This document shows positions 1 through 64,000 of a stretch of 64,000 nucleotides of DNA, one piece after another (position 1 is the stretch's first letter; each line of letters starts with the position of its first letter). A model generated the notes under the pieces. That model saw nothing but the letters and a program-made list of their open reading frames with translations, was not told the origin of the DNA and searched no databases. Position numbers and translations under genes: made by a program. The stretch covers positions 160,026 to 224,025 of the forward strand of contig CAWGRW010000010.1 in NCBI GenBank assembly GCA_963825135.1, written 5' to 3'. The DNA comes from an uncultured bacterium (lineage in GTDB: Bacteria > Desulfobacterota_D > UBA1144 > Nemesobacterales > UBA2774).

Positions 1-85
1 AATGTGCCTTCATATTCTTTTCGTGGCCGCTAATCGTCCGGGTCTCCCCGTTCTTCGCGGGCACTATCGTTTTCTTTTCGCTCAT
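1..85 (-). CDS. 5' end of a hypothetical protein running off the left edge (MSEKKTIVPAKNG...)
   Basis: Open frame from ATG at 85 to the window edge; not in ORF track. Confidence 0.35.
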   Translation of the reverse strand, partial: MSEKKTIVPAKNGETRTISGHEKNMKAH

Positions 86-484
86 ATGTATTGTCAGTTT
101 TCTCTTAACTATCGCCTTCATAAGGCCGTATCCTTTTAATCCGGATTAAAAGGGGAAATTCACCCAATTTAAGAGTATACCTTATTTATGCGTAATTATC
201 CCCTAAATTCGTTATAAATTATTAAATACGTGAAATCGCACACCTGCCGGGCTCTTTTCACGATCATACGGCCATATTTAGTGTTCGGTCAGATTCATTC
301 CCTATCCTCCTGCAATTATTGAGATGTGTCATATAAGCCACCGCGAATTCTCACGCTTTTCGGCCGCCTGCCGGACTTTCTAACGTAGATTTTGTCATAT
401 CGCACAATCCTCCCTCTTCCCGGCGCCCTGCCCTTATCGGCCGCCCCGGCCACCCCGGCCATCGCACCTGACCGCATTTGTCTA

Positions 485-830
485 CCCCGACATTACAGAA
501 TTTGCGGCGGGTGAGCACCCGCGGGCATATGATCTCAAGCATCTCCTCTCCTGTCATTTCGACCAACGGGAGAAATCTGTCTTCTCCTCTCCCGACATTA
601 CAGAATTTGCGTGAAGAAAATCGATTGTACGAGCGTTAAAAATCTTCCACGGGGTGGGGTTGAATTGGAAGATTTAGCGAGTACATGAGATTTTTAGCAT
701 AATTCTGTAGTCGGATGATTTTTGCTTCTTTGTATCCAGACAAAGAAGAAAATAATATTGTCTTAGCCTTTCACCTTTCTTTTGTCTTCCCGAAAGATCA
801 CACCGCGTGTGCCTTTTCCCTCCCTTTCGA
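485..830 (+). repeat. Composite repeat cluster 1 (long hairpin at 592-714)
   Basis: CCGACATTACAGAATTTGCG...AATTCTGTAGTCGG plus shared modules. Confidence 0.9.
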
Positions 831-851
831 AAAGCGCGGAGCGGCAGCGCA

Positions 852-1670
852 TCAAACGAAAATCCCCCTCTCCCTGTTCCTCCTCCTGATCTCGGCCAGG
901 ACCGGGTCGGTCTCGGGCTCACCAGCCTCACCAGCCCGCTCCTCTTCCCGCCCGCTCCGGAGCGACTCGATCAGCCGGCGGACCCGCCTCCTGTTCTCCT
1001 CCGACCACTCCTCCCATTCGGGCTTCTCGAACCGCGTCTCGCGCCTGGCCCTCTCCTCTTCCTCCCTCTCGCGGCACGCCCTCATCCGCCGCCAGTCGTA
1101 CGTCACCCCGTCCTTCGTGCCCGAGGCGCAGTAATCGTCGTTCCCCTCCATGCCGAAGCACGCCCTGAAGTACTCGTACATCGGGGAGAACCCCTCCTCC
1201 GAATCCCCGTACTCCCGCCGCCACCAGGCGAAGCTCTGCCTGTAGAATATGCTGTCTTTCCCACATATATCGGATATATATTTCTGCGAGTACCCGCATT
1301 TCGTCAGGTACGCAGTGCACCGCGCCCAGAAATTATCGAACGCGTTTGTGAGCCTCGCCCTCTCCTCCGCGCGCCTCAGTATGTAGTAGAGGTGCCTGAA
1401 CGCCTCGAGGAAGCGGTCGAGCGTCCTCTCGGACCTGAGCACCGGGAAAAACTCCCTCTCGCCGGGCTTTATGAAATCCGCGAAGGGGTCGATCCCCTCG
1501 TAGAGCGCGAAGAGATTTTTGAGCGCCGCCTCCGCCTCGCTTCCTCCCGCCCCCCGGCTGAGAACCCGGCCCGTGTCCTTTGGAAGCGCGCTTTCGAGAA
1601 AGTCCAGCGCCTCCCTGAGCAGCCTCTTCTGCCTCGGCGTAGTATCCCCGCCCGTATACGATTTCTTCAT
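852..1670 (-). CDS. Hypothetical phage-like protein (start could be 1994)
   Basis: Long ORF 852-2036 with GC3-rich codons from MKKSYT onward; the upstream extension is made of palindromic repeats. Confidence 0.65.
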   Translation of the reverse strand: MKKSYTGGDTTPRQKRLLREALDFLESALPKDTGRVLSRGAGGSEAEAALKNLFALYEGIDPFADFIKPGEREFFPVLRSERTLDRFLEAFRHLYYILRRAEERARLTNAFDNFWARCTAYLTKCGYSQKYISDICGKDSIFYRQSFAWWRREYGDSEEGFSPMYEYFRACFGMEGNDDYCASGTKDGVTYDWRRMRACREREEEERARRETRFEKPEWEEWSEENRRRVRRLIESLRSGREEERAGEAGEPETDPVLAEIRRRNRERGIFV

Positions 1671-1881
1671 TCCGCCGACTATCGCAGGAGCGGATTCCAG
1701 CCGCGATGATACATCGCTTCGCCCTGAACTTGTCGCTCGTCCCATAGTTTTATTCCCCTCTCCCCGGTCCAGAGGGAGAGGGTTCGGGTGAGGGGGTACC
1801 TTATTTTCACTTAAAAATTCTTCCTGATGCGCGTACCCCGCGCCGACCTCGGACTCCTTCCCCGCTCCGCAGCCCGGACCC

Positions 1882-3288
1882 TCAACCCCTCTTGCGGCTG
1901 ACCGCGCGGCTCCCGTCCGGAAGCGCCCGCCTTCGTGAGGCGCTCTCGATACCCCTGAGCTCCCCGTAAACTCTCTCGATCTTTTCGTTTGCATCTTGTC
2001 CCTCCCGCAATTTATCCGTGAAGCTGATCCGCACATCCGTCCCGCCGCGCTCCGCCGCCGCGGCCCCTCCCGGCCCGTCCCTCACGCCGCCCTGCCGCAT
2101 CTTCCGCAGGTGCCACTCGACCGACTGCGCCTGGCTCGCGAGGAGGCATATGTCGGGCGGTTTGTGAATCCACCCGAATACGCCCCCTTCCATCTGCGAG
2201 CCGAGCATGAACGCGGCCCCTTCGCCCGCGAGGTCGTAGATCTCCCCGGGCGGCATCTCCGGGTTCAGCTCGCGGAGCCTCCTGAAATAGGTCTCGGCCG
2301 ATTTGTACTCCCGGCCGCCCGTGAGCGCCGGCTGCCCCGCCGCGCTTTCGTAAAGCCCCCTGAAAACCTCGTTATACCACCTCGAATGCGAGTACCCGCC
2401 GGCCCCTCTCTTACTGTCATTGCGAGGGAGCGCTTTCGACGCGACCGCGGCAATCTCTTGCGAAGAATCCGCACTCACACTCGATCTCCTCGTGTCATCA
2501 CTACCCTCAATCATTTCCTCACCCTCCCCCGTAATGGGACCACGGGGGCCCCGCCCCGCCCGCGCAAGGTGGATTTGACCGGCCTTACCTTCCTTGATCA
2601 CGGCATCGCCTTCGCGAGCCTGATTGCGGTCATTGCGCGGAGCCTCCTGATAAGGCCCCCCGGTCTCCCGTATAAAGCCGTAATTCATTCCCCCCGCGCC
2701 TCTCCTTATTCCCCTCCCGTCCGCTTCTCCCTCATTCACGTTCGCTGAAAAATCCGCGCCCCCCGGCAAGCCCGCGTTCTTTGCGGGCGTGTTCTCACTC
2801 TCGTCTCCGTATATAAACTCTTCTCTTGTATTGGGGGGGACGGATTGTACACCCACGTAGGGGACATTTTCTTCCCCCACAGTGGGGGACATTTTTTTCA
2901 TCATCGTCCTCAGCTTTCTCACCAGAGGGTCTACGCTGAATACGACTCCCCTGGTTCTGCCGTTCCCGTGAAGGCTCACCTTCCGCCTGAGGAGCCCCTT
3001 CTTCTCGAGCGAGGTCAGGAGCCTTCTTACCGACCTCTCGTTCATCCCGCTCACCTCGGTCAGGTGCTTGTACGGGTTCATCGTCCCGCTGAACGAGTAA
3101 TAGTCCACATAGTCGAGCAATATGGTATATTCGTTATTGGTGATGCCGAGCTCGGCGCGCCTGAGCCTGAGCGCCCTCGGCACGCGCATGAACCCCTTCT
3201 CCGTAATCAGACTCTCCCAGTTCTCCCCGCTCATCTCAGTCTCAGTCTCCGTCTCAGTTTCAGTCCCGTCGGCATTAGCACTCGTCAT
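1882..3288 (-). CDS. Phage/plasmid replication initiator-like protein with N-terminal winged HTH (DnaD/HTH_36-like)
   Basis: GF.RVPR.L....ELGITNNEYTILL...HLTEVSGMNERSVRRLLTSLEKKGLLRR, then a low-complexity linker. Confidence 0.65.
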   Translation of the reverse strand: MTSANADGTETETETETEMSGENWESLITEKGFMRVPRALRLRRAELGITNNEYTILLDYVDYYSFSGTMNPYKHLTEVSGMNERSVRRLLTSLEKKGLLRRKVSLHGNGRTRGVVFSVDPLVRKLRTMMKKMSPTVGEENVPYVGVQSVPPNTREEFIYGDESENTPAKNAGLPGGADFSANVNEGEADGRGIRRGAGGMNYGFIRETGGPYQEAPRNDRNQAREGDAVIKEGKAGQIHLARAGRGPRGPITGEGEEMIEGSDDTRRSSVSADSSQEIAAVASKALPRNDSKRGAGGYSHSRWYNEVFRGLYESAAGQPALTGGREYKSAETYFRRLRELNPEMPPGEIYDLAGEGAAFMLGSQMEGGVFGWIHKPPDICLLASQAQSVEWHLRKMRQGGVRDGPGGAAAAERGGTDVRISFTDKLREGQDANEKIERVYGELRGIESASRRRALPDGSRAVSRKRG

Positions 3289-3747
3289 CCGCTGCGATTC
3301 CTTCCGGCCTCTTCCGCCCAAACCGGCAGCCAAACCCGTTCGTCCTTAACCCGCCTGCCCTGAGCCCGTCGAAGGGTCGAAGGATTGAACGGGTCATACT
3401 CCCGTATGTACGCGATAACTTTCCGCCCTCTCAACAGCTCCCCCATCCTCTCCCGCCCCCTTCCCTATATATATAAGAGGTCCCGGCGCCCCGGCCCGGC
3501 CAGGGGACTGGCAGCCGGAGCATCTCCGGGACCGTCTCTGTAGGAGTGCAGCCCCGGCTTTCCCTTCGCACAAGAAGGAAGGATTGCAAGCGAGCACGCA
3601 ATCGGCCGCTCTTGACTACATGCAAGCCCATTATTCACCGCGCGTCAGTCACGTATACGGCTGAGCGCAAGCAAGCCCGTTATTCATCGCGCAAGAGTCC
3701 CTAATATAGAATTGCGGGAAAGCCGGAGCGGTTGGCCTCAGCCCGGC

Positions 3748-4017
3748 TCACCTCTTCGTGAACTCGAGCAAATTATTATTGCGCCCGGCCCCGGGCTCGA
3801 CCGACTCCTCTATCGCGCGCTCGTACACGCGCTTTAGCTCCCCGATCTCCACGTCGACCGCCCTGCAGTCGTACCCCGCCTCGGTCTCCATGCACGCCGT
3901 GACCGTCACGTTCCGCGCCTCGTCCCTCTCGAACGCCCTCCCCAGGTGCCACGTCATGTACAGGAACCCGAACCCGAGAACCGCGTAACTCATGTACCTA
4001 AGAACCGAATACTTCAT
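3748..4017 (-). CDS. Small membrane-anchored hypothetical protein
   Basis: GGAGG RBS, N-terminal TM segment. Confidence 0.7.
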   Translation of the reverse strand: MKYSVLRYMSYAVLGFGFLYMTWHLGRAFERDEARNVTVTACMETEAGYDCRAVDVEIGELKRVYERAIEESVEPGAGRNNNLLEFTKR

Positions 4018-4052
4018 GACCGCCTCCCATTAATTTATTTGTCATTTCGAAC

Positions 4053-4139
4053 AACGGTTCTGAACGTGTGCAAGAACCGGACACCGATCACTGATTCCAA
4101 ATAAATCCATTAGTCCTTGTATCTCATCAGCACAAACCA
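4053..4139 (+). mobile_element. AAC-hairpin-GGWC element in a GTCATTTCGA..GAGAAATCT host
   Basis: AAC GGTTCT gaacgtgtgca AGAACC GGAC...CCA. Confidence 0.7.
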
Positions 4140-4209
4140 AAACGTGAGAAATCTTTTTTTTTCTTCTTTTTTAATCTGTCATTGCGAGCAACGCGAAGCA
4201 ATCTCGCCT

Positions 4210-4932
4210 TCATCCTTTAATTCCCTCCTTAGAAAAAGGAGGGCTAGGGAGGATTTTCTTATCTATTTTTAAATCCCCCTCATCATCCCCCCCCTTGTCC
4301 AGCACCGCCCAGAACCCGCCGTCCTTTAGCCCGGCCACCACGTCCGGATGAGTCTCCTTCATCCTGAGCGTCTCTATCAGCTCCACAGGGTTGAGCCCGT
4401 CCGCCGCGACGTACCCCGAAAACGTCTGCCCCCTCTTTTTGAGCTCCTTCTCGAACCTGAGAAGGTTCAGGTACCCGTACTTCCTCAAAGCCTCTTCCAC
4501 GGGCCTGCTCTTCGCCCCCTCCACGTAAATCACCATCTTCGTCGATGCCGGGCTCACCCCGTGCGAAGCCGCGAAATTCTCTATGCTCCCCCACTCCCCG
4601 ATTATCTGCTGCGTCGTTATGTGCTCTATCCGTCCCATCAGTTGAATTCTCTCCTCTCCGTCGTTAGCAACTCCGACCGATTCCTTGCTCGCTCGGAATC
4701 GTTGCTCTATCCGTCCCATCAATCCCATTCTCTCCTCTGTTTCATTAGCAATGGCGTCCGGTTCGTTTTGTTTTCTGCCGCCGCTGAGCCAGACATTTGC
4801 ATTGATGTACCCAGCGTGGGGCGTCCGGCTGTTCGCCCGCTCACAACCGTTGCTCGCTCGCAACCGTTGCTCTATCCGTCCCATCAGACTCCATTGACTC
4901 CTTATTAATTCCGTCATCATAATTTCCGTCAT
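4210..4932 (-). CDS. Cro/Ner-like DNA-binding protein, divergent from CI; start uncertain
   Basis: Two tandem HTH-like units (QIIGEWGSIENFAASHGVS / ELKKRGQTFSGYVAADGLN); N-terminal LMGRIE repeats. Confidence 0.5.
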   Translation of the reverse strand: MTEIMMTELIRSQWSLMGRIEQRLRASNGCERANSRTPHAGYINANVWLSGGRKQNEPDAIANETEERMGLMGRIEQRFRASKESVGVANDGEERIQLMGRIEHITTQQIIGEWGSIENFAASHGVSPASTKMVIYVEGAKSRPVEEALRKYGYLNLLRFEKELKKRGQTFSGYVAADGLNPVELIETLRMKETHPDVVAGLKDGGFWAVLDKGGDDEGDLKIDKKILPSPPFSKEGIKG

Positions 4933-5165
4933 CTTTCCTAAATTGTAGGAGCGGCATCTTGCCGCTTCTTTTAATTCCCTCCTTTCGTAAAGGAGGGTCA
5001 GGGTCTATTTCCCTTTCCTTCTTTTAACCATCATCCTGAGCCTGTCGAAGGATGTCATCTCTCCCTTTCACTCCCATTCCCCGCCTCATCTCCCCTCATC
5101 TTCATTCCCGCCCTTTTATCATCCATTTCAACCGTTCTCCCAATTTCGCGACCATTCCACTTGCA

Positions 5166-5269
5166 ATTCACAGTATTGTGTATTAATATTGCTATTGTCA
5201 TATTGTCTATGTATATTATATTCACAGAACTGTGAATCTGTCAATAGGAAAATTCACAGAATTGTGAAA
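5166..5269. promoter_or_regulatory. Three palindromic operators ATTCACAG-NN-(C/T)TGTG(A/T)A at 5166-5183, 5220-5237 and 5252-5269
   Basis: Directly visible 18-bp palindromes between the divergent HTH genes. Confidence 0.75.
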
Positions 5270-5281
5270 TAGGGGGTAAAA

Positions 5282-5926
5282 GTGGATCACAATAACGAAA
5301 TCGGGCAGAGGCTCAAACTCGTAAGAGAGGCGCTCGACTTGACGCAGGAGGAATTCGGCAAGGGCATAGGCAAATCCCTCAACACCATCCTCAGCTGGGA
5401 GTCCGGCCGCACGCGCCCGCCCGACCATTTCCTGAAGGTCATAGAGAAGATATACGGCATAAGCCCGAAGTGGCTACGCCGCGGCCAGGGGGATATGTTC
5501 CTCCCTGATATATCGTCTGTCTTCGGCGGGGACAGCCTCGTCGAGATCAAGATATGGGAGCTGGCCGGCGCGGGGAACCCGCTCGCGTCTCCCGACGCCG
5601 AGCCTATAGAGCGCGTCACGCTGCCGTCGAAGCTGGTGCGGAACTACACGAACGGGTTCAGGGTCGAGGGGGACAGCATGTACCCCACCATCGTCAACGG
5701 CGCTTACGTGGGCTTTGACCCGAACGACAAGAAGATCGTGAGTAACGGGATATACTGCCTCCATCTGCCGTACGAGGGCTACGTCGTCAAGCGCGTCGAG
5801 ATCAAGCCCAACGAGATCATCATCAAGAGCGATAACCAGATGGTCGACGACTACTCCGTCCCTCTCGACGAGCTCGACCGGAACCTCATCGTCGGCCGCG
5901 TGAGATGGGTGTTCCAGAATGTGTAA
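5282..5926 (+). CDS. Phage CI-like repressor (HTH_3 + S24 autopeptidase)
   Basis: LTQEEFGKGIGKSLNTILSWESG HTH; AG cleavage site; VEGDSMYP Ser motif; VVKR Lys. Confidence 0.9.
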   Translation: MDHNNEIGQRLKLVREALDLTQEEFGKGIGKSLNTILSWESGRTRPPDHFLKVIEKIYGISPKWLRRGQGDMFLPDISSVFGGDSLVEIKIWELAGAGNPLASPDAEPIERVTLPSKLVRNYTNGFRVEGDSMYPTIVNGAYVGFDPNDKKIVSNGIYCLHLPYEGYVVKRVEIKPNEIIIKSDNQMVDDYSVPLDELDRNLIVGRVRWVFQNV

Positions 5927-6026
5927 TGGGGGGGGAAAATCCTAAAATTACCGCAAGATAATGAGCATAATAGCAAATTTCCCCCTTTAAATGCTTCTGT
6001 AATTTTGTTAGAATATATATAAGAAC

Positions 6027-6776
6027 ATGAGTGAGCTAAGCAAGATTGAATGGACAGATGCAACGTGGAATCCTGTAAGGGGCTGCAATAAAATAAGCCC
6101 CGGATGTAAATTCTGCTATGCAGAGGTTTTTGCGGAAAGATTTCGCGGCGTTCCCGGACATCCATACGAACAAGGTTTCGACCTAAGATTAGTTCCTGAA
6201 AGATTGGAAGAACCTCTAAAGTGGAAAAAACCGAGAATGATATTTGTAAACTCGATGAGTGACCTCTTTCATGAAAGAGTACCGAAGCAATATGTAAAAG
6301 AAGTATTCAAAGTTATGACAAAAGCTCATTGGCATACATTTCAAGTTCTCACAAAGAGATCTGAGCGCCTGTTGGAAATAAGTTTTGAGCTTGAGTGGCC
6401 TAGCAATGTATGGATGGGAGTAAGCATTGAATCCAGTAAATACACGTATAGATCAGATGATTTATCTAAAGTTCCAGCGGCAGTTCGTTTTCTAAGTGTT
6501 GAGCCTCTGTTAGAGATGATTCCCAACCTCCCCCTTAACAATATTAATTGGGTTATAGTTGGCGGTGAATCCGGACGTAATGCAAGACATATGAGTTTAG
6601 AATGGGCACAATCGATAAAGAATCAATGTGAAAAAGCGGGCGTAGCTTTCTTTCTAAAACAATTAGGAGGAAGAATAAACAAAAGAGGAGGCGACTTGGC
6701 ACTCCTCGACGGTAGAACGTGGCGTGAATATCCAACCAGCAATCTTGATTCACGCAAGTTAGCTGTAGGAATTTAA
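6027..6776 (+). CDS. DUF5131 / phage Gp37Gp68 family protein
   Basis: SKIEWTDATWNPVRGCNKISPGCKFCYAE three-Cys motif, FVNSMSDLFH, WVIVGGESG. Confidence 0.92.
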   Translation: MSELSKIEWTDATWNPVRGCNKISPGCKFCYAEVFAERFRGVPGHPYEQGFDLRLVPERLEEPLKWKKPRMIFVNSMSDLFHERVPKQYVKEVFKVMTKAHWHTFQVLTKRSERLLEISFELEWPSNVWMGVSIESSKYTYRSDDLSKVPAAVRFLSVEPLLEMIPNLPLNNINWVIVGGESGRNARHMSLEWAQSIKNQCEKAGVAFFLKQLGGRINKRGGDLALLDGRTWREYPTSNLDSRKLAVGI

Positions 6777-6802
6777 CTTTCTCTATTTATTCACAATAGA
6801 CA

Positions 6803-7910
6803 ATGTCCCCGCCTAAAGATACAGTCTGGAAACTAGAACCACCATACATAAGGCAAACATCTTGTATTGAGAGTCCTACCTTGATGCGTGGATTCCGATA
6901 TTGAGCTACGTGGAATCAACGTATTTTATTTATAGATGGGTTTGCTGGTCCTGGAGAATATGAAAATGGAGAAGATGGTTCTCCGGTGATAGCTTTGAAA
7001 GCACTAATTCATCATAGATCAAAGATTTCATCAGAAATAGTTTTTCTTTTTATTGAGCAAGACAAAAAGAGAACTGAGTATTTAGACGATGTGCGGCAAA
7101 GTCCACTCCTAACCTCCCCCAAATGCGAAAATACAAGTTATCCACGGCAAATTCGATGATACAATGGAACAAGTTTTAGATCAGATAGAAGAACAAAGAA
7201 AGTTACTGGCACCTTGTTTTGTAATGATTGATCCCTTCGGTATAAGTGAAACGCCTATGAGTATCATAAACCGAATAATGATGAACCCAGCATCAGAAGT
7301 TTATGTGACCATTATGTACGAATATATTAATCGATTCAAAGAAAGACCAGAATTTGAAAAGCACTTAGATGAGTTATTTGGATGTGGCGATTGGAGGGAC
7401 GGGATAGATATTCAAGATTAGGAAGAAAGAAAGGATTTTTTTTTCAATTTGTATAAGAAACAACTCAAGCTAGCCGGTTGTAAATATGTTGTGAGCTATG
7501 ATCTTTATAGAGGAAGACGTCATATATATTCAATTTTTTTTGGCACTCAACATTTAAAAGGCTGTAATGTAATGAAATATGCTATTTGGAGAATAGCACC
7601 AAAAGGCGATTTCCGGTTTCAAGGAACTCAATCAAAGCAATTAACACTTAAAATAGACAAGCCCGATTTTAAACCTCTCAAGAAAGCTCTACAAGATGAA
7701 TTCATTGGCAAAGATTGGGTTACGATCGAAGAAGTATTGGATTTCGTGATGTCAGATAAAACCGACTACCATTCCGGTCAAGTTAAAAAAAATGTATTAA
7801 AAGAAATGGAGAAAAATGGAGAAATTGAAGGAAATGGAAATGCAAAAAGGAGAAAAGGGACCTATCCCGATGGAACACGGCTCAGATTCGTAAAAAAAAT
7901 GAATATCTAG
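6803..7910 (+). pseudogene. tcmP: Three-Cys-motif partner protein TcmP (GMT-like), fragmented
   Basis: Stitched reading ...KHLVL..YLDAWIPIL..ILFIDGFAGPGEY...IDPFG...HLKGCNVMKYAIW; several frameshifts at 6840-7130 and TAG at 7419. Confidence 0.8.
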
Positions 7911-7923
7911 GGGGATATTATGG

Positions 7924-8868
7924 ATGAGTAATCAAATTCTTGAAAAATACGATGTAGCAATCTCTTACCTTTCCAGAGATGAAGAATTGGCCTATGCAAT
8001 CTACACTGAGTTGGGTGAAATTTTTAAAACATTCGTATATACACAACACCAACAAGAACTCGCAGGTGGAAATGGAGTTGAGCTATTACGAAGTATATTT
8101 ATAGAAAGAACGAATTTAATTGTGATTTTGTATAGGGAGGGTTGGGGGAAGAGCGACTGGACAAAAACAGAAGAGCTGTTTATCCAAGAATTTGGCTTGG
8201 AAAATCATTGGGAAGGAATATTGCTTGTGAATCTCGATGAAAGCGAAAAACCCAAATGGTTTGCACGCCCTTTATTTTCTTTGGATTTACCAAAATACGG
8301 ATTTCAGGAATTAATCGGTGTAATCAAATCGCGAGCTCAGAAAAGAGGGAGTGAAATAAAATCCGTTACTGTTGTTGAGCAAGCCAAGATCCTACAAATT
8401 AAACGAGAAATAGCTAATAAAAGAAGAGCCTTTTTACATTCCACGGAAGGTGTAAATGAAGCTATGAACGAAGTCAATGATTTGTTTGAAGAAATCGAAA
8501 GGATTTGTGTAAAAATAAATTCGACTCCCGTGAAATTCGAATACAGAAAGAAAAATGACTTTACCTACTATTTAAAAGCATTCAGACATGACGATAAACT
8601 CGGTTCTTTAGGGTTTGAGGTTATTGTTCAATGGGTGCCTCAGTTCAGTAACACATTGGACAAATCAAAACTATATGTCTCAAAGATAGACTTGGGAAGA
8701 GTTATTTATAGAGAAGAACCAGGAAGAATTGGAGATTTGTTATTTGATTTTGATGTAACACCTCTTATGGAAAATTGCTGGAGGGATAATCAAAGCAATA
8801 AACCATACACATCAGCAAAGCTCGCAGATGAGATTGTCAAAATGATTATTAATTTTAAATCATCATGA
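7924..8868 (+). CDS. TIR-domain protein
   Basis: KYDVAISY...LIVILYREGWGKSDWTKTEE with the catalytic-type Glu; AT-rich. Confidence 0.8.
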   Translation: MSNQILEKYDVAISYLSRDEELAYAIYTELGEIFKTFVYTQHQQELAGGNGVELLRSIFIERTNLIVILYREGWGKSDWTKTEELFIQEFGLENHWEGILLVNLDESEKPKWFARPLFSLDLPKYGFQELIGVIKSRAQKRGSEIKSVTVVEQAKILQIKREIANKRRAFLHSTEGVNEAMNEVNDLFEEIERICVKINSTPVKFEYRKKNDFTYYLKAFRHDDKLGSLGFEVIVQWVPQFSNTLDKSKLYVSKIDLGRVIYREEPGRIGDLLFDFDVTPLMENCWRDNQSNKPYTSAKLADEIVKMIINFKSS

Positions 8869-9209
8869 ATCAGTCACCCTGAACTAGTTTCAGGGTCTCG
8901 TTTTTACTAGTTCACTGTCCCCAAAACCGTACGAACAAAAATCAAAAGGATATGAAAACTTGAAGTCACAAATCGTGATTTCGAGATCATGATACAATAC
9001 AAGATCCTGAATCGAGTTCAGGATGACAAAAAATTGGAGGTCACAAATTGTGTCCTCCAATCATCTAACTGCCTGATATATATCTCCCGAAATCCCGCGC
9101 CGAATCATAGCGATTACTCGCTAATGGCGAAATTCCGCCATGTGAGATTTTGCGGCTGCGTTCTTCCTAACCCTCCGTCATCACTAATATTTATCGCATC
9201 CATGCAATC

Positions 9210-9225
9210 TGGCACAAGGCTTGCA
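9210..9225 (+). promoter_or_regulatory. Sigma54 (-24/-12) promoter TGGCACAAGGCTTGCA
   Basis: Exact TGGCAC-N5-TTGCA consensus ~40 nt upstream of the 9265 ATG; palindrome ATGGCG-N6-CGCCAT at 9124-9141 may be an enhancer site. Confidence 0.8.
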
Positions 9226-9264
9226 CCCTTATATCTTAAAATACGTTACAAGGAGATTAGCAAC

Positions 9265-9531
9265 ATGAAGAAGTTAATAGCAGCAGCGGTTTTAGGTTTA
9301 TCGTTCGGCGTTTCATCTCTTTCGTTCGCTTCGGATTATATGGACCTTTATACCAGCGGTCCGGCGGCGCACGAGGCGGCAAGCGGATCGAACGGCGGTG
9401 CGGTGGAGACAAGCCCGATGAGCTTCTATCTGAGCCCGGTTAAGGTAAGCGCAAACAGCGAAACCGTAAAAATAACCGAGAAGACGGAAAGCGGCGAGTA
9501 TACTCTATCGGTATTCGGCGTCAGGATTTAA
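9265..9531 (+). CDS. Small secreted protein
   Basis: AGGAG RBS, signal peptide MKKLIAAAVLGLSFGVSSLSFA. Confidence 0.8.
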   Translation: MKKLIAAAVLGLSFGVSSLSFASDYMDLYTSGPAAHEAASGSNGGAVETSPMSFYLSPVKVSANSETVKITEKTESGEYTLSVFGVRI

Positions 9532-9594
9532 GCGGCCTGCCCCGATTGTTAATACACGTTTAACGAATATTCTATCGTCAAAGGAGACACTATC

Positions 9595-10029
9595 ATGAGC
9601 GAGAGTAAAACATACACAGGAAGTTGTTTTTGCGGAGCGGTTCAGATAGCCGCAACCGGCGAGCCCGTACTCATGGGCTACTGCCACTGCGATTCGTGCA
9701 GGCACTGGTCGGCGGGGCCGGTCAACGCGTTCACCCTCTGGAAACCCGATGCGGTGAAGGTCACCAAGGGCGAAGCCAACGTCGGCACGTTCAACAAAAC
9801 GCCCCACAGCTTCCGCAAGTGGTGCAAGACGTGCGGGGGTCACGTATTGACCGTGCATCCGACAATGGGACTCACCGACTTGTACGCGGCCATAATCCCG
9901 GGCCTCCCGTTCAAGCCGGCGGTCCACGTGAACTATCAGGAGACCGTGCTTCACATTATGGACGGCCTGCCCAAGTTCAAGGACTTCCCGAAGGAAGCGG
10001 GCGGCTCCGGCGATACGATGCCTGAGTAA
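9595..10029 (+). CDS. GFA/CENP-V family Zn-binding protein
   Basis: GSCFCGAV, CHCDSCR, CKTCG motifs. Confidence 0.92.
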   Translation: MSESKTYTGSCFCGAVQIAATGEPVLMGYCHCDSCRHWSAGPVNAFTLWKPDAVKVTKGEANVGTFNKTPHSFRKWCKTCGGHVLTVHPTMGLTDLYAAIIPGLPFKPAVHVNYQETVLHIMDGLPKFKDFPKEAGGSGDTMPE

Positions 10030-10062
10030 ATGAATAGTTCCCTCCCCCTCTATAGGAGGGGG

Positions 10063-10153
10063 AACTGCCGCGAACGAGTGAGCGGTAGGTCGCTCTTGCA
10101 ACAAAGGCAGGAAAGGCGCTTAATTCCGATTCTTCGATGCCTAGGCCAAAATA
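10063..10153 (+). mobile_element. AAC-hairpin-GGWC element in a CCCTCCCCC..GGGGG host
   Basis: AAC TGCCGC gaacgagtga GCGGTA GGTC; empty host at 28321-28370. Confidence 0.72.
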
Positions 10154-10744
10154 GTTAAGGGTGGGGGTGTACCTTATTATTTCTATATTATTTCTGTCAT
10201 TCCCGACACCGATCGGGAATCTAGTCTTTTAAATCCCCCTAAATCCCCCTTTACAAAGGGGGAAAACAATATTTCCAGATTTTAATTCCCTCCTTTAGCA
10301 AAGGAGGGTTAGGGAGGATTTAGCTTTTTCTTATCCCCGCGACATTACAGAATTTGCGGCACACAATGTGTGCTCATACTACGATCCTTCCGTAACTCCT
10401 CTGCCATCGCCGGGTAATTAGCCAAACCCGTTCGTGCTGAGCCAGTCGAAGCACGTTACCCGACATTACAGAATTTGCGTATAGAAAATCGATTGTACGA
10501 GCGTTAAGAATCTTACGTGGGATGGGGTGGGATCGGAAGATTTAGCGAGTACATGAGATTTTTAGCAAATTATGTAGTCGGATGATTTTTGCTTCTTTTC
10601 ATCAAGGAAAAGAAGGATAAATAAAACAGCCTTTCACCTTTCCTTTGTCTTTTCGAATGTTCACACTACGTGTGTGCTTCTTTTCATCAAGGAAAAGAAG
10701 AGAATAATATATTGCCTTCGTTTTATTTTAAATCCCCCTGAATC

Positions 10745-10829
10745 TGGCTTAACAAAAATGTCGCTTCGATTAAGGAAATCCTTTGCCTTTAATCATCTCC
10801 GACCAATTCCTCACTTGCTCGGAATTGTT
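10745..10829 (-). mobile_element. AAC-hairpin-GGWC element (85 nt) in an inverted host
   Basis: Clean insertion relative to the empty host at 10231-10262. Confidence 0.8.
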
Positions 10830-10887
10830 CCCCTTTACAAAGGGGGAAAACAATATTTCCAGTATTTAATTCCCTCCATGGAAAAAG

Positions 10888-10979
10888 AACGGATGCGAAC
10901 GGGCGAGCATTCGGACGCCCTATCTCAAAGAGCACAGAAGTAACTTAACTTCCAGCTCCATCCTTCTGAAGTCCAAATA
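10888..10979 (+). mobile_element. AAC-hairpin-GGWC element
   Basis: AAC GGATGC gaacgggcga GCATTC GGAC; empty host at 10283-10320. Confidence 0.72.
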
Positions 10980-11024
10980 GGCTAGAGAGGATTTTATTTC
11001 CCCTCCCCCCGACGGGCACAGAAT

Positions 11025-11880
11025 TTACTTCCTCGCCATTATGAACCAGGTGCTCGAAGGCATATACACCCCGTCCGCCCTTTCGTACTTCTTCATCGAC
11101 TTTCTCATATCCTCGCGCACCACGGCGAGCTTTTCCTTGCCCAGCTCCGCCGCCTCGCGGATTATCTCCCCCGACGGGCCGACCAGTATCTGAAAATCAA
11201 TCGCCTCTTCGAGGCTCGTCCCTATGCACACCTCGGCGTCGTTCCTCCTGAAGAGATCGACCTTCTCGAACCCCGCGGCCTTCAGCATCCCCCTGTCGGT
11301 CTCCTCGTCGGCGAGCGCGAACGGGCCCGGCCCGCAGGTCTGCGCGCTCTCTCCCGGAGGGGGCAGGTGCTTGAGCGCGACGTCCTTCGCCAGGCCCCAG
11401 CACGGGTTATCCCTTATCGTCCTCCAGACTATCATGCAGAGCTTGCCGCCCGGCTTGAGCGTCTTGTGCGCGTTCTTGAGCGCATAGACGATATTCTGAA
11501 AAAACATCACGCCGAAGCGCGAATAAACCACGTCGTAATAATTCTCCGGCAGCTCGCATGTCTGCGCGTCGCCGAGGACGAACTTCACGTTGCGCGAGCC
11601 CCGCCGCGTCCCTCTCCCTGTTCGCGATTTCGAGAAACGCCTCGGTGCAGTCGAGCCCCAGCACCTCGCCCCCGGGGCCGACCATCCTGCCCATTTCGAG
11701 GCACGTCTCGCCGTATCCGCAGCCTATGTCGAGCACCTTGTCGCCCGGCTTGATCTGAAAATATTCGTATGCCATGGCGCTGTGGACGGCGCCGTTCCCG
11801 GAGAGCAGATGGCGGAACCTGTTCCACTTCGGGACGAGTATTTCGTTCCAGCAGTTAATAAATTCGTCGTTACCGTTCAT
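11025..11880 (-). CDS. Class I SAM-dependent methyltransferase, frameshift near 11590
   Basis: VLDIGCGYG in 11407-11880 joins YDVVYSRFGVMFF in 11025-11588. Confidence 0.88.
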
Positions 11881-12038
11881 CGGCAGTCTCCTTCTGCATG
11901 TACGTACACATTATCGTTGCGCGGAAAGAGCGTGTCAATCCGCTGCGCACCGGTAGAACGTGCGTTTTATCTATTTCCCATGCCTCCTCGGCGTAAACGG
12001 GCCAGGGAAGGCAAGCCGGAAGCTTGTCGGAGGCCGGA

Positions 12039-12551
12039 TCAGACCGCGCCCGAGGCCCTTCTCCGCCTCAACGCGAAGTAAACGCCCGCTATAATCAATC
12101 CACCGGCCGCTGCGATCATGCCCCACCCGGACAGGGCGGGTATGTTACTTTCCACCTGCGCCCTGACGTTGACGAATGTGCACTGGATATCCCTCATTCC
12201 CGACTGGCAATCGATCCGGACGCCGCCGTCAATCACCTCGAACGGCACTTCAGTCTCGGTCGTGCATTCGACCGAACCGAGAGCCCATCCCGGAGACGGG
12301 TCCTCGAGCACGGTGAATTCGCCGGAGCCGTTGAAAAGAAAGTGGTGCGTGTCTCCGTCGACTATGCTAAAATCCGCAACCTCGGGCACCGTAGTCGTAA
12401 AACTGAAAAGCGTATCGCCGGCCCCCTCCGCCTCTTTCGCTATAATAGTCGCGCACGACCCGCGGGCCGAGTCATTAACCATAAACAGAGAGACAGACAA
12501 CAGAATCACGGCGATACCGAAGAAATTCAGAATAGTATCGAATCTCCTCAT
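12039..12551 (-). CDS. IPTL-CTERM sorting-domain protein (SpaA/prealbumin-like fold)
   Basis: Signal peptide; PSPGWALGSVEC; C-terminal IPALSGWG-TM-RRRR. Confidence 0.85.
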   Translation of the reverse strand: MRRFDTILNFFGIAVILLSVSLFMVNDSARGSCATIIAKEAEGAGDTLFSFTTTVPEVADFSIVDGDTHHFLFNGSGEFTVLEDPSPGWALGSVECTTETEVPFEVIDGGVRIDCQSGMRDIQCTFVNVRAQVESNIPALSGWGMIAAAGGLIIAGVYFALRRRRASGAV

Positions 12552-12828
12552 TTTTCTATCCTCCTTTTCATATTGAATTCCGTTTTTATATTGAATTCCG
12601 TTCCCGGCAGGTCAGGTTGCCGGTCCGGCTCTTGATGATTTTCTTTACACGGACAACTGTAATCTCCATAAAACGTATATATACATTATTAAGCTTCCCG
12701 CTCCCGGAGTCAATCTCACAAATGACGCCGCCCCCTCGCCGCCGGTTCCGCGCGCCCCCCGAATCCTTGACCGCCATCGTGAAAAACGTGTATAATCGCA
12801 GCTATCACCGCGTCAGGAGGAAGCCCGG

Positions 12829-13425
12829 ATGAAAGGAATAAAGAAGTTCTACATACTATCATTACTAATCTCGTTATCGGTCTTCGCCCCGAGGGTTTGG
12901 GCGCAGCCCCCGGATCTGCCCGAAGGGCGCGTGCGTCACGCCGGAAGTGGAGCAGTGCGTGAACCCCGACCAGACGCTGCTCAAATGGAGCGAAGGCACG
13001 GAGCAATGGCCCGACGAGGCGTGCAACTCGGATCGAACTATAGCTTCGGCGACTGCGACACCGACAGCTGCGACTCCGCCAACTCGTACGCACAGTACGT
13101 GTGCGCGGCTAACGGTTATGACGTCGGAATCTGGACGGGCAGGAAGGCGGCAGGCTGCGGTCCCGGCGGTCCCGGCGGCCCCGTCACGAACGGCACCGGA
13201 AACTTCAGCTTCTACTGCCTGGACGATTCTATCCCCTGCGATCCGTTTTTAGAAGATAGCTGCGTTCCATCCGATCAGACGCAGATCGAGGTCTTCTGCT
13301 GCAATATATCGAGGCCGGCGCTGTCTCCGATACCGGCTATATCCGAATGGGGTTTGATCGCCACGGCGGCTGCTCTGGGAGTAGTCGGATTCATGGTATT
13401 CAAGCGAAGGAAACAAACAGCGTAG
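12829..13425 (+). CDS. Cys-rich IPTL-CTERM protein; probably two compensating frameshifts (~12910 and ~13040)
   Basis: Signal peptide, IPAISEWG-TM-KRRK; the alternate frame ICPKGACVTPEVEQCVNP fits better in the middle. Confidence 0.8.
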   Translation: MKGIKKFYILSLLISLSVFAPRVWAQPPDLPEGRVRHAGSGAVREPRPDAAQMERRHGAMARRGVQLGSNYSFGDCDTDSCDSANSYAQYVCAANGYDVGIWTGRKAAGCGPGGPGGPVTNGTGNFSFYCLDDSIPCDPFLEDSCVPSDQTQIEVFCCNISRPALSPIPAISEWGLIATAAALGVVGFMVFKRRKQTA

Positions 13426-13450
13426 AACATACTGAATAAACGTATAACAA

Positions 13451-13475
13451 AAAGGGAGCTTCGGCTCCCTTTTTT
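13451..13475 (+). terminator. Rho-independent terminator GGGAGCTTCGGCTCCC-T6
   Basis: Hairpin plus U-tract; same hairpin at 14446-14470 and 14991-15014. Confidence 0.85.
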
Positions 13476-13494
13476 GTTTATCCGCCGCCTTCCC

Positions 13495-13990
13495 CTTCAT
13501 CCCGGGCGCACACGAAGCGTGCTGTCGAAGGGTATATCCCAATCCTGTCATTTCGAGGTGAAGGCGAGAAATCTATCTTTTGTCTTTTCTTCCCGACATT
13601 ACAGAATTTGCGGCACACGAATGCGTGCTGCATATACGATTCTTCCGAATCTCCTCTGCCATCGCCAGGCAATGTAGCCGCAACCCGTTCACCCCGAGCG
13701 CGTCGAAGGGCGGTAATCTTATCTCCCTCCCCCCTTGAGGGGGAGGGTATGGGTGGGGGTTTACCTTAGTCCCACAATCAATCCAGAAGGTCTTTCCTTC
13801 CCGACATTACAGAATTTGCGTTAAGAAAATCGCGTGTTTAAGCGTAAAGAAATCTTTGAGCAGTCCAATTGAAAGATTTTAGCTAAAACACAAGATTTTT
13901 AGCGTAATTCTGTAGTCGGAATGATTTTTGCTTCTTTTCATCAAGGAAAAGAAGGATAAATAAAACTAGCCTTTCACCTTCCTTTGCCTT
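13495..13990 (+). repeat. Composite repeat cluster 3 (variant B hairpin 13801-13919)
   Basis: Same arms, alternative inner stem. Confidence 0.9.
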
Positions 13991-14080
13991 TTCTCCCACT
14001 TCGAATGCCGCAAACTCAGCATTTTTATTCCTCGTCCGTTTATTGTATAATAGAGTCAATTATTAACGGAGGGTAAGAAT

Positions 14081-14416
14081 ATGCGCGGAATACGGACTTA
14101 TTCGTTCGCTGTAGCTTTTCTGGCATTTGGCTTTTTACTTCTGGCATTGCCGAAAGACGGGTTTTCGGGATTCTCAACCGAGATATCCTGCTGCCAGGCG
14201 GAAGGTAAGTGCACCGATAGTTCAGAGGGACCCTTTCTATGCAGGGTTGAAGACGTTGTCGAAAACGCGTTTTGTGATCAGGGCACGGGCGAATGCACGC
14301 TTATTGACACCAGCAGCAACATACCGACCCTCTCCGAATGGGGATTGATTGCCATGGCCGGCGTGCTGGGAATAGCGGGATACGTCATTATCAGAAGAAG
14401 GAAGGCAACGGCTTAA
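14081..14416 (+). CDS. Small Cys-rich IPTL-CTERM protein, copy 1
   Basis: GGAGG RBS; IPTLSEWG-TM-RRRK. Confidence 0.9.
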   Translation: MRGIRTYSFAVAFLAFGFLLLALPKDGFSGFSTEISCCQAEGKCTDSSEGPFLCRVEDVVENAFCDQGTGECTLIDTSSNIPTLSEWGLIAMAGVLGIAGYVIIRRRKATA

Positions 14417-14445
14417 AGCCCGGAATATCTACAATCTATCTTAGC

Positions 14446-14470
14446 AAAGGGAGCTTCGGCTCCCTTTTTT
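14446..14470 (+). terminator. Rho-independent terminator
   Basis: GGGAGCTTCGGCTCCC followed by T6. Confidence 0.85.
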
Positions 14471-14623
14471 ATTCGCGCTGCCTGGGCGCGGTTCTTGAGA
14501 CGGACCAGCCCGTCTATACCTCCATCGGCAAAACGGCAGCGTCTGTGAACCCCCGGAATTAAAGCTGTTGTTCCTCGTCCGTTTATTGTATAATAGAGTC
14601 AACTATTAATGGAGGGTAAGAAT

Positions 14624-14962
14624 ATGCGGGGAATACGGACTTATTCATTCGTAGTCGCTTTTCTGGCATTTGGTTTTTTACTTCTGGCATTGCCGGAAGA
14701 CGGGTTTTCGGGACTTGGTCCCGCACCTCAATACTGCTGCCAGGGTGAGGGGACCTGTGCTGATAGTTCAGAGGGGCCCATTTTGTGCAGGGTCGAAGAC
14801 GTTGTCCAAAACGCGTTTTGCAATCAGGAAACCGGCGAATGCGCGCTCCTTGACACCAGCAGCAACATCCCCACCCTCTCCGAATGGGGATTGATAGCCA
14901 TGGCCGGCGTTCTGGGAATAGCGGGATATGTCATTATCAGAAGAAGGAAGGCAACGGCTTAA
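14624..14962 (+). CDS. Small Cys-rich IPTL-CTERM protein, copy 2 (tandem duplicate)
   Basis: Highly similar to 14081-14416, including upstream promoter and RBS. Confidence 0.9.
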   Translation: MRGIRTYSFVVAFLAFGFLLLALPEDGFSGLGPAPQYCCQGEGTCADSSEGPILCRVEDVVQNAFCNQETGECALLDTSSNIPTLSEWGLIAMAGVLGIAGYVIIRRRKATA

Positions 14963-14990
14963 AACCTCGAATTTAAAATATATACACATC

Positions 14991-15014
14991 AAGGGAGCTT
15001 CGGCTCCCTTTTTT
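14991..15014 (+). terminator. Rho-independent terminator
   Basis: GGGAGCTTCGGCTCCC followed by T5. Confidence 0.85.
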
Positions 15015-15345
15015 GTTTATCCGCCGCCCAACCCGTTCACCCGAGCCTGCCTGTCCCGAGCCCGTCAAAGGATCGAATTGCGAAAGGTTCAGAACCATAA
15101 TACCGTATGGAGAGAAACCGGTCGCAGCGGGATATGCGCATGTTAATGCATGACGTGCCGTAATTTCGCCTAATTTTGACAAACAGGGATTATAATTAAG
15201 CAATAAGCATAAAAGTTCCGCCCCGGAAAAGGAATAAATGTTAAAGTAATAAAGAGCGTTAAGTTCGGATTTGAATGTTATTGTTCATGCCGGGCTGCGG
15301 CCGGATGACTGCCGGGGATAGCAGCGAGAGGGGCGCGTGGAATAA

Positions 15346-18300
15346 ATGAAAGAGAGCTCTAAGACCAAAGCGCAGCTTTTAAACGAGCTTGAAAACCTTC
15401 GCAGCGCAAGCGCCCGCTACGAAACCATTCTCAACATCGCCGAGGACGCGGTCGTATCCGCCGACGCGGAGCACAGAATCGTCTATTTCAATAAAGGGGC
15501 GGAAAAAATCTTCGGCTACCGCCCGGACGAAATCCTTGGCAAGCCTCTCGAAGTCCTCATGCCCGCGCGATTCACGGAAGCCCACGCAAAACACGTGCAG
15601 GATTTCGCCCGCGGCCGCGTGTCGTCGAGGTACATGAACGAACGCTCCAGGTTCTTCGCCCTCCGGAAGGACGGCACGGAGTTCCCGGCCGAGGCCTCGA
15701 TCTCCAGGTACGGCACGGGAGAGGGGACGGTGTTCACGGCGATAATGCGCGACGTCAGCGCTGAGAACGACTCCAGAAGCGAGCTCGAACATGCGCTCTC
15801 CCTCCTCCGCGCAACTATCGACGCAACCGCCGACGGCATTATATCGATAGACATGTCGAACAGGATAACGAGCCTCAACCGGAAGTACGTCGAAATGTGG
15901 CGGCTGCCCGAGCAGGTCACGGCGGCGAGAGACTTCGGCCCGCTGATAGAGCACTTACTCTCCAATGGTAAAGGACCCCGAATGCATCCACGGGACGGTA
16001 AGTCATCTCGAGAAGTGCCCGGAGAAGCCGATACACGAGTTCATAGAGCTCAAGGACGGCAGGGTCTTCGAGCATTCGAGCAACCCCCAGATGATCGGGG
16101 ACGAAATCGTCGGCATCGTCTGCAGCTACCGCGACGTTACGGATGAGAGGCACGTCGTCGAGAAGTTGGGCGAGAGCATCTCGCGGCTGTCGAAGAAGAA
16201 CCGGTACGAGTCGATCATCGACTCGATTCACAGGAGCGTCACCGAATCCCACAACCTTCAGGAAATTCTCGACGACATCGTCGAGGCCATAAGTAAAAAC
16301 ACCCAGTCGTCCGATATCGTTTCCATCTATTTCGTCGAAGGCCGCGAAGCGGTGCTCAAGGCATCGAAGGGCTATCCCGACTGGTATATGAGGGAGGCGG
16401 GCAGGATACCGTATCCGAAGGGCTTTACCTGGAAGGCGATCATAGAGAATAAACCCTTGCTATACTGCTCGGACGTCGACCAGGACCTGGCTATCGGACC
16501 CGCCGGGAGGAGACTGGGGACGAAGAGCTACGTGTCCATGCCGTTCGGACACGAAGGCGAGGTCACGGGGACGATAAACATTCATTCCCTGAAGAGGGAC
16601 GCGTACGATGAGGAAGAATTAAATTTATTGGAAACGGTGGCGCAGCAGATAGAGAGGGCCATAAAGAAAATACGCATGACGGAGGCGCTCCGGCAGTCAG
16701 AGGAGCGCTACCGCATACTATTCGATCAATCGCCCGTCGGCGTGTATATCTTCGACAGGGACCTGAACGTCACGCAGTGCAACAAGCGGATGACCGAGAT
16801 ACTGCGGAGAGCCCCGATGACACGATCGTAGGGTTCAACCTCAGGGACCTCAAAGACAAGAGCTTCGTCCCCGCGACTGAAAAGACGATACTGGGCGAGC
16901 ACTCATACCGTGAAGGCCTGTATGAAGCGACTACGAGCGGGGCCAGGGTGTGGCTGTCTCAGTACTTCTCCCCGCTCCGCGACGAGCAGGGGACCGTCAT
17001 AGGCGGCATGGGTGTCGCCGAGGACATCACGGAGCGCAAAGAAGCGGAGGGGGCGCTGCAGAAAATCAAAACGAGCCTCTCGGACGCGCAGCGGATAGCG
17101 CACCTCGGGAACTGGGACTGGGACATCGGGACGAACGCGCTCCTCTGGTCGGACGAGGTTTACCGGATATTCGGATACGCACCGCAGGAGTTCGGCGCGA
17201 CGTACGGATCGTTCCTGAATTCCGTCCACCCGGACGACAGGGATTTCGTAAAGAAGTCCGTCGACGAAACTCTCTACCGGGGGGCGATTTACAGCATCGA
17301 CCACCGGATAGTGCTCCCGGACGGCTCGGAGCGCGTTGTCCACGAGCGGGCCGAGGTCGTCTTCGACGATTACGGCCGGCCCGTCCGCATGATCGGGACC
17401 GTGCTCGACGTCACCGGACTAAAGAAAACGGAAGAGGATCTCAGGAATAACCAGCGCATGCTCACGACCGTGCTGACCAGCCTGCCGGGATGTACCTACC
17501 GTCGCAGGAACGACAAAGACTTCGCGTTCGAATTCGTGAGCGAAGGCATATCGGCGCTCACCGGTTATACGTTCGACGATTACAGGAGCAAAACGGCGAA
17601 TTACCTCGACCTCATTCACCCCGACGACCTTCCGAATATCCTGAGCGACGTGTACGATGCGCTCGAAAATCACCGGATGTACGAGGTGATATACAGGATC
17701 AGGACCGGCAAGAACGAGGAGAAGTGGCTATGGGACAAGGGCCAGGGCGTCTATTCGCCCTCGGGAGATCTTCTTTACCTCGAAGGTTTCGTTACCGACA
17801 TAACGGAGAGGAAGCGTCTCGAGGAGCGGGTCGGCCAGTCCCAGAAGATGGAGGCCGTCGGCAGGCTCGCGGGCGGGATCGCCCACGACTTCAATAACCT
17901 TCTCACGGTAATCCTCAACTACAGCGATCTCCTGCTCTCGCGACCTGCGACCGACAAAAAGCAGGAGGAGCGCATACGGGAGATTAAAAACGCGGGGGAG
18001 CGCGCCGCGGCATTGACGAAGCAGCTCCTGGCCTTCAGCCGCAAACAGATCCTCCAGCCGAAGGTGCTCGACTTAAACGACGTAGTCGCCGGGATGGAGA
18101 AGATGATACGGCGGCTCACCCGTGAGGACATAGTGCTCGTCACCGAGCTTGAGCCCGCGCTCTGGCGCGTGAAAGCCGACCCGGTACAGATCGAACAGGT
18201 GATTTTGAACCTCGCCATCAACGCCGGGGACGCAATGCCGAAGGGAGGAACGCTGCGTATACAAACGTCGAACGTCCGTCCGGGAGAAGCTCTCTCGGGC

Positions 18301-18993
18301 CGGGACCCGGGCTTTGAGCCCGGGAGCTCCGTGATGCTCTCCGTAAGCGATACCGGACACGGGATGGACGAGGCGACGCTGTCGCAAATCTTCGACCCCT
18401 TCTTCACGATGAAAGAGATCGGAAAAGGGACCGGGCTCGGCCTCGCGACCGTCCACGGGATAATCAATCAGAGCGGCGGACGCGTCACGGTCGACAGCGG
18501 GATGGACAAGGGCACGACGTTTAGAATATATCTCCCCGCGGTCGAGGGGCTTCCCGAAGAAGCCCGGGACAGTATCACGGCGGTGGGGAACGCAGAGGGA
18601 GGACCGGAAACCATACTTATTGCCGAAGACCAGAACGAGGTGCTGTCCCTGGTCAGTCTGGTATTGGAAGAAGCGGGACATAACGTGCTCGAAGCGAATA
18701 ATAGCGATGCGGCGATCCTGACCTGTGAGCGGCACAAAGAACCGATCGACCTGCTGCTGATCGATGTCGTTATGCCGCATATGAGCGGACCCGAGCTCGC
18801 CAGGCGTCTGACGGCGCTTCACCCCGAGATGAAAGTCCTCTACATGTCGGGCTACATCGATAGCACGATCGATGAATACGGCGTCTTCTCCAACGGAAGG
18901 TCTTTCCTGCAGAAACCTTTCACGCCCTCAGTCCTCCTCGGCAAAGTGCGCGAAGTGCTGAACGCACCTCTTGCACGGACGGGCGGCGGGTGA
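15346..18993 (+). CDS. Multi-PAS/GAF hybrid sensor histidine kinase-response regulator, split by frameshifts near 15965 and 16810
   Basis: PAS/PAC repeats, GAF, AGGIAHDFNNLL H-box, GTGLGL G2 box, REC DVVMP...LQKPF. Confidence 0.9.
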
Positions 18994-19440
18994 GCACCCG
19001 CGGGCGTACGATCTCGAGCATCTCCTTTCCTGTCATTTCGAACAACAGTTGCAAGCGTGCGCGCAACTGGTCGACGTTGGTTGATTGCAAGTAACTCAAA
19101 TTGACACCGTACACGATCTGCACAATCCAAAACGAGACATCTGTCTTTTGCCTTTGGTATTAATTCCCTCCTTAGAAAAAGGAGGGCAAGGGAGGATTGG
19201 GGTGTTACCTTCCGTTCGTACTGAATCCAGCGAAGCACTTTTCTTCCCCGACATTACAGAATTTGCGTTAAGAAAACCGATTGTACGAGCGTTAAGAATC
19301 TTACGCGGGGTGGGGCGGAATCGGAAGATTTAGCGAGTACATGAGATTTTTAGCACAATTCTGTAGTCGGATGATTTTTGCTTCTTTTCATCAAGGAAAA
19401 GAAGGATCAATCAAATAGCCTTTCTCCTTCCTTTTGTCTT
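18985..19440 (+). repeat. Composite repeat cluster 4 (hairpin 19248-19370)
   Basis: First module overlaps the kinase stop codon. Confidence 0.9.
19044..19129 (+). mobile_element. AAC-hairpin-GGWC element
   Basis: AAC AGTTGC aagcgtgcgc GCAACT GGTC...CCA. Confidence 0.72.
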
Positions 19441-19534
19441 TCTCTCCCTTGCATCGAATGCCGCAAATGCAGAGCGGAACCCCGCCTTTTCCCCGATCTG
19501 CATGTATAATTCTACGGAGGAGAAAACCCCGCCG

Positions 19535-20125
19535 ATGAAACCTATCACGCTCGCCCTGATCGCGGCCATAATACTCACCGCCCTGGCCCCCGAATCCCGC
19601 GCGGAGAACAATACCCACGACTTCAGGAAAACCCGCTGGGGCATGACCCCGGCGCAGGTGAAGCTCACGGAGAACGGCACACCCGTGAGCGAGACCAAGC
19701 TCCCGCCCTACGACCTCGCCGTCAGCTACAGGGGAAAGTACGAAGGGCTCGACGCGGAGATCGGCTACCTGTTCACGAACGATAAGCTCGTCTTGGGCGG
19801 ATACGCCGTGACGAGCAAGTACGAGGACCCTCAGCAGTACGTGAAGGACTACGAGAGGGTAAAGGGCGTCCTCGCCGGGCAATTCGGCAAGCCCGCGGAG
19901 GACTGGAAGACCTGGAGCCCGGGTCAGCAGGAGGAAAAGCCCGAGTCCTACGGCAAGGCCGTGACGGAGGGGAAGCTGATACTCCAGACCTCCTGGAAAA
20001 CGCCCGAGACCGAAATATTCCTGACCCTCGAGGGCGGGAACGTGAACACAATCCTGTCGGTGCTCTACTACAGCGTGAAGTTAAACCCGCGCGTCGAGGA
20101 GCGGAAGCTCAATCAGCAGCCGTAG
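19535..20125 (+). CDS. Secreted protein, FRxxRWGM(S/T) family
   Basis: Signal peptide; DFRKTRWGMTPAQVK. Confidence 0.8.
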   Translation: MKPITLALIAAIILTALAPESRAENNTHDFRKTRWGMTPAQVKLTENGTPVSETKLPPYDLAVSYRGKYEGLDAEIGYLFTNDKLVLGGYAVTSKYEDPQQYVKDYERVKGVLAGQFGKPAEDWKTWSPGQQEEKPESYGKAVTEGKLILQTSWKTPETEIFLTLEGGNVNTILSVLYYSVKLNPRVEERKLNQQP

Positions 20126-20139
20126 AAAATTCGGCCGCG

Positions 20140-20900
20140 CGCACGCACACGCACGTAGCGCGTTTCTATGATCCTTCCGAAACTCCTACGCTCAAACCGG
20201 CAATCATGGCGTTTTCGTATGTCGGCGGCGACACCGCCCCGTTCACCCCGAGCGCACACGATGCGCGTCGAAGGGTTTTCCCTTCAATTCGTCCCTTAAA
20301 AAAGGGGGATTAGGGGGATTTAGTCTTTTCTTCCCCGACATTACAGAATTTGCGGCACACAATGTGTGCTCATATACCCCTTCCGGATCTCCTCCATATA
20401 GCCGGCAACGAAGCCCAACCCGTTCACCCTGAGCGCGTCGAAGGGCACATTATCCGTCATTTCGAGCAGCGCGAGAAATCTATCTTTTGCCTTTTCTTTT
20501 GCCTTTCCCCCCGACATTACAGAATTTGCGTTAAGAAAATCGCTTGTTTAAGCGTTAAGAAATCTTTGAGCAGTCCAATTGAAAGATTTTAGCTTAAACA
20601 CAAGATTTTTAGCACAATTCTGTAGTCGGATGATTTTTGCTTCTTTTCATCAAGGAAAAGAAGGATAAAAAAACAGCCTTTGTCTTGTCCTTCCTTAGTC
20701 TTGTCTTTTCGAATGATCACACTACGTGTGTGTGTCGCGGCTGGAAGCCGCTCCTACAAGTGATTGTAAACGCAGCATCGCTAAAAAAAAGCCCCTTTCC
20801 TCCATCCCGGAAGAAAGGGGCAACTTTGAAGTCACCCTGAACCGGTTTCAGGGTCCCGCTTTTCTTTTCTGTCATTCCCGTGAGCTTCCATCGGGAATCT
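20140..20900 (+). repeat. Composite repeat cluster 5 (variant B hairpin 20511-20629)
   Basis: Shared modules. Confidence 0.9.
20735..20757 (-). repeat. GTAG-type REP (GTAGGAGCGGCTTCCAGCCGCGA); others at 4945 (+), 37661 (-), 53332 (+)
   Basis: GTAG tetranucleotide followed by GCGGC/GCCGC hairpin. Confidence 0.7.
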
Positions 20901-20916
20901 CGCTGTTATTTCCCTT

Positions 20917-21979
20917 CTATACCGCCTGCGCCCTCTTGCGCCTGACGGCGAAGAACACCCCTATCAGCCCCAATCCGACGACGGCGGAAATCATCCCCCA
21001 CTCGGAAAGGGTGGGTATCGGCCGCGCCGGGGAGATCCACAACTTCTCCGCCGTAAGCGTTTCCCCGCCCTCTATCGTAGCTACGATAGTGTCCGTACCG
21101 GGGAACTTACTCCCCGTATAAGTCCACGATACCCGACCGTCTATGTCCGTCGTACAGTCGTCGTTAGGCGTGCACTCGCCGTTCCCGGGATCGCTCGCCT
21201 GCCCATCGTTCGGCCCCGACGTCACTTCGAAGCTCACCAATACCCCCGGCAGCGGGCTGCCGTTCGAAATAATGGCCGCCGTAACGGTATGGTCGGTAAA
21301 TATATCGTTCGTCGCGAATTCCGGCGACAGGCTCACGAGGTCCGGCGTAATCCCATCTCCGAAACTTATGCTGAGGAGGCCTCGTACTTCAGCTGTCATG
21401 TCGCCGGGCCGCAGCTCGATTCTTGCAATAGGCACGGCCGATGTGACCCCCAGGAATGAATTAAACAGGTTTGTGATTGGAATGACAGTCGAGTTGAGAA
21501 GGACGTTCCCTGCACCGTATACATCGACGATATTATTGTCGCTGCACGTCCCACCAGACTGAGCGCATCCGATAAGCATCCCCGCCCTCATTATAGTCGG
21601 GTCGGTGAAAAGTATCCGATACGTATCCGCGAATACATTAGTAGTAAGCACGTTCGCCGGATTGCCCGCCCCCGATGCATTCGACCCGAGTGCCAAAATA
21701 TTACCGGCGTTGAGCAGTCGTAACGGTGAATTCAATTCCCGGCAGAATTTCACCCGGCGTAAAACACACATCGTTTGAGGCGGAATTCACCGGCGGGTTA
21801 CATGAAAGGAACCCGTTCGCAGGCGCGTTTGCGGCGGCAAAATCCTGGAAAGCGAGCCCCGGGTTATCAGCGTTGAACTGAGACTCGTTCGTAGTAAACG
21901 TGACCTGGGCCTGTGAAACGCCGTAGGAAAAAACGAAAAAAAGAATTAACGCGGCATATAGCACTCTTGATGTATACAT
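20917..21979 (-). CDS. IPTL-CTERM protein with Ig-like (Big_1) domain, frameshift near 21710
   Basis: N-part in 21701-22081 joins 20917-21771; IPTLSEWG-TM-RRKR. Confidence 0.85.
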
Positions 21980-22253
21980 TAGGGATTTATCCTCCTCCTC
22001 TAAGTGATTCCGAACCCAATATACCATGATTAAAAGAATTAATAAACATTTTTCACCGATTCTTAACCCTCCGGCTCTCAATTCCGCTCTTTTTCCAACG
22101 GGCTAAAACAAAGAGCCCCTTTCCCCGGAGCGGGGAAAGAGGCTCTTTCATTTGCTGTCATTCCTGAATTCCTTATTCCGGAATCCAATCCTTAAATTCC
22201 CTCCCCCTTTACCAAGGGTGGGGCGTCACCTTACATTAATAATCCAACTGAAA

Positions 22254-22772
22254 TTAAACCGCCTGCGCCCTCTTGCGCCTGACGGCGAAGAACACCCCTA
22301 TCAGCCCCAATCCGACGACGGCTGAAATCATCCCCCACTCGGAAAGCGTCGGAATAGCATTACTCGTAACTCCCGGAACGTTGACGAATGTGCAGGTCGT
22401 CTCAGACATAGCCTCGCTCGTGCAGAGGGCGGTAAGACCACCCGGTATAGCGGTAAACTCAAACCCCGTGCTGGAATCGCAGAGGACATCGTCGAGCACC
22501 CATCCGGGCGTCGGCTGCTCCGTGATATCGACGTCGGCGTCAAAATTTAATTGCGTCGTAATGCAGTCCCCTCCGTCGAAGAGCTCTACAGTTTCTGTCA
22601 TACCGGAATCGGTGAAGTCGATTAGAAAACCCTGGTCCCCCGCTCCCGGAGCAGACTTGCAGATTGTCACCGCGCACGGCTGCGCGCTCGCGCTGTCTCC
22701 GAACGACGCTATACAGACGGCAGCCGCGATAAATACCGAAAGTTTCAACAACGAATTCAATACTCTATTCAT
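22254..22772 (-). CDS. IPTL-CTERM protein (SpaA/prealbumin-like)
   Basis: PTPGWVLDDVLC; IPTLSEWG tail. Confidence 0.88.
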   Translation of the reverse strand: MNRVLNSLLKLSVFIAAAVCIASFGDSASAQPCAVTICKSAPGAGDQGFLIDFTDSGMTETVELFDGGDCITTQLNFDADVDITEQPTPGWVLDDVLCDSSTGFEFTAIPGGLTALCTSEAMSETTCTFVNVPGVTSNAIPTLSEWGMISAVVGLGLIGVFFAVRRKRAQAV

Positions 22773-22896
22773 ACGACCCTCCTCGAAAATATTTATTTTA
22801 TTCAAGTAGAAATTCTTGCTCGCAGCCGTTTCACCGCGAAGAATACGCCGATGAGACCTAATCCGGCGGCAGTCGATATCTTCCCCCGCCCGGATA

Positions 22897-23307
22897 TTAT
22901 CGGGCCGTTCCCTCTTCGTTCTCAAGCGTGCACCCGCCTTCGCCGGACGACGCGCATTCGGCCGCGAACCCGTCCTTCGTTTTGGTGATCGTTATTCCCT
23001 TGAGGTCCGTGCACACCACATCGTCGAGCACCCATCCGGGCGTCGGCAGCTCCGCGACTTTCAGCGTATCGGGCGGGTCGAAGGATTCCTTGATACACGG
23101 CCCCATATCGACAAGCGCTTTCTTCTCCGTCTTTCCGCCGCCCTCGATCCTGATATTGAAAGGCGCTTCCCCCGCGCCGTCGGCCTCGAGGCATATAACC
23201 AGCCGGCAACCCTCCGCGCCCGCGCTCCGGGCGAAAGAGGGGACGATCATGATTCCCGCAACAGCGATAATCAATAAGACGTAACAGGCTTTAATTATCC
23301 GCCTCAT
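22897..23307 (-). CDS. Paralog of 23338-23865 lacking the CTERM anchor
   Basis: Shared IIxACYVLLIIAV signal and ELPTPGWVLDDVxC; ends at EGTAR. Confidence 0.8.
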   Translation of the reverse strand: MRRIIKACYVLLIIAVAGIMIVPSFARSAGAEGCRLVICLEADGAGEAPFNIRIEGGGKTEKKALVDMGPCIKESFDPPDTLKVAELPTPGWVLDDVVCTDLKGITITKTKDGFAAECASSGEGGCTLENEEGTAR

Positions 23308-23337
23308 CTATTCCCTCGGTTCATACGAGTCCGTCTC

Positions 23338-23865
23338 TTACGCCTGCTCGGAGCCCCTGCCCGTCCGGAGCCTCTTCAACGCGAAGAACACACCGATCAT
23401 TCCCAATCCGAGAGCCGCAGCGATCACGCCCCACTCCGAGAGCGTCGGGACGTTCACTTCGGCCGTTCCCTCTACGTTGACCAGCGTGCACGTGCCTGCG
23501 CTCGACGACACGCATTCGGCCACAAACCCGTCGTTGGTGTTGGTGAGCTCGATTCCGTTGAGGCCGGGGCAGAACACATCGTCGAGCACCCATCCGGGCG
23601 TCGGCAATTCCGCGACTGTCAGGGTATTGGGCGAATCGAAGGTTTGCAGGATACACAGTCCCTGATCGACCAGCACTCCCTTGCCCACCTCACCGCCCAC
23701 TTCGAACCTTACTTCGAACGGCGTATCCCCCGCGCCTTCGGCCGACTTGCATATGACCAGCTCGCAGCTCTGCGCGCCCGCGCTTGGGGTGAGGGACGGG
23801 ACGATCATGGTTCCCGGAACGGCGATAATCAATAGTACGTAACATGCATTAATAATGTGCTTCAT
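23338..23865 (-). CDS. IPTL-CTERM protein (SpaA/prealbumin-like)
   Basis: VPTLSEWG-TM-KR tail. Confidence 0.88.
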   Translation of the reverse strand: MKHIINACYVLLIIAVPGTMIVPSLTPSAGAQSCELVICKSAEGAGDTPFEVRFEVGGEVGKGVLVDQGLCILQTFDSPNTLTVAELPTPGWVLDDVFCPGLNGIELTNTNDGFVAECVSSSAGTCTLVNVEGTAEVNVPTLSEWGVIAAALGLGMIGVFFALKRLRTGRGSEQA

Positions 23866-24045
23866 ACAGCTCCTCCTGTAAGGGCATATCACCCTTCCGC
23901 TTGATCTACGCCCAATATACCATAATCAAAAGAAATAATAAACCTTTTTCTCCGGTCCTTAACCCGCCGCGCAAAAATTTCACACCTCCCGATTCTCCGA
24001 GTATAATTCAGTCCATCCAGGGCAATTTTTCCCCGCTGAGGCAAG

Positions 24046-24774
24046 ATGAAACCGATTCACGCTGTCGTAAGGATTCTGGCGGTCGTAGCCGCGGTGTTTG
24101 TAATCTACTACTGGGCCTACCCCCAGATGATGAGGTTCTATTACTACTACACGGCCGAGTCCCGCATGCTCGAAGTCCCCGCGTTCCCTGAGATAAAGGA
24201 ATACTACCCCGACCTCTACAGGCAAATACTGTCCGACACGAAAACGGCGATTATCAAGGGCGGCAAGATGGACGATATAATAGCGGCCAACGGCGATAAG
24301 ATCGCGGCGCTCCTCGGAAACGACCTGCCCCTCGCCTCGCACGAAGCGACCTCGGCGTTCATCACGTCCTTCATAGGGGTGTTCCGGAAGGCCGGAAACA
24401 GCGACCCCGAGTGCTGCGTCGATCTCATAAACGGCAACGAGCAGTGCATGTGGACCCTCATGACGCCCGAGGAGCAGAACGAGGTCTTAAGGGCGATTGC
24501 GCTCATTATCAGGTCCGCCCACACGGAGCCCGCGAAGCTCAAGGACGTGAAGCAGGCGAAAAGGGACGTAGGCCGCGTCTCCTCGAACGTCGTCGCGAAG
24601 TACGGCCCGGAGATCGACTACACGGCGCAGACGGAGCTCACCGATGAGGACAAGAAGAAGGTCTGCTTCGCCATAGCGGAGCTATACTCGGAGACGCTCA
24701 AGCTCCCGCCCGCCCGCTCGTCCGACGCCATCAAATTCCTCCTCTCCGGCGCGGGCGGCGAACCGCAGCAGTAG
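24046..24774 (+). CDS. Membrane-anchored hypothetical protein
   Basis: N-terminal TM, strong GC3 bias. Confidence 0.8.
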   Translation: MKPIHAVVRILAVVAAVFVIYYWAYPQMMRFYYYYTAESRMLEVPAFPEIKEYYPDLYRQILSDTKTAIIKGGKMDDIIAANGDKIAALLGNDLPLASHEATSAFITSFIGVFRKAGNSDPECCVDLINGNEQCMWTLMTPEEQNEVLRAIALIIRSAHTEPAKLKDVKQAKRDVGRVSSNVVAKYGPEIDYTAQTELTDEDKKKVCFAIAELYSETLKLPPARSSDAIKFLLSGAGGEPQQ

Positions 24775-25650
24775 GCACACACACACGTAGTGTGTTTCTA
24801 TGATCCTTCCCGACCCCCTCAGCTCAAACCGGCAATCATGGCGTTTTCGTATGTCGGCGGCGACACGCCGCCCCGTTCACCCCGAGCGCACACGTAGCGC
24901 GCTGTCGAAGGGTCTTCCTTAATTCCCTCCCCCTTGAGGGGAGAGGGTGAAGGGTGAGGGTGTACCTAGATATGTAAACCCGTTCACCCTGAGCCCGTCG
25001 AAGGGTCATCCTTAATTCCCTCCCCCTGGGGGGGAGGGTTAGGGTGGAGGTGTATTTCGAGCAGCGCGAGAAATTATTTTTGCTTTTTTCACCGAGAAAA
25101 GAATTGGTTAAAAAAACGCTGTTTCACGTAACGATACCTTCGAACAGACCAATGTGAAAGGTTTTAGCATAAACACAAGATTCTTAGGATACGGAGTCGG
25201 AGTTTTCGCCCCTTTTCATCAAGGAGGAGGATAAAAAAAGATCCGTGCACCGCTCTTCGACTTTGATTGTCATTGCGATAAATCACATTGCGCTTGGTCG
25301 CCCTGGAAGCCGCTACTACGTTAACGTCAGCATTGCAAGCTGCATAGCAGCGCGGCAATCTCGCCTTTTCTTTCCCGACATTACAGAATTTGCGTCACAT
25401 TGTTTCCCTCCCCCTTCCCAAGGGGGAGGGTGTGGGTGGGGGTTTACCTTATCAGCCTATCAATCCAGAGAGTCTTTCTCTTTCCAGGCGTAAAGAAATC
25501 TTTGAGCAGTCCAATTGAAAGATTTTAGCTTAAACACAAGATTTTTAGCACAATTCTGTAGAGTCTTTTCGGAAACCACACTACGTGTGTGATTTTTGCT
25601 TCTTTTCATCAAGGAAAAGAAGGATAAATAAATGGTTTTTCACCTTTCCT
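24775..25650 (+). repeat. Composite repeat cluster 6 (degenerate copy 25092-25200; split copy 25375-25561)
   Basis: Shared modules. Confidence 0.88.
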
Positions 25651-25732
25651 TCGTCTTTTCCTATCTTCCCTTATCCTCTCGAAAGAGACAACGAAGGACC
25701 CGGCACTCCCGCCCGCCCCCCCGGATACGCCG

Positions 25733-26149
25733 CTACGGCAGCTGACGGTAAATCTCCTCCATATCGAACCAGACGTTCTCCCTCCTGATCTTCCCGTCCC
25801 CCGCAAACTCGATCACGTGCAGGAGCCTGAACTCGAGCGGACGCCCCCTGCCCTCAATGCCGAACGGACGCCCCGGCGCAGTGCCCGCCCAGAGGGACTC
25901 GTCGACGAGAAAATCCTTCCCGTAGAGCCGCTTCAGAGAGGTGACCTTCGAGACCTTGAGGTCCCGGAACGCGGCCTCGTAGAACCGCCCCGCCTCCTCT
26001 TTCCCGAACGTAGGCCCCGTGGGCGCGCCCACGACGTCGTGGACCACGTCCGGCGTGAGCGTGCGCAGCACCCCCGCCACGTCGTCACTCGCCTCGCAGT
26101 CGAAATGGTCGTCCAGTATCCTGTCCATCTGCTCGCGCGTGAGCGCCAT
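25733..26149 (-). CDS. SnoaL-like ester cyclase / NTF2-fold protein
   Basis: DVAGVLRTLTPDVVHD...IRRENVWFD. Confidence 0.85.
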   Translation of the reverse strand: MALTREQMDRILDDHFDCEASDDVAGVLRTLTPDVVHDVVGAPTGPTFGKEEAGRFYEAAFRDLKVSKVTSLKRLYGKDFLVDESLWAGTAPGRPFGIEGRGRPLEFRLLHVIEFAGDGKIRRENVWFDMEEIYRQLP

Positions 26150-26339
26150 GCCGCACCTCCGTGCTCGTATATTAGACGCGCTGACCCCGGCCGCGGATTT
26201 ACGCGGAGAAAAATCCCGTCCCGCCCACGCGCCGCGGGCGTGAGGCGCGAACTCACAAACGCTCTCCTCCGCGTTTCACGTGAGTGAATGCCCAGCCCCA
26301 TAGACACCCCGCTCATAAATATTGTATTGTAGTAACGTC

Positions 26340-27230
26340 ATGCCCGGCATCAGGGACGAGACATTCGGCGGCACGTTCCCCTTCGCTCCGCGCTTCTCGG
26401 GCGCGGGCGGATTCGATATGCATTACATAGACGAAGGAGAGGGCGAGCCCGTGCTCATGCTCCACGGAGACCCGACTTGGGGTTATCTCTGGAGGGAGTT
26501 CATCCCGGCTCTATCGGCCGGGCGCCGCGTCATAGTCCCCGACCACATGGGCATGGGCAAATCGGACGCGCCCGAAGGGCCCTACCCTTACCGCCTCGGC
26601 CGCCACATAGACAACCTCGAAGCGCTCGTCCTCTCGCTCGGCCTCTCGGACATCACGCTCGTAGTCCACGACTGGGGCGGCCCCGTCGGCCTGGGCTTCG
26701 CCGTGAGACGCCCGGAGCTCATCAAACGCCTCGTGCTCACGAACACCTGGGCCTTCGCGCGCTGGCCCGGAGCGCCCTTCCCGAAGCTGGTCGAGATGAT
26801 AAGGTCCCCGCGCGGGGAGCAGTTCGTGCTCGAGAAAAACGGCTACGTCGGCCGCGCGATCACGGGCACTGTGAATTATCCGGAGAAGATAACCCCCGAG
26901 GTGATGGGCGCGTACACGGCGCCCTTCCCCACGCCCGAATCGAGGCGGGCGCTCCTCTGCTGGTCGCGAGACATCCCGGTCGACGAAGGGGATCCCTCGT
27001 GGGACGACATGGCGGCTATCGAGAAGAATCTCAAACTGTTCGAGAACATCCCCGTCCTCATAGTGTGGGGCATGCTCGACCCGATACTCCCGCCGGTCCT
27101 GCTCGAGCTCTGGAAGAGCGTCTATCCGCACGCACGCGCCGTGGAGATACCGGACGCCTCGCATTTTCTGCAGGAGGACGCCCCGGACGCAGTGCTCGGA
27201 GCGATAGAGGGGTTTTTGGAAGACACTTGA
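26340..27230 (+). CDS. Haloalkane dehalogenase/OleB-like alpha/beta hydrolase
   Basis: MHYIDEGEG, LHGDPTW, VHDWGG nucleophile Asp, HFLQED. Confidence 0.9.
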   Translation: MPGIRDETFGGTFPFAPRFSGAGGFDMHYIDEGEGEPVLMLHGDPTWGYLWREFIPALSAGRRVIVPDHMGMGKSDAPEGPYPYRLGRHIDNLEALVLSLGLSDITLVVHDWGGPVGLGFAVRRPELIKRLVLTNTWAFARWPGAPFPKLVEMIRSPRGEQFVLEKNGYVGRAITGTVNYPEKITPEVMGAYTAPFPTPESRRALLCWSRDIPVDEGDPSWDDMAAIEKNLKLFENIPVLIVWGMLDPILPPVLLELWKSVYPHARAVEIPDASHFLQEDAPDAVLGAIEGFLEDT

Positions 27231-27334
27231 TAACTCATATTCCACTTCACCGGAATACCCCCCCTTCCTTGCTTATTCCCCCTCCCACGAACATAATATA
27301 TCCCTACTCCCCCCGCCCGGTGTGAGGACCTCGG

Positions 27335-28033
27335 ATGCAACTAGAGAGAGCTATATTTCTTGCGGTATCGATATCCCTGGCCGCGTCGTCCTGCTCGCGC
27401 GACAAGAAGCCCGATTTCAGGGACGTCAGGTGGGGCATGTCTAAAGAAGAGGTCAGGAAGCGCGAGACCGCGGAGCTCATGAAAGAGGGCAACGAGGTGC
27501 TGATTTACAGGATCGGCGGCGGGCTGTCGACAGTTGAATCCGAGGGCACGGTAGAGGTCGAGCTCGACGCGAAGCCCGGGGACGGCAGCGCCCGGGAGAG
27601 CCCGCGCGTAACCATAGAGGTCGAAACGCCCGAGCCCGAATACGACGTCGTCTATGCGTTTAAGGACGGCAGGCTGGGCATGGCCGTGCTCCACCTCCGC
27701 GATTCGGCGCAGGACCCCTCCGAATATATCAGGCTCCTCAGGGAAAAGTCCGCGGAGATATCGAAGGAGACGGGCACCCCCGCCTCGGGAGTCGCCGAGT
27801 ACGGCGTGGGCGCGCCGAAGGACGACCCCTATTCCGCGCCCCGGGAGATTTGCGAGGGACAGTACTCCCTCAAACACGCCTGGCCGACTTTCAAAAACAG
27901 GACCGACGTCACCATAGAGCTCGACCAGAAAAAGTTTTCCCACGAGCCCGACTGCAACCTCTCCGTATTCTACGAGAGCGTGAAGTACCCGATCGACCCC
28001 GCCCTCTCCGGCGAGCTCCACGAAAAGCTCTAG
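27335..28033 (+). CDS. Lipoprotein, FRxxRWGMS family
   Basis: LAASSC lipobox; DFRDVRWGMSKEEV. Confidence 0.82.
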   Translation: MQLERAIFLAVSISLAASSCSRDKKPDFRDVRWGMSKEEVRKRETAELMKEGNEVLIYRIGGGLSTVESEGTVEVELDAKPGDGSARESPRVTIEVETPEPEYDVVYAFKDGRLGMAVLHLRDSAQDPSEYIRLLREKSAEISKETGTPASGVAEYGVGAPKDDPYSAPREICEGQYSLKHAWPTFKNRTDVTIELDQKKFSHEPDCNLSVFYESVKYPIDPALSGELHEKL

Positions 28034-28069
28034 CGCTGTGAAACGCAGCACGGCAAACTCGTCTTTCCT

Positions 28070-28700
28070 TCCCGACATTACACAATTTGCGGCAGGCACA
28101 CACAATGTGTGTCTCTACGATTCTTCCGTAACTCCTCAGCTCAACCAACAAGCGAAGCCAAACCCGTTCGTGCTGAGCTTGTCGAAGCACGTTACCGACA
28201 TTACAGAATTTGCGGCGGGTAAGCACCCGCGGGCATACGATCTCTAACATCCGCCTCAGCTCAACCCAACCCGTTCACCCTGAGCGCACACGAAGTGTGC
28301 TGTCGAAGGGTCCTCCTTAATTCCCTCCCCCTCAATAGGAGGGGGGAGGGTCAAGGGTGGGGGTGTACCTTAATCATTCTGTCATTGCGAGCAAAGCGAA
28401 GCAATCTCGCCTTTTCTTCCCCGACATTACAGAATTTGCGTCAAGAAAATCGCGTGTTTAAGCGTAAAGAAATCTTTGAGCAGTCCAATTGAAAGATTTT
28501 AGCTTAAACACAAGATTTTTAGCAAATTATGTAGTCGGAATGATTTTTGCTTCTTTTCATCAAGGAAAAGAAGAGATCAATTTCGCCTTTGCCTTTGCTT
28601 TTTCTTTGTCTTTTCGAAAGACCACACTACGTGTGTTCATCAAGGAAAAGAAGGATTAATCAAATAGCCTTTCACCTTTCTTCGTCATTGCGAGCCCTCC
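28070..28700 (+). repeat. Composite repeat cluster 7 (variant B hairpin 28421-28538)
   Basis: Shared modules; solo left arms at ~28072 and ~28195. Confidence 0.9.
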
Positions 28701-28791
28701 CGTTCGACCATCGGCACGCATCCCCCCTCTTGCGTCCCCCGCCCTTCCGGCACTATAATATCCGCAACACCCCGAGCGGGAGCGGAGACCC

Positions 28792-29460
28792 ATGAACATC
28801 AAATCACTTGCCGTAATCGCCTTATTATTGCTATCCCCGGCGGCCCTGTGCTTCGCGTCGGGCGAAAAGCCCGACGTGAGGGACGTGAGGTGGGGCATGT
28901 CGAAGGAAGAGGTCATGAAGCACGAAAAGGCCGAGAAAATCAAGGAGACTGACAGCATACTCGTATACTTCATCAAAGGCGGGCCTACGCGCGAAATTAT
29001 CCACACGCATCCCGACCTGGATGGGAAATCGATGGAGCTATCCATGGATATCGACGTACCCGACTACAACCTCGTCTACCTCTTCCCGGACGGCAAGCTC
29101 GGCATGGCCATTCTCCATATGGACAACCCCAAGGCGGACGCGAAGGATTATATCGACGAGTTCGACCGCCTGGCGGACAAGATAACCGATGAGACCGGGA
29201 AGGAGCCCGACGGACAGGCGAAATACGCCGAGAACGAGAGCGAGGACACCGTCTACGAGCACCCCGCGGAGATATGCACGGGGAGGTACGGTTTAAGGTA
29301 CATCTGGCCCGCGACAAACGACAGGACTAAAATCATGATCGAGCTCGACGACAGGAAGTCCGCCGACGACAAGTCCGAATGCACCCTGGCGATATTCTAC
29401 GAGAGCGTCAAATTCCCCGTCGACCCGGCGTCTTTGGCGAAGATGCACGAAGCATTGTAA
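28792..29460 (+). CDS. Secreted paralog of 27335-28033
   Basis: DVRDVRWGMSKEEV; shared C-terminus FYESVK(Y/F)P.DPA. Confidence 0.82.
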   Translation: MNIKSLAVIALLLLSPAALCFASGEKPDVRDVRWGMSKEEVMKHEKAEKIKETDSILVYFIKGGPTREIIHTHPDLDGKSMELSMDIDVPDYNLVYLFPDGKLGMAILHMDNPKADAKDYIDEFDRLADKITDETGKEPDGQAKYAENESEDTVYEHPAEICTGRYGLRYIWPATNDRTKIMIELDDRKSADDKSECTLAIFYESVKFPVDPASLAKMHEAL

Positions 29461-29464
29461 CGCG

Positions 29465-30145
29465 CGACACACAGACACATAGTGTCATTTTACGATCCTT
29501 CCGTGACTCCTACGCTCAAACCAGCAACGAAGCCCAACCCGTTCGTCCTGAGCGCACACGAAGTGTGCTGTCGAAGGGTCTCTTCCCTTCAATTTCCCCC
29601 TTAGAAAAAGGGGAACAATTTCGAACGAGTGAGGAATTGGTCGGAGATGATTAAATGCAAAGGACTTTCTTAATTGAAGTGACACTTTTGTCAAACCAGA
29701 TTAAGGGGGATTTAGTTTTTTCTTTTTCCCCGACATTACAGAATTTACGGCGGGTGAGCACCCGCAGGCATACGATCTCAAGCATCTCCTTTCCTGTCAT
29801 TTCGACCAACATGGAGAAATCTAGTCTTTCTGCCTTTTCTTCCCGACATTACAGAATTTGCGTTAAGAAAATCGATTGTACGAGCGTTAAGAATCTTACA
29901 CGGGGTGGGGTGGAATTGGAAGATTTAGCGAGTACATGAGATTTTTAGCACAATTCTGTAGTCGGATGATTTTTGCTTCTTTTCATCAAGGAAAAGAAGG
30001 ATTAAAACAACCAGTCTTTTACCTTTCTTTGTCTTTTCATTAAACACACTACGTGTGGATCTGCGGCCCTGGAATACCTCCTCCGCTCAACCCGGCAACG
30101 AAGCCCAACCCGTTCGTCCTGAGCGAATTCAAAGGATCGAAGGGT
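29465..30145 (+). repeat. Composite repeat cluster 8 (hairpin 29843-29965)
   Basis: Shared modules. Confidence 0.9.
29614..29698 (+). mobile_element. AAC-hairpin-GGWC element (85 nt)
   Basis: Clean insertion relative to the empty host at 49121-49167; 74/85 identical to 10745-10829. Confidence 0.8.
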
Positions 30146-30254
30146 TGAACAGTATTACAGCGCTTCCCCCCTTCCCCCCAACCGAGGTTATAATTGTTAA
30201 TCGTTATATTTTCGTGCTAATCTATGCCACTCGGTCTTTAAAGGAGGATATGGT

Positions 30255-31883
30255 ATGAAATCAAGAAGAGCCTCGCTCGTCCTGGCGCTCGCAGTCATAG
30301 CCGCATTCGCCTTCGTCCTCGGCCGCAATGATAGCGCAGACTCCGCTGATACCGGCATCCCGCCCGGCATCAAGGCGATATTCGACAAGCCCGCTTACAA
30401 GAGCGCAACATGGGGCCTTCGGTTAGTGGACCTCGAAACGGGCAATGTGCTCATCGACGTGAAACCGGATTACAACTTCTTCATTGGCTCCGTACGGAAA
30501 GTATTTTCCGTTGGCCGGCTCCTGAATCAAATCGGTGCGGGACACAAATTCGTCACGCCGATATACAAGCATGGCAATGTGAACAGCTCAGGCGTGCTGG
30601 ACGGCGAGCTCATACTCGTCGCGTCGGGCGACCTCACCATGGGCGGACGCACGGAGGCTAACGGCAAGATTGCTGTAACAGATTTCGACCATAACGAATC
30701 GGACTCTCTCGGCAACTCCCAGCTCACGAAGCCCGACCCGCTCCAGGGTTACGAGGCTCTCGCCCGGCAGGTCGCGGCGGCGGGCATCAAGCAGGTTAAC
30801 GACGTCGTCATAGACGACAGGCTCTTCCAGCCTTTCCCCTTCAGGAACGAGGGCAATTTCGCGATAAGACCGATATTCGTGAACGACGACTGCGTCGATC
30901 TCATAATCAATCCTTCGAGCCCCGGTGAGCCGGTATCCCTTGACTGGCGGCCCAAATCGGCCGCTCTCACTCCCGTCAACAAGGCGGCGACGAGCGGACC
31001 GGACACCGATTTTACGATCGGGCTCGAGCCGGAATTCCCGCCGTGCATCGGCAGTCCCGGCTGCAAGGCGGCTATCACCGGAGAGCTCCCCGTGAATTTC
31101 AAGCCCCCGCTCACCGGCGAGTTCCCGCTCATCAGGACCTTCAGGATAGTCGAGCCCCAGAACTACGCGCGCACGGTGCTCATCGAACAGCTCGAAAAGG
31201 CGGGCGTTAACGTGCTCGCCGACGCCGTGGCGCAAAACCCCGCGGCGCTTCTCCCGGCGAAGAACTCATACTCGCAGGACGACCTCGTAACCTCCCTCGT
31301 CTCACTCCCCTACGCGGAATACGCGAAGTTCATATTGAAGGTGAGCTACAACATAGGCGCGGACACGAGCCTCATCCTCTGGGGCACGACGCAGGGCCTC
31401 GACAACATGGACGACTCGCTTGAGGCCGAGAGGAAGAGCCTCACGGGCAAATACGGCATACCGGGCAATGAGTTCCTCTTCGTCGACGGGAGCGGAGGCG
31501 GGGAAACGACCGCGACTAACCCCGCCGTTACGAAATGGCTCGAAATAATGACGAAGCAGCCTGTGTTCGACGCCTTCTTCGCCGCCCTTCCGATACTGGG
31601 AGTGGACGGCTCTCTCGGGTTCGTAATCGATTTCGAGAAGGACCCCACGCTCGCGGGCGCAAAGGGGCAGGTGCGCGCCAAGACCGGCACGTTCGCGGCC
31701 GGTGACGCATCGGGTCTCGTGATAAAGGGACAGGCGTTCGGCGGCTATATCGACACGAAGAGCGGCAGACGCCTTATTTACCAGCTCGTCGTCAACAACG
31801 TGCCGATATCCGAATTCGATCAGCTGCTCGAGATATTCCAGGACGAGGGCACAATATCCGCGGTCCTCTGGCGCGACTATTGA
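30255..31883 (+). CDS. dacB: D-alanyl-D-alanine carboxypeptidase/endopeptidase (PBP4, peptidase S13)
   Basis: SVRK (SxxK), SYN (SxN), KTG motifs. Confidence 0.9.
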   Translation: MKSRRASLVLALAVIAAFAFVLGRNDSADSADTGIPPGIKAIFDKPAYKSATWGLRLVDLETGNVLIDVKPDYNFFIGSVRKVFSVGRLLNQIGAGHKFVTPIYKHGNVNSSGVLDGELILVASGDLTMGGRTEANGKIAVTDFDHNESDSLGNSQLTKPDPLQGYEALARQVAAAGIKQVNDVVIDDRLFQPFPFRNEGNFAIRPIFVNDDCVDLIINPSSPGEPVSLDWRPKSAALTPVNKAATSGPDTDFTIGLEPEFPPCIGSPGCKAAITGELPVNFKPPLTGEFPLIRTFRIVEPQNYARTVLIEQLEKAGVNVLADAVAQNPAALLPAKNSYSQDDLVTSLVSLPYAEYAKFILKVSYNIGADTSLILWGTTQGLDNMDDSLEAERKSLTGKYGIPGNEFLFVDGSGGGETTATNPAVTKWLEIMTKQPVFDAFFAALPILGVDGSLGFVIDFEKDPTLAGAKGQVRAKTGTFAAGDASGLVIKGQAFGGYIDTKSGRRLIYQLVVNNVPISEFDQLLEIFQDEGTISAVLWRDY

Positions 31884-31889
31884 TTCGCG

Positions 31890-32410
31890 CGCACACACAA
31901 TGTGTGTCTCTACGATTCTAGTGGAACTCCTTAGCCCGACCAATAATTTCCCTCCCCCGCAAGGGGGAGGATTAAGGGTGGGGGTGTACCTCAATATTTT
32001 TGTCATTGCAATGGTTCTGATGAATAAGAAGAACCGGTCGCTGCTGGCTGATTGCATTCAAGTTGCTATGCCATGGGACGAACCTGCCAAATAAAATCTG
32101 TGAGCGAAGCGAAGCAATCTCGTCTTTTTCTTCCCCGACATTACAGAATTTGCGTAAAGAAAATCGATTGTACGAGCGTTAAGAATCTTCCACGGGGTGG
32201 GGTTGAATTGGAAGATTTAGCGAGTACATGAGATTTTTAGCACAATTCTGTAGAGTCTTTTCGGAAACCACACTACGTGTGTGATTTTTGCTTCTTTTCA
32301 TCAAGGAAAAGAAGGAATTAAATTAGCCTTTGTCTTGTCCTTCCTTAGTCGTGTCTTTTCGAAAGAGCACACTACGTGTGTTCATCAAGGAAAAGAAGGA
32401 TAATATATTC
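31890..32410 (+). repeat. Composite repeat cluster 9 (hairpin 32135-32253)
   Basis: Shared modules. Confidence 0.9.
32010..32101 (+). mobile_element. AAT-hairpin-GGWC element (92 nt)
   Basis: Splits GTCATTGC|GAGCGAAGCGAAGCAATCT; empty host at 28381-28407. Confidence 0.78.
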
Positions 32411-32571
32411 GCCTTTTCTTTTTATTTATCTTCCTCAAAAGAGCAGGCAAAGCGCGGCAATCCCGTATTTTCCTCCCCCCATTTCCCATATACCTCCAAC
32501 TAAGGTTATAATTGTTTATCGTTATATTTTCCTGATAATCCAAATCGCACTCTCTTAACGGAGGATAGTAC

Positions 32572-34185
32572 ATGAAATACCGGAAACCTTTACTCGCGTT
32601 CTTATTAGTCCTGACGGCCGTTTTCGGCCTCTACGGAGGCTGCTCGTCGGGCGGCGGCTCGAGCGTCCCCGCCAACATCCGCGCGATATTCGACAAGCCT
32701 CTTTACTCGGACTCTATCTGGGGCCTCCGCGTCCTCGACCTCGAAACGGGCGAGGTGCTCATCGACTACAAGCCCGATTACGACTTCTATATCGGCTCCG
32801 TCAGGAAGATATTCTCCACAGGCGAGCTTCTGAACGAAATAGGCCCCGATCACCTGTTCGTAACGCCTGTATATAAGGAAGGCGAGGTAGACGGCTCGGG
32901 CGTGCTCAACGGCAGCCTGATTCTCGTCGCGTCGGGCGACATCTCCATGGGCGGCAGGACGAAGGCGAACGGGCAGTTCGCGATTACAGACTTCGACCAC
33001 AACGAGGCAAGCTCGTTCGGCAACGCCGAGCTCACGAAGCCCAACCCGCTCAAGGGCTATAAGGCCATAGCGGAGCAGATAGCGGCCTCGGGCATCACGC
33101 AGGTGGACGACGTCGTAATAGACGACAGGCTCTGGAAGCCCTACCCGTTCAGGGGAGAGTTCGACCTGAGACCGATATTCGTAAACGACGACTGCGTCGA
33201 TCTGATTATGAACCCGACATCTCCGGGCATGGACGCATCTGTGGACTGGCGTCCCAAATCGGCCGCGTTCGGGGTCGTGAACGATCTCGTCACGTCGGGC
33301 CCCGGCACGGAGTTCGCACTGGAGCTCGACCCCGCAAACCCCGGGTGTATCGGCGAGCCCGGCTGCACGGCCGCCGTCACCGGACAGCTCCCGGTGGATT
33401 TCGCCCCCCCGTTCACGAGCGAGTTCCCGCTCGTCCAGACGTTCAGGATAACCGAGCCTCAGAACTACGCGCGCACCGTGCTCATCGAGCTTCTCGAGGA
33501 CGCGGGCGTTACCGTGCTCGCGGATACCGTGGCCCAAAACCCTGTCGCTAAGCTCCCGCCAAAGAACTCTTATTCCGGGGACGACCTCGTGACTTCGTTC
33601 GTCTCTTTCCCGTATAAGGACTACGCGAAGCTTATAAACAAGGTGAGCTATAACCTGGGGGCGAACGCGGCCTTCCTCCTCTGGGGCATCACGCAGGGGG
33701 TCGATAATATGGACGCGGCGCTAGCCTCCGAGAGGGAGTTGCTGACGAACGTATACGGCTTCCCCGGCGACGATTTCCACTTCGTCAACGGCGACGGCGG
33801 CGGCGAGACCATGGCGAAGAACGAGGCCGTTACGAAATGGCTCGAGATGATGACGGAGCAGCCGGCGTTCGGGGCTTTCTTCGACTCGCTCCCGATTCTC
33901 GCCGTTGACGGCTCTATGGTGTTCGTTGACGGTTTCCTGTCCGACCCGACACTCGCCGGGGCGAAAGGGCAGGTGCACGCGAAGACCGGTACGTTCGCCG
34001 GCGGAGACGAGACGGGCTTCGTCGTAAAGGGTGAGGCGTTCGCGGGTTACATCGACACAAAGAGCGGGAGACGCCTCGTCTACCAGATCGTCGTCAATAA
34101 TGTCAGGTTAAATACGTTGATCGATATTCTCGAAGTAATCCAGGACGAGGGCACTATATCCGCGATCCTCTGGCGCGACTATTGA
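32572..34185 (+). CDS. dacB: Second PBP4/S13 paralog, lipoprotein form
   Basis: SVRK, SYN, KTG motifs; YGGC lipobox-like signal. Confidence 0.9.
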   Translation: MKYRKPLLAFLLVLTAVFGLYGGCSSGGGSSVPANIRAIFDKPLYSDSIWGLRVLDLETGEVLIDYKPDYDFYIGSVRKIFSTGELLNEIGPDHLFVTPVYKEGEVDGSGVLNGSLILVASGDISMGGRTKANGQFAITDFDHNEASSFGNAELTKPNPLKGYKAIAEQIAASGITQVDDVVIDDRLWKPYPFRGEFDLRPIFVNDDCVDLIMNPTSPGMDASVDWRPKSAAFGVVNDLVTSGPGTEFALELDPANPGCIGEPGCTAAVTGQLPVDFAPPFTSEFPLVQTFRITEPQNYARTVLIELLEDAGVTVLADTVAQNPVAKLPPKNSYSGDDLVTSFVSFPYKDYAKLINKVSYNLGANAAFLLWGITQGVDNMDAALASERELLTNVYGFPGDDFHFVNGDGGGETMAKNEAVTKWLEMMTEQPAFGAFFDSLPILAVDGSMVFVDGFLSDPTLAGAKGQVHAKTGTFAGGDETGFVVKGEAFAGYIDTKSGRRLVYQIVVNNVRLNTLIDILEVIQDEGTISAILWRDY

Positions 34186-34189
34186 TGCG

Positions 34190-34750
34190 CGCGCACGCAC
34201 ACGCACGTAGTGCGTTTCTACGATTCTAGTGGACCTCCTTAGCCCGACCAATAATTTCCCTTCCCCCGCAAGGGGGAGGATTAAGGGTGGGGGTGTTACC
34301 TTAGTGTTCTTATCAATTCAGAAATTCTTTTTCTTCCCGACATTACAGAATTTGCGTTAAGAAAATCGATTGTGCGAGCGTTAAGAATCTTACGGGAACG
34401 AATGCAAGCGAGCGCGCATTCGGACACCCTCTCCTATCCGCACGACGTTAGTTAGCCACGGACATCGCTAAGCTATTGCTCCGATTGGGGCTGAATTGGA
34501 AGATTTAGCGAGCACATGAGATTTTTAGCAAATTATGTAGTCGGATGATTTTTGCTTCTTTTCATCAAGGAAAAGAAGGATAAATAAAACAGCCTTTCAC
34601 CTTTCTTTGTCTTTTCCGTGTCTTTTCGGAAACCACACTACGTGTGTGATTTTTGCTTCTTCTCATCTAGGAAAAGAAGGATAAATAAAACCAGCATTTC
34701 TCCATTCCTTTGTCTTTTCTTTGCTTTTCCCCGACATTACAGAATCTGCG
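34190..34750 (+). repeat. Composite repeat cluster 10 (hairpin 34337-34544 with loop insertion)
   Basis: Shared modules. Confidence 0.9.
34397..34485 (+). mobile_element. AAC-hairpin-GGWC element in the loop of the long hairpin
   Basis: AAC GAATGC aagcgagcgc GCATTC GGAC. Confidence 0.75.
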
Positions 34751-34757
34751 CGCGGGC

Positions 34758-34787
34758 AAAAAAAGCCCGGGGAATATTCACCCGGGC
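34758..34787 (-). terminator. Rho-independent terminator for the collagen-like gene
   Basis: GCCCGGG...CCGGGC hairpin next to an A7 tract on +. Confidence 0.7.
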
Positions 34788-34843
34788 CTCGATTGTTCTT
34801 CAGCCGGTTGAAAATTTCACGCCGTCTTATTCATATACCGTCT

Positions 34844-36278
34844 TCATAACCCGAGCGCAGCGCACGTCGTGCCGGGACGGAACGTAGAATACAGCCATAC
34901 GGTCCGCGCGGTGGGGTTATCGTTTGAAACGCTGCGTACATCGATCGATGCATTCGCAGCCAGATCGACGCATAACGCACTGGAACAGGTTGTCCCGGAC
35001 GGCCCGCTCACCGTGCAGGTGACAGTACTTGCTATGCCGCCCGCCATCACCGTGAACGTATAACTGTTGGGTGCGGCGCCTATAGTATTGTCTAATATGA
35101 TATTTAGACCCACAAGTGCGCCCGAAACGGGCAAGCTATGCTGAACTGCAGATTCAGTGGCACTGGAGTTCTCCAAAAACATATCTATGAATGTAGAAGT
35201 GGCCGCTGATCCGGTCAGGATATTAATACGAGACCCGCCTGACAATATAGTCACGCCGGCAGGTGCGGGATCACCCTTAGGCCCCTGAGGCCCTGTTGCT
35301 CCAGTAGCCCCTGTAGAACCGGTAGCACCGGTCGTTCCCGTTGGGCCGGCGGCCGGCTGGCCCCGCAGGTCCCGTAGCCCCGGTTGCTCCTGTGGGTCCG
35401 GCAGGCCCGGCAGGCCCCGTTGATCCCGCAGGTCCGATAGGCCCGATTGCCCCTGTAGTCCCCGTGGGACCGGCTGGTCCGATAGGCCCGGCTGACCCTG
35501 TAGGTCCCGCAGGTCCGGTAGGCCCGATTGCCCCCTCGGGCCCGTTGCATACGTAAGTCGTGCCGGAAACGATATTGTCCTGCCCGGATTCGACCTTTAC
35601 GCCGCCGTCGGCGCAGTTAGGCCCCGGAGGCTCGGGCGTCGTGTTGACGAACGCGTTGAGCCCGTCCGTCCCCGCAGGCCCTGTGGGCCCCGTAGCCCCG
35701 GTCGCGCCTGTTGGCCCGATTGGACCGATGGGTCCTACTGCTCCGGTTGGTCCGGTTGGACCCGTTGCTCCTGTCGCCCCGGTTGTCCCTATCGGGCCGA
35801 TTGGTCCCTGAGGCCCCTCGGGCCCGTTGCATACGTAAGTAGTGCTGGAAACTATATTGTCCTGCCCGGATTCGACCTTTACGCCGCCGTCAGCGCAGTT
35901 AGGCCCCGGAGGCTCGGGCGTCGTGTTGACGAACGCGTCGAGCCCGTCCGTCCCCGCAGGCCCTGTGGGCCCCGTAGCCCCGGTCGCTCCGGTAGATCCG
36001 ATGGGGCCTGTAGGTCCGATCGGTCCGACCGCTCCCTCAGGACCGATTGGGCCCTGGGGTCCTTCCGGTCCCATAGGTCCGGGCGGTCCCTGTTCCCCGG
36101 CATTTACCTGGAGAGGAACCTCCTTTTCGAGACATTCCGTACCGGGGCCTCTGAAAGTCACTATTTGAAGAAAATCGTCGAGTACGCAAAAGGTTAATTC
36201 TTCCGAATTACTTGTACTTGCAAACAACAAAAAGCATAAAGCTAAAGATATCCCGATATCCCTTCTCATCATCTCCAT
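34844..36278 (-). CDS. Collagen-like (Gly-X-Y) secreted protein with C-terminal globular domain; frameshift(s) at ~35280-35350
   Basis: Signal peptide, long GXY runs, duplicated [21 protein letters not shown] module; C-domain in 34844-35254. Confidence 0.85.
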
Positions 36279-36617
36279 TCTCCTGTAATGTGAATAAAAA
36301 AGGTCTTCTAGTCTATACTGTCAAGTTCTGTTCTACCTTAGTCAATTGCTGGAAAAAATATATCCTAATATAGATATTGTAATAACACTTGTCAAATTTT
36401 ATTTTTTGAAGTACCATTTGTAATAGATAATGTTTACAGTTTATACAGGATAATTGCTAAACTCGTTTGTGATGTATTGCCGGTCAATGTTAGCATATAG
36501 ATACATTGTTATTTATTTGTATTGCGATACGTAGACTGGTTAAATCAGGGTAATTCCAGTTCCGACGCTTTGTATCGGTTCCGGCACAAATATTTGAATA
36601 TAATGAAGGGGATGATG

Positions 36618-37253
36618 ATGAAATCGAGAAAAATATATGCCTTTATACTCTTTCCCGTAATTTTAGCCTTGATCTACGGAGGCTGCGGCGGATCGGGAGG
36701 GGACAACCCTCAGCCTACGCCCAGACCCTCGCCCACGCCCGCGCCTACCTCGAAGCCCACGGCATGTAATTCTCCGTCGTTGAATACGGCTTACGTGGAC
36801 GGTGACGATACGAATGAGTTCTACGTCTATAATGCCGCGGGGAGCACGCTCGATACGCACCTCTACTCGGACGGAAAGAACGTGTTTGTGCTGGTGTCCG
36901 ACGGCAGTACCACCTTCGGGTTCAGCGGAGTCCCCACTGGCGCGGGCACCGCGTGCGAATTCATCAAGGCGTCCGCCGATTACGATAACGACGGCGTGTT
37001 CGACGAGACGGCGAAGAGTTTCATCAGCAGCTGCCTGAGACTCGATGACGGGGGGCAGTTCACATACCTCGAGGGTCCGAGCAAGGTCGACGCCTCGCAG
37101 GAATTCGAGGACAGGCTTCTGTATCTCTACAACCAGGTCGCATACTACAACGTACTCGACACCCTCGGCTGCGACCAGACCGAGCCCGTTCCCGATAGCG
37201 GCATTTACGAGCCCCTTTTACTGCAGCTCCAGACCGAGATCAACGCCATCTGA
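36618..37253 (+). CDS. Lipoprotein (YGGC signal, Pro/Thr linker)
   Basis: LALIYGGCGG; PTPRPSPTPAP linker. Confidence 0.8.
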   Translation: MKSRKIYAFILFPVILALIYGGCGGSGGDNPQPTPRPSPTPAPTSKPTACNSPSLNTAYVDGDDTNEFYVYNAAGSTLDTHLYSDGKNVFVLVSDGSTTFGFSGVPTGAGTACEFIKASADYDNDGVFDETAKSFISSCLRLDDGGQFTYLEGPSKVDASQEFEDRLLYLYNQVAYYNVLDTLGCDQTEPVPDSGIYEPLLLQLQTEINAI

Positions 37254-37259
37254 GGCGTG

Positions 37260-37685
37260 CTCACACACATTGTGTGTTTTTACGATCCTGTCGAAACTCC
37301 TCTGCCATCGCCAGGCAATTAGCGCAACCCGTTCACCCCGAGCCCGTCGAAGGGTTCTTCCTTAATTCCCTCCCCCTTGAGGGGGGAGGGTACGGGTGGG
37401 GGTGTTACCTTAGTGTTCTTATCAATTCAGAAATTCTTTTTCTTCCCGACATTACAGAATTTGCGTGAAGAAAATCGATTGTACGAGCGTTAAGAATCTT
37501 ACGCGGGGTGGGGTGGAATCGGAAGATTTAGCGAGTACACGAGATTTTTAGCAAATTATGTAGTCGGATGATTTTTGCTTCTTTTCATCAAGGAAAAGAA
37601 GGATAAATAAATAGCCTTTCACCTTTCTTTTGTCTTTCCGAAAGACCACACTACGTGTGTGTCGCGGCTGGAAGCCGCTCCTACG
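37260..37685 (+). repeat. Composite repeat cluster 11 (hairpin 37446-37567)
   Basis: Shared modules. Confidence 0.9.
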
Positions 37686-37769
37686 GCGAGTCGCCGCAGA
37701 CGTAAGGGAAGGAAGCGAGGCAGAGGAGATTCGCAGGGACCGTATATGAGCACACTATGCGTGCCCCCC

Positions 37770-38252
37770 CTACTCCCCTTTCATCTTGAGCCCCGATTGG
37801 GAATAAGACCCTATCTCCTGCCCCGAATCGTTATCGTATATGGTGACGACATTGGAGTTCCTGTCCTCTGTGATGTAGTAAGACCATATGACGTTCAGGA
37901 GCGAGGACTGCTCTTTGACGTTGAGCCCGTAAAAGGCCTTCATCACGTAAACGAAAGGCTCGCCCGCAGGGTTCTCGATCCTCTCGGCTATCCCCCCGGA
38001 GACCATCTCGTCCATGATCTTCTTCCGCCTCGCCTGGAGGTGCTCGGTGCTCTCGATATTCTTCTCGAGCGTCTGCCGGGCGCTCTCCGTCTGCTGCGCC
38101 GGGGCGGGGGTCGAGGTCAGGCTATCGGCCGCTTGCTCTTCGACGTCGATATCGTCGTCAGACGCCTGCTGCCACTGAACGACGTAAGCCGCCATAACCC
38201 CGACGGCCAGCACCAGCAGCAATGCGAACGCGATTCCGCTCCTTTTCTTCAT
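37770..38252 (-). CDS. Membrane-anchored hypothetical protein
   Basis: MKKR plus TM segment; GGAG RBS. Confidence 0.78.
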   Translation of the reverse strand: MKKRSGIAFALLLVLAVGVMAAYVVQWQQASDDDIDVEEQAADSLTSTPAPAQQTESARQTLEKNIESTEHLQARRKKIMDEMVSGGIAERIENPAGEPFVYVMKAFYGLNVKEQSSLLNVIWSYYITEDRNSNVVTIYDNDSGQEIGSYSQSGLKMKGE

Positions 38253-38261
38253 GCATTCTCC

Positions 38262-38702
38262 TTATTGAACGAGTGCGACGTACTCGCACGTTACGGAAAT
38301 ATCCCCGAGGTCGTCGGACGTCTGATTGAAAGCCAGCTGCCCGAACTTCTGTCCGTCTATAGTATTCACGGAACCGGCGATATCGTCCAGCGTCCCCGAT
38401 TCGAGGGAAGTCGTCTCGAAATCGAGCGACTTGCACTTGGTCTGCTCCCACGTGAAGTCGCCGGCGTCTGACCTCGTCCCCGTCCCGTCGCCGAAAAACG
38501 CGATAGTGAATACGTCCTGGCCCCCGTTCTGACACTGCCATTCGGAGTCCTGCTCCGCCTGGGACGATCCGTTATAGAAAGTATTGAACCTTATATCACA
38601 CGGGCCGCCGCCGCTGCCGCAGCCGCCGATGTTCCCGACGGATATAAAGGTAATCAGCACTGCCGGAATCAAAGATAGAATAATCCTCTTCATCGCGTAC
38701 AT
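38262..38702 (-). CDS. Lipoprotein, GNIGGC family
   Basis: Paralog of 58236-58667 (QDSEWxC, TIAFFxDGTG, GDFTWxQTKC). Confidence 0.8.
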   Translation of the reverse strand: MYAMKRIILSLIPAVLITFISVGNIGGCGSGGGPCDIRFNTFYNGSSQAEQDSEWQCQNGGQDVFTIAFFGDGTGTRSDAGDFTWEQTKCKSLDFETTSLESGTLDDIAGSVNTIDGQKFGQLAFNQTSDDLGDISVTCEYVALVQ

Positions 38703-38831
38703 CCTCCTTTCGCATATTTTTCAGACTCGTACCGACGGCCCGAAGGCGCATTCCCGGCATGGAGCCGCGAACGCCCGGGCCGCGTACACTATTATAAAGC
38801 AGTTTTAAGAAGGAAAAAACCGCGGACGGAT

Positions 38832-39059
38832 TTAATCCCTGTTTCCGGAGCCGCCCATCAGGTCCCGGTTTATAAGCTCGGCCCCCGCGATGTCCCCGAG
38901 CGCGAGCACGACGTGAAAGAACGCGGGGGAGCAGTGCTCGGCCCTGAGCTCCTTCCTCTCGGCCCTGAGTTCCATCAGCTCCGCCCTCGTGAGCGAGTCC
39001 ATCCTCGCGAGTATGCCCCTGAACACTTCGCCCGATACCTTATACCTATCGTCTGCCAT
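38832..39059 (-). CDS. Small hypothetical protein divergent from the second repressor
   Basis: GGAGG RBS before MADDRYK. Confidence 0.6.
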   Translation of the reverse strand: MADDRYKVSGEVFRGILARMDSLTRAELMELRAERKELRAEHCSPAFFHVVLALGDIAGAELINRDLMGGSGNRD

Positions 39060-39383
39060 GATATAACCCCCTCCTCCGACTGTCGGTAATTTGAAAGTAG
39101 AGCCCCGGACCCGGCCTTCCCGGGCGGGCACACCCGGAAACCGAAAAACCGCACGGGCCGCTGCATGAGCCGCCTGACAACCCGCGCCCGTTTTTGACTC
39201 CCGATCCCTGACCCTTAATTACAAACCGAAAAAACGCTTGCAAATACGCATTTTGTGGATTAATATTTGCATATTGCGTAATTATATTTCATTAAAACAC
39301 AATTTGCGGAATTATTCAAGATACGATTTTTCATTTTGCGTAATTTGTAGAATCCAGCCGCCGGAAGGAAGGAGGACGCGAAG

Positions 39384-40034
39384 TTGAGAAAATCAGTGGA
39401 GCGGATAATCGATACAATTAAGTCCCTGAAGGGGTTTACGAACGATTACGAGGTCGCCGACACGCTCGGCCTCGGTCGTGGGGCGCTTTCGAGCGCGAAG
39501 TCGAGGGACAGCGTTTCGTTCCTCGACGAGCTGGTCACGTTCTGCGACCGGGAGAGGCTGACGCTCGATTTCATCAGGGAGACGCCGGTCACCGGCGAGG
39601 GGGTCAAGGCGGTATCCGCGCACTCGGGATACGCGGCGGGAGGGGAAAAGAGGTACGTCGAGGTCTCGGTTCTGTCATACGCGGGCGGAGCGTCCGGGCC
39701 CGAGGAGGTGGACACCGTAGTCATACCGAGGGACGTTTACGCCGAGGGGTCCATAGTGATTCAGGTGAGCGGCGACTCCATGGAAAAGCTGTTCATGAAC
39801 GGGTCGAGCGCCGTCATAGACACGAACACGAAGGAGATAATCTCGGGATGCCTCTACGCGTTCAGGATGCCGTGGGAGGGATCGGTCGTGAGGGAGTGCG
39901 TCTCGGAGCCGACGGGGCTCTCGCTCATCCCCTACAACAAGAACTACCCGGTCTCGTCCATAAAATGGGGCGACTTTGACCCCGGCATGGTCATAGGCAA
40001 GGTCTCCTGCAGCCTGATAAACGTGTTCAGGTAG
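39384..40034 (+). CDS. Phage CI-like repressor (Phage_CI_repr HTH + S24-like domain)
   Basis: NDYEVADTLGLGRGALSSAKSR; VSGDSME. Confidence 0.8.
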   Translation: MRKSVERIIDTIKSLKGFTNDYEVADTLGLGRGALSSAKSRDSVSFLDELVTFCDRERLTLDFIRETPVTGEGVKAVSAHSGYAAGGEKRYVEVSVLSYAGGASGPEEVDTVVIPRDVYAEGSIVIQVSGDSMEKLFMNGSSAVIDTNTKEIISGCLYAFRMPWEGSVVRECVSEPTGLSLIPYNKNYPVSSIKWGDFDPGMVIGKVSCSLINVFR

Positions 40035-40735
40035 GCGCACACCTACGCTCGTATACGATTCTGCGAACTCCTCCGCTGCGCCGCTATCTCGTATGTCAGC
40101 CGCGACTCGCCGCTCCGTTCGTCCTGAGGCACACAATGTGTGCTCATATACGATCCTCCCGTAACTCCTCTGCCATCGCCGGGGAAGAGCCAAACCCGTT
40201 CGAGCTGAGCTTCTCGAAGCACGTTACCGACATTACAGAATTTGCGGCGGGTGAGCACCCGCAGGCATACGATCTCAAGCATCTCCTTTCCTGTCATTTC
40301 GAACGCATGTGAGAAATCTGTCTTTCGTCTTTCATCTTCCCGACATTACAGAATTTGCGTATAAGAAAATCGATTGTACGAGCGTTAAAAATCTTACGCG
40401 GGGTGGGGTGGAATTGGAAGATTTAGCGAGTACATGAGATTTTTAGCACAATTCTGTAGTCGGATGATTTTTGCTTCTTTTCATCAAGGAAAAGAAGGAT
40501 ATAAAAAATAGCCTTTGTCTTGTCCTTCCTCAGTCTTGTCTTTTCGGAAACCACACTACGTGTGTGATTTTTGCTTCTTTGTATCCAGACAAAGAAGAAA
40601 ATAATATTGTCTTTGCTTTTTCTTTGTCTTTTCGAAAGTTCACACTATGTGTGTGCTTCTTTTCATCCCTGTCCTGAATTCATTTCAGGAAAGGAAAAGA
40701 AGGATAAAAAAAACAGCCTTTCACCTTTCTTTGTC
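40035..40735 (+). repeat. Composite repeat cluster 12 (hairpin 40340-40463)
   Basis: Shared modules. Confidence 0.9.
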
Positions 40736-40789
40736 CCTAAGAACATCGCCAAGCGCAGGCAATCCGATCGCGGACGCCGGAGCGGTTAT

Positions 40790-41185
40790 TCACTCCCCCT
40801 TCGGCGTGACCTTCACAACCCCCCGCATGAAGTTATGTCTCCTGCAGAAGTACGGGTACTCCCCGGGCTCGTTGAAAGTGAAGGACCAGGTCTGCCCCTC
40901 GGTGAAGAAGCCTGAATCGAACGCGCCCGCGGGCTTTCCGGGCACGCCGTTCGTCACGCTGTGCTCAATCGCGTCCCCGTTCGTCCACACGACGGTGGTG
41001 CCGGCGGGGATTTCGAGGACCCCGGGGTTAAACGAGAAGAGCTTTATCGACACCTGAGCCTTCTCGCCTTCGGCAGCTCCGCCGCCGGGCGCGGCGTATG
41101 AGACCGCGTTCCCGGCAACGAAACTTAAGGGAAGTATGGCGAGAGCCGCGAATAAGAATAATAAGAATGCGTATAACGATTTCAT
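40790..41185 (-). CDS. Cupredoxin (plastocyanin/amicyanin-like)
   Basis: WTNGD..HSVT; YFCRRHNFMRG type-1 Cu ligands. Confidence 0.9.
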   Translation of the reverse strand: MKSLYAFLLFLFAALAILPLSFVAGNAVSYAAPGGGAAEGEKAQVSIKLFSFNPGVLEIPAGTTVVWTNGDAIEHSVTNGVPGKPAGAFDSGFFTEGQTWSFTFNEPGEYPYFCRRHNFMRGVVKVTPKGE

Positions 41186-41247
41186 TTTTCCTCCGGAGAC
41201 AGAGAGACGGACGTCCCCGCCCGCCTCTCTACATTCCTCTAGTATTA

Positions 41248-41944
41248 TCAGTTCTGGAACTTGTCCGGGAACTGCTGCACTATCGCCTCGGCGTGTGCGT
41301 CGGCAATAGACTGCATGTGCGCCGCGGCCTTCATCGTGTCCGTAAAGGCCTTCGCGTCGTCCCCTGCCGCCTGATCGTCTATGACGAGAAGGAACGACTT
41401 TCCGTGCTCCTCGACGAGGGCCGTGACCGCGTCAACGGGGAGCGACGGGCTCGCCGAGTGTATAAACGCGGCGAAGTCCCTGGCGTAGCCGTTCAAGTCG
41501 TCCATCGCCTTCTGCTTCTTGGCCATGTCGCCCGCCGCTACGGCCTGAGTGTAATCGACGAGGAACCCTATGTGCTTCCTCCACAGAGGGAGGAAAGCGT
41601 CGGCCGCGGCCTGTCCGTAAACCGAGCCGTTAGCCGCCGCGAGGGCCTGGGAATTGAGGTCGAGCGCCGCCGCCGCTGCCTCGAACTCCTTCTGGTTGCC
41701 GTTTAAGCGCGGCGTTCGTGGCCATCGCGCCCAGGTACACGTGCTCGGCCAGGAGCAGGTTCAGAGTCTTCCGGAGCGCGCACGCACTCGTAGAGGACGT
41801 GGGCGCGGGGCACATCATCTGCTTGCCCGTATCCATCATCTTGCTCTTCATATCCCCGTTCTGGGAATACCCCGGAGCGGCGGCCGCCGCCGATAAAGCC
41901 GCGACGACAAGCAAAAACGCAAACGACCTTAGAGCTTTGCTCAT
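41248..41944 (-). CDS. Secreted four-helix protein resembling so-called copper amine oxidase-like proteins; about three frameshifts
   Basis: LRKTLNLLLAEHVYL...LWRKHIGFLVDY...LVEEHG read across frames. Confidence 0.65.
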
Positions 41945-42087
41945 AACATACCTCCCTTGACTGTGTATTTTTTAAAGCTCCGCAATTGCATATACATTAT
42001 TGATATTTGTATATGCATGACTACGGACTTACATATATACGCAGCGCAGGGGATTCCGGATCCATACTATTAAAAAATATTTAATAA

Positions 42088-42534
42088 TCATCTCCGGGCG
42101 CCTATCCTGCCGTCGAGCGACCATTTGCCGCCGCCCCTCACAATCACGATGAGAGCGAGGCCGAGCGCGAGAAGGTGGTATTCGAACCCTTCCCCCTTCT
42201 GCGCGCCGAACCAGTTCATGAAGAACCCGTTCGGCAGATGCACCATGAACACCGCGCCAAGCATTATGAGGGCTATAGACGCGGCCGACACCCTGCTTAT
42301 GAGGCCGAGAATCAGGAAGAGCGCGCCGAAAGACTCTCCCAGTATGATGAGCACGGCGATAAACGCCGGGACGCCCAGACCCGTAAAGAAATCCACGGTC
42401 GGCCCGAACCCGTCCCCTCCGAACAGGCCCAGGAGCTTCTGCATGCCGTGGGGCAGTATCACTATCCCGAGCGCGACCCTCGCTATGAGCGCCGCCAGAT
42501 CGTTCCCGTCGGTTCTTATCAATTTCCTTAGCAT
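42088..42534 (-). CDS. DoxX family membrane protein
   Basis: HGMQKLLGLFGG...GFEYHLL...GGGKWSLD. Confidence 0.92.
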   Translation of the reverse strand: MLRKLIRTDGNDLAALIARVALGIVILPHGMQKLLGLFGGDGFGPTVDFFTGLGVPAFIAVLIILGESFGALFLILGLISRVSAASIALIMLGAVFMVHLPNGFFMNWFGAQKGEGFEYHLLALGLALIVIVRGGGKWSLDGRIGARR

Positions 42535-42672
42535 TATATTTTTTCTCCTTTTATATTCTTATCATTCATTCCTTTGTATTTCCCTCTCCCTTGAGGGGAG
42601 AGGGCGTGGGTGAGGGTGATAAAATATTCTTTGCTCCGCATCAAACACGCCCCGGACAACGCCGGCCCACAT

Positions 42673-43005
42673 CTATCCGTTCTCCGACACGACCGGAAGC
42701 CCCGCCTCCACCCAGTGCTTCTTCCCCTCGACGTACTCGTACACGTCCGTGTACCCGAGCGCCTCGAGGGTCCTCGCGGCCTTTGTCGAGTTCTGACACT
42801 CCGTGCTCGCGCAGTAAACCACTATCCTCGCCCCCTTGTCGGGGAGCATCGCGCCCGCTTTGCCCTCGACCTCCGTATAATCCATCTGTACGGCCCCCGG
42901 CAGGTGACCGTCCCTCCAGTACTTCTCTGGCAGCGCCTCGACGAGCGTTACCTCAGTACCGTTATCGAGCGTGCTCTTAAGCTCCTCCCTCGTAATGTGT
43001 CTCAT
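42673..43005 (-). CDS. Rhodanese-like protein
   Basis: GHLPGA, VVYCASTEC, YVEGKKHW. Confidence 0.9.
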   Translation of the reverse strand: MRHITREELKSTLDNGTEVTLVEALPEKYWRDGHLPGAVQMDYTEVEGKAGAMLPDKGARIVVYCASTECQNSTKAARTLEALGYTDVYEYVEGKKHWVEAGLPVVSENG

Positions 43006-43035
43006 TTCTACTACCTCCTGGTGTTTTGTTATATA

Positions 43036-43085
43036 GTTGCTATTGCAACTACTATTTTATAACATATGATGGTTGCAATTGCAAC
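43036..43085. promoter_or_regulatory. Two GTTGC-N4-GCAAC operators (43036-43049, 43072-43085)
   Basis: Perfect inverted repeats; a third copy lies before marR. Confidence 0.75.
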
Positions 43086-43233
43086 ATGGATTCGGAATTC
43101 GGAAAAATAGCCGGGACCGGGCCCGCATGCGTCCTATGAGAAAGGACGAACGCCGGGCATACTTAGATGACGCGGACGGGCGGGGCGGAAGGTTTATCCG
43201 GGCCCCCGGCCGGCCCGGAAGAGGCGCAGTGCA

Positions 43234-43857
43234 ATGGAGATTCTCGACAACCCCCGGCAGATCATCCAATACGCCCTCCTTTGCTTCATCCCGATATTCG
43301 TGGCCGTGGACCCGGTGGGGATAGTGCCCATGTTCCTAACGCTCACGAGGGGCTACGAGGCCCCGGAGAGGCGGAGGATAGTGCTCGACTCGCTCCTCAC
43401 CGCGGCGGTGATCGGCATAATCTTCGTGCTGGCGGGGAAGACGATATTCCTTTTGCTCGGCATCACGATCCAGGACTTCGCCATAGCGGGAGGGGCGCTC
43501 CTGTTCATACTCTCCATCATCGACCTGCTCGGAGACGGGAGCGCGAGGGTGCACGGGGCCGAGCCTCGGGGCGCGCTCGGCATATTCCCCCTCGGCACGC
43601 CGCTCATCGTGGGCCCCGCGGTGCTGACCACGCTCATCATACTCGTCGATACGTACGGCTTCGTCCCGGCGCTCGCGGCCTTCGCGCTCAACCTCTGCGT
43701 GCTCTTCATAGCCCTCTTCAAGGCGGACCTCATATTCCACGTGCTGGGGGAGAACGGGACGAGGGCCTTCGCCAAGATAATGAGCATCCTGCTCGCCGCT
43801 ATAGGGATCATGATGGTGCGCAAGGGGATAATGGCGCTGATAGGGCTATATCAGTAA
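43234..43857 (+). CDS. MarC family membrane protein
   Basis: FVAVDPVG, FAIAGGALLF, FPLGTPLIVGP. Confidence 0.92.
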   Translation: MEILDNPRQIIQYALLCFIPIFVAVDPVGIVPMFLTLTRGYEAPERRRIVLDSLLTAAVIGIIFVLAGKTIFLLLGITIQDFAIAGGALLFILSIIDLLGDGSARVHGAEPRGALGIFPLGTPLIVGPAVLTTLIILVDTYGFVPALAAFALNLCVLFIALFKADLIFHVLGENGTRAFAKIMSILLAAIGIMMVRKGIMALIGLYQ

Positions 43858-44121
43858 TGAAATCGAACCCCTTCGTACTTCGACAAGCTCAGCACGAACG
43901 GGTTATTCTTCCCAATTTTTCAGCGATCACTGAACGTCAGTACGTCCGCGGCGTCAATCCAATCCTCTATTAACTTCCCTCTCCCTTGAGGGGAGAGGGC
44001 CAGGGTGAGGGTGATATTTATCCCCCTCATCCTACCCTTCTCCCACACGGGGGAGAAGGAACTCTAGTTGCCCCCGCATCCTGCATCTTGCATCCTGAAT
44101 CATGAATCGTGCATTCTCATC

Positions 44122-44135
44122 GTTGCATCCGCAAC
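44122..44135. promoter_or_regulatory. GTTGC-N4-GCAAC operator upstream of marR
   Basis: Same palindrome as 43036 and 43072. Confidence 0.72.
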
Positions 44136-44157
44136 GAGGGCGCATTATATTATGCGT

Positions 44158-44631
44158 ATGAAGAAAAAACCGGGCGTCACGGCGCATAACAAATGGACGG
44201 ACACGGAGACCTCTGCCTGGACCGGGCTCGTGAGGGCGCAGCAGTACCTCATCGGCAAAGTCGAAGACGCGCTCAGGGAGCGGGGCCTGCCCCCCCTCCC
44301 CTGGTACGACGTCCTCTGGGAGCTCGACCGGGCCCCCGGCGGGAACCTCCGGTTAAACGAGCTCGGCAGGCGCGTGCTCCTCGACAAGTACAGCGTCACG
44401 AGGCTCTCCCAGAGGCTCGAACGGGAAGGACTCGTGAGACGCGTCCCATGCACTCAGGACGGGCGCGGAATATTCGCCCACATCACGGCCGACGGTAGGA
44501 AGCTCAGGAGAAAAATGTGGCCCGTGTACGAGCGCGCGGTCAAGGAGCACTTCCTTTCGAAATTCGGGAAGGAGGACATAGCCCGCATCGACAGGCTCAT
44601 GGGACGCTTAAGCGAGTCCGGGATTGAGTAA
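44158..44631 (+). CDS. MarR family transcriptional regulator
   Basis: WYDVLWEL...VTRLSQRLEREGLVRR..DGRG. Confidence 0.9.
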   Translation: MKKKPGVTAHNKWTDTETSAWTGLVRAQQYLIGKVEDALRERGLPPLPWYDVLWELDRAPGGNLRLNELGRRVLLDKYSVTRLSQRLEREGLVRRVPCTQDGRGIFAHITADGRKLRRKMWPVYERAVKEHFLSKFGKEDIARIDRLMGRLSESGIE

Positions 44632-44700
44632 GCGCGGCATCGGCTGTATAATGAATGTCGCCGGGATACGGTCACAGGGCCCGTCACAGGAGGATCATTC

Positions 44701-44985
44701 GTGAGGACATTTACAGCAGTGCTTATTATTTTATCGCTATCCGCGCCCGCATTCGCCCAAGACCAGTCGCAATACCCGATTGCCGCTATAAAGAACGGTT
44801 ACATGTACGTCGGGCAGAAGCCCTACAAGATGCTGGGCAAATGCCCGACGTTTCAGGTAGGGGATATGATAACGTTCTCCGAAAACCCCATCACCTGCGA
44901 GACTGTAACGGCGATAGACACGGACGGGCTTACGACCTGCAACCTCGTGTGCCTCGACAACCTCGACGCGCCCGACCCCGACTGA
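44701..44985 (+). CDS. Small secreted Cys-containing protein
   Basis: AGGAGG RBS, GTG start, signal peptide ending AFA. Confidence 0.75.
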   Translation: MRTFTAVLIILSLSAPAFAQDQSQYPIAAIKNGYMYVGQKPYKMLGKCPTFQVGDMITFSENPITCETVTAIDTDGLTTCNLVCLDNLDAPDPD

Positions 44986-45096
44986 CGCACAGTGTGCGTT
45001 CTACGATCCTACCGTTACTCCTCTGCCCGACCGGCGGCTTTGGTTTGAATTGTCCGCGAGTCCCGCCCGCGCGCTCCGCGCAAAGGCTCCGTTAGC

Positions 45097-45134
45097 CGCC
45101 TAAAAATGAAGCTTGCCTGCTTAATTGTCGTGCA
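45097..45134. promoter_or_regulatory. Two tandem NtrC-like sites (GC-N11-GC; TGCTTAATTGTCGTGCA)
   Basis: 21 bp apart, ~280 bp upstream of a sigma54 promoter and amtB. Confidence 0.55.
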
Positions 45135-45397
45135 GAGCGATCGCCCTATCGTGCAAATCCATCGCGTAATTCCCGCGAGCCCGGCCCGCCCGGGAAATAA
45201 AATTATTTAATCCGTCGGCCGCGCTTTTATCCGCGCTCAAAGTAAACGGCATACGTATACGACTAAAGAAATCAAGACTTACGGAAGGTTATAAGAGAGA
45301 TTAAAAAAAACTGACCGGCCGCGTCCGCGCGCCGGGATTTATCGAGTATCGGTATTGGACCGCCCGGAAAAAATTCCGGCTCCGTTCCGAGCCCCGA

Positions 45398-45413
45398 TGG
45401 CATGCCTTTTGCT
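45398..45413 (+). promoter_or_regulatory. Sigma54 promoter TGGCATGCCTTTTGCT
   Basis: GG-N10-GC spacing, directly upstream of amtB. Confidence 0.8.
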
Positions 45414-45452
45414 CTTTCCAGTCTTAACTCATTATAAGGGAGGCCACTGCAT

Positions 45453-47079
45453 ATGTTTCCGAAAAGGATGGGAATGAAGAGGGCCGGAACGGGCAAGACG
45501 GGGGTCATTGCCGGTTTCATTAATGGGCAAGTAAAGGTGCTGAGAGAATGTAAGCCGTCTAGTCTTATTTGTCTGCTGTTCATCTTGTGTCTTTTTGCGT
45601 TGCCGATTATGAGCTGGGCCGGCGACCCGAGCGGCGGCGCTACCGGGACCATAACCGACGTACCGGCCGCCGAGGCGGGCAAACCGGTGCTTGAAGAAAT
45701 TGCGACAGCGGTAGGCCACAACAAGATCTCAATAAATATAGTATGGACCCTGATAACGGGGTTCCTCGTCATGTTCATGCAGGCCGGGTTCGCGATGGTC
45801 GAAACAGGTTTCACACGGGCCAAGAACGTAGCTCATACCATGGGCATGAACTTCATGGTTTACGCGATAGGTATGCTCGGCTTCTGGATTTGCGGGTTCG
45901 CCTTCATGTTCGGGGGCATCGGAGCCCTGGGGACGCTGGGAGGCGCCGTGCATCTCGACCAGGAAGTCACGGTCAACCTGTTCGGCCACACGTTCGGGCT
46001 TTTAGGAATGAAAGGGTTCTTCCTGTCAGGCGACACTTACGACGTGGGGGTATACGCGATGTTCCTGTTCCAGATGGTTTTCATGGACACCACAGCCACA
46101 ATTCCCACGGGCTCTATGGCGGAAAGATGGAAATTCCTTCCCTTCGTAATATACGGGTTCTTCGTATCCATGATCCTGTACCCGCTCTACGGGAACTGGG
46201 TCTGGGGCGGAGGGTGGCTCGCGCAGCTCGGAGTTAATTTCGGACTCGGTCACGGGCACGTGGACTTCGCGGGCTCGTCCGTCGTGCACATGGTCGGCGG
46301 AGTGGCCGCTCTGGCGGGGGCTATGGTACTCGGGCCCCGCATAGGGAAGTTCAAGAAGGACGGGACGGCTCTCCCGATCCCGGGACATAATATCCCGATG
46401 GCTATAGTAGGCACGTTCATCCTGGCGTTCGGCTGGTTCGGGTTCAACCCGGGCAGCACGCTCGCGGGAACCGACCTGAGGATAGCGGTGATCGCGACCA
46501 ACACGATGCTTGCGTCGGCAGCCGGGGCGTTTATGGCAATGCTTATCATGTGGGTTAAATTCGGCAAGCCGGATCCCAGCATGATGGCGAACGGGCTCCT
46601 TGCGGGACTCGTCGCTATAACGGCCCCTTGCGCATTCGTCAACAGCGTGTCGGCCGTAATAATCGGACTCATCGCGGGCGCTCTGGTAGTTGGAAGCGTG
46701 TTCTTCATCGAACGCACGCTCAAGGTGGACGATCCGGTAGGCGCTGTCTCGGTGCACGGGGCGTGCGGGGCCTGGGGAGTCCTGAGCCTCGGGCATCTTC
46801 GCCGACGGCGTTTACGGAGACGGCTGGAACGGCGTCGCGGGCCCGGTCAAGGGCCTTCTTTACGGCGACTCGTCGCAGTTCATGGCCGAGGTCGTGGGCG
46901 TGATCGCCAACTTCGTCGTCATCTTCGTTCTCAGTTACGTCTTCTTCAAGATCGTGGACGCGATCATCGGCATGAGAGTATCAGCCGATGTGGAAGTGCA
47001 GGGACTAGATATGCCGGAGATGGGGATAGACGGTTACGCAGCGTATACCGATTACCCTCAGCCTCATACGGATAGATAG
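45453..47079 (+). CDS. amtB: Ammonium transporter; frameshift near 46790, true C-terminus in the 46882-47079 frame; start may be downstream
   Basis: FMQAGFAMVETG, DFAGSSVVH, FGWFGFN, DDPVGAVSVHG. Confidence 0.93.
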
Positions 47080-47104
47080 AGAATACAAATAGAATACAAA
47101 CAGC

Positions 47105-47146
47105 AGAGAGCCGCGGTTATTTAAGGCCGCGGCTCTCTCTTCTTTT
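47105..47146 (+). terminator. Terminator hairpin after amtB
   Basis: AGAGAGCCGCGG...CCGCGGCTCTCT plus T-rich tail. Confidence 0.75.
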
Positions 47147-47376
47147 CAAGTACAATAACAATACCAAGCGCGCAACTAATCGGCGCCTGTGCGGAAACGC
47201 AACACGCCTTAGTCTTTATGCCTCTACAGGTCAGGGTTTATACCGGGGCGCACGAGGCGACGGGCCCTTCCGGCCTCCGCAGTTTCCCTTTTTACAGACC
47301 TGTTAAATTCCACTACTTTCCACCCCGATTTGTAGTTATAGTTAATCCTTAATTCAAGACGGCGGCGGAGAGTTTT

Positions 47377-48084
47377 ATGCCTCAGCAGGAAGAAAAAGAA
47401 ATCAGCCTCCTCAAGAGGTTCATTAACCGCATGAGGAGCAGGAGGTTCGCCTATCTGACGAAGTCCCTCGTCCTCCTGATCATCGCGTACCCGTACCTCG
47501 AGATCGAAGTCGTCGGGCAGGTGGTAATGACCGTCATCACGATAATTGTGATGGTGTCCCTGATCATAGCAGTGAGCGACACGAGGCGCAGCATCGTCAT
47601 CGCGCTCTGCCTGACCGTCCCGTGGTTCGTGACGCTCATGATAAACTTCCCGCTGTTCGAGGCCGAGCGCGGCATAGTCGTAAAGAAGGAGATAGTATTC
47701 GCGGTGCTCCTGTTCTTTTATACGACCATCACCATTTTCATGCACCTGCTCAAGAGCCGCGAGGTCACTTCCGAGATACTCTTCGCCTCGGTGTGCGTCT
47801 ACCTTCTCATAGGACTCGCCTGGGCGGCCCTCTACGTATTCATAGACTTGGTATACCCGCACTCGTTCATCGACGTCGGGGACAACCTTGCCATAACCGC
47901 GCCGAGGTTCCTGTTCTTCAGCTACATAACCCTCACGACCGTCGGCTACGGCACAATGACGCCGGTGTCGGACCCCGCGCGCTCGCTCGCGCTGCTCGAG
48001 GCCATCATCGGCCAGCTCTACCTCGCCATACTCGTCGCCCGCCTCGTCGGGCTCCACATATCGAAGCCCAAGGCCGCGGATTAA
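47377..48084 (+). CDS. Potassium channel family protein (Ion_trans_2)
   Basis: FSYITLTTVGYG selectivity filter. Confidence 0.92.
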   Translation: MPQQEEKEISLLKRFINRMRSRRFAYLTKSLVLLIIAYPYLEIEVVGQVVMTVITIIVMVSLIIAVSDTRRSIVIALCLTVPWFVTLMINFPLFEAERGIVVKKEIVFAVLLFFYTTITIFMHLLKSREVTSEILFASVCVYLLIGLAWAALYVFIDLVYPHSFIDVGDNLAITAPRFLFFSYITLTTVGYGTMTPVSDPARSLALLEAIIGQLYLAILVARLVGLHISKPKAAD

Positions 48085-48196
48085 AGGGGCTTGCGCGGAA
48101 ACAGCCGGGGGACGGCTATCTTACCGGCCCCTTTTACACTCATCCCGGCGCATTATGTATATTAATACGGACAATCAACCGACGGAGGTCATATAA

Positions 48197-48952
48197 ATGA
48201 GACTCGAAGGAAAGACAGCCCTCATCACCGGAGGGAGCGAAGGCATAGGAAAGGCGACCGCGCTCATGTTCGTAAAGGAAGGGGCGAAGGTGGCGATAAC
48301 GGGGAGGAGGAAAGAAAAGCTCGACGAGGTAGTGAAGGAGAGCGGCGGGAAGATAACCGCGCTCCAGGGGGACGTGTCCGACGAAAAGCACGTAAAGGCG
48401 GCGGTGGACGAGTTCATGAAGAAGTTCGGGAGGATAGACATACTCTTCAACAACGCGGGCATTCTCGAGGTGGGCACGGCCGTGACGACGAGCATCGAAG
48501 CCTGGAACAAGATGATGAACATCAACGTAAACGGCATGTTCCTCATGTGCAAGCACGTCGTCCCCATCATGCAGAAGCAGGGCAAGGGGGTCATTATAAA
48601 TAACGGCTCGGTGCTGAGCCACATCGGGTGCCAGAACGCAATTGCCTACAACACGACCAAGGGCGCGGTCATACAGATGTCGAGGAGCCTCGCTATCGAC
48701 CACGCGAAGGAAGGCATAAGGGTCAACACCATATGCCCGGGGTTCATCAAGACTAAGATGAACGAGGACTTCATAGGCAACCCGCCCGAGGCGCAGAAGC
48801 TGCTCGACGAGATTGCGGCGCAGATAGTGCCCATGGGATACCGGGGCGAGCCCGACGACATCGCCTACGCAGTCGTGTACATGGCGAGCGACGAGTCGAA
48901 ATACATGACCGGCGCGAGCTTAATCGTGGACGGCGGCTGGACGACCGGCTGA
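48197..48952 (+). CDS. Short-chain dehydrogenase/reductase
   Basis: TGGSEGIG, NNAG, YNTTK. Confidence 0.95.
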   Translation: MRLEGKTALITGGSEGIGKATALMFVKEGAKVAITGRRKEKLDEVVKESGGKITALQGDVSDEKHVKAAVDEFMKKFGRIDILFNNAGILEVGTAVTTSIEAWNKMMNINVNGMFLMCKHVVPIMQKQGKGVIINNGSVLSHIGCQNAIAYNTTKGAVIQMSRSLAIDHAKEGIRVNTICPGFIKTKMNEDFIGNPPEAQKLLDEIAAQIVPMGYRGEPDDIAYAVVYMASDESKYMTGASLIVDGGWTTG

Positions 48953-48979
48953 TCCCGATTTACACATACTCCCGAACAT

Positions 48980-49670
48980 ATTTCCCTCCCCCTCCCAGGG
49001 GGAGGGTGCACACAATGTGTGCTCATGTACGATCCTTCCGTAATTCCTCCGCTATCGCCGGGGAATTAGCCAAACCCGTTCGTGCTGAGCGCACGCGAAG
49101 TGTGCTGTCGAAGGGTCTCTTCCCTTCAATTTCCCCCTTAGAAAAAGGGGGATTAAGGGGGATTTAGTCTTTTCTTTTTCCCAGACATTACAGAATTTGC
49201 GGAGGGTGAGCACCCGCGGGCATACGATCTCTCCCTCCCCCTCCGCTCAACCTGGCGTGTCATTGCAACGATTGCGAGCTAGTAAGCAATCGGTCGCCCT
49301 CCGCAAAACGCAAGCAAGCTACTGTGCCATGGGAAGGACAGACTATATACAAATCTGCTTCGCAGAAGCCGCGGCAATCTCATGAATAAAGCGAGATCGC
49401 CACGACCACACTACGGTCTCGCGATGACAGAAAAAGGGGTGGGGTAGAATCGGAAGATTTAGCGAGTACATGAGATTTTTAGCAAATTCTGTAGAGTCTT
49501 TTCGGAAACCACACTACGTGTGTGATTTTTGCTTCTTTTCATCAAGGAAAAGAAGGATAAAAAAAACAGCCTTTCGCCTTTCTTTGTCTTTGCTCTGTCT
49601 TTTCGAAAGATCACACTACGTGTGTTCATCAAGGAAAAGAAGGATAAAAAAAACATCCTTTCACCTTTCT
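48980..49670 (+). repeat. Composite repeat cluster 13 (split hairpin 49181-49494)
   Basis: Left and right arms separated by other modules. Confidence 0.88.
49267..49357 (+). mobile_element. AAC-hairpin-GGWC element
   Basis: GTCATTGC|AAC GATTGC gagctagtaa GCAATC GGTC. Confidence 0.72.
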
Positions 49671-49813
49671 TTTGTCTCTCTTCTCGACCGCAAAAAAAGC
49701 CCCTTTCCTCCGCCCCTCTTCTCATTTACGCCCGGTTTGTAATATACTATATGGATGAATTATCCCTCCGCCGGCTGCGCGCCGGACGCGGGGGGAAGGT
49801 GCGGAGGGAGGAC

Positions 49814-50134
49814 ATGGACCGCATGGACACGAACTCGGCAAGGATGGGGGACCTCCTGCTGACGATAGACGATATCAGCGTGGTGATGAGCGGCAGGATA
49901 ATCTGCAAATTCCGCCTGAGCCACAGGCACGAGCCCGAGGGCACCCTGGCCGAGCTCTACGCCGAGCTCGGAGAGGACGGGGTACTCGAGGCCGTGTGCC
50001 GCACCCCGCTCACCCCGAGGCGCATGGAGATCGTCTCCCGCTTCCTCCACCTCTACGAATCCAACATCGTCAGGCACCTCAGGGACTCCGCGCGCGGCTT
50101 AACCCCCTACATGTTTAAACTCCCCATGACCTAG
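49814..50134 (+). CDS. Hypothetical protein
   Basis: GGAGG RBS; GC3-rich part of ORF 49529-50134. Confidence 0.65.
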   Translation: MDRMDTNSARMGDLLLTIDDISVVMSGRIICKFRLSHRHEPEGTLAELYAELGEDGVLEAVCRTPLTPRRMEIVSRFLHLYESNIVRHLRDSARGLTPYMFKLPMT

Positions 50135-50139
50135 TCGTT

Positions 50140-50860
50140 CACGCGCGCAGCACACAATGTGTGTCTCTACGATTCTTCCGTAACTCCTCCGCTCAACCAA
50201 CAAGCGAAGCCAAACCCATTCGCGCTGAGCGCACACGAAGTGTGCTGTCGAAGGGCACATCCCAATCCTGTCATTTCGAGCAGCGCGAGAAATCCATCTT
50301 TTGCCTTTGCTTTTGTTTTTCCCCGACATTACAGAATTTGCGGCGGGTAAGCACCCGCGGGCATACGATCTCAAGCATCCACATAAGCTCGACCCAACTC
50401 GGTCGCCCTGTACTCTTAATTCCTTCCCCCTGGAGGGGGAACTGCTTCGAGCAAGCGAGAAGTAGGACGCCCTGACCCTTTAGCCACTTGGGTAACTGTG
50501 ACCATGCTCTCCGATTTGTCGAGCATGTGGTGAGGATGGGGGTGTCACCTTTCACTCATTCAATAATCCGGTAAGTTTTTCTCTTCCCCGACATTACAGA
50601 ATTTGCGTATAGAAAATCGATTGTACGAGCGTTAAAAATCTTCCACGGGGTGGGGTTGAATTGGAAGATTTAGCGAGTACATGAGATTTTTAGCAAATTA
50701 TGTAGTCGGATGATTTTTGCTTCTTTGTATCCAGACAAAGAAGGAAATAATATTGTCTTAGCCTTTGCCTTTTCTTTGCCTTTTCTTTTTCGAATGATCA
50801 CGCTACGTATGTTCATCAAGGAAAAGAAGGATGAAAAAAACATCCTTTCACCTTTCTTTG
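50140..50860 (+). repeat. Composite repeat cluster 14 (hairpin 50588-50709)
   Basis: Shared modules. Confidence 0.9.
50440..50528 (+). mobile_element. AAC-hairpin-GGWC element
   Basis: AAC TGCTTC gagcaagcga GAAGTA GGAC. Confidence 0.72.
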
Positions 50861-50877
50861 TCTTTCTTCCCGACCGC

Positions 50878-50917
50878 AAAAAAAGCCCCTTCCCTCCGCA
50901 ACGGAAGAAAGGGGCTC
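50878..50917 (-). terminator. Terminator for the 50978 gene; related hairpins at ~20783, ~22109, ~55414
   Basis: A7-GCCCCTT...AAGGGGGC. Confidence 0.65.
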
Positions 50918-50977
50918 ACAATTTCTCAGTCATCCTGAACTCGATTCAGGATCTCATCATTTTCTTATGTTCACCTT

Positions 50978-52072
50978 CTATGCCGCCTGCGCCCTCTTGC
51001 GCTTTATCGCGAAGAGCACTCCGATCATCGCTAATCCCGCAGCAGCCGCAATCATCCCCCACTCGGAGAGCGTCGGGATGTCTACGTTGGCTAAATCTCC
51101 GCACGGCCCGATAAACCTGCCGATCGAAGAAGTAAAATCTTCCCGAAACCGGATTTGGGTGACGATCGTACCGGTCAGCAGGTCCACGACCGACACGCCG
51201 CCCGGGATGCCGTTTACAACGTACAGGGTGCGGCCGTCCGCGGTCACATCGACGTTGCCGGGTCTCGAATCAGGCGAGGTCAGGATAGTGTCGACGACGG
51301 TGTTATCCGAGGTCCTGATTACTGCGACGCTGCCCAGATCCCCTTGCGTGACATACATGAACTGCCCGTCCGGTGAAGACACGATGCCCTGGGGCTGGCC
51401 CGGAACCGGGATAGTGAAAAGAAACGTATCGTTGGCTATTCTGATGACGGCTACGTTGTCGGATCCCCTTTCCGTAACATACAGGAACTCCCCGTCGGGC
51501 GTAAGCGCGCCGGAGAATACATCGGAACCGGGCAGGGCTATGAAATCGACTACGGCGTTGTCGGACGTCCTTATCACATAAACGCCTTCCGCTGTGAGAT
51601 AAACGAACTCCCCGTCGGGCGAGACGGACAGTCCCCGGACCTGAGCCGGGCTGAAATCTATCGTATCGACGACGGTGTTGTCCGAAGTCCTGATCACGGA
51701 GACGGAATTTCCCTGGAAATTGGCGACGTAAAGAAATCTCCCGTCGGGCGTAACAACCTCGCCGTCGGGGCTGTCTCCCACGCCAATCGTCCCCAGTACG
51801 GAACCGTCCGATGTCCGGATTACGGAAACCGAGGCGCTGTCGCCGTTAGTGACGTAAAGTATGCTCCCGTCCGGACTGAACGCCGTCCCGCCCGGGATAG
51901 ACTCCACGTTTATATCCCTTACGATCCTGTTAATGTCCGTAGGTATGACGCTCACTACGCCGTCCCCGGAATTGGGGCCCGTCGAATAATTCGGGACGAA
52001 CGCGCATACCTGGGCCGAGGCGTACCCGGCTGAAACGGCTAACAAAAGAAGCGCAATAGACAACACTCTCAT
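50978..52072 (-). CDS. YVTN beta-propeller IPTL-CTERM protein
   Basis: Repeated (S/T)PDGxxLYVxN..VSVIRTSD; IPTLSEWG tail. Confidence 0.9.
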   Translation of the reverse strand: MRVLSIALLLLAVSAGYASAQVCAFVPNYSTGPNSGDGVVSVIPTDINRIVRDINVESIPGGTAFSPDGSILYVTNGDSASVSVIRTSDGSVLGTIGVGDSPDGEVVTPDGRFLYVANFQGNSVSVIRTSDNTVVDTIDFSPAQVRGLSVSPDGEFVYLTAEGVYVIRTSDNAVVDFIALPGSDVFSGALTPDGEFLYVTERGSDNVAVIRIANDTFLFTIPVPGQPQGIVSSPDGQFMYVTQGDLGSVAVIRTSDNTVVDTILTSPDSRPGNVDVTADGRTLYVVNGIPGGVSVVDLLTGTIVTQIRFREDFTSSIGRFIGPCGDLANVDIPTLSEWGMIAAAAGLAMIGVLFAIKRKRAQAA

Positions 52073-52578
52073 ACATCCTCCTCCACGCACGGGCATACAT
52101 ATATTTAAGCTGTCCTCTAGATATACTATATTGATTTTATTGTTAATTAAAGTCAATAGTTGGGGACAATTAATATATTCAGGAAGATGGCGGGACTATC
52201 TCCGGGGGACAAAAAAAACCCTCCCCCCTCCTTAACTACAGATAACGAGGGGCGAGGGTTGAGAAGGGGATATTCACATATAAGTATACATATTATCAAA
52301 AAGTAACCAAGCAGAAATTTTCAGGGCGCGTAAAAAAAACAGCGGCACCCCCGCCGCGGCGGGCTCGTTTCCCCTTCTCGAAAACTCTGCCTCGGCCGGC
52401 GGCGGGGGGATGCCGTAAACTGCATCTCCCCAATGTAACGCCTCATTTATATCTACGTAACCCGCCCGCTTTCCGGATTAAAAGCCCCGGCTCCCCCCGA
52501 GAAAAATCCCCCTCCCCTCCCGTGCGGCGTCAGGTAAACTATTGCCCTTTAGCTTTCGGCAAACAGGAGGAAACAGAT

Positions 52579-53268
52579 TTGAAAACGCATCTCGTCATAA
52601 TATCCGCGCTGGTCTTCGCGCTCGCCGCCGCCGCTCGCTCGGACGAAGTAAAGCCCGCTCCGGCGCCCGCCCCATCGGCCGTGACCGGGACCGCGCCCGC
52701 GCTTTCCGTGAGCCCGGCGCCCAAGGGGTCTCAGGCGCCTCAGTCAAAACCGGTAGAGAATTACGAATTCATGGGCACGAAATGGGGCATGTCCAAGGCC
52801 CAGGTGAAGGCCATCGAGCACAAAAAGCCCAAAAAGGAGACCGACAACTCCCTCACATTCTCGGGCAGATATAAAAAGAGGCTCGTGTACATCACTTACC
52901 AGTTCAAGGACGACAAGCTCTTCCGCGCGGGGACCATACATGTCGAAAAGCTGGATAACGACGCAATGTACCTGCAGACTTACGAAGACGTTAAAAAAGA
53001 AGTGACGGACGCCTACGGCCCGCCGGTGATCGACGGGGAAAAGCAGCTCAACCCGAAAGCCGTCATCAACCCGGACAAGAAAGCGGAAGCGGTATGCAGG
53101 GGCGACCTGACGTACGGAGCCCAATGGAACATACCCGGATCGGTGGTGTTCCTGTCTATCCGCGGAGAAAACAAGAAGTGCCTCATCACGCTCATATACA
53201 CGAGCGAAGAGGCCTTTAAATCACTCACCGGCCAGACCGAACCCGCAAACCCCGGCAGAATCAAATGA
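52579..53268 (+). CDS. Secreted protein, FxxTxWGMS family
   Basis: AGGAGG RBS with TTG start; EFMGTKWGMSKAQVK. Confidence 0.8.
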   Translation: MKTHLVIISALVFALAAAARSDEVKPAPAPAPSAVTGTAPALSVSPAPKGSQAPQSKPVENYEFMGTKWGMSKAQVKAIEHKKPKKETDNSLTFSGRYKKRLVYITYQFKDDKLFRAGTIHVEKLDNDAMYLQTYEDVKKEVTDAYGPPVIDGEKQLNPKAVINPDKKAEAVCRGDLTYGAQWNIPGSVVFLSIRGENKKCLITLIYTSEEAFKSLTGQTEPANPGRIK

Positions 53269-53269
53269 C

Positions 53270-53660
53270 GCGCCCACACACATAGTGTGTTCCACGATCC
53301 TAGTGCGGCTCCTCCACTTCTATCAACTAATGTAGGAGCGGCTTCCAGCCGCGATTCCTTTTATTCCCTCCTTTGTAAAGGAGGGTGAGGGAGGATTTTG
53401 CCTTTTTCCTTTCCCCGACATTACAGAATTTGCGTTAAGAAAATCGATTGTACGAGCGTTAAAAATCTTCCACGGGGTGGGGTTGAATTGGAAGATTTAG
53501 CGAGTACATGAGATTTTTAGCAAATTATGTAAAGTCGGATGATTTTTGCTTCTTTTCATCAAGGAAAAGAAGGATAAAAAAAACAGCCTTTGTCTTGTCC
53601 TTCCTTAGTCTTTTCTTTTCGAAAGACCACACTACGTGTGTTCATCAAGGAAAAGAAGTA
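53270..53660 (+). repeat. Composite repeat cluster 15 (hairpin 53415-53538)
   Basis: Shared modules. Confidence 0.9.
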
Positions 53661-53792
53661 AATTATATATTCGCTTTTCTCTATCCTTGTCTTTCCATGT
53701 CCGCCGGTACGGTAGATATCCTCAAATCAATCTACTCCGCACCCGGAGAGCGCGCCCCGGCGGAATACCCGGTGAAATGGTACAATTAATTT

Positions 53793-54476
53793 ATGTGCGG
53801 AAGATTCGCGCGTAACGAGGATATCAAGGAACTCGAGATCCGCTTCGGCATCTACCGCGCGTCGGGACTGCCGGCCGCGCCGGAATACAACATCGCCCCA
53901 TCGCAGGACTGCCCCGTCGTCACCGTCGAGAGCGACAGGCGCGTGCTCGGCCTAATGCGCTGGGGGCTCGTCCCCGCATGGGCCGAAGACCCGAAGTCGG
54001 GGTACAGGATGATAAACGCTCGCGCCGAGACCCTCGCCGAGAAGCAGAGCTTCAAGCCGCTGCTTAAGAAATCCCGCTGCCTCGTCCCGGCCTCGGGCTT
54101 CTTTGAGTGGAAGAAGCTCGCGGGCGGCGGCAAGACCCCCTATTTCATAAGGCTCATGGGCGGCGGCCCCTTCGCGTTCGCCGGGCTCTGGACCACATGG
54201 CACGCGGGCAAAGACGACGAGCTCCGCACGTTCACGATCATCACCACGACCGCGAACGAGCTCATGGCCCCCGTCCACGACAGGATGCCCGTCATTCTGC
54301 ATGAGAAGGACGAGGCGCGCTGGCTCGACCCGGAGCTTAACAAGCCCGAAGACCTGCTCCCGCTCCTCGTTCCGTATCCGTCCGGCGCGATGGAATGCTG
54401 GGAGGTCTCGCCCTACGTGAACTCCTACAAGAACAAGGGCGAGGAATGCGTAAAACCCGTTTCACCCCTTCCGTAA
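53793..54476 (+). CDS. yedK: SOS response-associated peptidase (SRAP/YedK/HMCES)
   Basis: MCGRF N-terminus, YNIAPSQ, INARAET, HDRMPVIL. Confidence 0.93.
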   Translation: MCGRFARNEDIKELEIRFGIYRASGLPAAPEYNIAPSQDCPVVTVESDRRVLGLMRWGLVPAWAEDPKSGYRMINARAETLAEKQSFKPLLKKSRCLVPASGFFEWKKLAGGGKTPYFIRLMGGGPFAFAGLWTTWHAGKDDELRTFTIITTTANELMAPVHDRMPVILHEKDEARWLDPELNKPEDLLPLLVPYPSGAMECWEVSPYVNSYKNKGEECVKPVSPLP

Positions 54477-54490
54477 TCGTCATTGCGAGG

Positions 54491-54577
54491 AACGGTTCTG
54501 AGCAAGCACAAGAACCGGTCGCGTCCGTTCACATTGCTGCGATGTTCATTATCCCAGGGAAAGAGCATTGGATAATA
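54491..54577 (+). mobile_element. AAC-hairpin-GGWC element between SRAP and DUF559
   Basis: AAC GGTTCT gagcaagcaca AGAACC GGTC. Confidence 0.72.
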
Positions 54578-54607
54578 GCGACCGCGGCAATCTCGTTTTT
54601 GTATTTA

Positions 54608-54644
54608 ATTCCCTCCTTTCGTAAAGGAGGGTAAGGGTGGATTT
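54608..54644 (+). repeat. Palindrome TTCCCTCCTTTCGTAAAGGAGGGTAAGGGTGGATT, left flank of DUF559
   Basis: Same family at ~4220, 4973, 10283, 19163, 53363, 63843. Confidence 0.8.
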
Positions 54645-54673
54645 TCCCTTATAGATTAAGTTATATTTCAATT

Positions 54674-55057
54674 GTGCTTCATTATAACAGCCATCTGAAA
54701 CATCTTGCACGTGAGCTTAGAAAAAACATGACGGATGCCGAAAAGCTCCTCTGGTCCAGGCTCAGAATGAAGCAGCTTTCTGGTTGCCAGTTTTACAGAC
54801 AAAAAATCATAGGAGACTATATCGCGGACTTCTACTGTCATAAGGCAAAACTAGTCATAGAAATAGATGGAGGAGAACATTATTCAGAAAGAAAGGCGCT
54901 CACTGATAAAGGTAGAGACAGGCATTTTGAATCTCTCGGATTAAAAGTATTGAGATTCTCAAATCTCGAAGTATTGAAAAATACGGATAGTGTTCTGGAA
55001 CAAATAATTTTGTATTCAAATCCCCCTGAATCCCCCTTTACGAAAGGGGGAAAATGA
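54674..55057 (+). CDS. DUF559 / Vsr-like endonuclease
   Basis: ARELRKNMTDAEKLLWSRLR, FYRQ, YIADFYC, IEIDGGEH, GLKVLRFSN; AT-rich. Confidence 0.93.
   Translation: MLHYNSHLKHLARELRKNMTDAEKLLWSRLRMKQLSGCQFYRQKIIGDYIADFYCHKAKLVIEIDGGEHYSERKALTDKGRDRHFESLGLKVLRFSNLEVLKNTDSVLEQIILYSNPPESPFTKGGK
55019..55053 (-). repeat. Inverted copy of the flank palindrome (AATCCCCCTGAATCCCCCTTTACGAAAGGGGGAA) overlapping the DUF559 3' end
   Basis: Reverse complement aligns to 54608-54644. Confidence 0.8.
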
Positions 55058-55688
55058 TTTTTCTGCTCCCCGGCTACGCCACGGGCCTCCGCTGGGAAGG
55101 GTCGAAGGGCGGGAGGGCGTCGAGCACACATTCCCCGAAACTTCCCCGAAACGAGTACGACAGGAGTCCGGTTTTAAGAATTGATCCCCTCCCCATCCTT
55201 AAAGCATATACCCTTTAGCAATATGCTACCTAGCCGGGCTATATTATATATGTATTATATTTATATAATGTCACATGAATCAGGAATACATAGAGGGGGG
55301 ATTTAAATATTTGTCATTCCCGACACCGATCGGGGATTCCCTCTTTCCACCTTCGATTTCCTCGTTTATTTCTATTCCCCTTTCCTTTGAGAGGAGAGTG
55401 AATTAAAGAAAAACAAAAAAGCCCCTTCCCCCGCACCGGAGGAAGAGGCCCATAGTTGTTCTTCATTTGTCAGATTTTATACTATTGACGGCAAAAGATT
55501 AGATTCCCGATAGAAGCATTCGGGAATGACGACGAAAGAACAGAAGGATAAACTGGTGAAATTAAATCCTCCCTCCCCCTCCTTTTTCTAAGGAGGGAAT
55601 AAAAAAGCAAGACGAAATTGCTGTGATCGCTGGTTTAGGCTAGGAGGTGCGGGAGTATCGCACATTATCATACTACGCGGTGCCCCCC

Positions 55689-55734
55689 TCCCTCCCCCTG
55701 CGGTCCATTCCCGGAGCGAGGCTTTGTCCGCGTC
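55689..55734. repeat. 46-bp direct repeat of 56676-56721 (3' end of the heme-binding gene)
   Basis: 45/46 identity by eye. Confidence 0.85.
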
Positions 55735-55738
55735 GTAC

Positions 55739-56401
55739 TTAAACCGCAGCCTTCCTTCTCCCGATAACCATAAACCCGATGAGGCCCAGAATGCCGGCCA
55801 TCGTTATCATCCCCCACTCGGAGAGGGTCGGTATTGTTGACCCGGTGGAGCTTAATATTCCGAACGTGAGATCCTGAAAGTTCCCTTCGTCCGCATTCGT
55901 ATGAACCGACAGAGAGCTCACTGGACCCGTGAACTCAACTATCCCTTCCGCGAATATATCGTCCGGGACCGAGAGCCTCGTGTTTCCGTTCGAGACGATC
56001 GTGCCGCTCAGGCCGGAAAGGACAGTAAACGGCTGGTCGAAATCATAGGTGACGATGCCCGGGCCGCCTGCAACGCCTCTCCAGAAAACGACGTAAAGCA
56101 GGAGGTTGCCGACGGGCTGGCTGAACGATGCGGTCCAATCCGAAGTTGCTGCATACGTCAATATTATAGTGTCGGCCGAGAGCGGGGCGGCCGAGTAGTC
56201 AGGCCCGGTCAGGTCGACAGATTCAAGTTCCGGATTCGACATGCCTGATATAGTCACAGTCGTGCCGTCCAGGTCGCCTGTCGTGACCGCAGCAGTGTCC
56301 CATACCGTGGGGATGCCCTCGTCCGCCAGTGCGGCCGACATCCCGATCAGCACTGCGAGCATGGCGATTGTAACTATCCGGGCATTCGCAAAATACTTCA
56401 T
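55739..56401 (-). CDS. IPTL-CTERM protein
   Basis: Signal peptide; IPTLSEWG-TM-RRK. Confidence 0.88.
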   Translation of the reverse strand: MKYFANARIVTIAMLAVLIGMSAALADEGIPTVWDTAAVTTGDLDGTTVTISGMSNPELESVDLTGPDYSAAPLSADTIILTYAATSDWTASFSQPVGNLLLYVVFWRGVAGGPGIVTYDFDQPFTVLSGLSGTIVSNGNTRLSVPDDIFAEGIVEFTGPVSSLSVHTNADEGNFQDLTFGILSSTGSTIPTLSEWGMITMAGILGLIGFMVIGRRKAAV

Positions 56402-56670
56402 TTGTCGTCCTCCGGGACCCGCATTGAAAAAATCTCGCGCGAGTCCATTTTTGTACCAATTACGGACGATTATACTATATATATTCGGAATATTATACAT
56501 TCCTGAAAAGAAAGGAGTCCTATTTGTCGATTCTCAGCCATTGCCGTTAGCAGAAGGCGTTAGCGCGTGAAGGTTAATGTCGTATCGATCGCGGCCCTCG
56601 ATTACCGTCGGAGACCCCCGCTTCCCCCGCCGCATCAACCCGACACGGCGTCGGGCATCCTCCGCCCCCC

Positions 56671-57096
56671 CTACTTCCCTCCCCCTGCGGTCCATTCCCG
56701 GAGCGAGGCCTTGTCCGCGTCCGAGAGCTTGGCCTCGGGGTGCATTACAGCGTAATACCACTCGGGCATCTCGCCCTCGTTCACTTCCTCCCAAATCTCC
56801 TTCATCTTCTTCTCTTTCTTCTTATCCGGATAAGCGCTCCACTCGGAGAAGTTGAGCCCGTCCCTGCCCTCACCGACGTCGTTCGCGAGGAGCCAGGACG
56901 CGGGCGCTATGTAGGAGTACCAGGGCCACACCGTTTCGTTCGAATGACAGTCGTAGCAGGAGCGCATGAGTATCTCCGTCACCTGCGCCGGAGCGCCCAC
57001 CTCGCCCGTAACGGGCGGATTCGGCCTCTCGACGGGAATGAACTGGATGCCTATGAACGCAACGATAATTACAGCCGCGATTATTTTTAAATACAC
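56671..57096 (-). CDS. Heme-binding domain (Haem_bd) cytochrome c protein
   Basis: SCYDCHSN.T.WPWYS, LNFSEW, MP..Y..MHPEA. Confidence 0.9.
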   Translation of the reverse strand: MYLKIIAAVIIVAFIGIQFIPVERPNPPVTGEVGAPAQVTEILMRSCYDCHSNETVWPWYSYIAPASWLLANDVGEGRDGLNFSEWSAYPDKKKEKKMKEIWEEVNEGEMPEWYYAVMHPEAKLSDADKASLREWTAGGGK

Positions 57097-57198
57097 CGCT
57101 CTCGGGACCTCCGGTTTTAGTTTGAGACCGCTTCTCTTAAACGGGGAATATTATAATGGACTTTCAGGCCTAATCCATACCGCGCCGGGAATAACCGC

Positions 57199-58038
57199 TC
57201 AGAACCCTTCCCGCCTGTACCCGGTCTTCCAGACCTTGGGCAGGACGTCCGATTCGAGCTCGTACGGGTTCCGGTCCCAGTCTATCTTCCCCGCCTCCTG
57301 ACCGCCTAGCGAGGTGGTGAGCACGGGCACCGGGGGCACGGGCTCCGTCTTGTCCCTGTACCCGACGGGAAAGTTTGCGCTCACGGTCATGTTCTTCACG
57401 TCGTACCCGGCCGTATAGACGGCCCTGTACAACTTCGCCATGTCGGATGCGGCCTTGAGGCTGAAAAAGGAGGGCACCATCACGTCGTCTATGTTGTACT
57501 CGACCGCGACGTCGTACCCGCCCCCGGGCGCGTCCTTCACGTCTATCTTCCCCACGCGGTCGAGCCCCATGTTGTTCTGCCCCCTGAGCTCGGCGGCCGC
57601 CCTGTACTTTATCACGCTCACCGGGTCTGAGCTCTCGAGCTCCCCGGGCGGTATGAAGTACCTGGGGTCTATCTGCCTCGCCGCGTTCGCGTAGACCATC
57701 GCGCATATGAGGAGCACGGCGGGGGGGATGTAGAACATGAGTACGCCTTTTTTTGTCGGGTCCTTCGCCCAGGGCATCACGACCTTGGGGTATACGAGCC
57801 CCGCCGCGAGCGCGGCCAGGAGCAGGAAGAACAGGGCGTACACCCTGCTCTCGAGGTTAGTGCGGGGGAAGAATACGACGCTCAGCGCGACCAGGGCGAA
57901 AAACACGTACCCGTAAACGAAGGCCGCCCTCTTCCTGGTCTTTTCCCTCGACCAGGGGAGCGCGATCGCCGGGTCTATCAGGCCGAGCACTATCAGGATG
58001 AGCGACGCGATCGTCAGCCAGGCTATGATTATTTCCAT
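57199..58038 (-). CDS. Membrane protein with duplicated N-terminal TM hairpin
   Basis: GLIDPAIALPW..KTRKR / GLVYPKVVMPW..PTKK. Confidence 0.78.
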   Translation of the reverse strand: MEIIIAWLTIASLILIVLGLIDPAIALPWSREKTRKRAAFVYGYVFFALVALSVVFFPRTNLESRVYALFFLLLAALAAGLVYPKVVMPWAKDPTKKGVLMFYIPPAVLLICAMVYANAARQIDPRYFIPPGELESSDPVSVIKYRAAAELRGQNNMGLDRVGKIDVKDAPGGGYDVAVEYNIDDVMVPSFFSLKAASDMAKLYRAVYTAGYDVKNMTVSANFPVGYRDKTEPVPPVPVLTTSLGGQEAGKIDWDRNPYELESDVLPKVWKTGYRREGF

Positions 58039-58235
58039 TTACGAAAGGCGCTCCGGTGATTTCATTTCTCCCCTGCAGGCTCAGGCCTTACCGCTGCCGC
58101 GCCGCCTGTCCGCGGTTACAAATTTACCCTCTCGCGTGATTTACACAAACGGAGCCCCGCTCCGCCGTCAATCGCCATGAGGCCGGGGAATGCCGCCGAA
58201 AGCGGTCGAGCGCTCGTCCTGTCGCGCGTCCGCGT

Positions 58236-58667
58236 CTAAAACAGCACGAGCTCGCAGGTATAATTGAAGTCGCCGAGGTCGTCCGAGACCTGATTGAATT
58301 TCATCTGTCCGAACTTCTCGCCGTTAAACGTCCCGCCCGTGACCGTAAGGCTCTTGAGCGTGGCCGACTCTCCCGAGTCCGCGGTGAAGTCGAGCTCCTG
58401 GCACTTGGTCTGCACCCACGTGAAGTCCCCGATGTCCGACCTTTCCCCCGTGCCGTCGGCGAAAAACGCTATCGTGTATTCGACGACCCCTCCGGTTCTG
58501 CACTCCCATTCGGAGTCCTGGTCGGCCGCGTTGCCGCCGTTGTAGATCGAGGATATACCGAACCTGCATATATCGCCGCCGCACCCCCCGATGTTTCCGA
58601 ATGAAATTACGGTGACGAGCACAGCCAGGGCTGAAAAAGATAAAAGTAGTTTTCTCACGGCCTTCAT
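58236..58667 (-). CDS. Lipoprotein, GNIGGC family
   Basis: Paralog of 38262-38702. Confidence 0.8.
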   Translation of the reverse strand: MKAVRKLLLSFSALAVLVTVISFGNIGGCGGDICRFGISSIYNGGNAADQDSEWECRTGGVVEYTIAFFADGTGERSDIGDFTWVQTKCQELDFTADSGESATLKSLTVTGGTFNGEKFGQMKFNQVSDDLGDFNYTCELVLF

Positions 58668-58840
58668 CCTCCTTAAGATGGTTCAGGCTATCGACAGGAT
58701 TTCTTTCCCCCGGGCCGGTCCCGGCCCCGGGGAAAGTTAATCAATTATATATTAGTTTCGGCAAGTGAAAAACTACCCCGGGGCCGGACTTGAAAATAAA
58801 CGCCGGGAGGGGCATGCGCGGGGAGCCGGTGCGGCCCCCC

Positions 58841-59581
58841 TCACTCCGCGTCCAGAAACGCAGCCGCCATATCGTGGAACTCGCCGCACCCGAGCACCGT
58901 CCGGTAGTCGCCGCCAAGCGCCGCACCCCTGCCGTCGGGGAAGTACGAGGCGGCTTCGGACGCGTCGAGCACGTCGTTCTTCCCGTTCACGACGAGTACG
59001 GGGATGCGTATGCTTCCGAGGTCGTCCCTCGTGAATTCGGGCAGCGCCGCTCCCTCGAGCCTCGCGGCGTAAGCCCTCCTGTCGCCCCCGTAACGCTCCG
59101 CCAGGACCCTGAAGGCGTCCCCCTTCCCGGACCTTCTGCTGAGCATGTTTTTTACCCGGGCGAGCCTCTCGGCCTCGTTATACTGCCAGCCCCTCTCGTA
59201 CACATCGAGCCCGACGAGGACGAGCCTCTTTATTCCCGGGCACATGAGCGCGGCCTCTATGGCGACCTTGGCGCCCATCGTGCACCCCATGACGTCGTAC
59301 CCGGTCAACCCGAGGAGCTCCGCCAGGGCGTTCACGTCCCTGGCCATCGCCCTGTTGCAGTATGAATAGGAGGCGTGGGGCTTGGCCGAATCCCCGTGGC
59401 CGCGCGCGTCGAGCATTATGCCCCTCCTGCCCCTACGGGAAAGCGCGCCGTACACCCCTGTCTCCGCCCAGTCGATACGGGACGATGTCGCGAAGCCGTG
59501 GAGCAGCATGACCGGCTCCCCACTCCCTCCCGGGTCGTGGTACGAGAGCTCGACCCCGTCGAAACTCCTGAACCTCTCCAT
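58841..59581 (-). CDS. Alpha/beta hydrolase fold protein with atypical catalytic residues
   Basis: LLHGF, DARGHGDS, GCTMG, PVLVVNGKND, GDY. Confidence 0.85.
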   Translation of the reverse strand: MERFRSFDGVELSYHDPGGSGEPVMLLHGFATSSRIDWAETGVYGALSRRGRRGIMLDARGHGDSAKPHASYSYCNRAMARDVNALAELLGLTGYDVMGCTMGAKVAIEAALMCPGIKRLVLVGLDVYERGWQYNEAERLARVKNMLSRRSGKGDAFRVLAERYGGDRRAYAARLEGAALPEFTRDDLGSIRIPVLVVNGKNDVLDASEAASYFPDGRGAALGGDYRTVLGCGEFHDMAAAFLDAE

Positions 59582-59869
59582 ATCCGCCTGCTCTAAAAAT
59601 GTTTTCCGGCGTCGGGTGTGTGTGTTACATATGACGGCGCTTCGACTCGGCCGCGTGGTGGTTTGGAGGGGTGAGACTGTAGAACCGGACAAGTTGAGGA
59701 CGCGTATTCCGCTTGCTTACTGCCGTACCGCAAATAATACCGACCGCCTGAATCTATTATACAACTTCGCGCACGGGAATTGAAGGGGCCGCACAGACAC
59801 ATAGTGTCATTTTACGATTCTCTCCAGCCTTACCCGGCATTCCGGATGCCCGCGGCGGCAGAGCCGCTA

Positions 59870-60625
59870 TCAGACGGCGTTTGACCTTCTTCTTTTAACC
59901 GCGAAGAACACACCCACGAGCATCAATCCCCCGGCAGCCGCGGCCATACCCCACTCCGAGAGGGCGGGGATATTGTCGAACCGGCTCGTTTCGATAACCC
60001 GGAACGCGCCTATTACGCCCGTCTCGGTGTTTGAATAAGGCGGGAGTCCGTCAGCGTCCTGGTAATATCTCTCGACAAAAAAGCCGCTCGTATCCGGTTG
60101 GTTCGCATTTACCAAAACCTGGTCGCAGTCGCTATCGAGCGCGTACGACGCGGACGGGTTTGAGAAACGGATAATCAGCCCGCCTCCGGGGAAGTCGAAC
60201 GGGGCCTCCACGGTAAACTGCATCTCGAAGTCGCCGACTATGTCATCGCCGTTCGGATTGAGCGGGGTATGCGTATTCGAAACTACCTTCACGAACGGCT
60301 GCGCGGGTAGATCGCCTCCGTTGACGGTCGTCGCCGCAAGCTCGATATCGAGCTCTACCGCCGTGTTGTTGAGCTGTCCGAGGTCAAACGCGAGAGTATC
60401 GCCCGGAACCAGATTGAACGCGGGTATGTCCTTATAAATAAAGCCCAAAAACGGGCCCCAGGCGGACCCCAAAACCCCGCCGTTCCCGAAAGGATAGCAG
60501 TTGGAGACTACGGGATTATCGGGGAAGATCGTAATTTCCTGCGCGGAGACAAATTTCGGACTGGCGAGAAGCGTGGAAATAGTAAGAACAGCGAATATAA
60601 TGCTTTTCATATCACGATCCTCCAT
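59870..60625 (-). CDS. IPTL-CTERM protein
   Basis: Signal peptide; IPALSEWG-TM-KRRR. Confidence 0.88.
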   Translation of the reverse strand: MEDRDMKSIIFAVLTISTLLASPKFVSAQEITIFPDNPVVSNCYPFGNGGVLGSAWGPFLGFIYKDIPAFNLVPGDTLAFDLGQLNNTAVELDIELAATTVNGGDLPAQPFVKVVSNTHTPLNPNGDDIVGDFEMQFTVEAPFDFPGGGLIIRFSNPSASYALDSDCDQVLVNANQPDTSGFFVERYYQDADGLPPYSNTETGVIGAFRVIETSRFDNIPALSEWGMAAAAGGLMLVGVFFAVKRRRSNAV

Positions 60626-60788
60626 AATATAAAATTATATAATATATTTCCCCGTCATTGTCGTACAATTCGGGATAAAAGTCAATCATAACCCCCCTCG
60701 AACAAACCCGGTATTCACAGCGCCCGCGATGTAGTATTATAGGAACGGAGGGTAATTGCCGCGGCACGCCCCGGCGGAGGTGAGAGAG

Positions 60789-61790
60789 ATGAAGAAAAAA
60801 GCGCTATTATGCTTCCTTTCCCTGTTCATGGCGCGCGCGGCCCTCGCAGCGCCCTTCGCCTACATAACAAACGAAATGGACGATACCGTATCGGTCATCG
60901 ACACCGCGTCCAACACGGTCGTCGCGCTGGTCGCGACAGGGGACGAGCCTAGGGGCGTCGGGGTGAGCGCGGACGGGAGATTCGTCTACGTCACGAACTT
61001 CCTCGGCAACACCGTCTCCGTCATCGACACGTCGCTCAACCGGGTCACGGCGACGATCCCGGTCGGAGAGCAGCCCCAGTGCGTCGCGGTAAGCCCGGAC
61101 GGAAAGCGCGTTTACGTCACCAATTTCAAGAGCGCCACGCTCGCGGTCATAGACGCCCTGGAGCACAAGGTCGTAGCGTCGGTCCCCGTCGGCAGCAGGC
61201 CCGACGGCGTGGCGGTCGCGCCCGACGGCAGGTTCGTTTACACGGCCAACTTCGACGGCGACAGCGTCACGGTCGTCGACGCCGCGAGTAACAAGGTCAC
61301 GGCCACGGTCCCGAGCGCGCACAGACCCTCGGGCATAACGGTGAGCCCGGACGGGGAATTCGTTTACGTGACGAATATCGCGAGCGGCGACGTTTCGGTG
61401 ATCAGGGCGTCCCTGGGCGAGGTCGTCCGGACGGTGCAGGCGGGGATGCTCCCCGCGGGCGTGGTCGTAAGCCCGGACGGCAGGTTCGTTTACGTGGCCA
61501 ATTCGGGGAGCAGCGACGTGACCGTCATCGACGCGGCCGCCTATAAGGTAACGGCGACCATACCGGCGGGCCCGCTGGCGTCGGGCGCGGACATGACCCC
61601 CGACGGGAAATACCTCTACGTCGCCAACTCCGGGGACGAAACGGTCACGGTCATAGACACCGCGAAGAACAAGGTCTCGGCCACTGTAAAGGTCGGGAAG
61701 AGCCCGCTCGCCTTCGGAAAATTCATTACGCAGGGAAGCCCTCCTCCGGCAAGCCCACAGGCTCCCGAACAAACACCGGCGGCTCAATAA
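60789..61790 (+). CDS. Secreted YVTN family beta-propeller protein
   Basis: Seven repeats such as SPDGRFVYVTN..VSVID. Confidence 0.92.
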   Translation: MKKKALLCFLSLFMARAALAAPFAYITNEMDDTVSVIDTASNTVVALVATGDEPRGVGVSADGRFVYVTNFLGNTVSVIDTSLNRVTATIPVGEQPQCVAVSPDGKRVYVTNFKSATLAVIDALEHKVVASVPVGSRPDGVAVAPDGRFVYTANFDGDSVTVVDAASNKVTATVPSAHRPSGITVSPDGEFVYVTNIASGDVSVIRASLGEVVRTVQAGMLPAGVVVSPDGRFVYVANSGSSDVTVIDAAAYKVTATIPAGPLASGADMTPDGKYLYVANSGDETVTVIDTAKNKVSATVKVGKSPLAFGKFITQGSPPPASPQAPEQTPAAQ

Positions 61791-61802
61791 ACGATTGCGA
61801 GT

Positions 61803-61888
61803 AACGGTTCTGAGCAAGCGTAAGAACCGGTCGCTGTCGGCTGATTGCAATTCAGCAAGTTTTCTATCCACCAAGCCTGATGAATCCT
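61803..61888 (+). mobile_element. AAC-hairpin-GGWC element
   Basis: AAC GGTTCT gagcaagcgta AGAACC GGTC. Confidence 0.72.
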
Positions 61889-62170
61889 GCGACCGAAGCA
61901 GTCTTGGCTTTTTCTTCCCCCGACATTACAGAATTTGCGGCGGGAGAGCACCTGCGGTTATATGATCCTTCGAAGCTCTACGCTAAAGGAAACCTCGCCC
62001 AACCCGTTCACCCCGAGCGCACACGAAGTGCGCTGTCGAAGGGTCTCTTCCCTTCAATTCCCTCCTTAGAAAAAGGGGGATTAAGGGGGATTTAGTCTTT
62101 TCTTTTTCCCCGACATTACAGAATTTGCGTTAAGAAAATCGATTGTACGAGCGTTAAGAATCTTACGCGG

Positions 62171-62259
62171 GACGATTCCGAACTAGTAAGGAATCGGACG
62201 CCCTATCCTTATCAACAACTTCGGAATTATAATCACGCATCATTAACCTACATCACCAT
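62171..62259 (+). mobile_element. GAC-hairpin-GGWC element in the loop of the long hairpin
   Basis: GAC GATTCC gaactagtaa GGAATC GGAC...CCA. Confidence 0.72.
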
Positions 62260-62453
62260 GCGGGGCGGGATCGGAAGATTTAGCGAGTACATGAGATTTT
62301 TAGCAAATTATGTAGTCGGATGATTTTTGCTTCTTTTCATCAAGGAAAAGAAGGATAAAAAAAACAGCCTTTCACCTTTCTAGTCTTTTCATTATCTTTT
62401 CATAGACCACTTTAGGTGCACGGTGTTTTCATGATCCACACCCGGCAATCCCC

Positions 62454-62906
62454 CTACTTGTCCGGTAGATATATGTCCTTCGCGAGCTCTATGAACCCCC
62501 GCCATATCCCGTCGGGCTCCCACACCTCGTCCATCGGCGCTCTCGCTTCGTCCTCGGTCACCCCGAGGCTCAGGAGCCTGTATAGGTAAACGAACGCGGA
62601 CGCCCTCTTGTTGACGACGCAGTGCACCCAGACCTTCTTGTTTCGGAGGTCGTCCATGACCGAGAAGAAACGGTCGAGGTCGGACAGCCCGGGCGCTGTC
62701 CACGCGACGGGTATCTGGTAATAGGTCATGCCCGAGGCAGACGCGACGTCCCCCTCGTCCGGTATCGCGTTGGGGGACGTGCCCGTCGCGAGGTTCACGA
62801 CGGCCGCATAACCCTCTTTCGCGATTTGTGCGAACTCCTCCCGCCCCGGCTGCCCGGACGTCGCGATGTCGTCGCTCACAATGACGCAGTTTTTGATATT
62901 GTTCAT
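62454..62906 (-). CDS. DUF442 / beta-lactamase-hydrolase-like phosphatase fold protein
   Basis: TSGQP, HCVVNKRAS (CX5R-like). Confidence 0.82.
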   Translation of the reverse strand: MNNIKNCVIVSDDIATSGQPGREEFAQIAKEGYAAVVNLATGTSPNAIPDEGDVASASGMTYYQIPVAWTAPGLSDLDRFFSVMDDLRNKKVWVHCVVNKRASAFVYLYRLLSLGVTEDEARAPMDEVWEPDGIWRGFIELAKDIYLPDK

Positions 62907-63063
62907 ACGGGGAAAATATAGTCGCGATCATCCCCCATTCCACAATAAATTCCTTCCCCCTAAAAAGGGGGAAGGTACGGATGGGGGTGTCACATTTCAT
63001 TTATAAAATCAATCATGCTGAATTAATTTCAGCATCTCGCTTTTAATATCTTACATATCCCTT

Positions 63064-63810
63064 CTATACTACCTGCGCTCTCTTGCGTTTCACAGCGAAG
63101 AACACGCCGACCAATCCTAATCCCGCCGCGGCAGCGATCATCCCCCATTCGGAGAGGGTGGGAACGATCTCGTCGTTACCGCCGAACCACACGTTGAGCA
63201 CGCCGTTCCCGTGCTCCTGATTCTCCCCGTCCTGGTGATCGAGCAGGACGCAGCAGATGGGAACGTCGGACGTTATGCCCAGGAAATTATTGAACTTTTC
63301 GTTCAAACTTACTGTAGTCTGCCCGATCAGATTTTCGTGGGTATCGAGCACAGTGACGTCGGCGCTGCCATTGCAATCCCCCTGTGTATAGCACCCGACC
63401 GTAAGTCCTATCCGTGTCGCGCCGGGATTCACCGTGACGTCGAATGAGTCCTCGCCTGAACTCTCAATTAGTATAGGACCGGGCGGAGCGCCGGGGCCCG
63501 CGGCGGCCGTACCCAAAACACGCAGCCCTCCGACCGGGTTCACCGGCAGGTTATAGAACGCGAGCTCCGGAAGTATGTCGCCGGGAGAAAAACAGTCGTC
63601 GTCGCTCTCGGAATTGACCGGCACGTTGCACTGCTCCCCGTCTGTGGGCTGCACTTTGGTAGCGGAGAAGTCCTGGAATCGTAAATTCGGATTCTGCGCC
63701 AGGAACTGCCCCTGGTCGTTAGTGAACTCCACCTGCGCGAGCGCGGGCGAAAGAGAAATCAGAAGCGTTATTATAAATACGAAACCCGCAAGCTTGTGAT
63801 GATTCTTCAT
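63064..63810 (-). CDS. IPTL-CTERM protein, paralog of the N-domain of 20917-21979
   Basis: QVxFT..QF.A.NP.L.FQDF; VPTLSEWG tail. Confidence 0.88.
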   Translation of the reverse strand: MKNHHKLAGFVFIITLLISLSPALAQVEFTNDQGQFLAQNPNLRFQDFSATKVQPTDGEQCNVPVNSESDDDCFSPGDILPELAFYNLPVNPVGGLRVLGTAAAGPGAPPGPILIESSGEDSFDVTVNPGATRIGLTVGCYTQGDCNGSADVTVLDTHENLIGQTTVSLNEKFNNFLGITSDVPICCVLLDHQDGENQEHGNGVLNVWFGGNDEIVPTLSEWGMIAAAAGLGLVGVFFAVKRKRAQVV

Positions 63811-63903
63811 ATGCGTTCCTCCATGTTCCCCCGCTCTTTTTTAATTCCCTCCTTTCGTAAAGGAGGGTTAGGGAGGATTTATGTTTTTCTTTCTTTTCAG
63901 GAA

Positions 63904-64000
63904 TTAAGCGCCCTTCTCTTTCTCTTGACCGCGAAGAACACGCCGACCATCAAGAGCCCCGCAGCCGCAGCGATCATCCCCCATTCGGAGAGGGTGGGGA
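63904..64000 (-). CDS. C-terminal IPTL-CTERM tail of a gene starting beyond the window
   Basis: PTLSEWGMIAAAAGLLMVGVFFAVKRKRRA*. Confidence 0.85.
   Translation of the reverse strand, partial: PHPLRMGDDRCGCGALDGRRVLRGQEKEKGA

Follow-up and report, generated by a model that had tools for sequence, protein, structure and literature searches.

ERIC or IRU elements (enterobacterial repetitive intergenic consensus) are imperfect palindromes of ~127 bp, dispersed over the genome in both orientations; they are intergenic, mostly adjoin gene 3′ ends, contain internal loops and compensatory changes, and have longer variants formed by insertion at one fixed internal site. REP sequences are palindromes of 20–40 nt that alternate in orientation inside BIMEs, and REPINs, which RAYT mobilizes, are defined by a repeat-flanked RAYT (Y1 transposase) gene. 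Sedentary chromosomal integrons hold attC arrays, such as the Vibrio VCRs. For Neisseria, the sections of a recent paper used here (Chenal et al. 2025, PMC11893778) describe intergenic mosaic elements with dRS3/NTS and Ssn, in which arrays of oriented GTCAT-tag hairpins and longer intervening repeats cluster around accessory genes, and Ssn enzymes that cut only one strand of ssDNA.

The repeat reported here comes nearest to ERIC/IRU-type long palindromic repeats in the anatomy of its unit and to BIME/NIME mosaic arrays in its organization. Like ERIC, it is an imperfect palindrome (~120 nt) with internal loops, compensatory changes, an intergenic position mostly near gene 3′ ends, and fixed-site insertion variants (here ~85 nt in the apical loop). 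Unlike ERIC, to which it has no sequence relation, it carries a fixed second hairpin and a T-rich linker, and ~90% of its copies lie in one domain, with 78 of 81 on one strand of the two large contigs. As in BIMEs and REPINs, short hairpin modules form extragenic, non-coding mosaic clusters with a fixed module order, homogenized within the genome, but neither the alternation of BIMEs nor a RAYT gene is present. As in Neisseria, oriented hairpins and longer repeats surround accessory genes, and a small GIY-YIG gene is flanked by NTS-like hairpins of a type that recurs in the clusters. However, the NTS-like module and the 120-nt hairpin are distinct, the degenerate SRM pattern as published has only 16 matches in the genome and 0 on the array + strand, and strict domain-wide co-orientation does not form part of the sections of PMC11893778 used here. 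With sedentary integrons the locus shares ~100 homogeneous, co-oriented hairpin repeats of ~120 nt between accessory gene blocks that change place with orientation kept; it differs in having no integrase, a GAC/GTC rather than AAC/GTT core, no R/L-box geometry, blocks with operons and genes on both strands, and arrays largely collinear between species, whereas a real integron in the same order has canonical attC sites.

A structured hairpin unit in mosaic clusters

The window, by which we mean the whole stretch of 64,000 nucleotides analysed, carries a CCGAC...GTCGG hairpin on the + strand at all 16 sites named in a preliminary description. Fourteen copies are intact and gave full-length matches to a covariance model, R1 (E ≤ 1e-5); in the two disrupted copies (25375 and 49181) the left arm is followed by foreign sequence, with the 3′ half 110–250 nt further on. 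The 9-mer TACAGAATT (≤1 mismatch) has 51 occurrences where 8.9 would be expected. The left-arm 18-mer (≤2 mismatches) was found on the + strand in 27 of 27 cases, 16 in hairpins and 11 solo, in agreement with the ~11 solo arms and the absence of minus-strand copies from the window that had been described; no minus-strand hairpin was found in the window. The core unit of 166 nt (long hairpin, T-rich linker and second small hairpin) is embedded in mosaic clusters of 300–640 bp. These are given below in window coordinates, with extents mostly from self-BLAST and core units as R1 matches.

Cluster 1: 474..811, + strand; solo left arm 487–506; core unit 592–757 (R1 201 bits)
Cluster 2: 10230..10718, + strand; solo left arm ~10339; core unit 10460–10624
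Cluster 3: 13451..13995, + strand; solo left arm ~13593; core unit variant B 13801–13963
Cluster 4: 18983..19448, + strand; core unit 19248–19413
Cluster 5: 20136..20757, + strand; solo left arm ~20335; NTS-like GTCATT...AATCT hairpin ~20456–20481; core unit variant B 20511–20672
Cluster 6: 24871..25667, + strand; disrupted, with left arm 25375–25395, unrelated insert and variant B 3′ half ~25484–25561, without the GTCGG end
Cluster 7: 28050..28691, + strand; solo left arms ~28072 and ~28195; core unit variant B 28421–28582
Cluster 8: 29470..30125, + strand; solo left arm ~29730; core unit 29843–30008
Cluster 9: 31886..32427, + strand; core unit 32135–32323, 3′ terminal GTCGG replaced
Cluster 10: 34188..34750, + strand; core unit 34337–34587 with ~85-nt apical-loop insert; solo left arm ~34731
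Cluster 11: 37264..37684, + strand; core unit 37446–37610; synteny breakpoint against G009 inside the cluster
Cluster 12: 40125..40735, + strand; solo left arm ~40227; core unit 40340–40506; extra small-hairpin module 40553–40606
Cluster 13: 49008..49685, + strand; disrupted, with left arm 49181–49201, ~230 nt of other modules and 3′ half ~49435–49494
Cluster 14: 50147..50915, + strand; solo left arm ~50323; core unit 50588–50752
Cluster 15: 53331..53658, + strand; core unit 53415–53581
Cluster 16: 61822..62401, + strand; solo left arm ~61920; core unit 62110–62362 with ~85-nt loop insert; synteny breakpoint against G009

The long hairpin is imperfect: two 5x1 internal loops interrupt the stem, and the apical loop is G-rich. 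The inserts of copies 34337 and 62110 sit exactly in this apical loop, and at least 14 copies carry such an insert. Both internal loops and an AT bulge lie on the 5′ arm, which makes the fold asymmetric. The bulge had been called conserved, and it is constant within the genus, but other genera have a small internal loop instead. A near-invariant T-rich linker (TGATTTTTG) leads to the second hairpin of 9 bp; the T-rich tract starts 3 nt after the long hairpin, is nearly invariant in every family, overlaps the 5′ arm of the second hairpin, and has no counterpart on the opposite strand. Besides the core unit, which was found across an order of Candidatus Dadabacteria/Thermodesulfobacteriota MAGs, the clusters of this bacterial family contain no fewer than 8 further short modules; these include the NTS-like hairpin, which is of a kind that Ssn nucleases cut.

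Compensatory changes were seen in 14 of the 41 consensus pairs among 24 sequences from 7 genera or species. For 104 copies, in an alignment fitted to the covariance model, 97.0% of cells were paired compared with 90.1% after shuffling, both-side changes affected 22 of 41 pairs (11.7 ± 1.6 in shuffles), and compensatory cells numbered 245 (62 ± 9 in shuffles). None of 500 shuffles attained any of the observed covariation values, and slid controls paired at 42–57%. The replacements first picked out by eye, TGTAC/GTACA by TGTTT/AAACA or TGTGC/GCACA and AATCTTCC/GGAAGATT by AATCTTT/AAAGATT, are real. G.T or T.G pairs outnumbered A.C or C.A mismatches by 132 to 20, or by 52 to 18 with one constant pair removed. 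Folding of 4 copies as single-stranded DNA gave z-scores of −2.5 to −6.2 against shuffles for either strand, and in each of the 4 copies the + strand gave the better fold. The idea of a folded ssDNA or RNA substrate is supported in part: the covariation, the preference for G.T over A.C and the loops on the 5′ arm support selection on one strand to form an asymmetric fold.

Orientation, replication and neighbouring genes

The genome contains 103 elements, 81 of them on the two large contigs and almost all of these within ~240 kb of assembled sequence, where clusters occupy most intergenic gaps of one chromosomal domain. Contig C10 carries 54 plus and 0 minus copies and C9 carries 24 plus and 3 minus, the 3 reversed copies lying within the same replichore; none was found in C9 0.43–2.45 Mb or in the right replichore. 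All module families are + only and restricted to the same region as the hairpin, and the left-arm 20-mer occurs 92 times on the + and 0 times on the − strand of C10 69–224 kb. The left edge of the domain (C10 ~69 kb) coincides with the point at which a weakly positive GC skew turns strongly negative. The same layout was seen in relatives: all + in G009:C9 (110 kb), all − in G007:C5 (62 kb), and all − in G003:C2 (100 kb). In G036, from another family, core units are solitary and scattered over the whole genome in both orientations, 8 on the C-rich and 7 on the G-rich strand (n = 15). In G014 the array is in the lagging-strand sense, and isolated copies split ~3 to 3–4. Random orientation elsewhere, which the preliminary description had named as evidence against its own reading, is thus found in a relative and not in this genome.

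The hairpin sense strand is the C-rich strand in this bacterial family, and in this genome, G003, G007 and G009 KOPS-like GGGNAGGG abounds on the other strand. This KOPS-like polarity is carried chromosome-wide by ordinary octamers, not by the hairpin units. By GC skew and by KOPS-like polarity, the + strand corresponds to the lagging-strand sense. In G011, 8 minus copies lie left of the GC-skew switch and 39 plus copies right of it, orientation flipping where the skew flips at ~2.25 Mb, near the antipode of dnaA. The KOPS-like switch, at ~2.04 Mb, disagrees with this position, so that the direction of replication over the minus array is uncertain. Polarity set by replication, as had been proposed, agrees with GC skew in this family and with the flip in G011, but not with G036 or with the mixed isolated copies of G014.

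Gene calls were made with a crude caller written for this analysis. The upstream gene was co-oriented with the element in 66 of 97 cases, although only 43% of array genes lie on the + strand (p = 9e-7); G036 gave 10 of 15; about one-third of copies (31/97) were antisense to it. All four flanking-gene arrangements occur, the divergent-promoter arrangement being the rarest (11/95 here, 1/15 in G036), and Pfam-supported minus-strand genes flank + elements at corA/ppa and at a MacAB-type operon. Independence of element polarity from the flanking genes is therefore supported. The rule that the repeat starts just after the stop of a + gene holds for 15 of 16 hairpins in the window but fails genome-wide (66 on the same strand, 31 opposite and 6 unknown; n = 103). 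A consensus terminator scan selected only small CACAC hairpins, not the long hairpin.

Block movement, homogenization and enzyme searches

Gene content in the window is heterogeneous and accessory-like, and between the repeats lie operons as well as genes of either strand, ppa and corA among them. Species with 70–93% gene identity have collinear arrays, and comparison of this array with three congeners gave 108 non-overlapping BLAST blocks, all 108 in a single orientation. A hairpin was present in the gap at 16 of 18 adjacency breaks compared with 52 of 86 unbroken gaps (Fisher p = 0.028). The enrichment is modest, given that 60% of all gaps contain a hairpin. One breakpoint, against G009, could be placed within cluster 11. 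The preliminary description had asked whether inter-repeat blocks are shuffled as units, and these moves, with orientation kept and breaks mostly at hairpins, indicate that they are. Orthologous gaps contain the hairpin in 15/19 (G007), 13/19 (G009) and 7/21 (G003) cases, and empty orthologous sites contain other modules. In only 2 of 12 cases did a hairpin match its orthologue best, with identities of 0.79–0.87 for orthologues, 0.79–0.88 for non-orthologues and 0.894 for paralogues within this genome; copies are homogenized within genomes. Relative to G011, inversion affects 2 of the 12 genes matched in the + array and none of the hairpins; polarity is thus maintained by the individual element as well, and block transfer alone does not account for it. 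The one gene matched in the G011 minus array (a single BLAST match) is not inverted relative to this genome.

IntI was not found in this genome (best model score 88 bits, cut-off 265) or above cut-off in any of 24 same-family genomes, and it was found in other families of the same order. There was no PF00589 match within the array, and no transposase or recombinase among 63 array ORFs scanned or among 65 window ORFs. The integron of G029 has canonical 60–70-nt GCCTAAC...GTTAG attC sites, and R1 gave 0 matches (E ≤ 1) in the 52 kb that surround IntI genes in G029 and G040; with no IntI and a GAC/GTC core, the suggested echo of attC is not borne out. Nor is the link to HUH elements, since Y1_Tnp had 0 matches in this genome and Y1 transposases are sporadic (5 of 33 family genomes), none being flanked by the hairpin unit. 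REP/RAYT identity was rejected on the same grounds.

A single-domain GIY-YIG gene at C9:191.9 kb has GTCATTTCGAG...GAGAAATCT NTS-like hairpins on both sides. As a cluster module, this hairpin occurs 37 times on the + and once on the − strand in the array; outside the array it shows no polarity. With this query, 11 of 37 hairpin-bearing genomes yielded no GIY-YIG homologue; G011 and G014, both with clear arrays, are among the 11.

Origin and maintenance of the array

The reading we favour, with a probability of about one-half, takes these structured, non-coding repeats of intergenic DNA as an undescribed, lineage-specific family, similar to ERIC, BIME and NIME, that is spread and kept co-oriented by recombination. 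Copies would not be moved by a dedicated integrase or HUH transposase; homology-driven recombination (gene conversion, or unequal or circle-mediated exchange between direct repeats) would copy or replace them between neighbouring clusters. Such recombination would copy orientation, so that the array stays co-oriented, and would homogenize copies within a genome. Selection probably acts against inverted copies, which would cause inversions, and the hairpin itself would be kept by selection on the folded + strand. By analogy with REP, ERIC and Correia elements, its most plausible role would be that of a long-stem terminator or 3′-end structure in transcripts. From these patterns we infer that copying proceeds by recombination, that inverted copies are selected against and that the unit has a role at the RNA level. 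Direct-repeat recombination accounts for the maintenance of polarity; it does not account for the arrival of the first copy in each intergenic gap, for the sense strand being the C-rich strand, or for the 8 minus/39 plus split in G011.

That split, with its flip at the skew switch and its matched gene uninverted, agrees with polarity set by replication, and the best-placed alternative, although unlikely, builds on it: the unit would be the ssDNA substrate of a strand-specific, IS200/IS605-, RAYT- or Ssn-like enzyme acting at the fork, and copies would insert or survive in one orientation to the fork, so that array polarity is replication polarity. The sense strand opposite the KOPS-like-rich strand in four genomes, the lagging-strand sense of the G014 array, the asymmetric fold and the disregard for flanking genes in about one-third of cases are consistent with this, as are the GIY-YIG gene with its NTS-like hairpins and, in the sections of PMC11893778 used here, the single-strand cutting of Ssn enzymes. 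It is opposed by the even split in G036 and among isolated G014 copies, the 3 reversed copies, the lack of polarity of NTS-like hairpins outside the array, the disagreement of the two switches in G011, the sporadic, unflanked Y1 transposases and the genomes in which no GIY-YIG homologue was found.

Somewhat less probable again is a unit that acts chiefly as RNA: a long-stem intrinsic terminator working in one direction, or a 3′-end stabilizer, with which the array would insulate a gene-dense accessory domain from head-on read-through. The U-rich tract 3 nt past the hairpin, present in every family and on one strand only, the preference for G.U over A.C, the co-oriented upstream genes here and in G036, the rarity of divergent promoters and the lagging-strand sense of the + strand all point this way. 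Yet 31 of 97 copies have no co-oriented upstream gene, some lying between well-supported minus-strand genes; the terminator scan passes over the long hairpin, the U-tract overlaps the second hairpin, and orientation in G036 is unrelated to skew.

We regard as improbable that the clusters are cis-acting sites of a chromosome-organizing or replication system, whether as domain marker, fork-pausing or translocase-orienting element, a role that would explain confinement to a domain beginning at a GC-skew switch. Two oppositely oriented arrays flank the skew switch of G011, and the E. coli RRS elements are structured, positioned repeats reported to affect replisome passage (PMC10592627); against this, there is no known binding protein, G036 units are dispersed, occupancy of orthologous gaps varies between species, and KOPS-like polarity resides in ordinary octamers.

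An integron-like cassette array, or an integrase-less CALIN with GAC/GTC for AAC/GTT in divergent attC sites, was already disfavoured and is very improbable. In its favour, the hairpins come close to long attC sites in size, are homogeneous, share one orientation and in the window lie downstream of + genes; the blocks are accessory-like and move with orientation kept, the ends CCCGAC...GTCGGAT match RYYYAAC...GTTRRRY save for the central base pair, and IntI occurs elsewhere in the order. Against it, this family lacks IntI in the 25 genomes searched, R1 does not match near the IntI genes of G029 and G040, blocks include operons and have genes on either strand, the arrays of different species are collinear, G036 units are single, genome-wide and in both orientations, and the inner geometry (2-nt bulge, two 5x1 loops) departs from the R/L-box plan.

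Were the unit mainly an RNA element, all array copies would stop + strand transcription, which here runs head-on to replication. Under the favoured reading of a recombining repeat family, excision, re-insertion, duplication and loss of gene blocks would occur at the repeats and involve no inversion; the array would thereby act as a slow cassette array without an integrase.

Anatomy and distribution of the hairpin unit

All 16 positions in the window at which the preliminary description had placed a long hairpin were found to bear CCGAC-AT-TACAGAATT...AATTCTGTA-GTCGG. The contig that carries the window (C10) measures 224 kb, of which the window forms the final 64 kb, within a genome of 3.13 Mb in 17 contigs (G000, from an uncultured Dadabacteria-type bacterium). 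A covariance model built on the long hairpin (R1) matched 14 of the 16 copies from end to end, these being the intact ones; the copies at window 25375 and 49181 are interrupted by foreign sequence, and in those at 34337 and 62110 the apical loop is enlarged by an insert of ~85 nt. The 9-mer TACAGAATT, with at most one mismatch, occurs 51 times in the window against 8.9 expected. The single orientation reported earlier was borne out by the left-arm 18-mer (at most two mismatches), for which all 27 matches in the window, 16 within hairpins and 11 as solo left arms, lie on the + strand. No tRNA genes were found in the window.

The constant unit consists, in order, of a pyrimidine run, the 120-nt hairpin, ATGATTTTTG, a 9-bp hairpin (CTTCTTTTC...GAAAAGAAG), an A-run and a second pyrimidine-rich stretch, and is often closed by a CACACTACGTGTG mini-hairpin. 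Upstream of it sit variable modules, among them solo left arms fused to other small hairpins, CCGTTCACCCTGAGC...GTCGAAGGG, and GTCATT[GT]CGAGC...AATCT, because of which the clusters are 300-640 bp in length. Within the hairpin, GCGTTAAGAAAATC occurs twice in the 5' arm and GATTT(TT)AGC twice in the 3' arm; the stem therefore contains two alike 5x1 internal loops, each with its longer side in the 5' arm. Inserts of 83-180 nt were found genome-wide in 14 copies, all at a single site in the G-rich apical loop, and those of ~83 nt come in two sequence types. The insert has its own covarying mini-hairpin at its start (CGAATGC...GCATTCG or CGATTCC...GGAATCG) and prolongs the fold. At the site orthologous to the 34337 copy in the congener G009, the hairpin is likewise split by an insert and preceded by the same S13 peptidase gene. 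No ORF was found inside the hairpin loop in the inserts of 83-180 nt. A small linker ORF (a 12-codon frame found by eye) was dropped as a candidate; the hairpin variants preserve pairing, not a peptide.

Copies with inserts in the apical loop
Window 34396-34480: loop insert
Window 62170-62255: loop insert
Elsewhere in the genome: 12 further copies with loop inserts

A genome-wide search with nhmmer gave 122 hits, which were merged to 103 elements.

Distribution and strand of the 103 elements
C10, all within 69.5-224 kb: 54 on +, 0 on -
C9 (the other large contig), 17 of 27 in the first 83 kb: 24 on +, 3 on -
Seven small contigs: the remaining 22 elements, single strand per contig

The seven small contigs evidently represent parts of the array left unplaced in the assembly, and no elements were found in C9 between 0.43 and 2.45 Mb. 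All other module families are confined to the array region and lie on the identical strand to the hairpins; the left-arm 20-mer, for instance, occurs 92 times on + and not once on - in C10 69-224 kb. At its left edge, the array has three ORFs on the minus strand (C10 68.2-69.4 kb), which gave no Pfam matches.

Selection on the fold and turnover of the arrays

The covariation first noticed by eye was upheld by RNAalifold, which, given 24 copies from seven genera or species, returned 41 pairs; compensatory changes were seen in 14 of these, among them pairs of the second hairpin and of the terminal stem (GGGAC/GTCCC, ACGAC/GTCGT). Pairs were then counted in 104 copies from 41 sources, using an alignment fitted to the model and hence somewhat favourable to structure. 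None of 500 shuffles attained any of the observed values, and slid controls were 42-57% paired.

Pairing in the hairpin (104 copies, 41 sources, 500 shuffles; alignment fitted to the model)
Paired cells: observed 97.0%, shuffled 90.1%
Pairs (of 41) altered on both sides: observed 22, shuffled 11.7 +/- 1.6
Compensatory cells: observed 245, shuffled 62 +/- 9

Cells with G.T or T.G numbered 132 and those with A.C or C.A 20, or 52 against 18 (p = 6e-5) when one constant G.T pair was left out, and in four of four copies the fold was slightly better on the + than on the - strand. The pairing is therefore maintained on the + strand.

BLAST with one cluster found the family in all nine congeners and in 20 of 24 family genomes, and R1 detected the unit in 37 of the order's 101 genomes (26 of 32 in its own family, plus five other families). 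A 17-mer scan of genome contigs gave 122 loci, mostly single chance matches in unrelated taxa, and only multi-match records confirmed by R1 were used; the named MAGs with confirmed copies are labelled Candidatus Dadabacteria, Thermodesulfobacteriota and 'uncultured delta proteobacterium'. One-strand arrays were also seen in three congeners (G009:C9, all + over 110 kb; G007:C5, all - over 62 kb; G003:C2, all - over 100 kb), and the arrays are largely collinear across species with genes 70-93% identical.

Blocks between repeats, which are 1-9 kb in length and contain operons and genes on both strands, have moved as units: all 108 non-overlapping matched blocks retain their global orientation. 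Four comparisons yielded 18 adjacency breaks, and a hairpin lay in the gap at 16 of these; among the gaps that stayed unbroken, 52 of 86 held one (Fisher p = 0.028). The block at C10 94.96-97.03 kb is displaced by ~8 kb in G003 and G007, and that at C10 143.8-145.5 kb by ~60 kb in the same two genomes, a hairpin occupying the vacated slot in G000; one breakpoint between G000 and G009 was located within window cluster 11. Gene order is far more scrambled relative to the other genus represented by G011, in whose + array two of 12 matched genes are inverted and the hairpins are not.

Hairpins occupied orthologous gaps in 15 of 19 cases in G007, 13 of 19 in G009 and seven of 21 in G003, gaps without a hairpin being shorter or filled by other modules. 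The best match of a hairpin was its orthologue in only two of 12 cases; identities were 0.79-0.87 for orthologues and 0.79-0.88 for non-orthologues, with a mean of 0.894 for paralogues within G000. Replacement or conversion within the genome therefore outpaces the divergence of species.

The gene content of the array is ordinary or accessory and includes ppa, corA, a MacAB-OEP operon, a type III PKS operon, S13 peptidases and IPTL-CTERM proteins, among others. Paralogues of S13 D-Ala-D-Ala carboxypeptidase stand in tandem (window 30255-31883 and 32572-34185) with a repeat cluster after each, and more copies lie at the start of C9 (C9:2.2-6.7 kb); this looks like duplication through unequal exchange between clusters. 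An IPTL-CTERM sorting signal ends four small proteins (window 12829-14962 and 55739-56500), three of which are adjacent with a repeat cluster between. Inside one inter-repeat block, window 4000-10100 has a GC content of ~45-48% against ~55% elsewhere and encodes a LexA-like HTH-S24 repressor (5282-5926), a DUF5131 protein (6027-6776) and ORFs without Pfam match; this stretch is probably acquired DNA, for example a prophage remnant. At C10:146,400-158,700, ten consecutive minus-strand ORFs of 137-186 aa without Pfam match have + hairpin clusters between them, and the run has no counterpart of at least 600 bp in G003 or G007.

Polarity, replication and transcription

For the relation of polarity to replication, the dnaA gene of G000 was placed at C9 1.05 Mb, and cumulative GC skew showed a minimum at ~1.2-1.3 Mb, a maximum at ~2.25 Mb and a further change at C10 ~60 kb. 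The top leading-strand skewed octamers chromosome-wide are GGGCAGGG, GGGGAGGG and GGGAAGGG, which we take to be KOPS-like (GGGNAGGG). They are minus-rich throughout C10 and in C9 0-1.15 Mb and 2.4-2.79 Mb, and plus-rich in C9 1.3-2.4 Mb; by this polarity every copy in G000 belongs to a single replichore, the sense strand being in lagging-strand sense. The three reversed copies are within that same replichore, and the other replichore holds none. The KOPS-like polarity switches at C9 ~1.2 and ~2.4 Mb; with the skew peak at ~2.25 Mb and the change at C10 ~60 kb, the signals disagree over several hundred kb. A KOPS function of the purine- or pyrimidine-rich modules themselves was rejected, GAAAAGAAG, GGAAGAAAAG and GGGGTGGGG being rare or unskewed outside the array.

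Lagging-strand sense was likewise found in G003, G007 and G009, as expected from synteny. In G014, a relative assembled as one contig, most copies (~13 of 18) are on the - strand at 2.08-2.25 Mb, in lagging-strand sense, and the isolated copies divide ~3 to 3-4; GC skew from twenty 20-kb samples was too noisy for the terminus, and a looser KOPS-like count put the switch at 2.42-2.56 Mb. G011 carries 39 + copies at 2.320-2.500 Mb, eight - copies at 2.225-2.251 Mb and one - copy at 569 kb. Its GC skew is positive to ~2.25 Mb and then negative, a switch near the antipode (2.34 Mb) of dnaA (0.99 Mb), so that orientation flips with the skew. The only gene matched in the minus array of G011 has the orientation of its G000 counterpart (C10 22.7 kb, left of the array), which counts weakly against a simple inversion. 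The KOPS-like switch in G011 falls at ~2.04 Mb, earlier than the skew switch at 2.25 Mb, and fork direction over the minus array is therefore uncertain. In G036, a member of another family, the units stand alone, lack the partner modules and are spread over several large contigs; the sense strand of 15 high-scoring copies is the locally C-rich strand in eight and the G-rich strand in seven, and the upstream gene is co-oriented in ten of 15. Polarity thus belongs to the arrays of this family, in which the C-rich strand is the sense strand, and not to the unit as such.

The suggestion that replication direction sets the polarity agrees with the flip in G011, but is limited by the near-even split in G036 and the mixed isolated copies in G014. 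A replication-coupled mechanism acting on single-stranded DNA is a live, though rather unlikely, alternative.

Ssn are described by Chenal et al. 2025 (PMC11893778) as small GIY-YIG enzymes that bind an oriented NTS hairpin (CGTCATTCCC...GGGAATC) only as ssDNA and cut one strand a few nt upstream of it, the ssn genes often being hairpin-flanked. G000 has a single match to PF01541 (56 bits), a 105-aa single-domain ORF at C9:191.9 kb whose closest solved relatives are UPF0213 proteins. On each side it has an inverted pair of GTCATTTCGAG...GAGAAATCT (GTCATT...AATCT) hairpins, with 57-nt direct repeats outermost.

Compact element in C9
G000:C9:191,620-192,420 (locus L260 1177-1975): GIY-YIG ORF with flanking hairpin pairs

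An isolated 166-nt unit lies at C9:194,545, 2.4 kb downstream. The compact element has the NTS-ssn-NTS layout described for Ssn nucleases, which holds for the GTCATT...AATCT module and not for the 120-nt hairpin. The GTCATT...AATCT hairpin is itself a cluster module, often directly 5' of the pyrimidine run and long hairpin, with 37 copies on + and one on - within the array and no polarity outside. This module does not conform to the published degenerate SRM pattern (PMC11893778), which matched G000 at 16 sites, none of them on the + strand of C10 69-224 kb; one of the 16 is on - in C10 69-224 kb and one on + in C9 0-83 kb. Compared with the Neisseria mosaic elements, the make-up of the array is alike, but its 120-nt hairpin is another kind of module. 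Of the 101 genomes of the order, 38 contain homologues of the GIY-YIG protein, and from their co-occurrence with the unit the nuclease is dispensable for an array.

Co-occurrence among the genomes of the order
GIY-YIG protein and hairpin unit: 26 genomes
Hairpin unit alone: 11 genomes, G011 and G014 among them
GIY-YIG protein alone: 12 genomes

The position of the hairpins relative to genes was determined with a simple codon-score caller. That a hairpin follows a + gene is true of 15 of 16 copies in the window but is no rule genome-wide, the upstream gene being co-oriented in 66 cases and opposite in 31, with no assignment in six (n = 103). The 66 of 97 nonetheless represent an excess over the 43% of array genes on + (p = 9e-7), and in places + elements are flanked by minus-strand genes with Pfam support.

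Gene arrangement around elements
Tandem, + genes: 33
Convergent: 31
Tandem, - genes: 20
Divergent: 11

The mark of an intrinsic terminator is a stable stem that leads straight into a U-tract, located where a gene of the same orientation ends. The excess of copies after co-oriented genes and a conserved T-tract (TGATTTTTG) that begins 3 nt past the long stem favour a one-way terminator role at the RNA level, but in a promoter and terminator consensus scan the long hairpin did not rise above shuffled expectation; as the main explanation of the unit, such a role is unlikely but a live alternative. The 20 sequencing runs found to contain the sequence were all of DNA type, with none of RNA, and in four metagenome runs the contigs recovered were short and stopped at the repeats, giving no usable sign of excision products or variants.

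Relation to known repeat systems and significance

The arrays might alternatively form a directional platform for the exchange of gene blocks without an integrase, in which a putative replication-coupled enzyme would recognise the asymmetric fold of one strand by its bulge, its G-rich loop and its two 5x1 loops, and would excise and re-insert blocks in one orientation only. This is decidedly improbable; if true, the Dadabacteria would have arrived at the integron principle a second time and independently.

Integrons proper were compared directly. In attC the inverted core sites are R'' RYYYAAC and R' GTTRRRY, with a conserved AAC/GTT triplet; the attC echo proposed earlier failed here, for the ends read (Y)CCCGAC...GTCGGAT, with GAC/GTC and not AAC/GTT in every intact copy, and the terminal stem in other genera departs further (GGGAC/GTCCC, ACGAC/GTCGT, GGCC.../...GGCC). 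The best TIGR02249 score for IntI in G000 was 88 bits against a cut-off of 265, none of 24 other family genomes exceeded the cut-off, and only G040 and G029, from other families, passed among 41 genomes searched. No PF00589 tyrosine recombinases lie within the array, all G000 matches being elsewhere on C9, and neither the 65 ORFs of the window nor 63 further ORFs of the array include a transposase or recombinase. G029, a relative within the same order, has a complete integron (G029:C1:303,000-323,000; locus L192; IntI 428 bits) with canonical attC-like repeats (GCCTAAC...GTTAG) of 60-70 nt, 0.5-4.6 kb apart, beside IntI, and R1, applied at E <= 1 to 52 kb of sequence surrounding IntI in G029 and G040, matched nothing. 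Integron arrays mostly hold single, promoterless, co-oriented ORF cassettes that vary between close relatives, unlike the blocks of G000, which include operons and both strands and are collinear among congeners save for the 18 adjacency breaks. The GAC/GTC triplet, the lack of IntI, the lack of R1 matches around the IntI genes of relatives and the block content practically dismiss an attC or CALIN identity, and an integron is a scarcely credible reading of the locus.

REP, BIME and REPIN repeats are tagged palindromes of 20-40 nt in intergenic mosaics, with a RAYT (Y1 transposase) flanked by the repeat. Mosaic intergenic clusters are present in the arrays; the unit here is a 120-nt hairpin and not a short REP. 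The Y1 transposase domain PF01797 was absent from G000 and present in five of 33 family genomes; at the five Y1 loci, R1 gave only two weak matches (16.8 and 9.7 bits), both at a single locus, and no flanking copies; the arrays are not a REP/RAYT system. ERIC is an imperfect intergenic palindrome of ~120-130 bp with size variants that arise through insertion at fixed internal sites. The shape of the hairpin and its ~85-nt loop-specific insert are alike, which is a likeness to the general description of ERIC and not membership. Rfam gave no matches in the 64-kb window at gathering thresholds, and one cluster searched at E <= 10 gave only chance-level matches of 12-19 bits. A literature search on Dadabacteria repeats and on oriented intergenic hairpin repeats returned no paper on this hairpin family.

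What fits the observations best is a structured repeat of the ERIC/BIME/NIME kind, either selfish or semi-domesticated. Such a repeat would have colonised one chromosomal domain in this family, and recombination between neighbouring clusters would copy and replace the repeats and keep them co-oriented, with a slow cassette array without an integrase as a side effect.

Intergenic repeats of the long palindromic and mosaic kinds have been described mostly in proteobacteria, whose copies are dispersed and point either way. The hairpin unit of the present arrays, deeply conserved and strongly covarying, fills one domain in an uncultured phylum in one orientation, and its repeats break short-read assemblies of these MAGs. 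The arrays with skew-following polarity in the unit's own family, set against the solitary, unpolarised units of G036, provide a handle on what sets polarity. The locus is thus a natural test case for how orphan repeats without a transposase spread and stay uniform, and for cassette-like plasticity from plain direct repeats without a dedicated recombinase.

Follow-up and report, generated by a model that had tools for sequence, protein, structure and literature searches.

A family of ~92-nt hairpin-headed repeats nested in host palindromes in one lineage of uncultured bacteria

Insertion sequences of the IS110/IS1111 and IS1397 types are full elements with a transposase (a DEDD enzyme in IS110/IS1111) and insert into REP hairpins. 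The miniature elements derived from IS200/IS605 (palindrome-associated transposable elements) carry subterminal hairpins at both ends and are preceded, at their left end, by a fixed target of 4-5 nt. Integron attC sites, including those in clusters without an integrase, measure 57-141 nt and carry the paired R boxes RYYYAAC and GTTRRRY. A REPIN is a mobile unit of two inverted REPs with a cognate RAYT present in single copy, and in the neisserial mosaics 20-nt hairpins of the dRS3 type flank RS units. REP and REPIN sequences are short, high-copy, extragenic imperfect palindromes mobilised by RAYT (Y1 HUH) transposases (PMC3116915, PMC3337134). The neisserial intergenic mosaic elements occur with dRS3 hairpin repeats (PMC1797815).

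We analysed a 64-kb window (the whole stretch of DNA, 64,000 nt) from the genome of an uncultured bacterium, in which an initial annotation had listed 13 copies of a cryptic element, each inside another palindromic repeat. All 13 were found where they had been placed and as described, the position given as 10745 being the low coordinate of the minus-strand copy at 10739-10829. A covariance model was built from these 13 copies, so that their own matching (E = 1e-8 to 1e-16) is by construction; it added three further copies in the window, one of them weak. The copies, with three empty host sites, are as follows (scores are from the covariance model).

4053..4145, plus strand: element copy inside a GTCATTTC..GAAATC hairpin, 68.0 bits
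10063..10154, plus strand: element copy after a C-run hairpin (CCCTCCCCC..GGAGGGGG) and before GGGTGGGGG, 69.9 bits
10739..10829, minus strand: element copy in an inverted CCCCC hairpin host, 65.2 bits
10888..10980, plus strand: element copy in a CCCTCC hairpin host, 67.7 bits
19044..19135, plus strand: element copy in a GTCATTTC hairpin host, 70.4 bits
29614..29704, plus strand: element copy in a CCCCC hairpin host, 63.8 bits
32010..32100, plus strand: element copy directly 3' of the 5' arm of a GTCATTGC..GCAATCTC hairpin, 57.6 bits
34397..34487, plus strand: element copy at the apex of a ~122-nt long hairpin module, 41.8 bits
49267..49357, plus strand: element copy in a GTCATTGC hairpin host, 65.7 bits
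50440..50533, plus strand: element copy after a C-run hairpin, 46.2 bits
54491..54584, plus strand: element copy in a GTCATTGC hairpin host, 15 nt 3' of the stop of a SRAP gene, 49.6 bits
61803..61895, plus strand: element copy in a degenerate GATTGC..GCAGTC hairpin, 64.7 bits
62171..62263, plus strand: element copy, GAC variant, at the apex of a long hairpin module, 46.8 bits
4763..4851, minus strand: additional copy, lying within the hairpin loop of another copy, 49.3 bits
4614..4703, minus strand: additional copy, a short tandem-array unit bounded by the 18-nt repeat TGATGGGACGGATAGAGC, 42.1 bits
3579..3668, plus strand: additional weak copy, possibly decayed, 30.1 bits, E 2e-5
49128..49165, plus strand: empty CCCCC-type host site for comparison (C-run, loop, G-run, ATTAAG, G-run; family D12)
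25331..25362, plus strand: empty hairpin host CATTGC-AAGCTGCATAGCAGCGCG-GCAATC, where the strain-variant contig C13 has an 85-nt element
37445..37567, plus strand: long hairpin module CCGACATTACAGAATTTGC .. GCAAATTATGTAGTCGG, empty and containing bulged bases

The leading triplet of the 13 copies is AAC, as first described, with the exceptions AAT (32010) and GAC (62171). Ten different 5' arms were counted, all 13 stems pair, and exactly four copies (10063, 10888, 29614 and 50440) need one G-T pair. The long hairpin module empty at 37445..37567 is of the type that hosts copies 34397 and 62171, and the 361-nt region that holds it (37300-37660) gives z = -5.5.

Across this genome, the model gave 144 matches at E <= 0.01, all full length except two cut by contig ends; a strict pattern found 140 sites, against 39 in the shuffled genome. 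The matches are non-coding and of near-fixed length (88-95 nt), and no longer version enclosing an ORF, for which the initial annotation had proposed to look, occurs among them. The description of the element as structure-conserved and sequence-divergent with a near-fixed length is well founded. It matches no Rfam family: in the window, there were 0 matches at the gathering score, and the three chance-level matches at E <= 1 all lie off the copies. The element is present in 23 of 41 related genomes, in 21 of the 24 genomes of its own family and in all 9 of its own genus, with 18 to >100 model matches in each congener. In other genera the element ends and the host kinds are the same as here, and in low-copy genomes the copies adjoin housekeeping genes. 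These ~92-base hairpin-headed repeats are confirmed as a real family of one uncultured-bacterial lineage.

Each copy begins with AAC and a hairpin whose stem is really 7 bp, the C of AAC pairing with the first G of GGWC. The presumed loop is itself structured, being closed by tandem G-A/A-G pairs and one or two more pairs; two such inner pairs covary. The hairpin is followed by GG(A/T)CGC, often then by GGYTGATTGCA, and by a loosely structured tail of 40-50 nt with the A-rich end AAAYCAAAATAR; no conserved fold was found in the tail, and the 5' hairpin is the sole conserved one. For the 7-bp stem and the two inner pairs, 96.6% of 468 cells are paired in 52 distinct rows from this genome, a fraction reached by 0 of 500 shuffles and compared with 20-38% in slid controls, and 106 cells are changed on both sides. 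In an alignment of 125 distinct rows (127 copies) taken from foreign genomes and metagenome entries, which was fitted to the model and whose loci were mostly found by a pattern fixing the loop and flanks, 98.0% of cells are paired, a fraction reached by 0 of 500 shuffles. This foreign alignment contains 104 double changes; the number of pairs changed on both sides is not above chance (6 vs. 5.0 in shuffles; 95 of 500 reach it). Covariation is strong in both sets, and the hairpin has been maintained through compensatory change. Moreover, read on the AAC strand, the 125 foreign copies show 93 G-U/U-G cells against 22 non-pairs, one pair position being U-G in 60 of the 125 rows. Because G-T pairs mark that strand, the AAC strand is the folding strand, as had been suggested.

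The claim that every copy interrupts a host palindrome is true within the window; genome-wide, it stands for roughly nine in ten copies. A pattern classifier placed 94 of 123 copies in hosts, and most of the other 29 lie in the same hosts by eye; by eye, at least 4 copies coincide with the stop codon of an IPTL-CTERM gene. In 104 of the 123 copies the flanks form a stem of 5 bp or more, compared with 58% and 55% in two controls. That the element sits in hairpin repeats and follows their orientation is also borne out. It occupies at least eight unrelated host types with the same 5' AAC end, while the preceding bases vary (GGGG, GAGG, AAAG, TTGC, GAAC, GAGC), and in five separate cases a copy is nested in the loop of another copy.

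Comparisons of paralogues, of strain variants and of species all revealed filled and empty sites. Of 125 copies, 84 have one or more paralogous empty sites, and clean 85-92-nt inserts occur in the CCCCC host (10 empty sites, against which copy 29614 is an 85-nt insert), at the long-hairpin apex (17-19 empty sites) and in the GTCATTGC host (copy 32010, 92 nt). Between strain variants, C13 is filled and C10 empty with both flanks matching, and two further strain-level cases involve 92-93 nt. One orthologous intergenic site is plain in two related genomes (G002 and G004), carries a host without the element in two others (G005 and G008) and has both in this genome (G000). The inserts (~85-93 nt) are polar and show no duplication; they are precisely placed within hairpin loops or next to them, and the loops used include that of the element itself and the antisense-strand tRNA T-arm. 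The absence of target duplication, initially noted for the cleanest cases, holds in these clean cases and not in tandem arrays, where each unit is delimited by 14-18 nt copied from the left flank. In addition, the target junctions are not uniform: 0-9 target bases are missing according to host type and the position within the loop varies, which is unlike a precise site-specific enzyme.

Searches of this genome, which is 94% complete, for a mobilising enzyme gave no match to Y1_Tnp/RAYT, IS110, RVT_1 (reverse transcriptase), TnpB or Resolvase (serine recombinase), with 0 matches to PF01797 (Y1_Tnp; controls positive in 6 of 14) and to PF01548 (IS110), and no multi-copy ORF family resembling a transposase. 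The only intact site-specific recombinases found are XerC, XerD, a third Xer-like protein and one phage-type integrase, and TIGR02249 (integron integrase) stayed below cut-off for all five tyrosine recombinases tested in this genome. Within the family, Y1_Tnp occurs in 4 of 24 genomes, IS110 in 5 and the integron integrase in none, vs. 21 for the element. None of the enzyme families tested across relatives tracks the element, nor does the third Xer-like protein. When the model was run on five IS110 loci, an element turned up near one of them, and elements flanked none.

We give about an even chance to the family being a lineage-specific, ~92-nt non-coding and non-autonomous insertion element, old and single-strand-active, carried as a passenger of host repeats. 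Entry into each host type would be a rare insertion dependent on single-stranded DNA and on structure, probably where an extruded hairpin offers a purine run (roughly RG^GA), and the mobilising enzyme would act in trans. Today, the element would multiply mostly as a passenger of its host repeats. Clusters of copies differing by at most 10 of 86 nt each lie within one host type, except for one head/tail chimera, and since no recent move of a subfamily between host types was found among them, the element may or may not still be mobile today. The missing enzyme, the uneven junctions and the lack of such moves weigh against this reading. Copies at the same host site do share tails, as initially noted; because close-copy clusters keep to one host type, joint copying of host and element is the better explanation. 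The suggestion that the tail encodes the target did not hold, the match to a copy's own flank being no better than that to other copies' flanks (tandem arrays set aside). One tail family has two different left hosts, and heads and tails reassort at the hairpin/GGWCGC junction, where recombination may provide a second route of spread.

A somewhat unlikely alternative is that the element is not transposable but a recombining module, an optional block in an intergenic hairpin patchwork like the neisserial mosaic elements, its presence or absence resulting from homologous exchange or gene conversion between paralogous modules and its hairpin persisting through self-correction, by templating, within the inverted repeat. 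Templated correction of quasi-palindromes can also produce compensatory change in DNA inverted repeats without selection. The confinement of close copies to one host type, the reassortment of heads and tails and the lack of a transposase in the genome all agree with such a module. Moreover, the region as a whole is built as a mosaic with a fixed module order, and the strain-level indels are flanked by repeat modules, with identity breaking down nearby in two of three cases; these strain-level differences could stem from gene conversion between modules. However, exchange alone cannot put one AAC-ended element into at least eight unrelated hosts and five times into its own loop, nor can it explain the copies beside housekeeping genes in low-copy genomes, and the one-strand excess of G-T pairs over other mismatches is not expected from double-strand exchange.

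The window belongs to a strictly co-oriented array of hairpin modules: on contig C10, host modules number 84 plus and 0 minus and element copies 38 plus and 6 minus, and in four other records the element copies (13, 7, 6 and 5) are co-oriented. Rows of element units stand behind four tRNA genes of this genome (Arg-CCT, Glu-TTC, Arg-ACG and Arg-TCT). Behind the first three, each unit ends in a copy of the tRNA 3' end; at Arg-TCT, two copies lie 3' of the gene, with tRNA-like sequence before one. These arrays share a 14-16-nt core, and their folding strand is antisense to the tRNA. More than 120 of the 144 copies are away from tRNA genes, and low-copy relatives have no copies near them. For an insertion element, the tRNA arrays could reflect repeated integration, or unequal exchange, of units carrying the target's left flank. 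Both kinds of array might instead have been built by a tyrosine recombinase recognising, by shape, an attC-like one-strand hairpin, but we hold such an integron-like cassette site to be improbable. The structure-conserved, sequence-variable and single-strand-biased sites, the strict co-orientation, the reassortment exactly at the hairpin, a tRNA layout as expected of repeated integration at a T-arm hairpin with a shared core, and the predominance of Xer proteins among the intact recombinases are in its favour; against it, there is no AAC..GTT paired R box, the integron integrase and the third Xer-like protein fail it as described above, the array edges carry no recombinase gene, and dispersed copies share no core with their targets.

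Finally, it is no less doubtful that the hairpin is selected in RNA (an idea put forward for E. coli REP sequences), either in a small RNA or in a signal that stabilises or processes mRNA 3' ends: one-strand wobble is as compatible with RNA as with single-stranded DNA, several copies in the window follow a same-strand gene at a distance of 13-320 nt and the tRNA-linked arrays could be co-transcribed with the tRNA, but genome-wide orientation to neighbouring genes is random (19/19/18/22; 17 of 95 copies examined overlap crude ORF calls), which does not support a sense-strand RNA role, the tRNA arrays fold on the antisense strand, there is no common upstream promoter context because the hosts differ, and neither an Rfam match nor a conserved tail fold was found.

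No known transposase accounts for the insertion element that we favour, and each described system shares part of its features. Like IS110/IS1111 and IS1397, it is aimed at palindromic-repeat loops in a fixed orientation; unlike them, it has no ORF, and IS110 transposases are absent from this genome and do not co-occur with it in relatives. As in IS200/IS605 miniatures, there are no terminal inverted repeats or target duplications, and the element is polar and strand-specific with a hairpin near its end; this hairpin is the only conserved one, 3 nt from the 5' end, and the variable bases before AAC, in place of a conserved 4-5-nt target, and the absence of TnpA/TnpB from the genome argue against membership. 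With attC sites it has in common shape over sequence, a single folding strand, a conserved AAC and a size within 57-141 nt, but AAC runs straight into the stem without a GTT partner, and no integron integrase reaches the cut-off in this genome. The host modules are perfectly co-oriented, as attC arrays are, but copies are nested in them rather than marking each cassette or following each gene. The neisserial elements resemble it in layout (intergenic patchwork, 50-150-nt units punctuated by short hairpins, variable gene regions), whereas its arms vary with compensation and its modules are strictly polar. Tandem units 3' of a tRNA gene, each ending in the tRNA 3' end, recall the E. coli tRNA-linked repeats (tyrT/rtT type) behind three tRNA genes, but this concerns a minority of copies, most not being next to a tRNA, and the folding strand is antisense. 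From REP/REPIN it differs in that RAYT is absent from this genome and present in just 4 of 24 family genomes, copies are single and co-oriented rather than inverted doublets (the sole close inverted pair, 10739 minus and 10888 plus, lies in separate hosts), a 60-nt non-palindromic tail is present, the arms vary widely with compensation, and the element is nested in other hairpins. It nevertheless resembles them as a short, imperfect palindrome, extragenic and present in many copies, whose flanking bases are conserved (its complement reads CGWCC, hairpin, GTT), and which is long-lived, vertically inherited in a lineage and presumed to act as folded single-stranded DNA.

The initial annotation had listed 13 copies of a non-coding repeat of about 92 nt (the element: a 5' AAC, a hairpin, GGWC and a divergent tail), and its observation of such a family is solid. 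All 13 copies are present at their places in the window. The leading triplet AAC is borne out, the exceptions being AAT at 32010 and GAC at 62171, and the 6-nt arms are fully paired in all 13 copies, with a loop of 10-11 nt followed by GG(A/T)C. There are indeed ten distinct 5' arms, and a single G-T pair is needed in exactly four stems (10063, 10888, 29614 and 50440). The copy given as 10745 on the minus strand spans 10829 down to 10739. We built a covariance model (R1) from an alignment (A1) of these 13 copies and 40 others of the source genome, G000. R1 matches 16 sites in the window, 13 of them by construction, and the additional copies are the following.

4763-4851, minus strand: additional copy (R1)
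4614-4703, minus strand: additional copy (R1)
3579-3668, plus strand: additional copy, weak (R1)

On the minus strand, 4614-4889 reads as a small tandem array with units bounded by an 18-nt direct repeat, in which one full copy is nested within the hairpin loop of another copy. A 240-aa ORF at 4210-4932 (minus strand), which has no Pfam match and is partly covered by these tandem and nested copies, is probably not a gene. In the whole 3.13-Mb genome, a strict pattern (triplet, 6 paired bases, 9-12-nt loop, GGWC) occurs at 140 sites vs. 39 after block shuffling. With a sequence profile covering nt 1-48, 147 sites were retrieved at E <= 1, and R1 gave 144 matches at E <= 0.01 from 150 candidates scored. 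Rfam returned nothing at gathering scores for the window and no match on any copy at E <= 1; moreover, none of the papers listed for tRNA-linked repeats and for Dadabacteria repeats describes the element.

The stem has 7 bp, as the first G of GGWC is the partner of the C of AAC. The loop is also structured (G-A, then R-Y-N-N-G-Y, then G-A): two tandem G-A/A-G pairs, together with one or two further pairs of Watson-Crick or wobble type, enclose a very small loop. In A1 (52 distinct rows, 468 cells), a standard pair is found in 96.6% of the cells and a double-sided change in 106 of them. The paired share, the number of double-change cells and the covariation score were each reached by none of 500 shuffles, and pairing was only 20-38% when the partner was slid by 1-3 columns. 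A second alignment (A2; 125 rows), made of 127 copies from other genomes, IMG/VR records and public MAGs, has 98.0% of its cells paired and 104 double changes, values again reached by 0 of 500 shuffles, but A2 was fitted to R1 and most of its loci came from a pattern fixing the loop and the flanks, so that only the arms are free evidence. The number of pairs with a change on both sides (6 vs. 5.0 in shuffles, reached by 95 out of 500) is not significant in A2. Wobble pairs occupy 26 cells in A1 and 93 in A2, where U-G is found at one pair in 60 of the 125 rows; other non-pairs amount to 16 and 22 cells, respectively. These wobbles would be A-C mismatches on the complement, and the AAC strand is therefore the folding strand. 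A second hairpin family, found window-wide (e.g. at 25269, 28381, 40293 and 54479), consists of GTCAT, variable arms, a GA-rich loop and ATC(TC); its arms also vary with compensation (ATTGC, ATTTC, ATCCTGAA, ATTCCTG, ATCGC). In other genomes, the hairpin part of R1 also matches short hairpins near copies.

Downstream of the hairpin, many copies have GGWCGC-N4-GGYTGATTGCA in common, and the remaining tail displays no conserved fold, whether copies are folded singly or as a consensus. In other genera, a clear AAAYCAAAATAR forms the 3' end near position 92. A head-to-tail circle of the element would carry the junction ...CAAAATAG followed directly by AAC.... The proposal that the tail might encode target specificity was not supported: the longest substring that a tail has in common with its own flanks does not exceed that obtained with the flanks of other copies, and six of the seven same-strand tail matches of at least 8 nt to the left flank are tandem arrays.

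Insertion sites were studied by comparing the left flank of each copy with other places of the genome having the same flank without the element (empty sites; exact seeds). At least one empty site was obtained for 84 of the 125 copies, counting self-matches of tandem arrays and a small number of doubtful rows. At ...AAAAAGGGG^GATTRAGGGGGATTT, the insert is 85-87 nt long and runs from AAC to ACCA with no duplication or loss (10 empty sites). It measures 86-88 nt at the apex of a long hairpin (...CTTACGCGG^GGTGGGG...; 17-19 empty sites) and 92 nt at GTCATTGC^GAGCG...GCAATCTC, while 2-9 target bases are missing in the remaining hosts, i.e. the other hairpin repeats that hold a copy. The bases at the insertion point are purine-rich, roughly RG^GA, and not fixed. 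The long hairpin (CCGAC-AT-TACA-G-AATTTGC ... GCAAATT-A-TGTA-GTCGG) is found in the window as follows.

37445-37567: imperfect long hairpin of about 122 nt, bulged bases on the plus strand
34336-34544: long hairpin with the element in its apex
62109-62319: long hairpin with the element in its apex

A pattern classifier distributed 123 copies among the host classes below.

Host classes of 123 element copies (pattern classifier)
GTCAT..ATC hairpins: 30 copies
C-run hairpins: 30 copies
Long-hairpin apex: 10 copies
Antisense 3' end of a tRNA: 10 copies
Own hairpin loop: 10 copies
GTCGAAG site: 4 copies
Unclassified: 29 copies, by eye mostly in the same hosts

In five separate cases, the hairpin loop of one copy holds a second copy, placed after loop base 4 or 8. 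A flank stem of at least 5 bp spans 104 of the 123 copies, vs. 58% of mismatched flank pairs and 55% of random sites. By eye, the site of at least four copies is the stop codon of an IPTL-CTERM gene. In several tandem IPTL-CTERM genes (e.g. C9 of the source genome, 662512-667075, minus strand), the last residues (…VRKRLQASA) and the stop are encoded by the element hairpin, and the element overlaps the 3' end of the coding sequence.

The AAC 5' end and a nearly constant 3' end are found in at least eight unrelated host types. The small contigs of the source genome (C1-C8 and C11-C17) are strain variants, 95-98% identical to parts of contigs C9 and C10; their genes are collinear, and the differences are mainly gains or losses of intergenic repeat modules. 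C13 has an 85-nt element where C10 (window 25331-25362) has an empty CATTGC-AAGCTGCATAGCAGCGCG-GCAATC, with flanks matching on both sides. Two further strain differences of 92-93 nt lie in C-run hosts, and their flanks diverge sooner. At one intergenic site compared across the genus, G002 and G004 have a plain stretch of 91 nt, G005 and G008 an empty C-run host, and G000 a host with the element. Copies differing by at most 10 of 86 nt form clusters that are each confined to one host type, with one exception: a chimera, in which two different heads (the 5' hairpin part) with their left flanks are joined to the same tail and right flank. Such head/tail reassortment occurs more widely. Today, copying along with the hosts thus seems to be the main mode of multiplication of the element, together with exchange at the junction between hairpin and GGWCGC; this would also account for the common tail of copies at the same site. 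The contigs of four public DNA runs over window 49000-55000 are fragmented at repeats; in one run, a joint skips 49267-49369, its shorter side being only 27 nt with undetermined letters between, and it is not assignable to this locus.

With a crude ORF caller, the orientation of the copies relative to their left/right neighbour genes was same/same in 19 cases, same/opposite in 19, opposite/same in 18 and opposite/opposite in 22, and a further 17 copies overlap ORF calls. This balance argues against a role of the sense strand in mRNAs. Action on single-stranded DNA would best fit the pairing of one strand, a polarity tied to the host and not to genes, and insertion into hairpin loops.

Units of the element also lie 3' of four tRNA genes (Arg-CCT, Glu-TTC, Arg-ACG and Arg-TCT). 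In the arrays of Arg-CCT, Glu-TTC and Arg-ACG, read in the tRNA direction, each unit ends with hairpin-GTT followed by a 9-16-nt copy of the tRNA 3' end; these units fold on the strand antisense to the tRNA. Such a layout is what units carrying the tRNA end would produce by integrating repeatedly at the T-arm hairpin, and unequal exchange could also have built these arrays. They were rejected as the ancestral home of the element, with a tRNA gene nearby in none of the 12 loci of low-copy relatives. Long-unexplained 'tRNA-linked repeats' are now tied to a dispersed element family.

R1 detected the element in 23 out of 41 related genomes, the source genome included: 21 of the 24 genomes of its own family, all nine of its own genus (18 to at least 105 copies each), and 1 of 16 genomes (one of seven families) elsewhere in the order. 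A pattern scan of public genomes pointed to MAGs labelled Dadabacteria, Thermodesulfobacteriota, 'uncultured Spirochaetia', delta proteobacterium and Thermoanaerobaculia. From 33 public loci, R1 recovered a full copy in 18, the other 15 being mostly lone pattern matches in unrelated taxa. In IMG/VR, four of the five records checked hold 13, 7, 6 and 5 copies, co-oriented within each record; these records would seem to be pieces of an array of this type and not phages.

Small hairpin repeats moving as folded single strands are known from a handful of enzyme families, namely RAYT/IS200 HUH transposases, IS110 recombinases and integron integrases. The source genome (94% complete) has no Y1_Tnp, IS110, RVT_1, TnpB or Resolvase match and no multi-copy ORF family resembling a transposase; Y2_Tnp gave no match there either, with a control that was also silent. 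Its eight Phage_integrase matches are XerD, XerC, a 285-aa Xer-like protein, a 365-aa integrase and fragments. No integron integrase is among them, nor in any of the 24 genomes of the family.

C9 of the source genome, 698153-699007: third Xer-like tyrosine recombinase besides XerC and XerD, 285 aa, single-copy

This Xer-like protein is found in 21 of the 24 family genomes, but it does not track the element, being present in four element-free genomes (G011, G022, G030 and G040) and not found in two element-bearing ones (G026 and G001). The 365-aa integrase does not track it either. Y1_Tnp and IS110 occur in only 4 and in 5 of the 24 family genomes, respectively, vs. 21 with the element. Candidates by proximity were also rejected: the DUF559 gene adjoining the copy at 54491 occurs only once, in G003 a Y1 gene lies 0.9 kb from a copy but has no flanking copies, and a glyoxalase-element-MgsA layout seen in G014 and G026 is not kept in G000, and the hosts differ. 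No recombinase was found at the array edges, and in low-copy genomes no neighbour gene is common to the element loci. A whole bacterial family holds hundreds of such elements, with clear structure on one strand, nesting in hairpin loops and arrays linked to tRNA genes, and none of these enzymes accompanies them across the family. These genomes are a defined place to seek a new hairpin-specific DNA enzyme or, alternatively, to demonstrate that recombination can suffice for repeats of this kind to persist and spread.

The window lies within a very large array of intergenic hairpin modules, strictly co-oriented regardless of gene direction.

C10 69501-224025 and C9 1-82261 of the source genome (window 1-64000 included): cassette-like array of more than 200 kb

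On C10, all 84 occurrences of the motif CGACATTACAGAAT are on the plus strand (29 vs. 0 on C9), and the modules keep the same order wherever they recur between gene blocks. Element copies are concentrated in the array region and near both ends of C9, with few in the origin-proximal half. At window 35277-36278 (minus strand), a collagen-triple-helix repeat protein with DUF7151 is encoded, and its 9-nt periodic DNA dominates the direct-repeat scan. The array holds no integron integrase. The layout of the long hairpin recalls integron attC, whose motif is AAC/GTT, although the long hairpin has GAC/GTC in its place. We consider it improbable that the element heads, the related GTCAT..ATC hairpins and the 122-nt long hairpin are sites of an undescribed recombination system acting on single-stranded DNA structures, an analogue of integrons without integron integrase, that assembled this terminus-proximal co-oriented gene-cassette array and the tRNA arrays via Xer-type recombinases or a family not yet recognised as recombinase.

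This very large polar array of hairpin modules, now exposed, shapes the accessory genome of an uncultured lineage, and its polarity is of interest together with the first entry of the element into hairpins and the protein behind this entry. The element belongs with the small, hairpin-bearing, non-autonomous bacterial repeats, as a new form of them. It works most like REP and IS200-type single-strand elements, but tests of membership placed it in none of REP-RAYT, IS200/IS605, IS110 and integron attC; its mosaic, recombining life-style is common to the neisserial intergenic elements.
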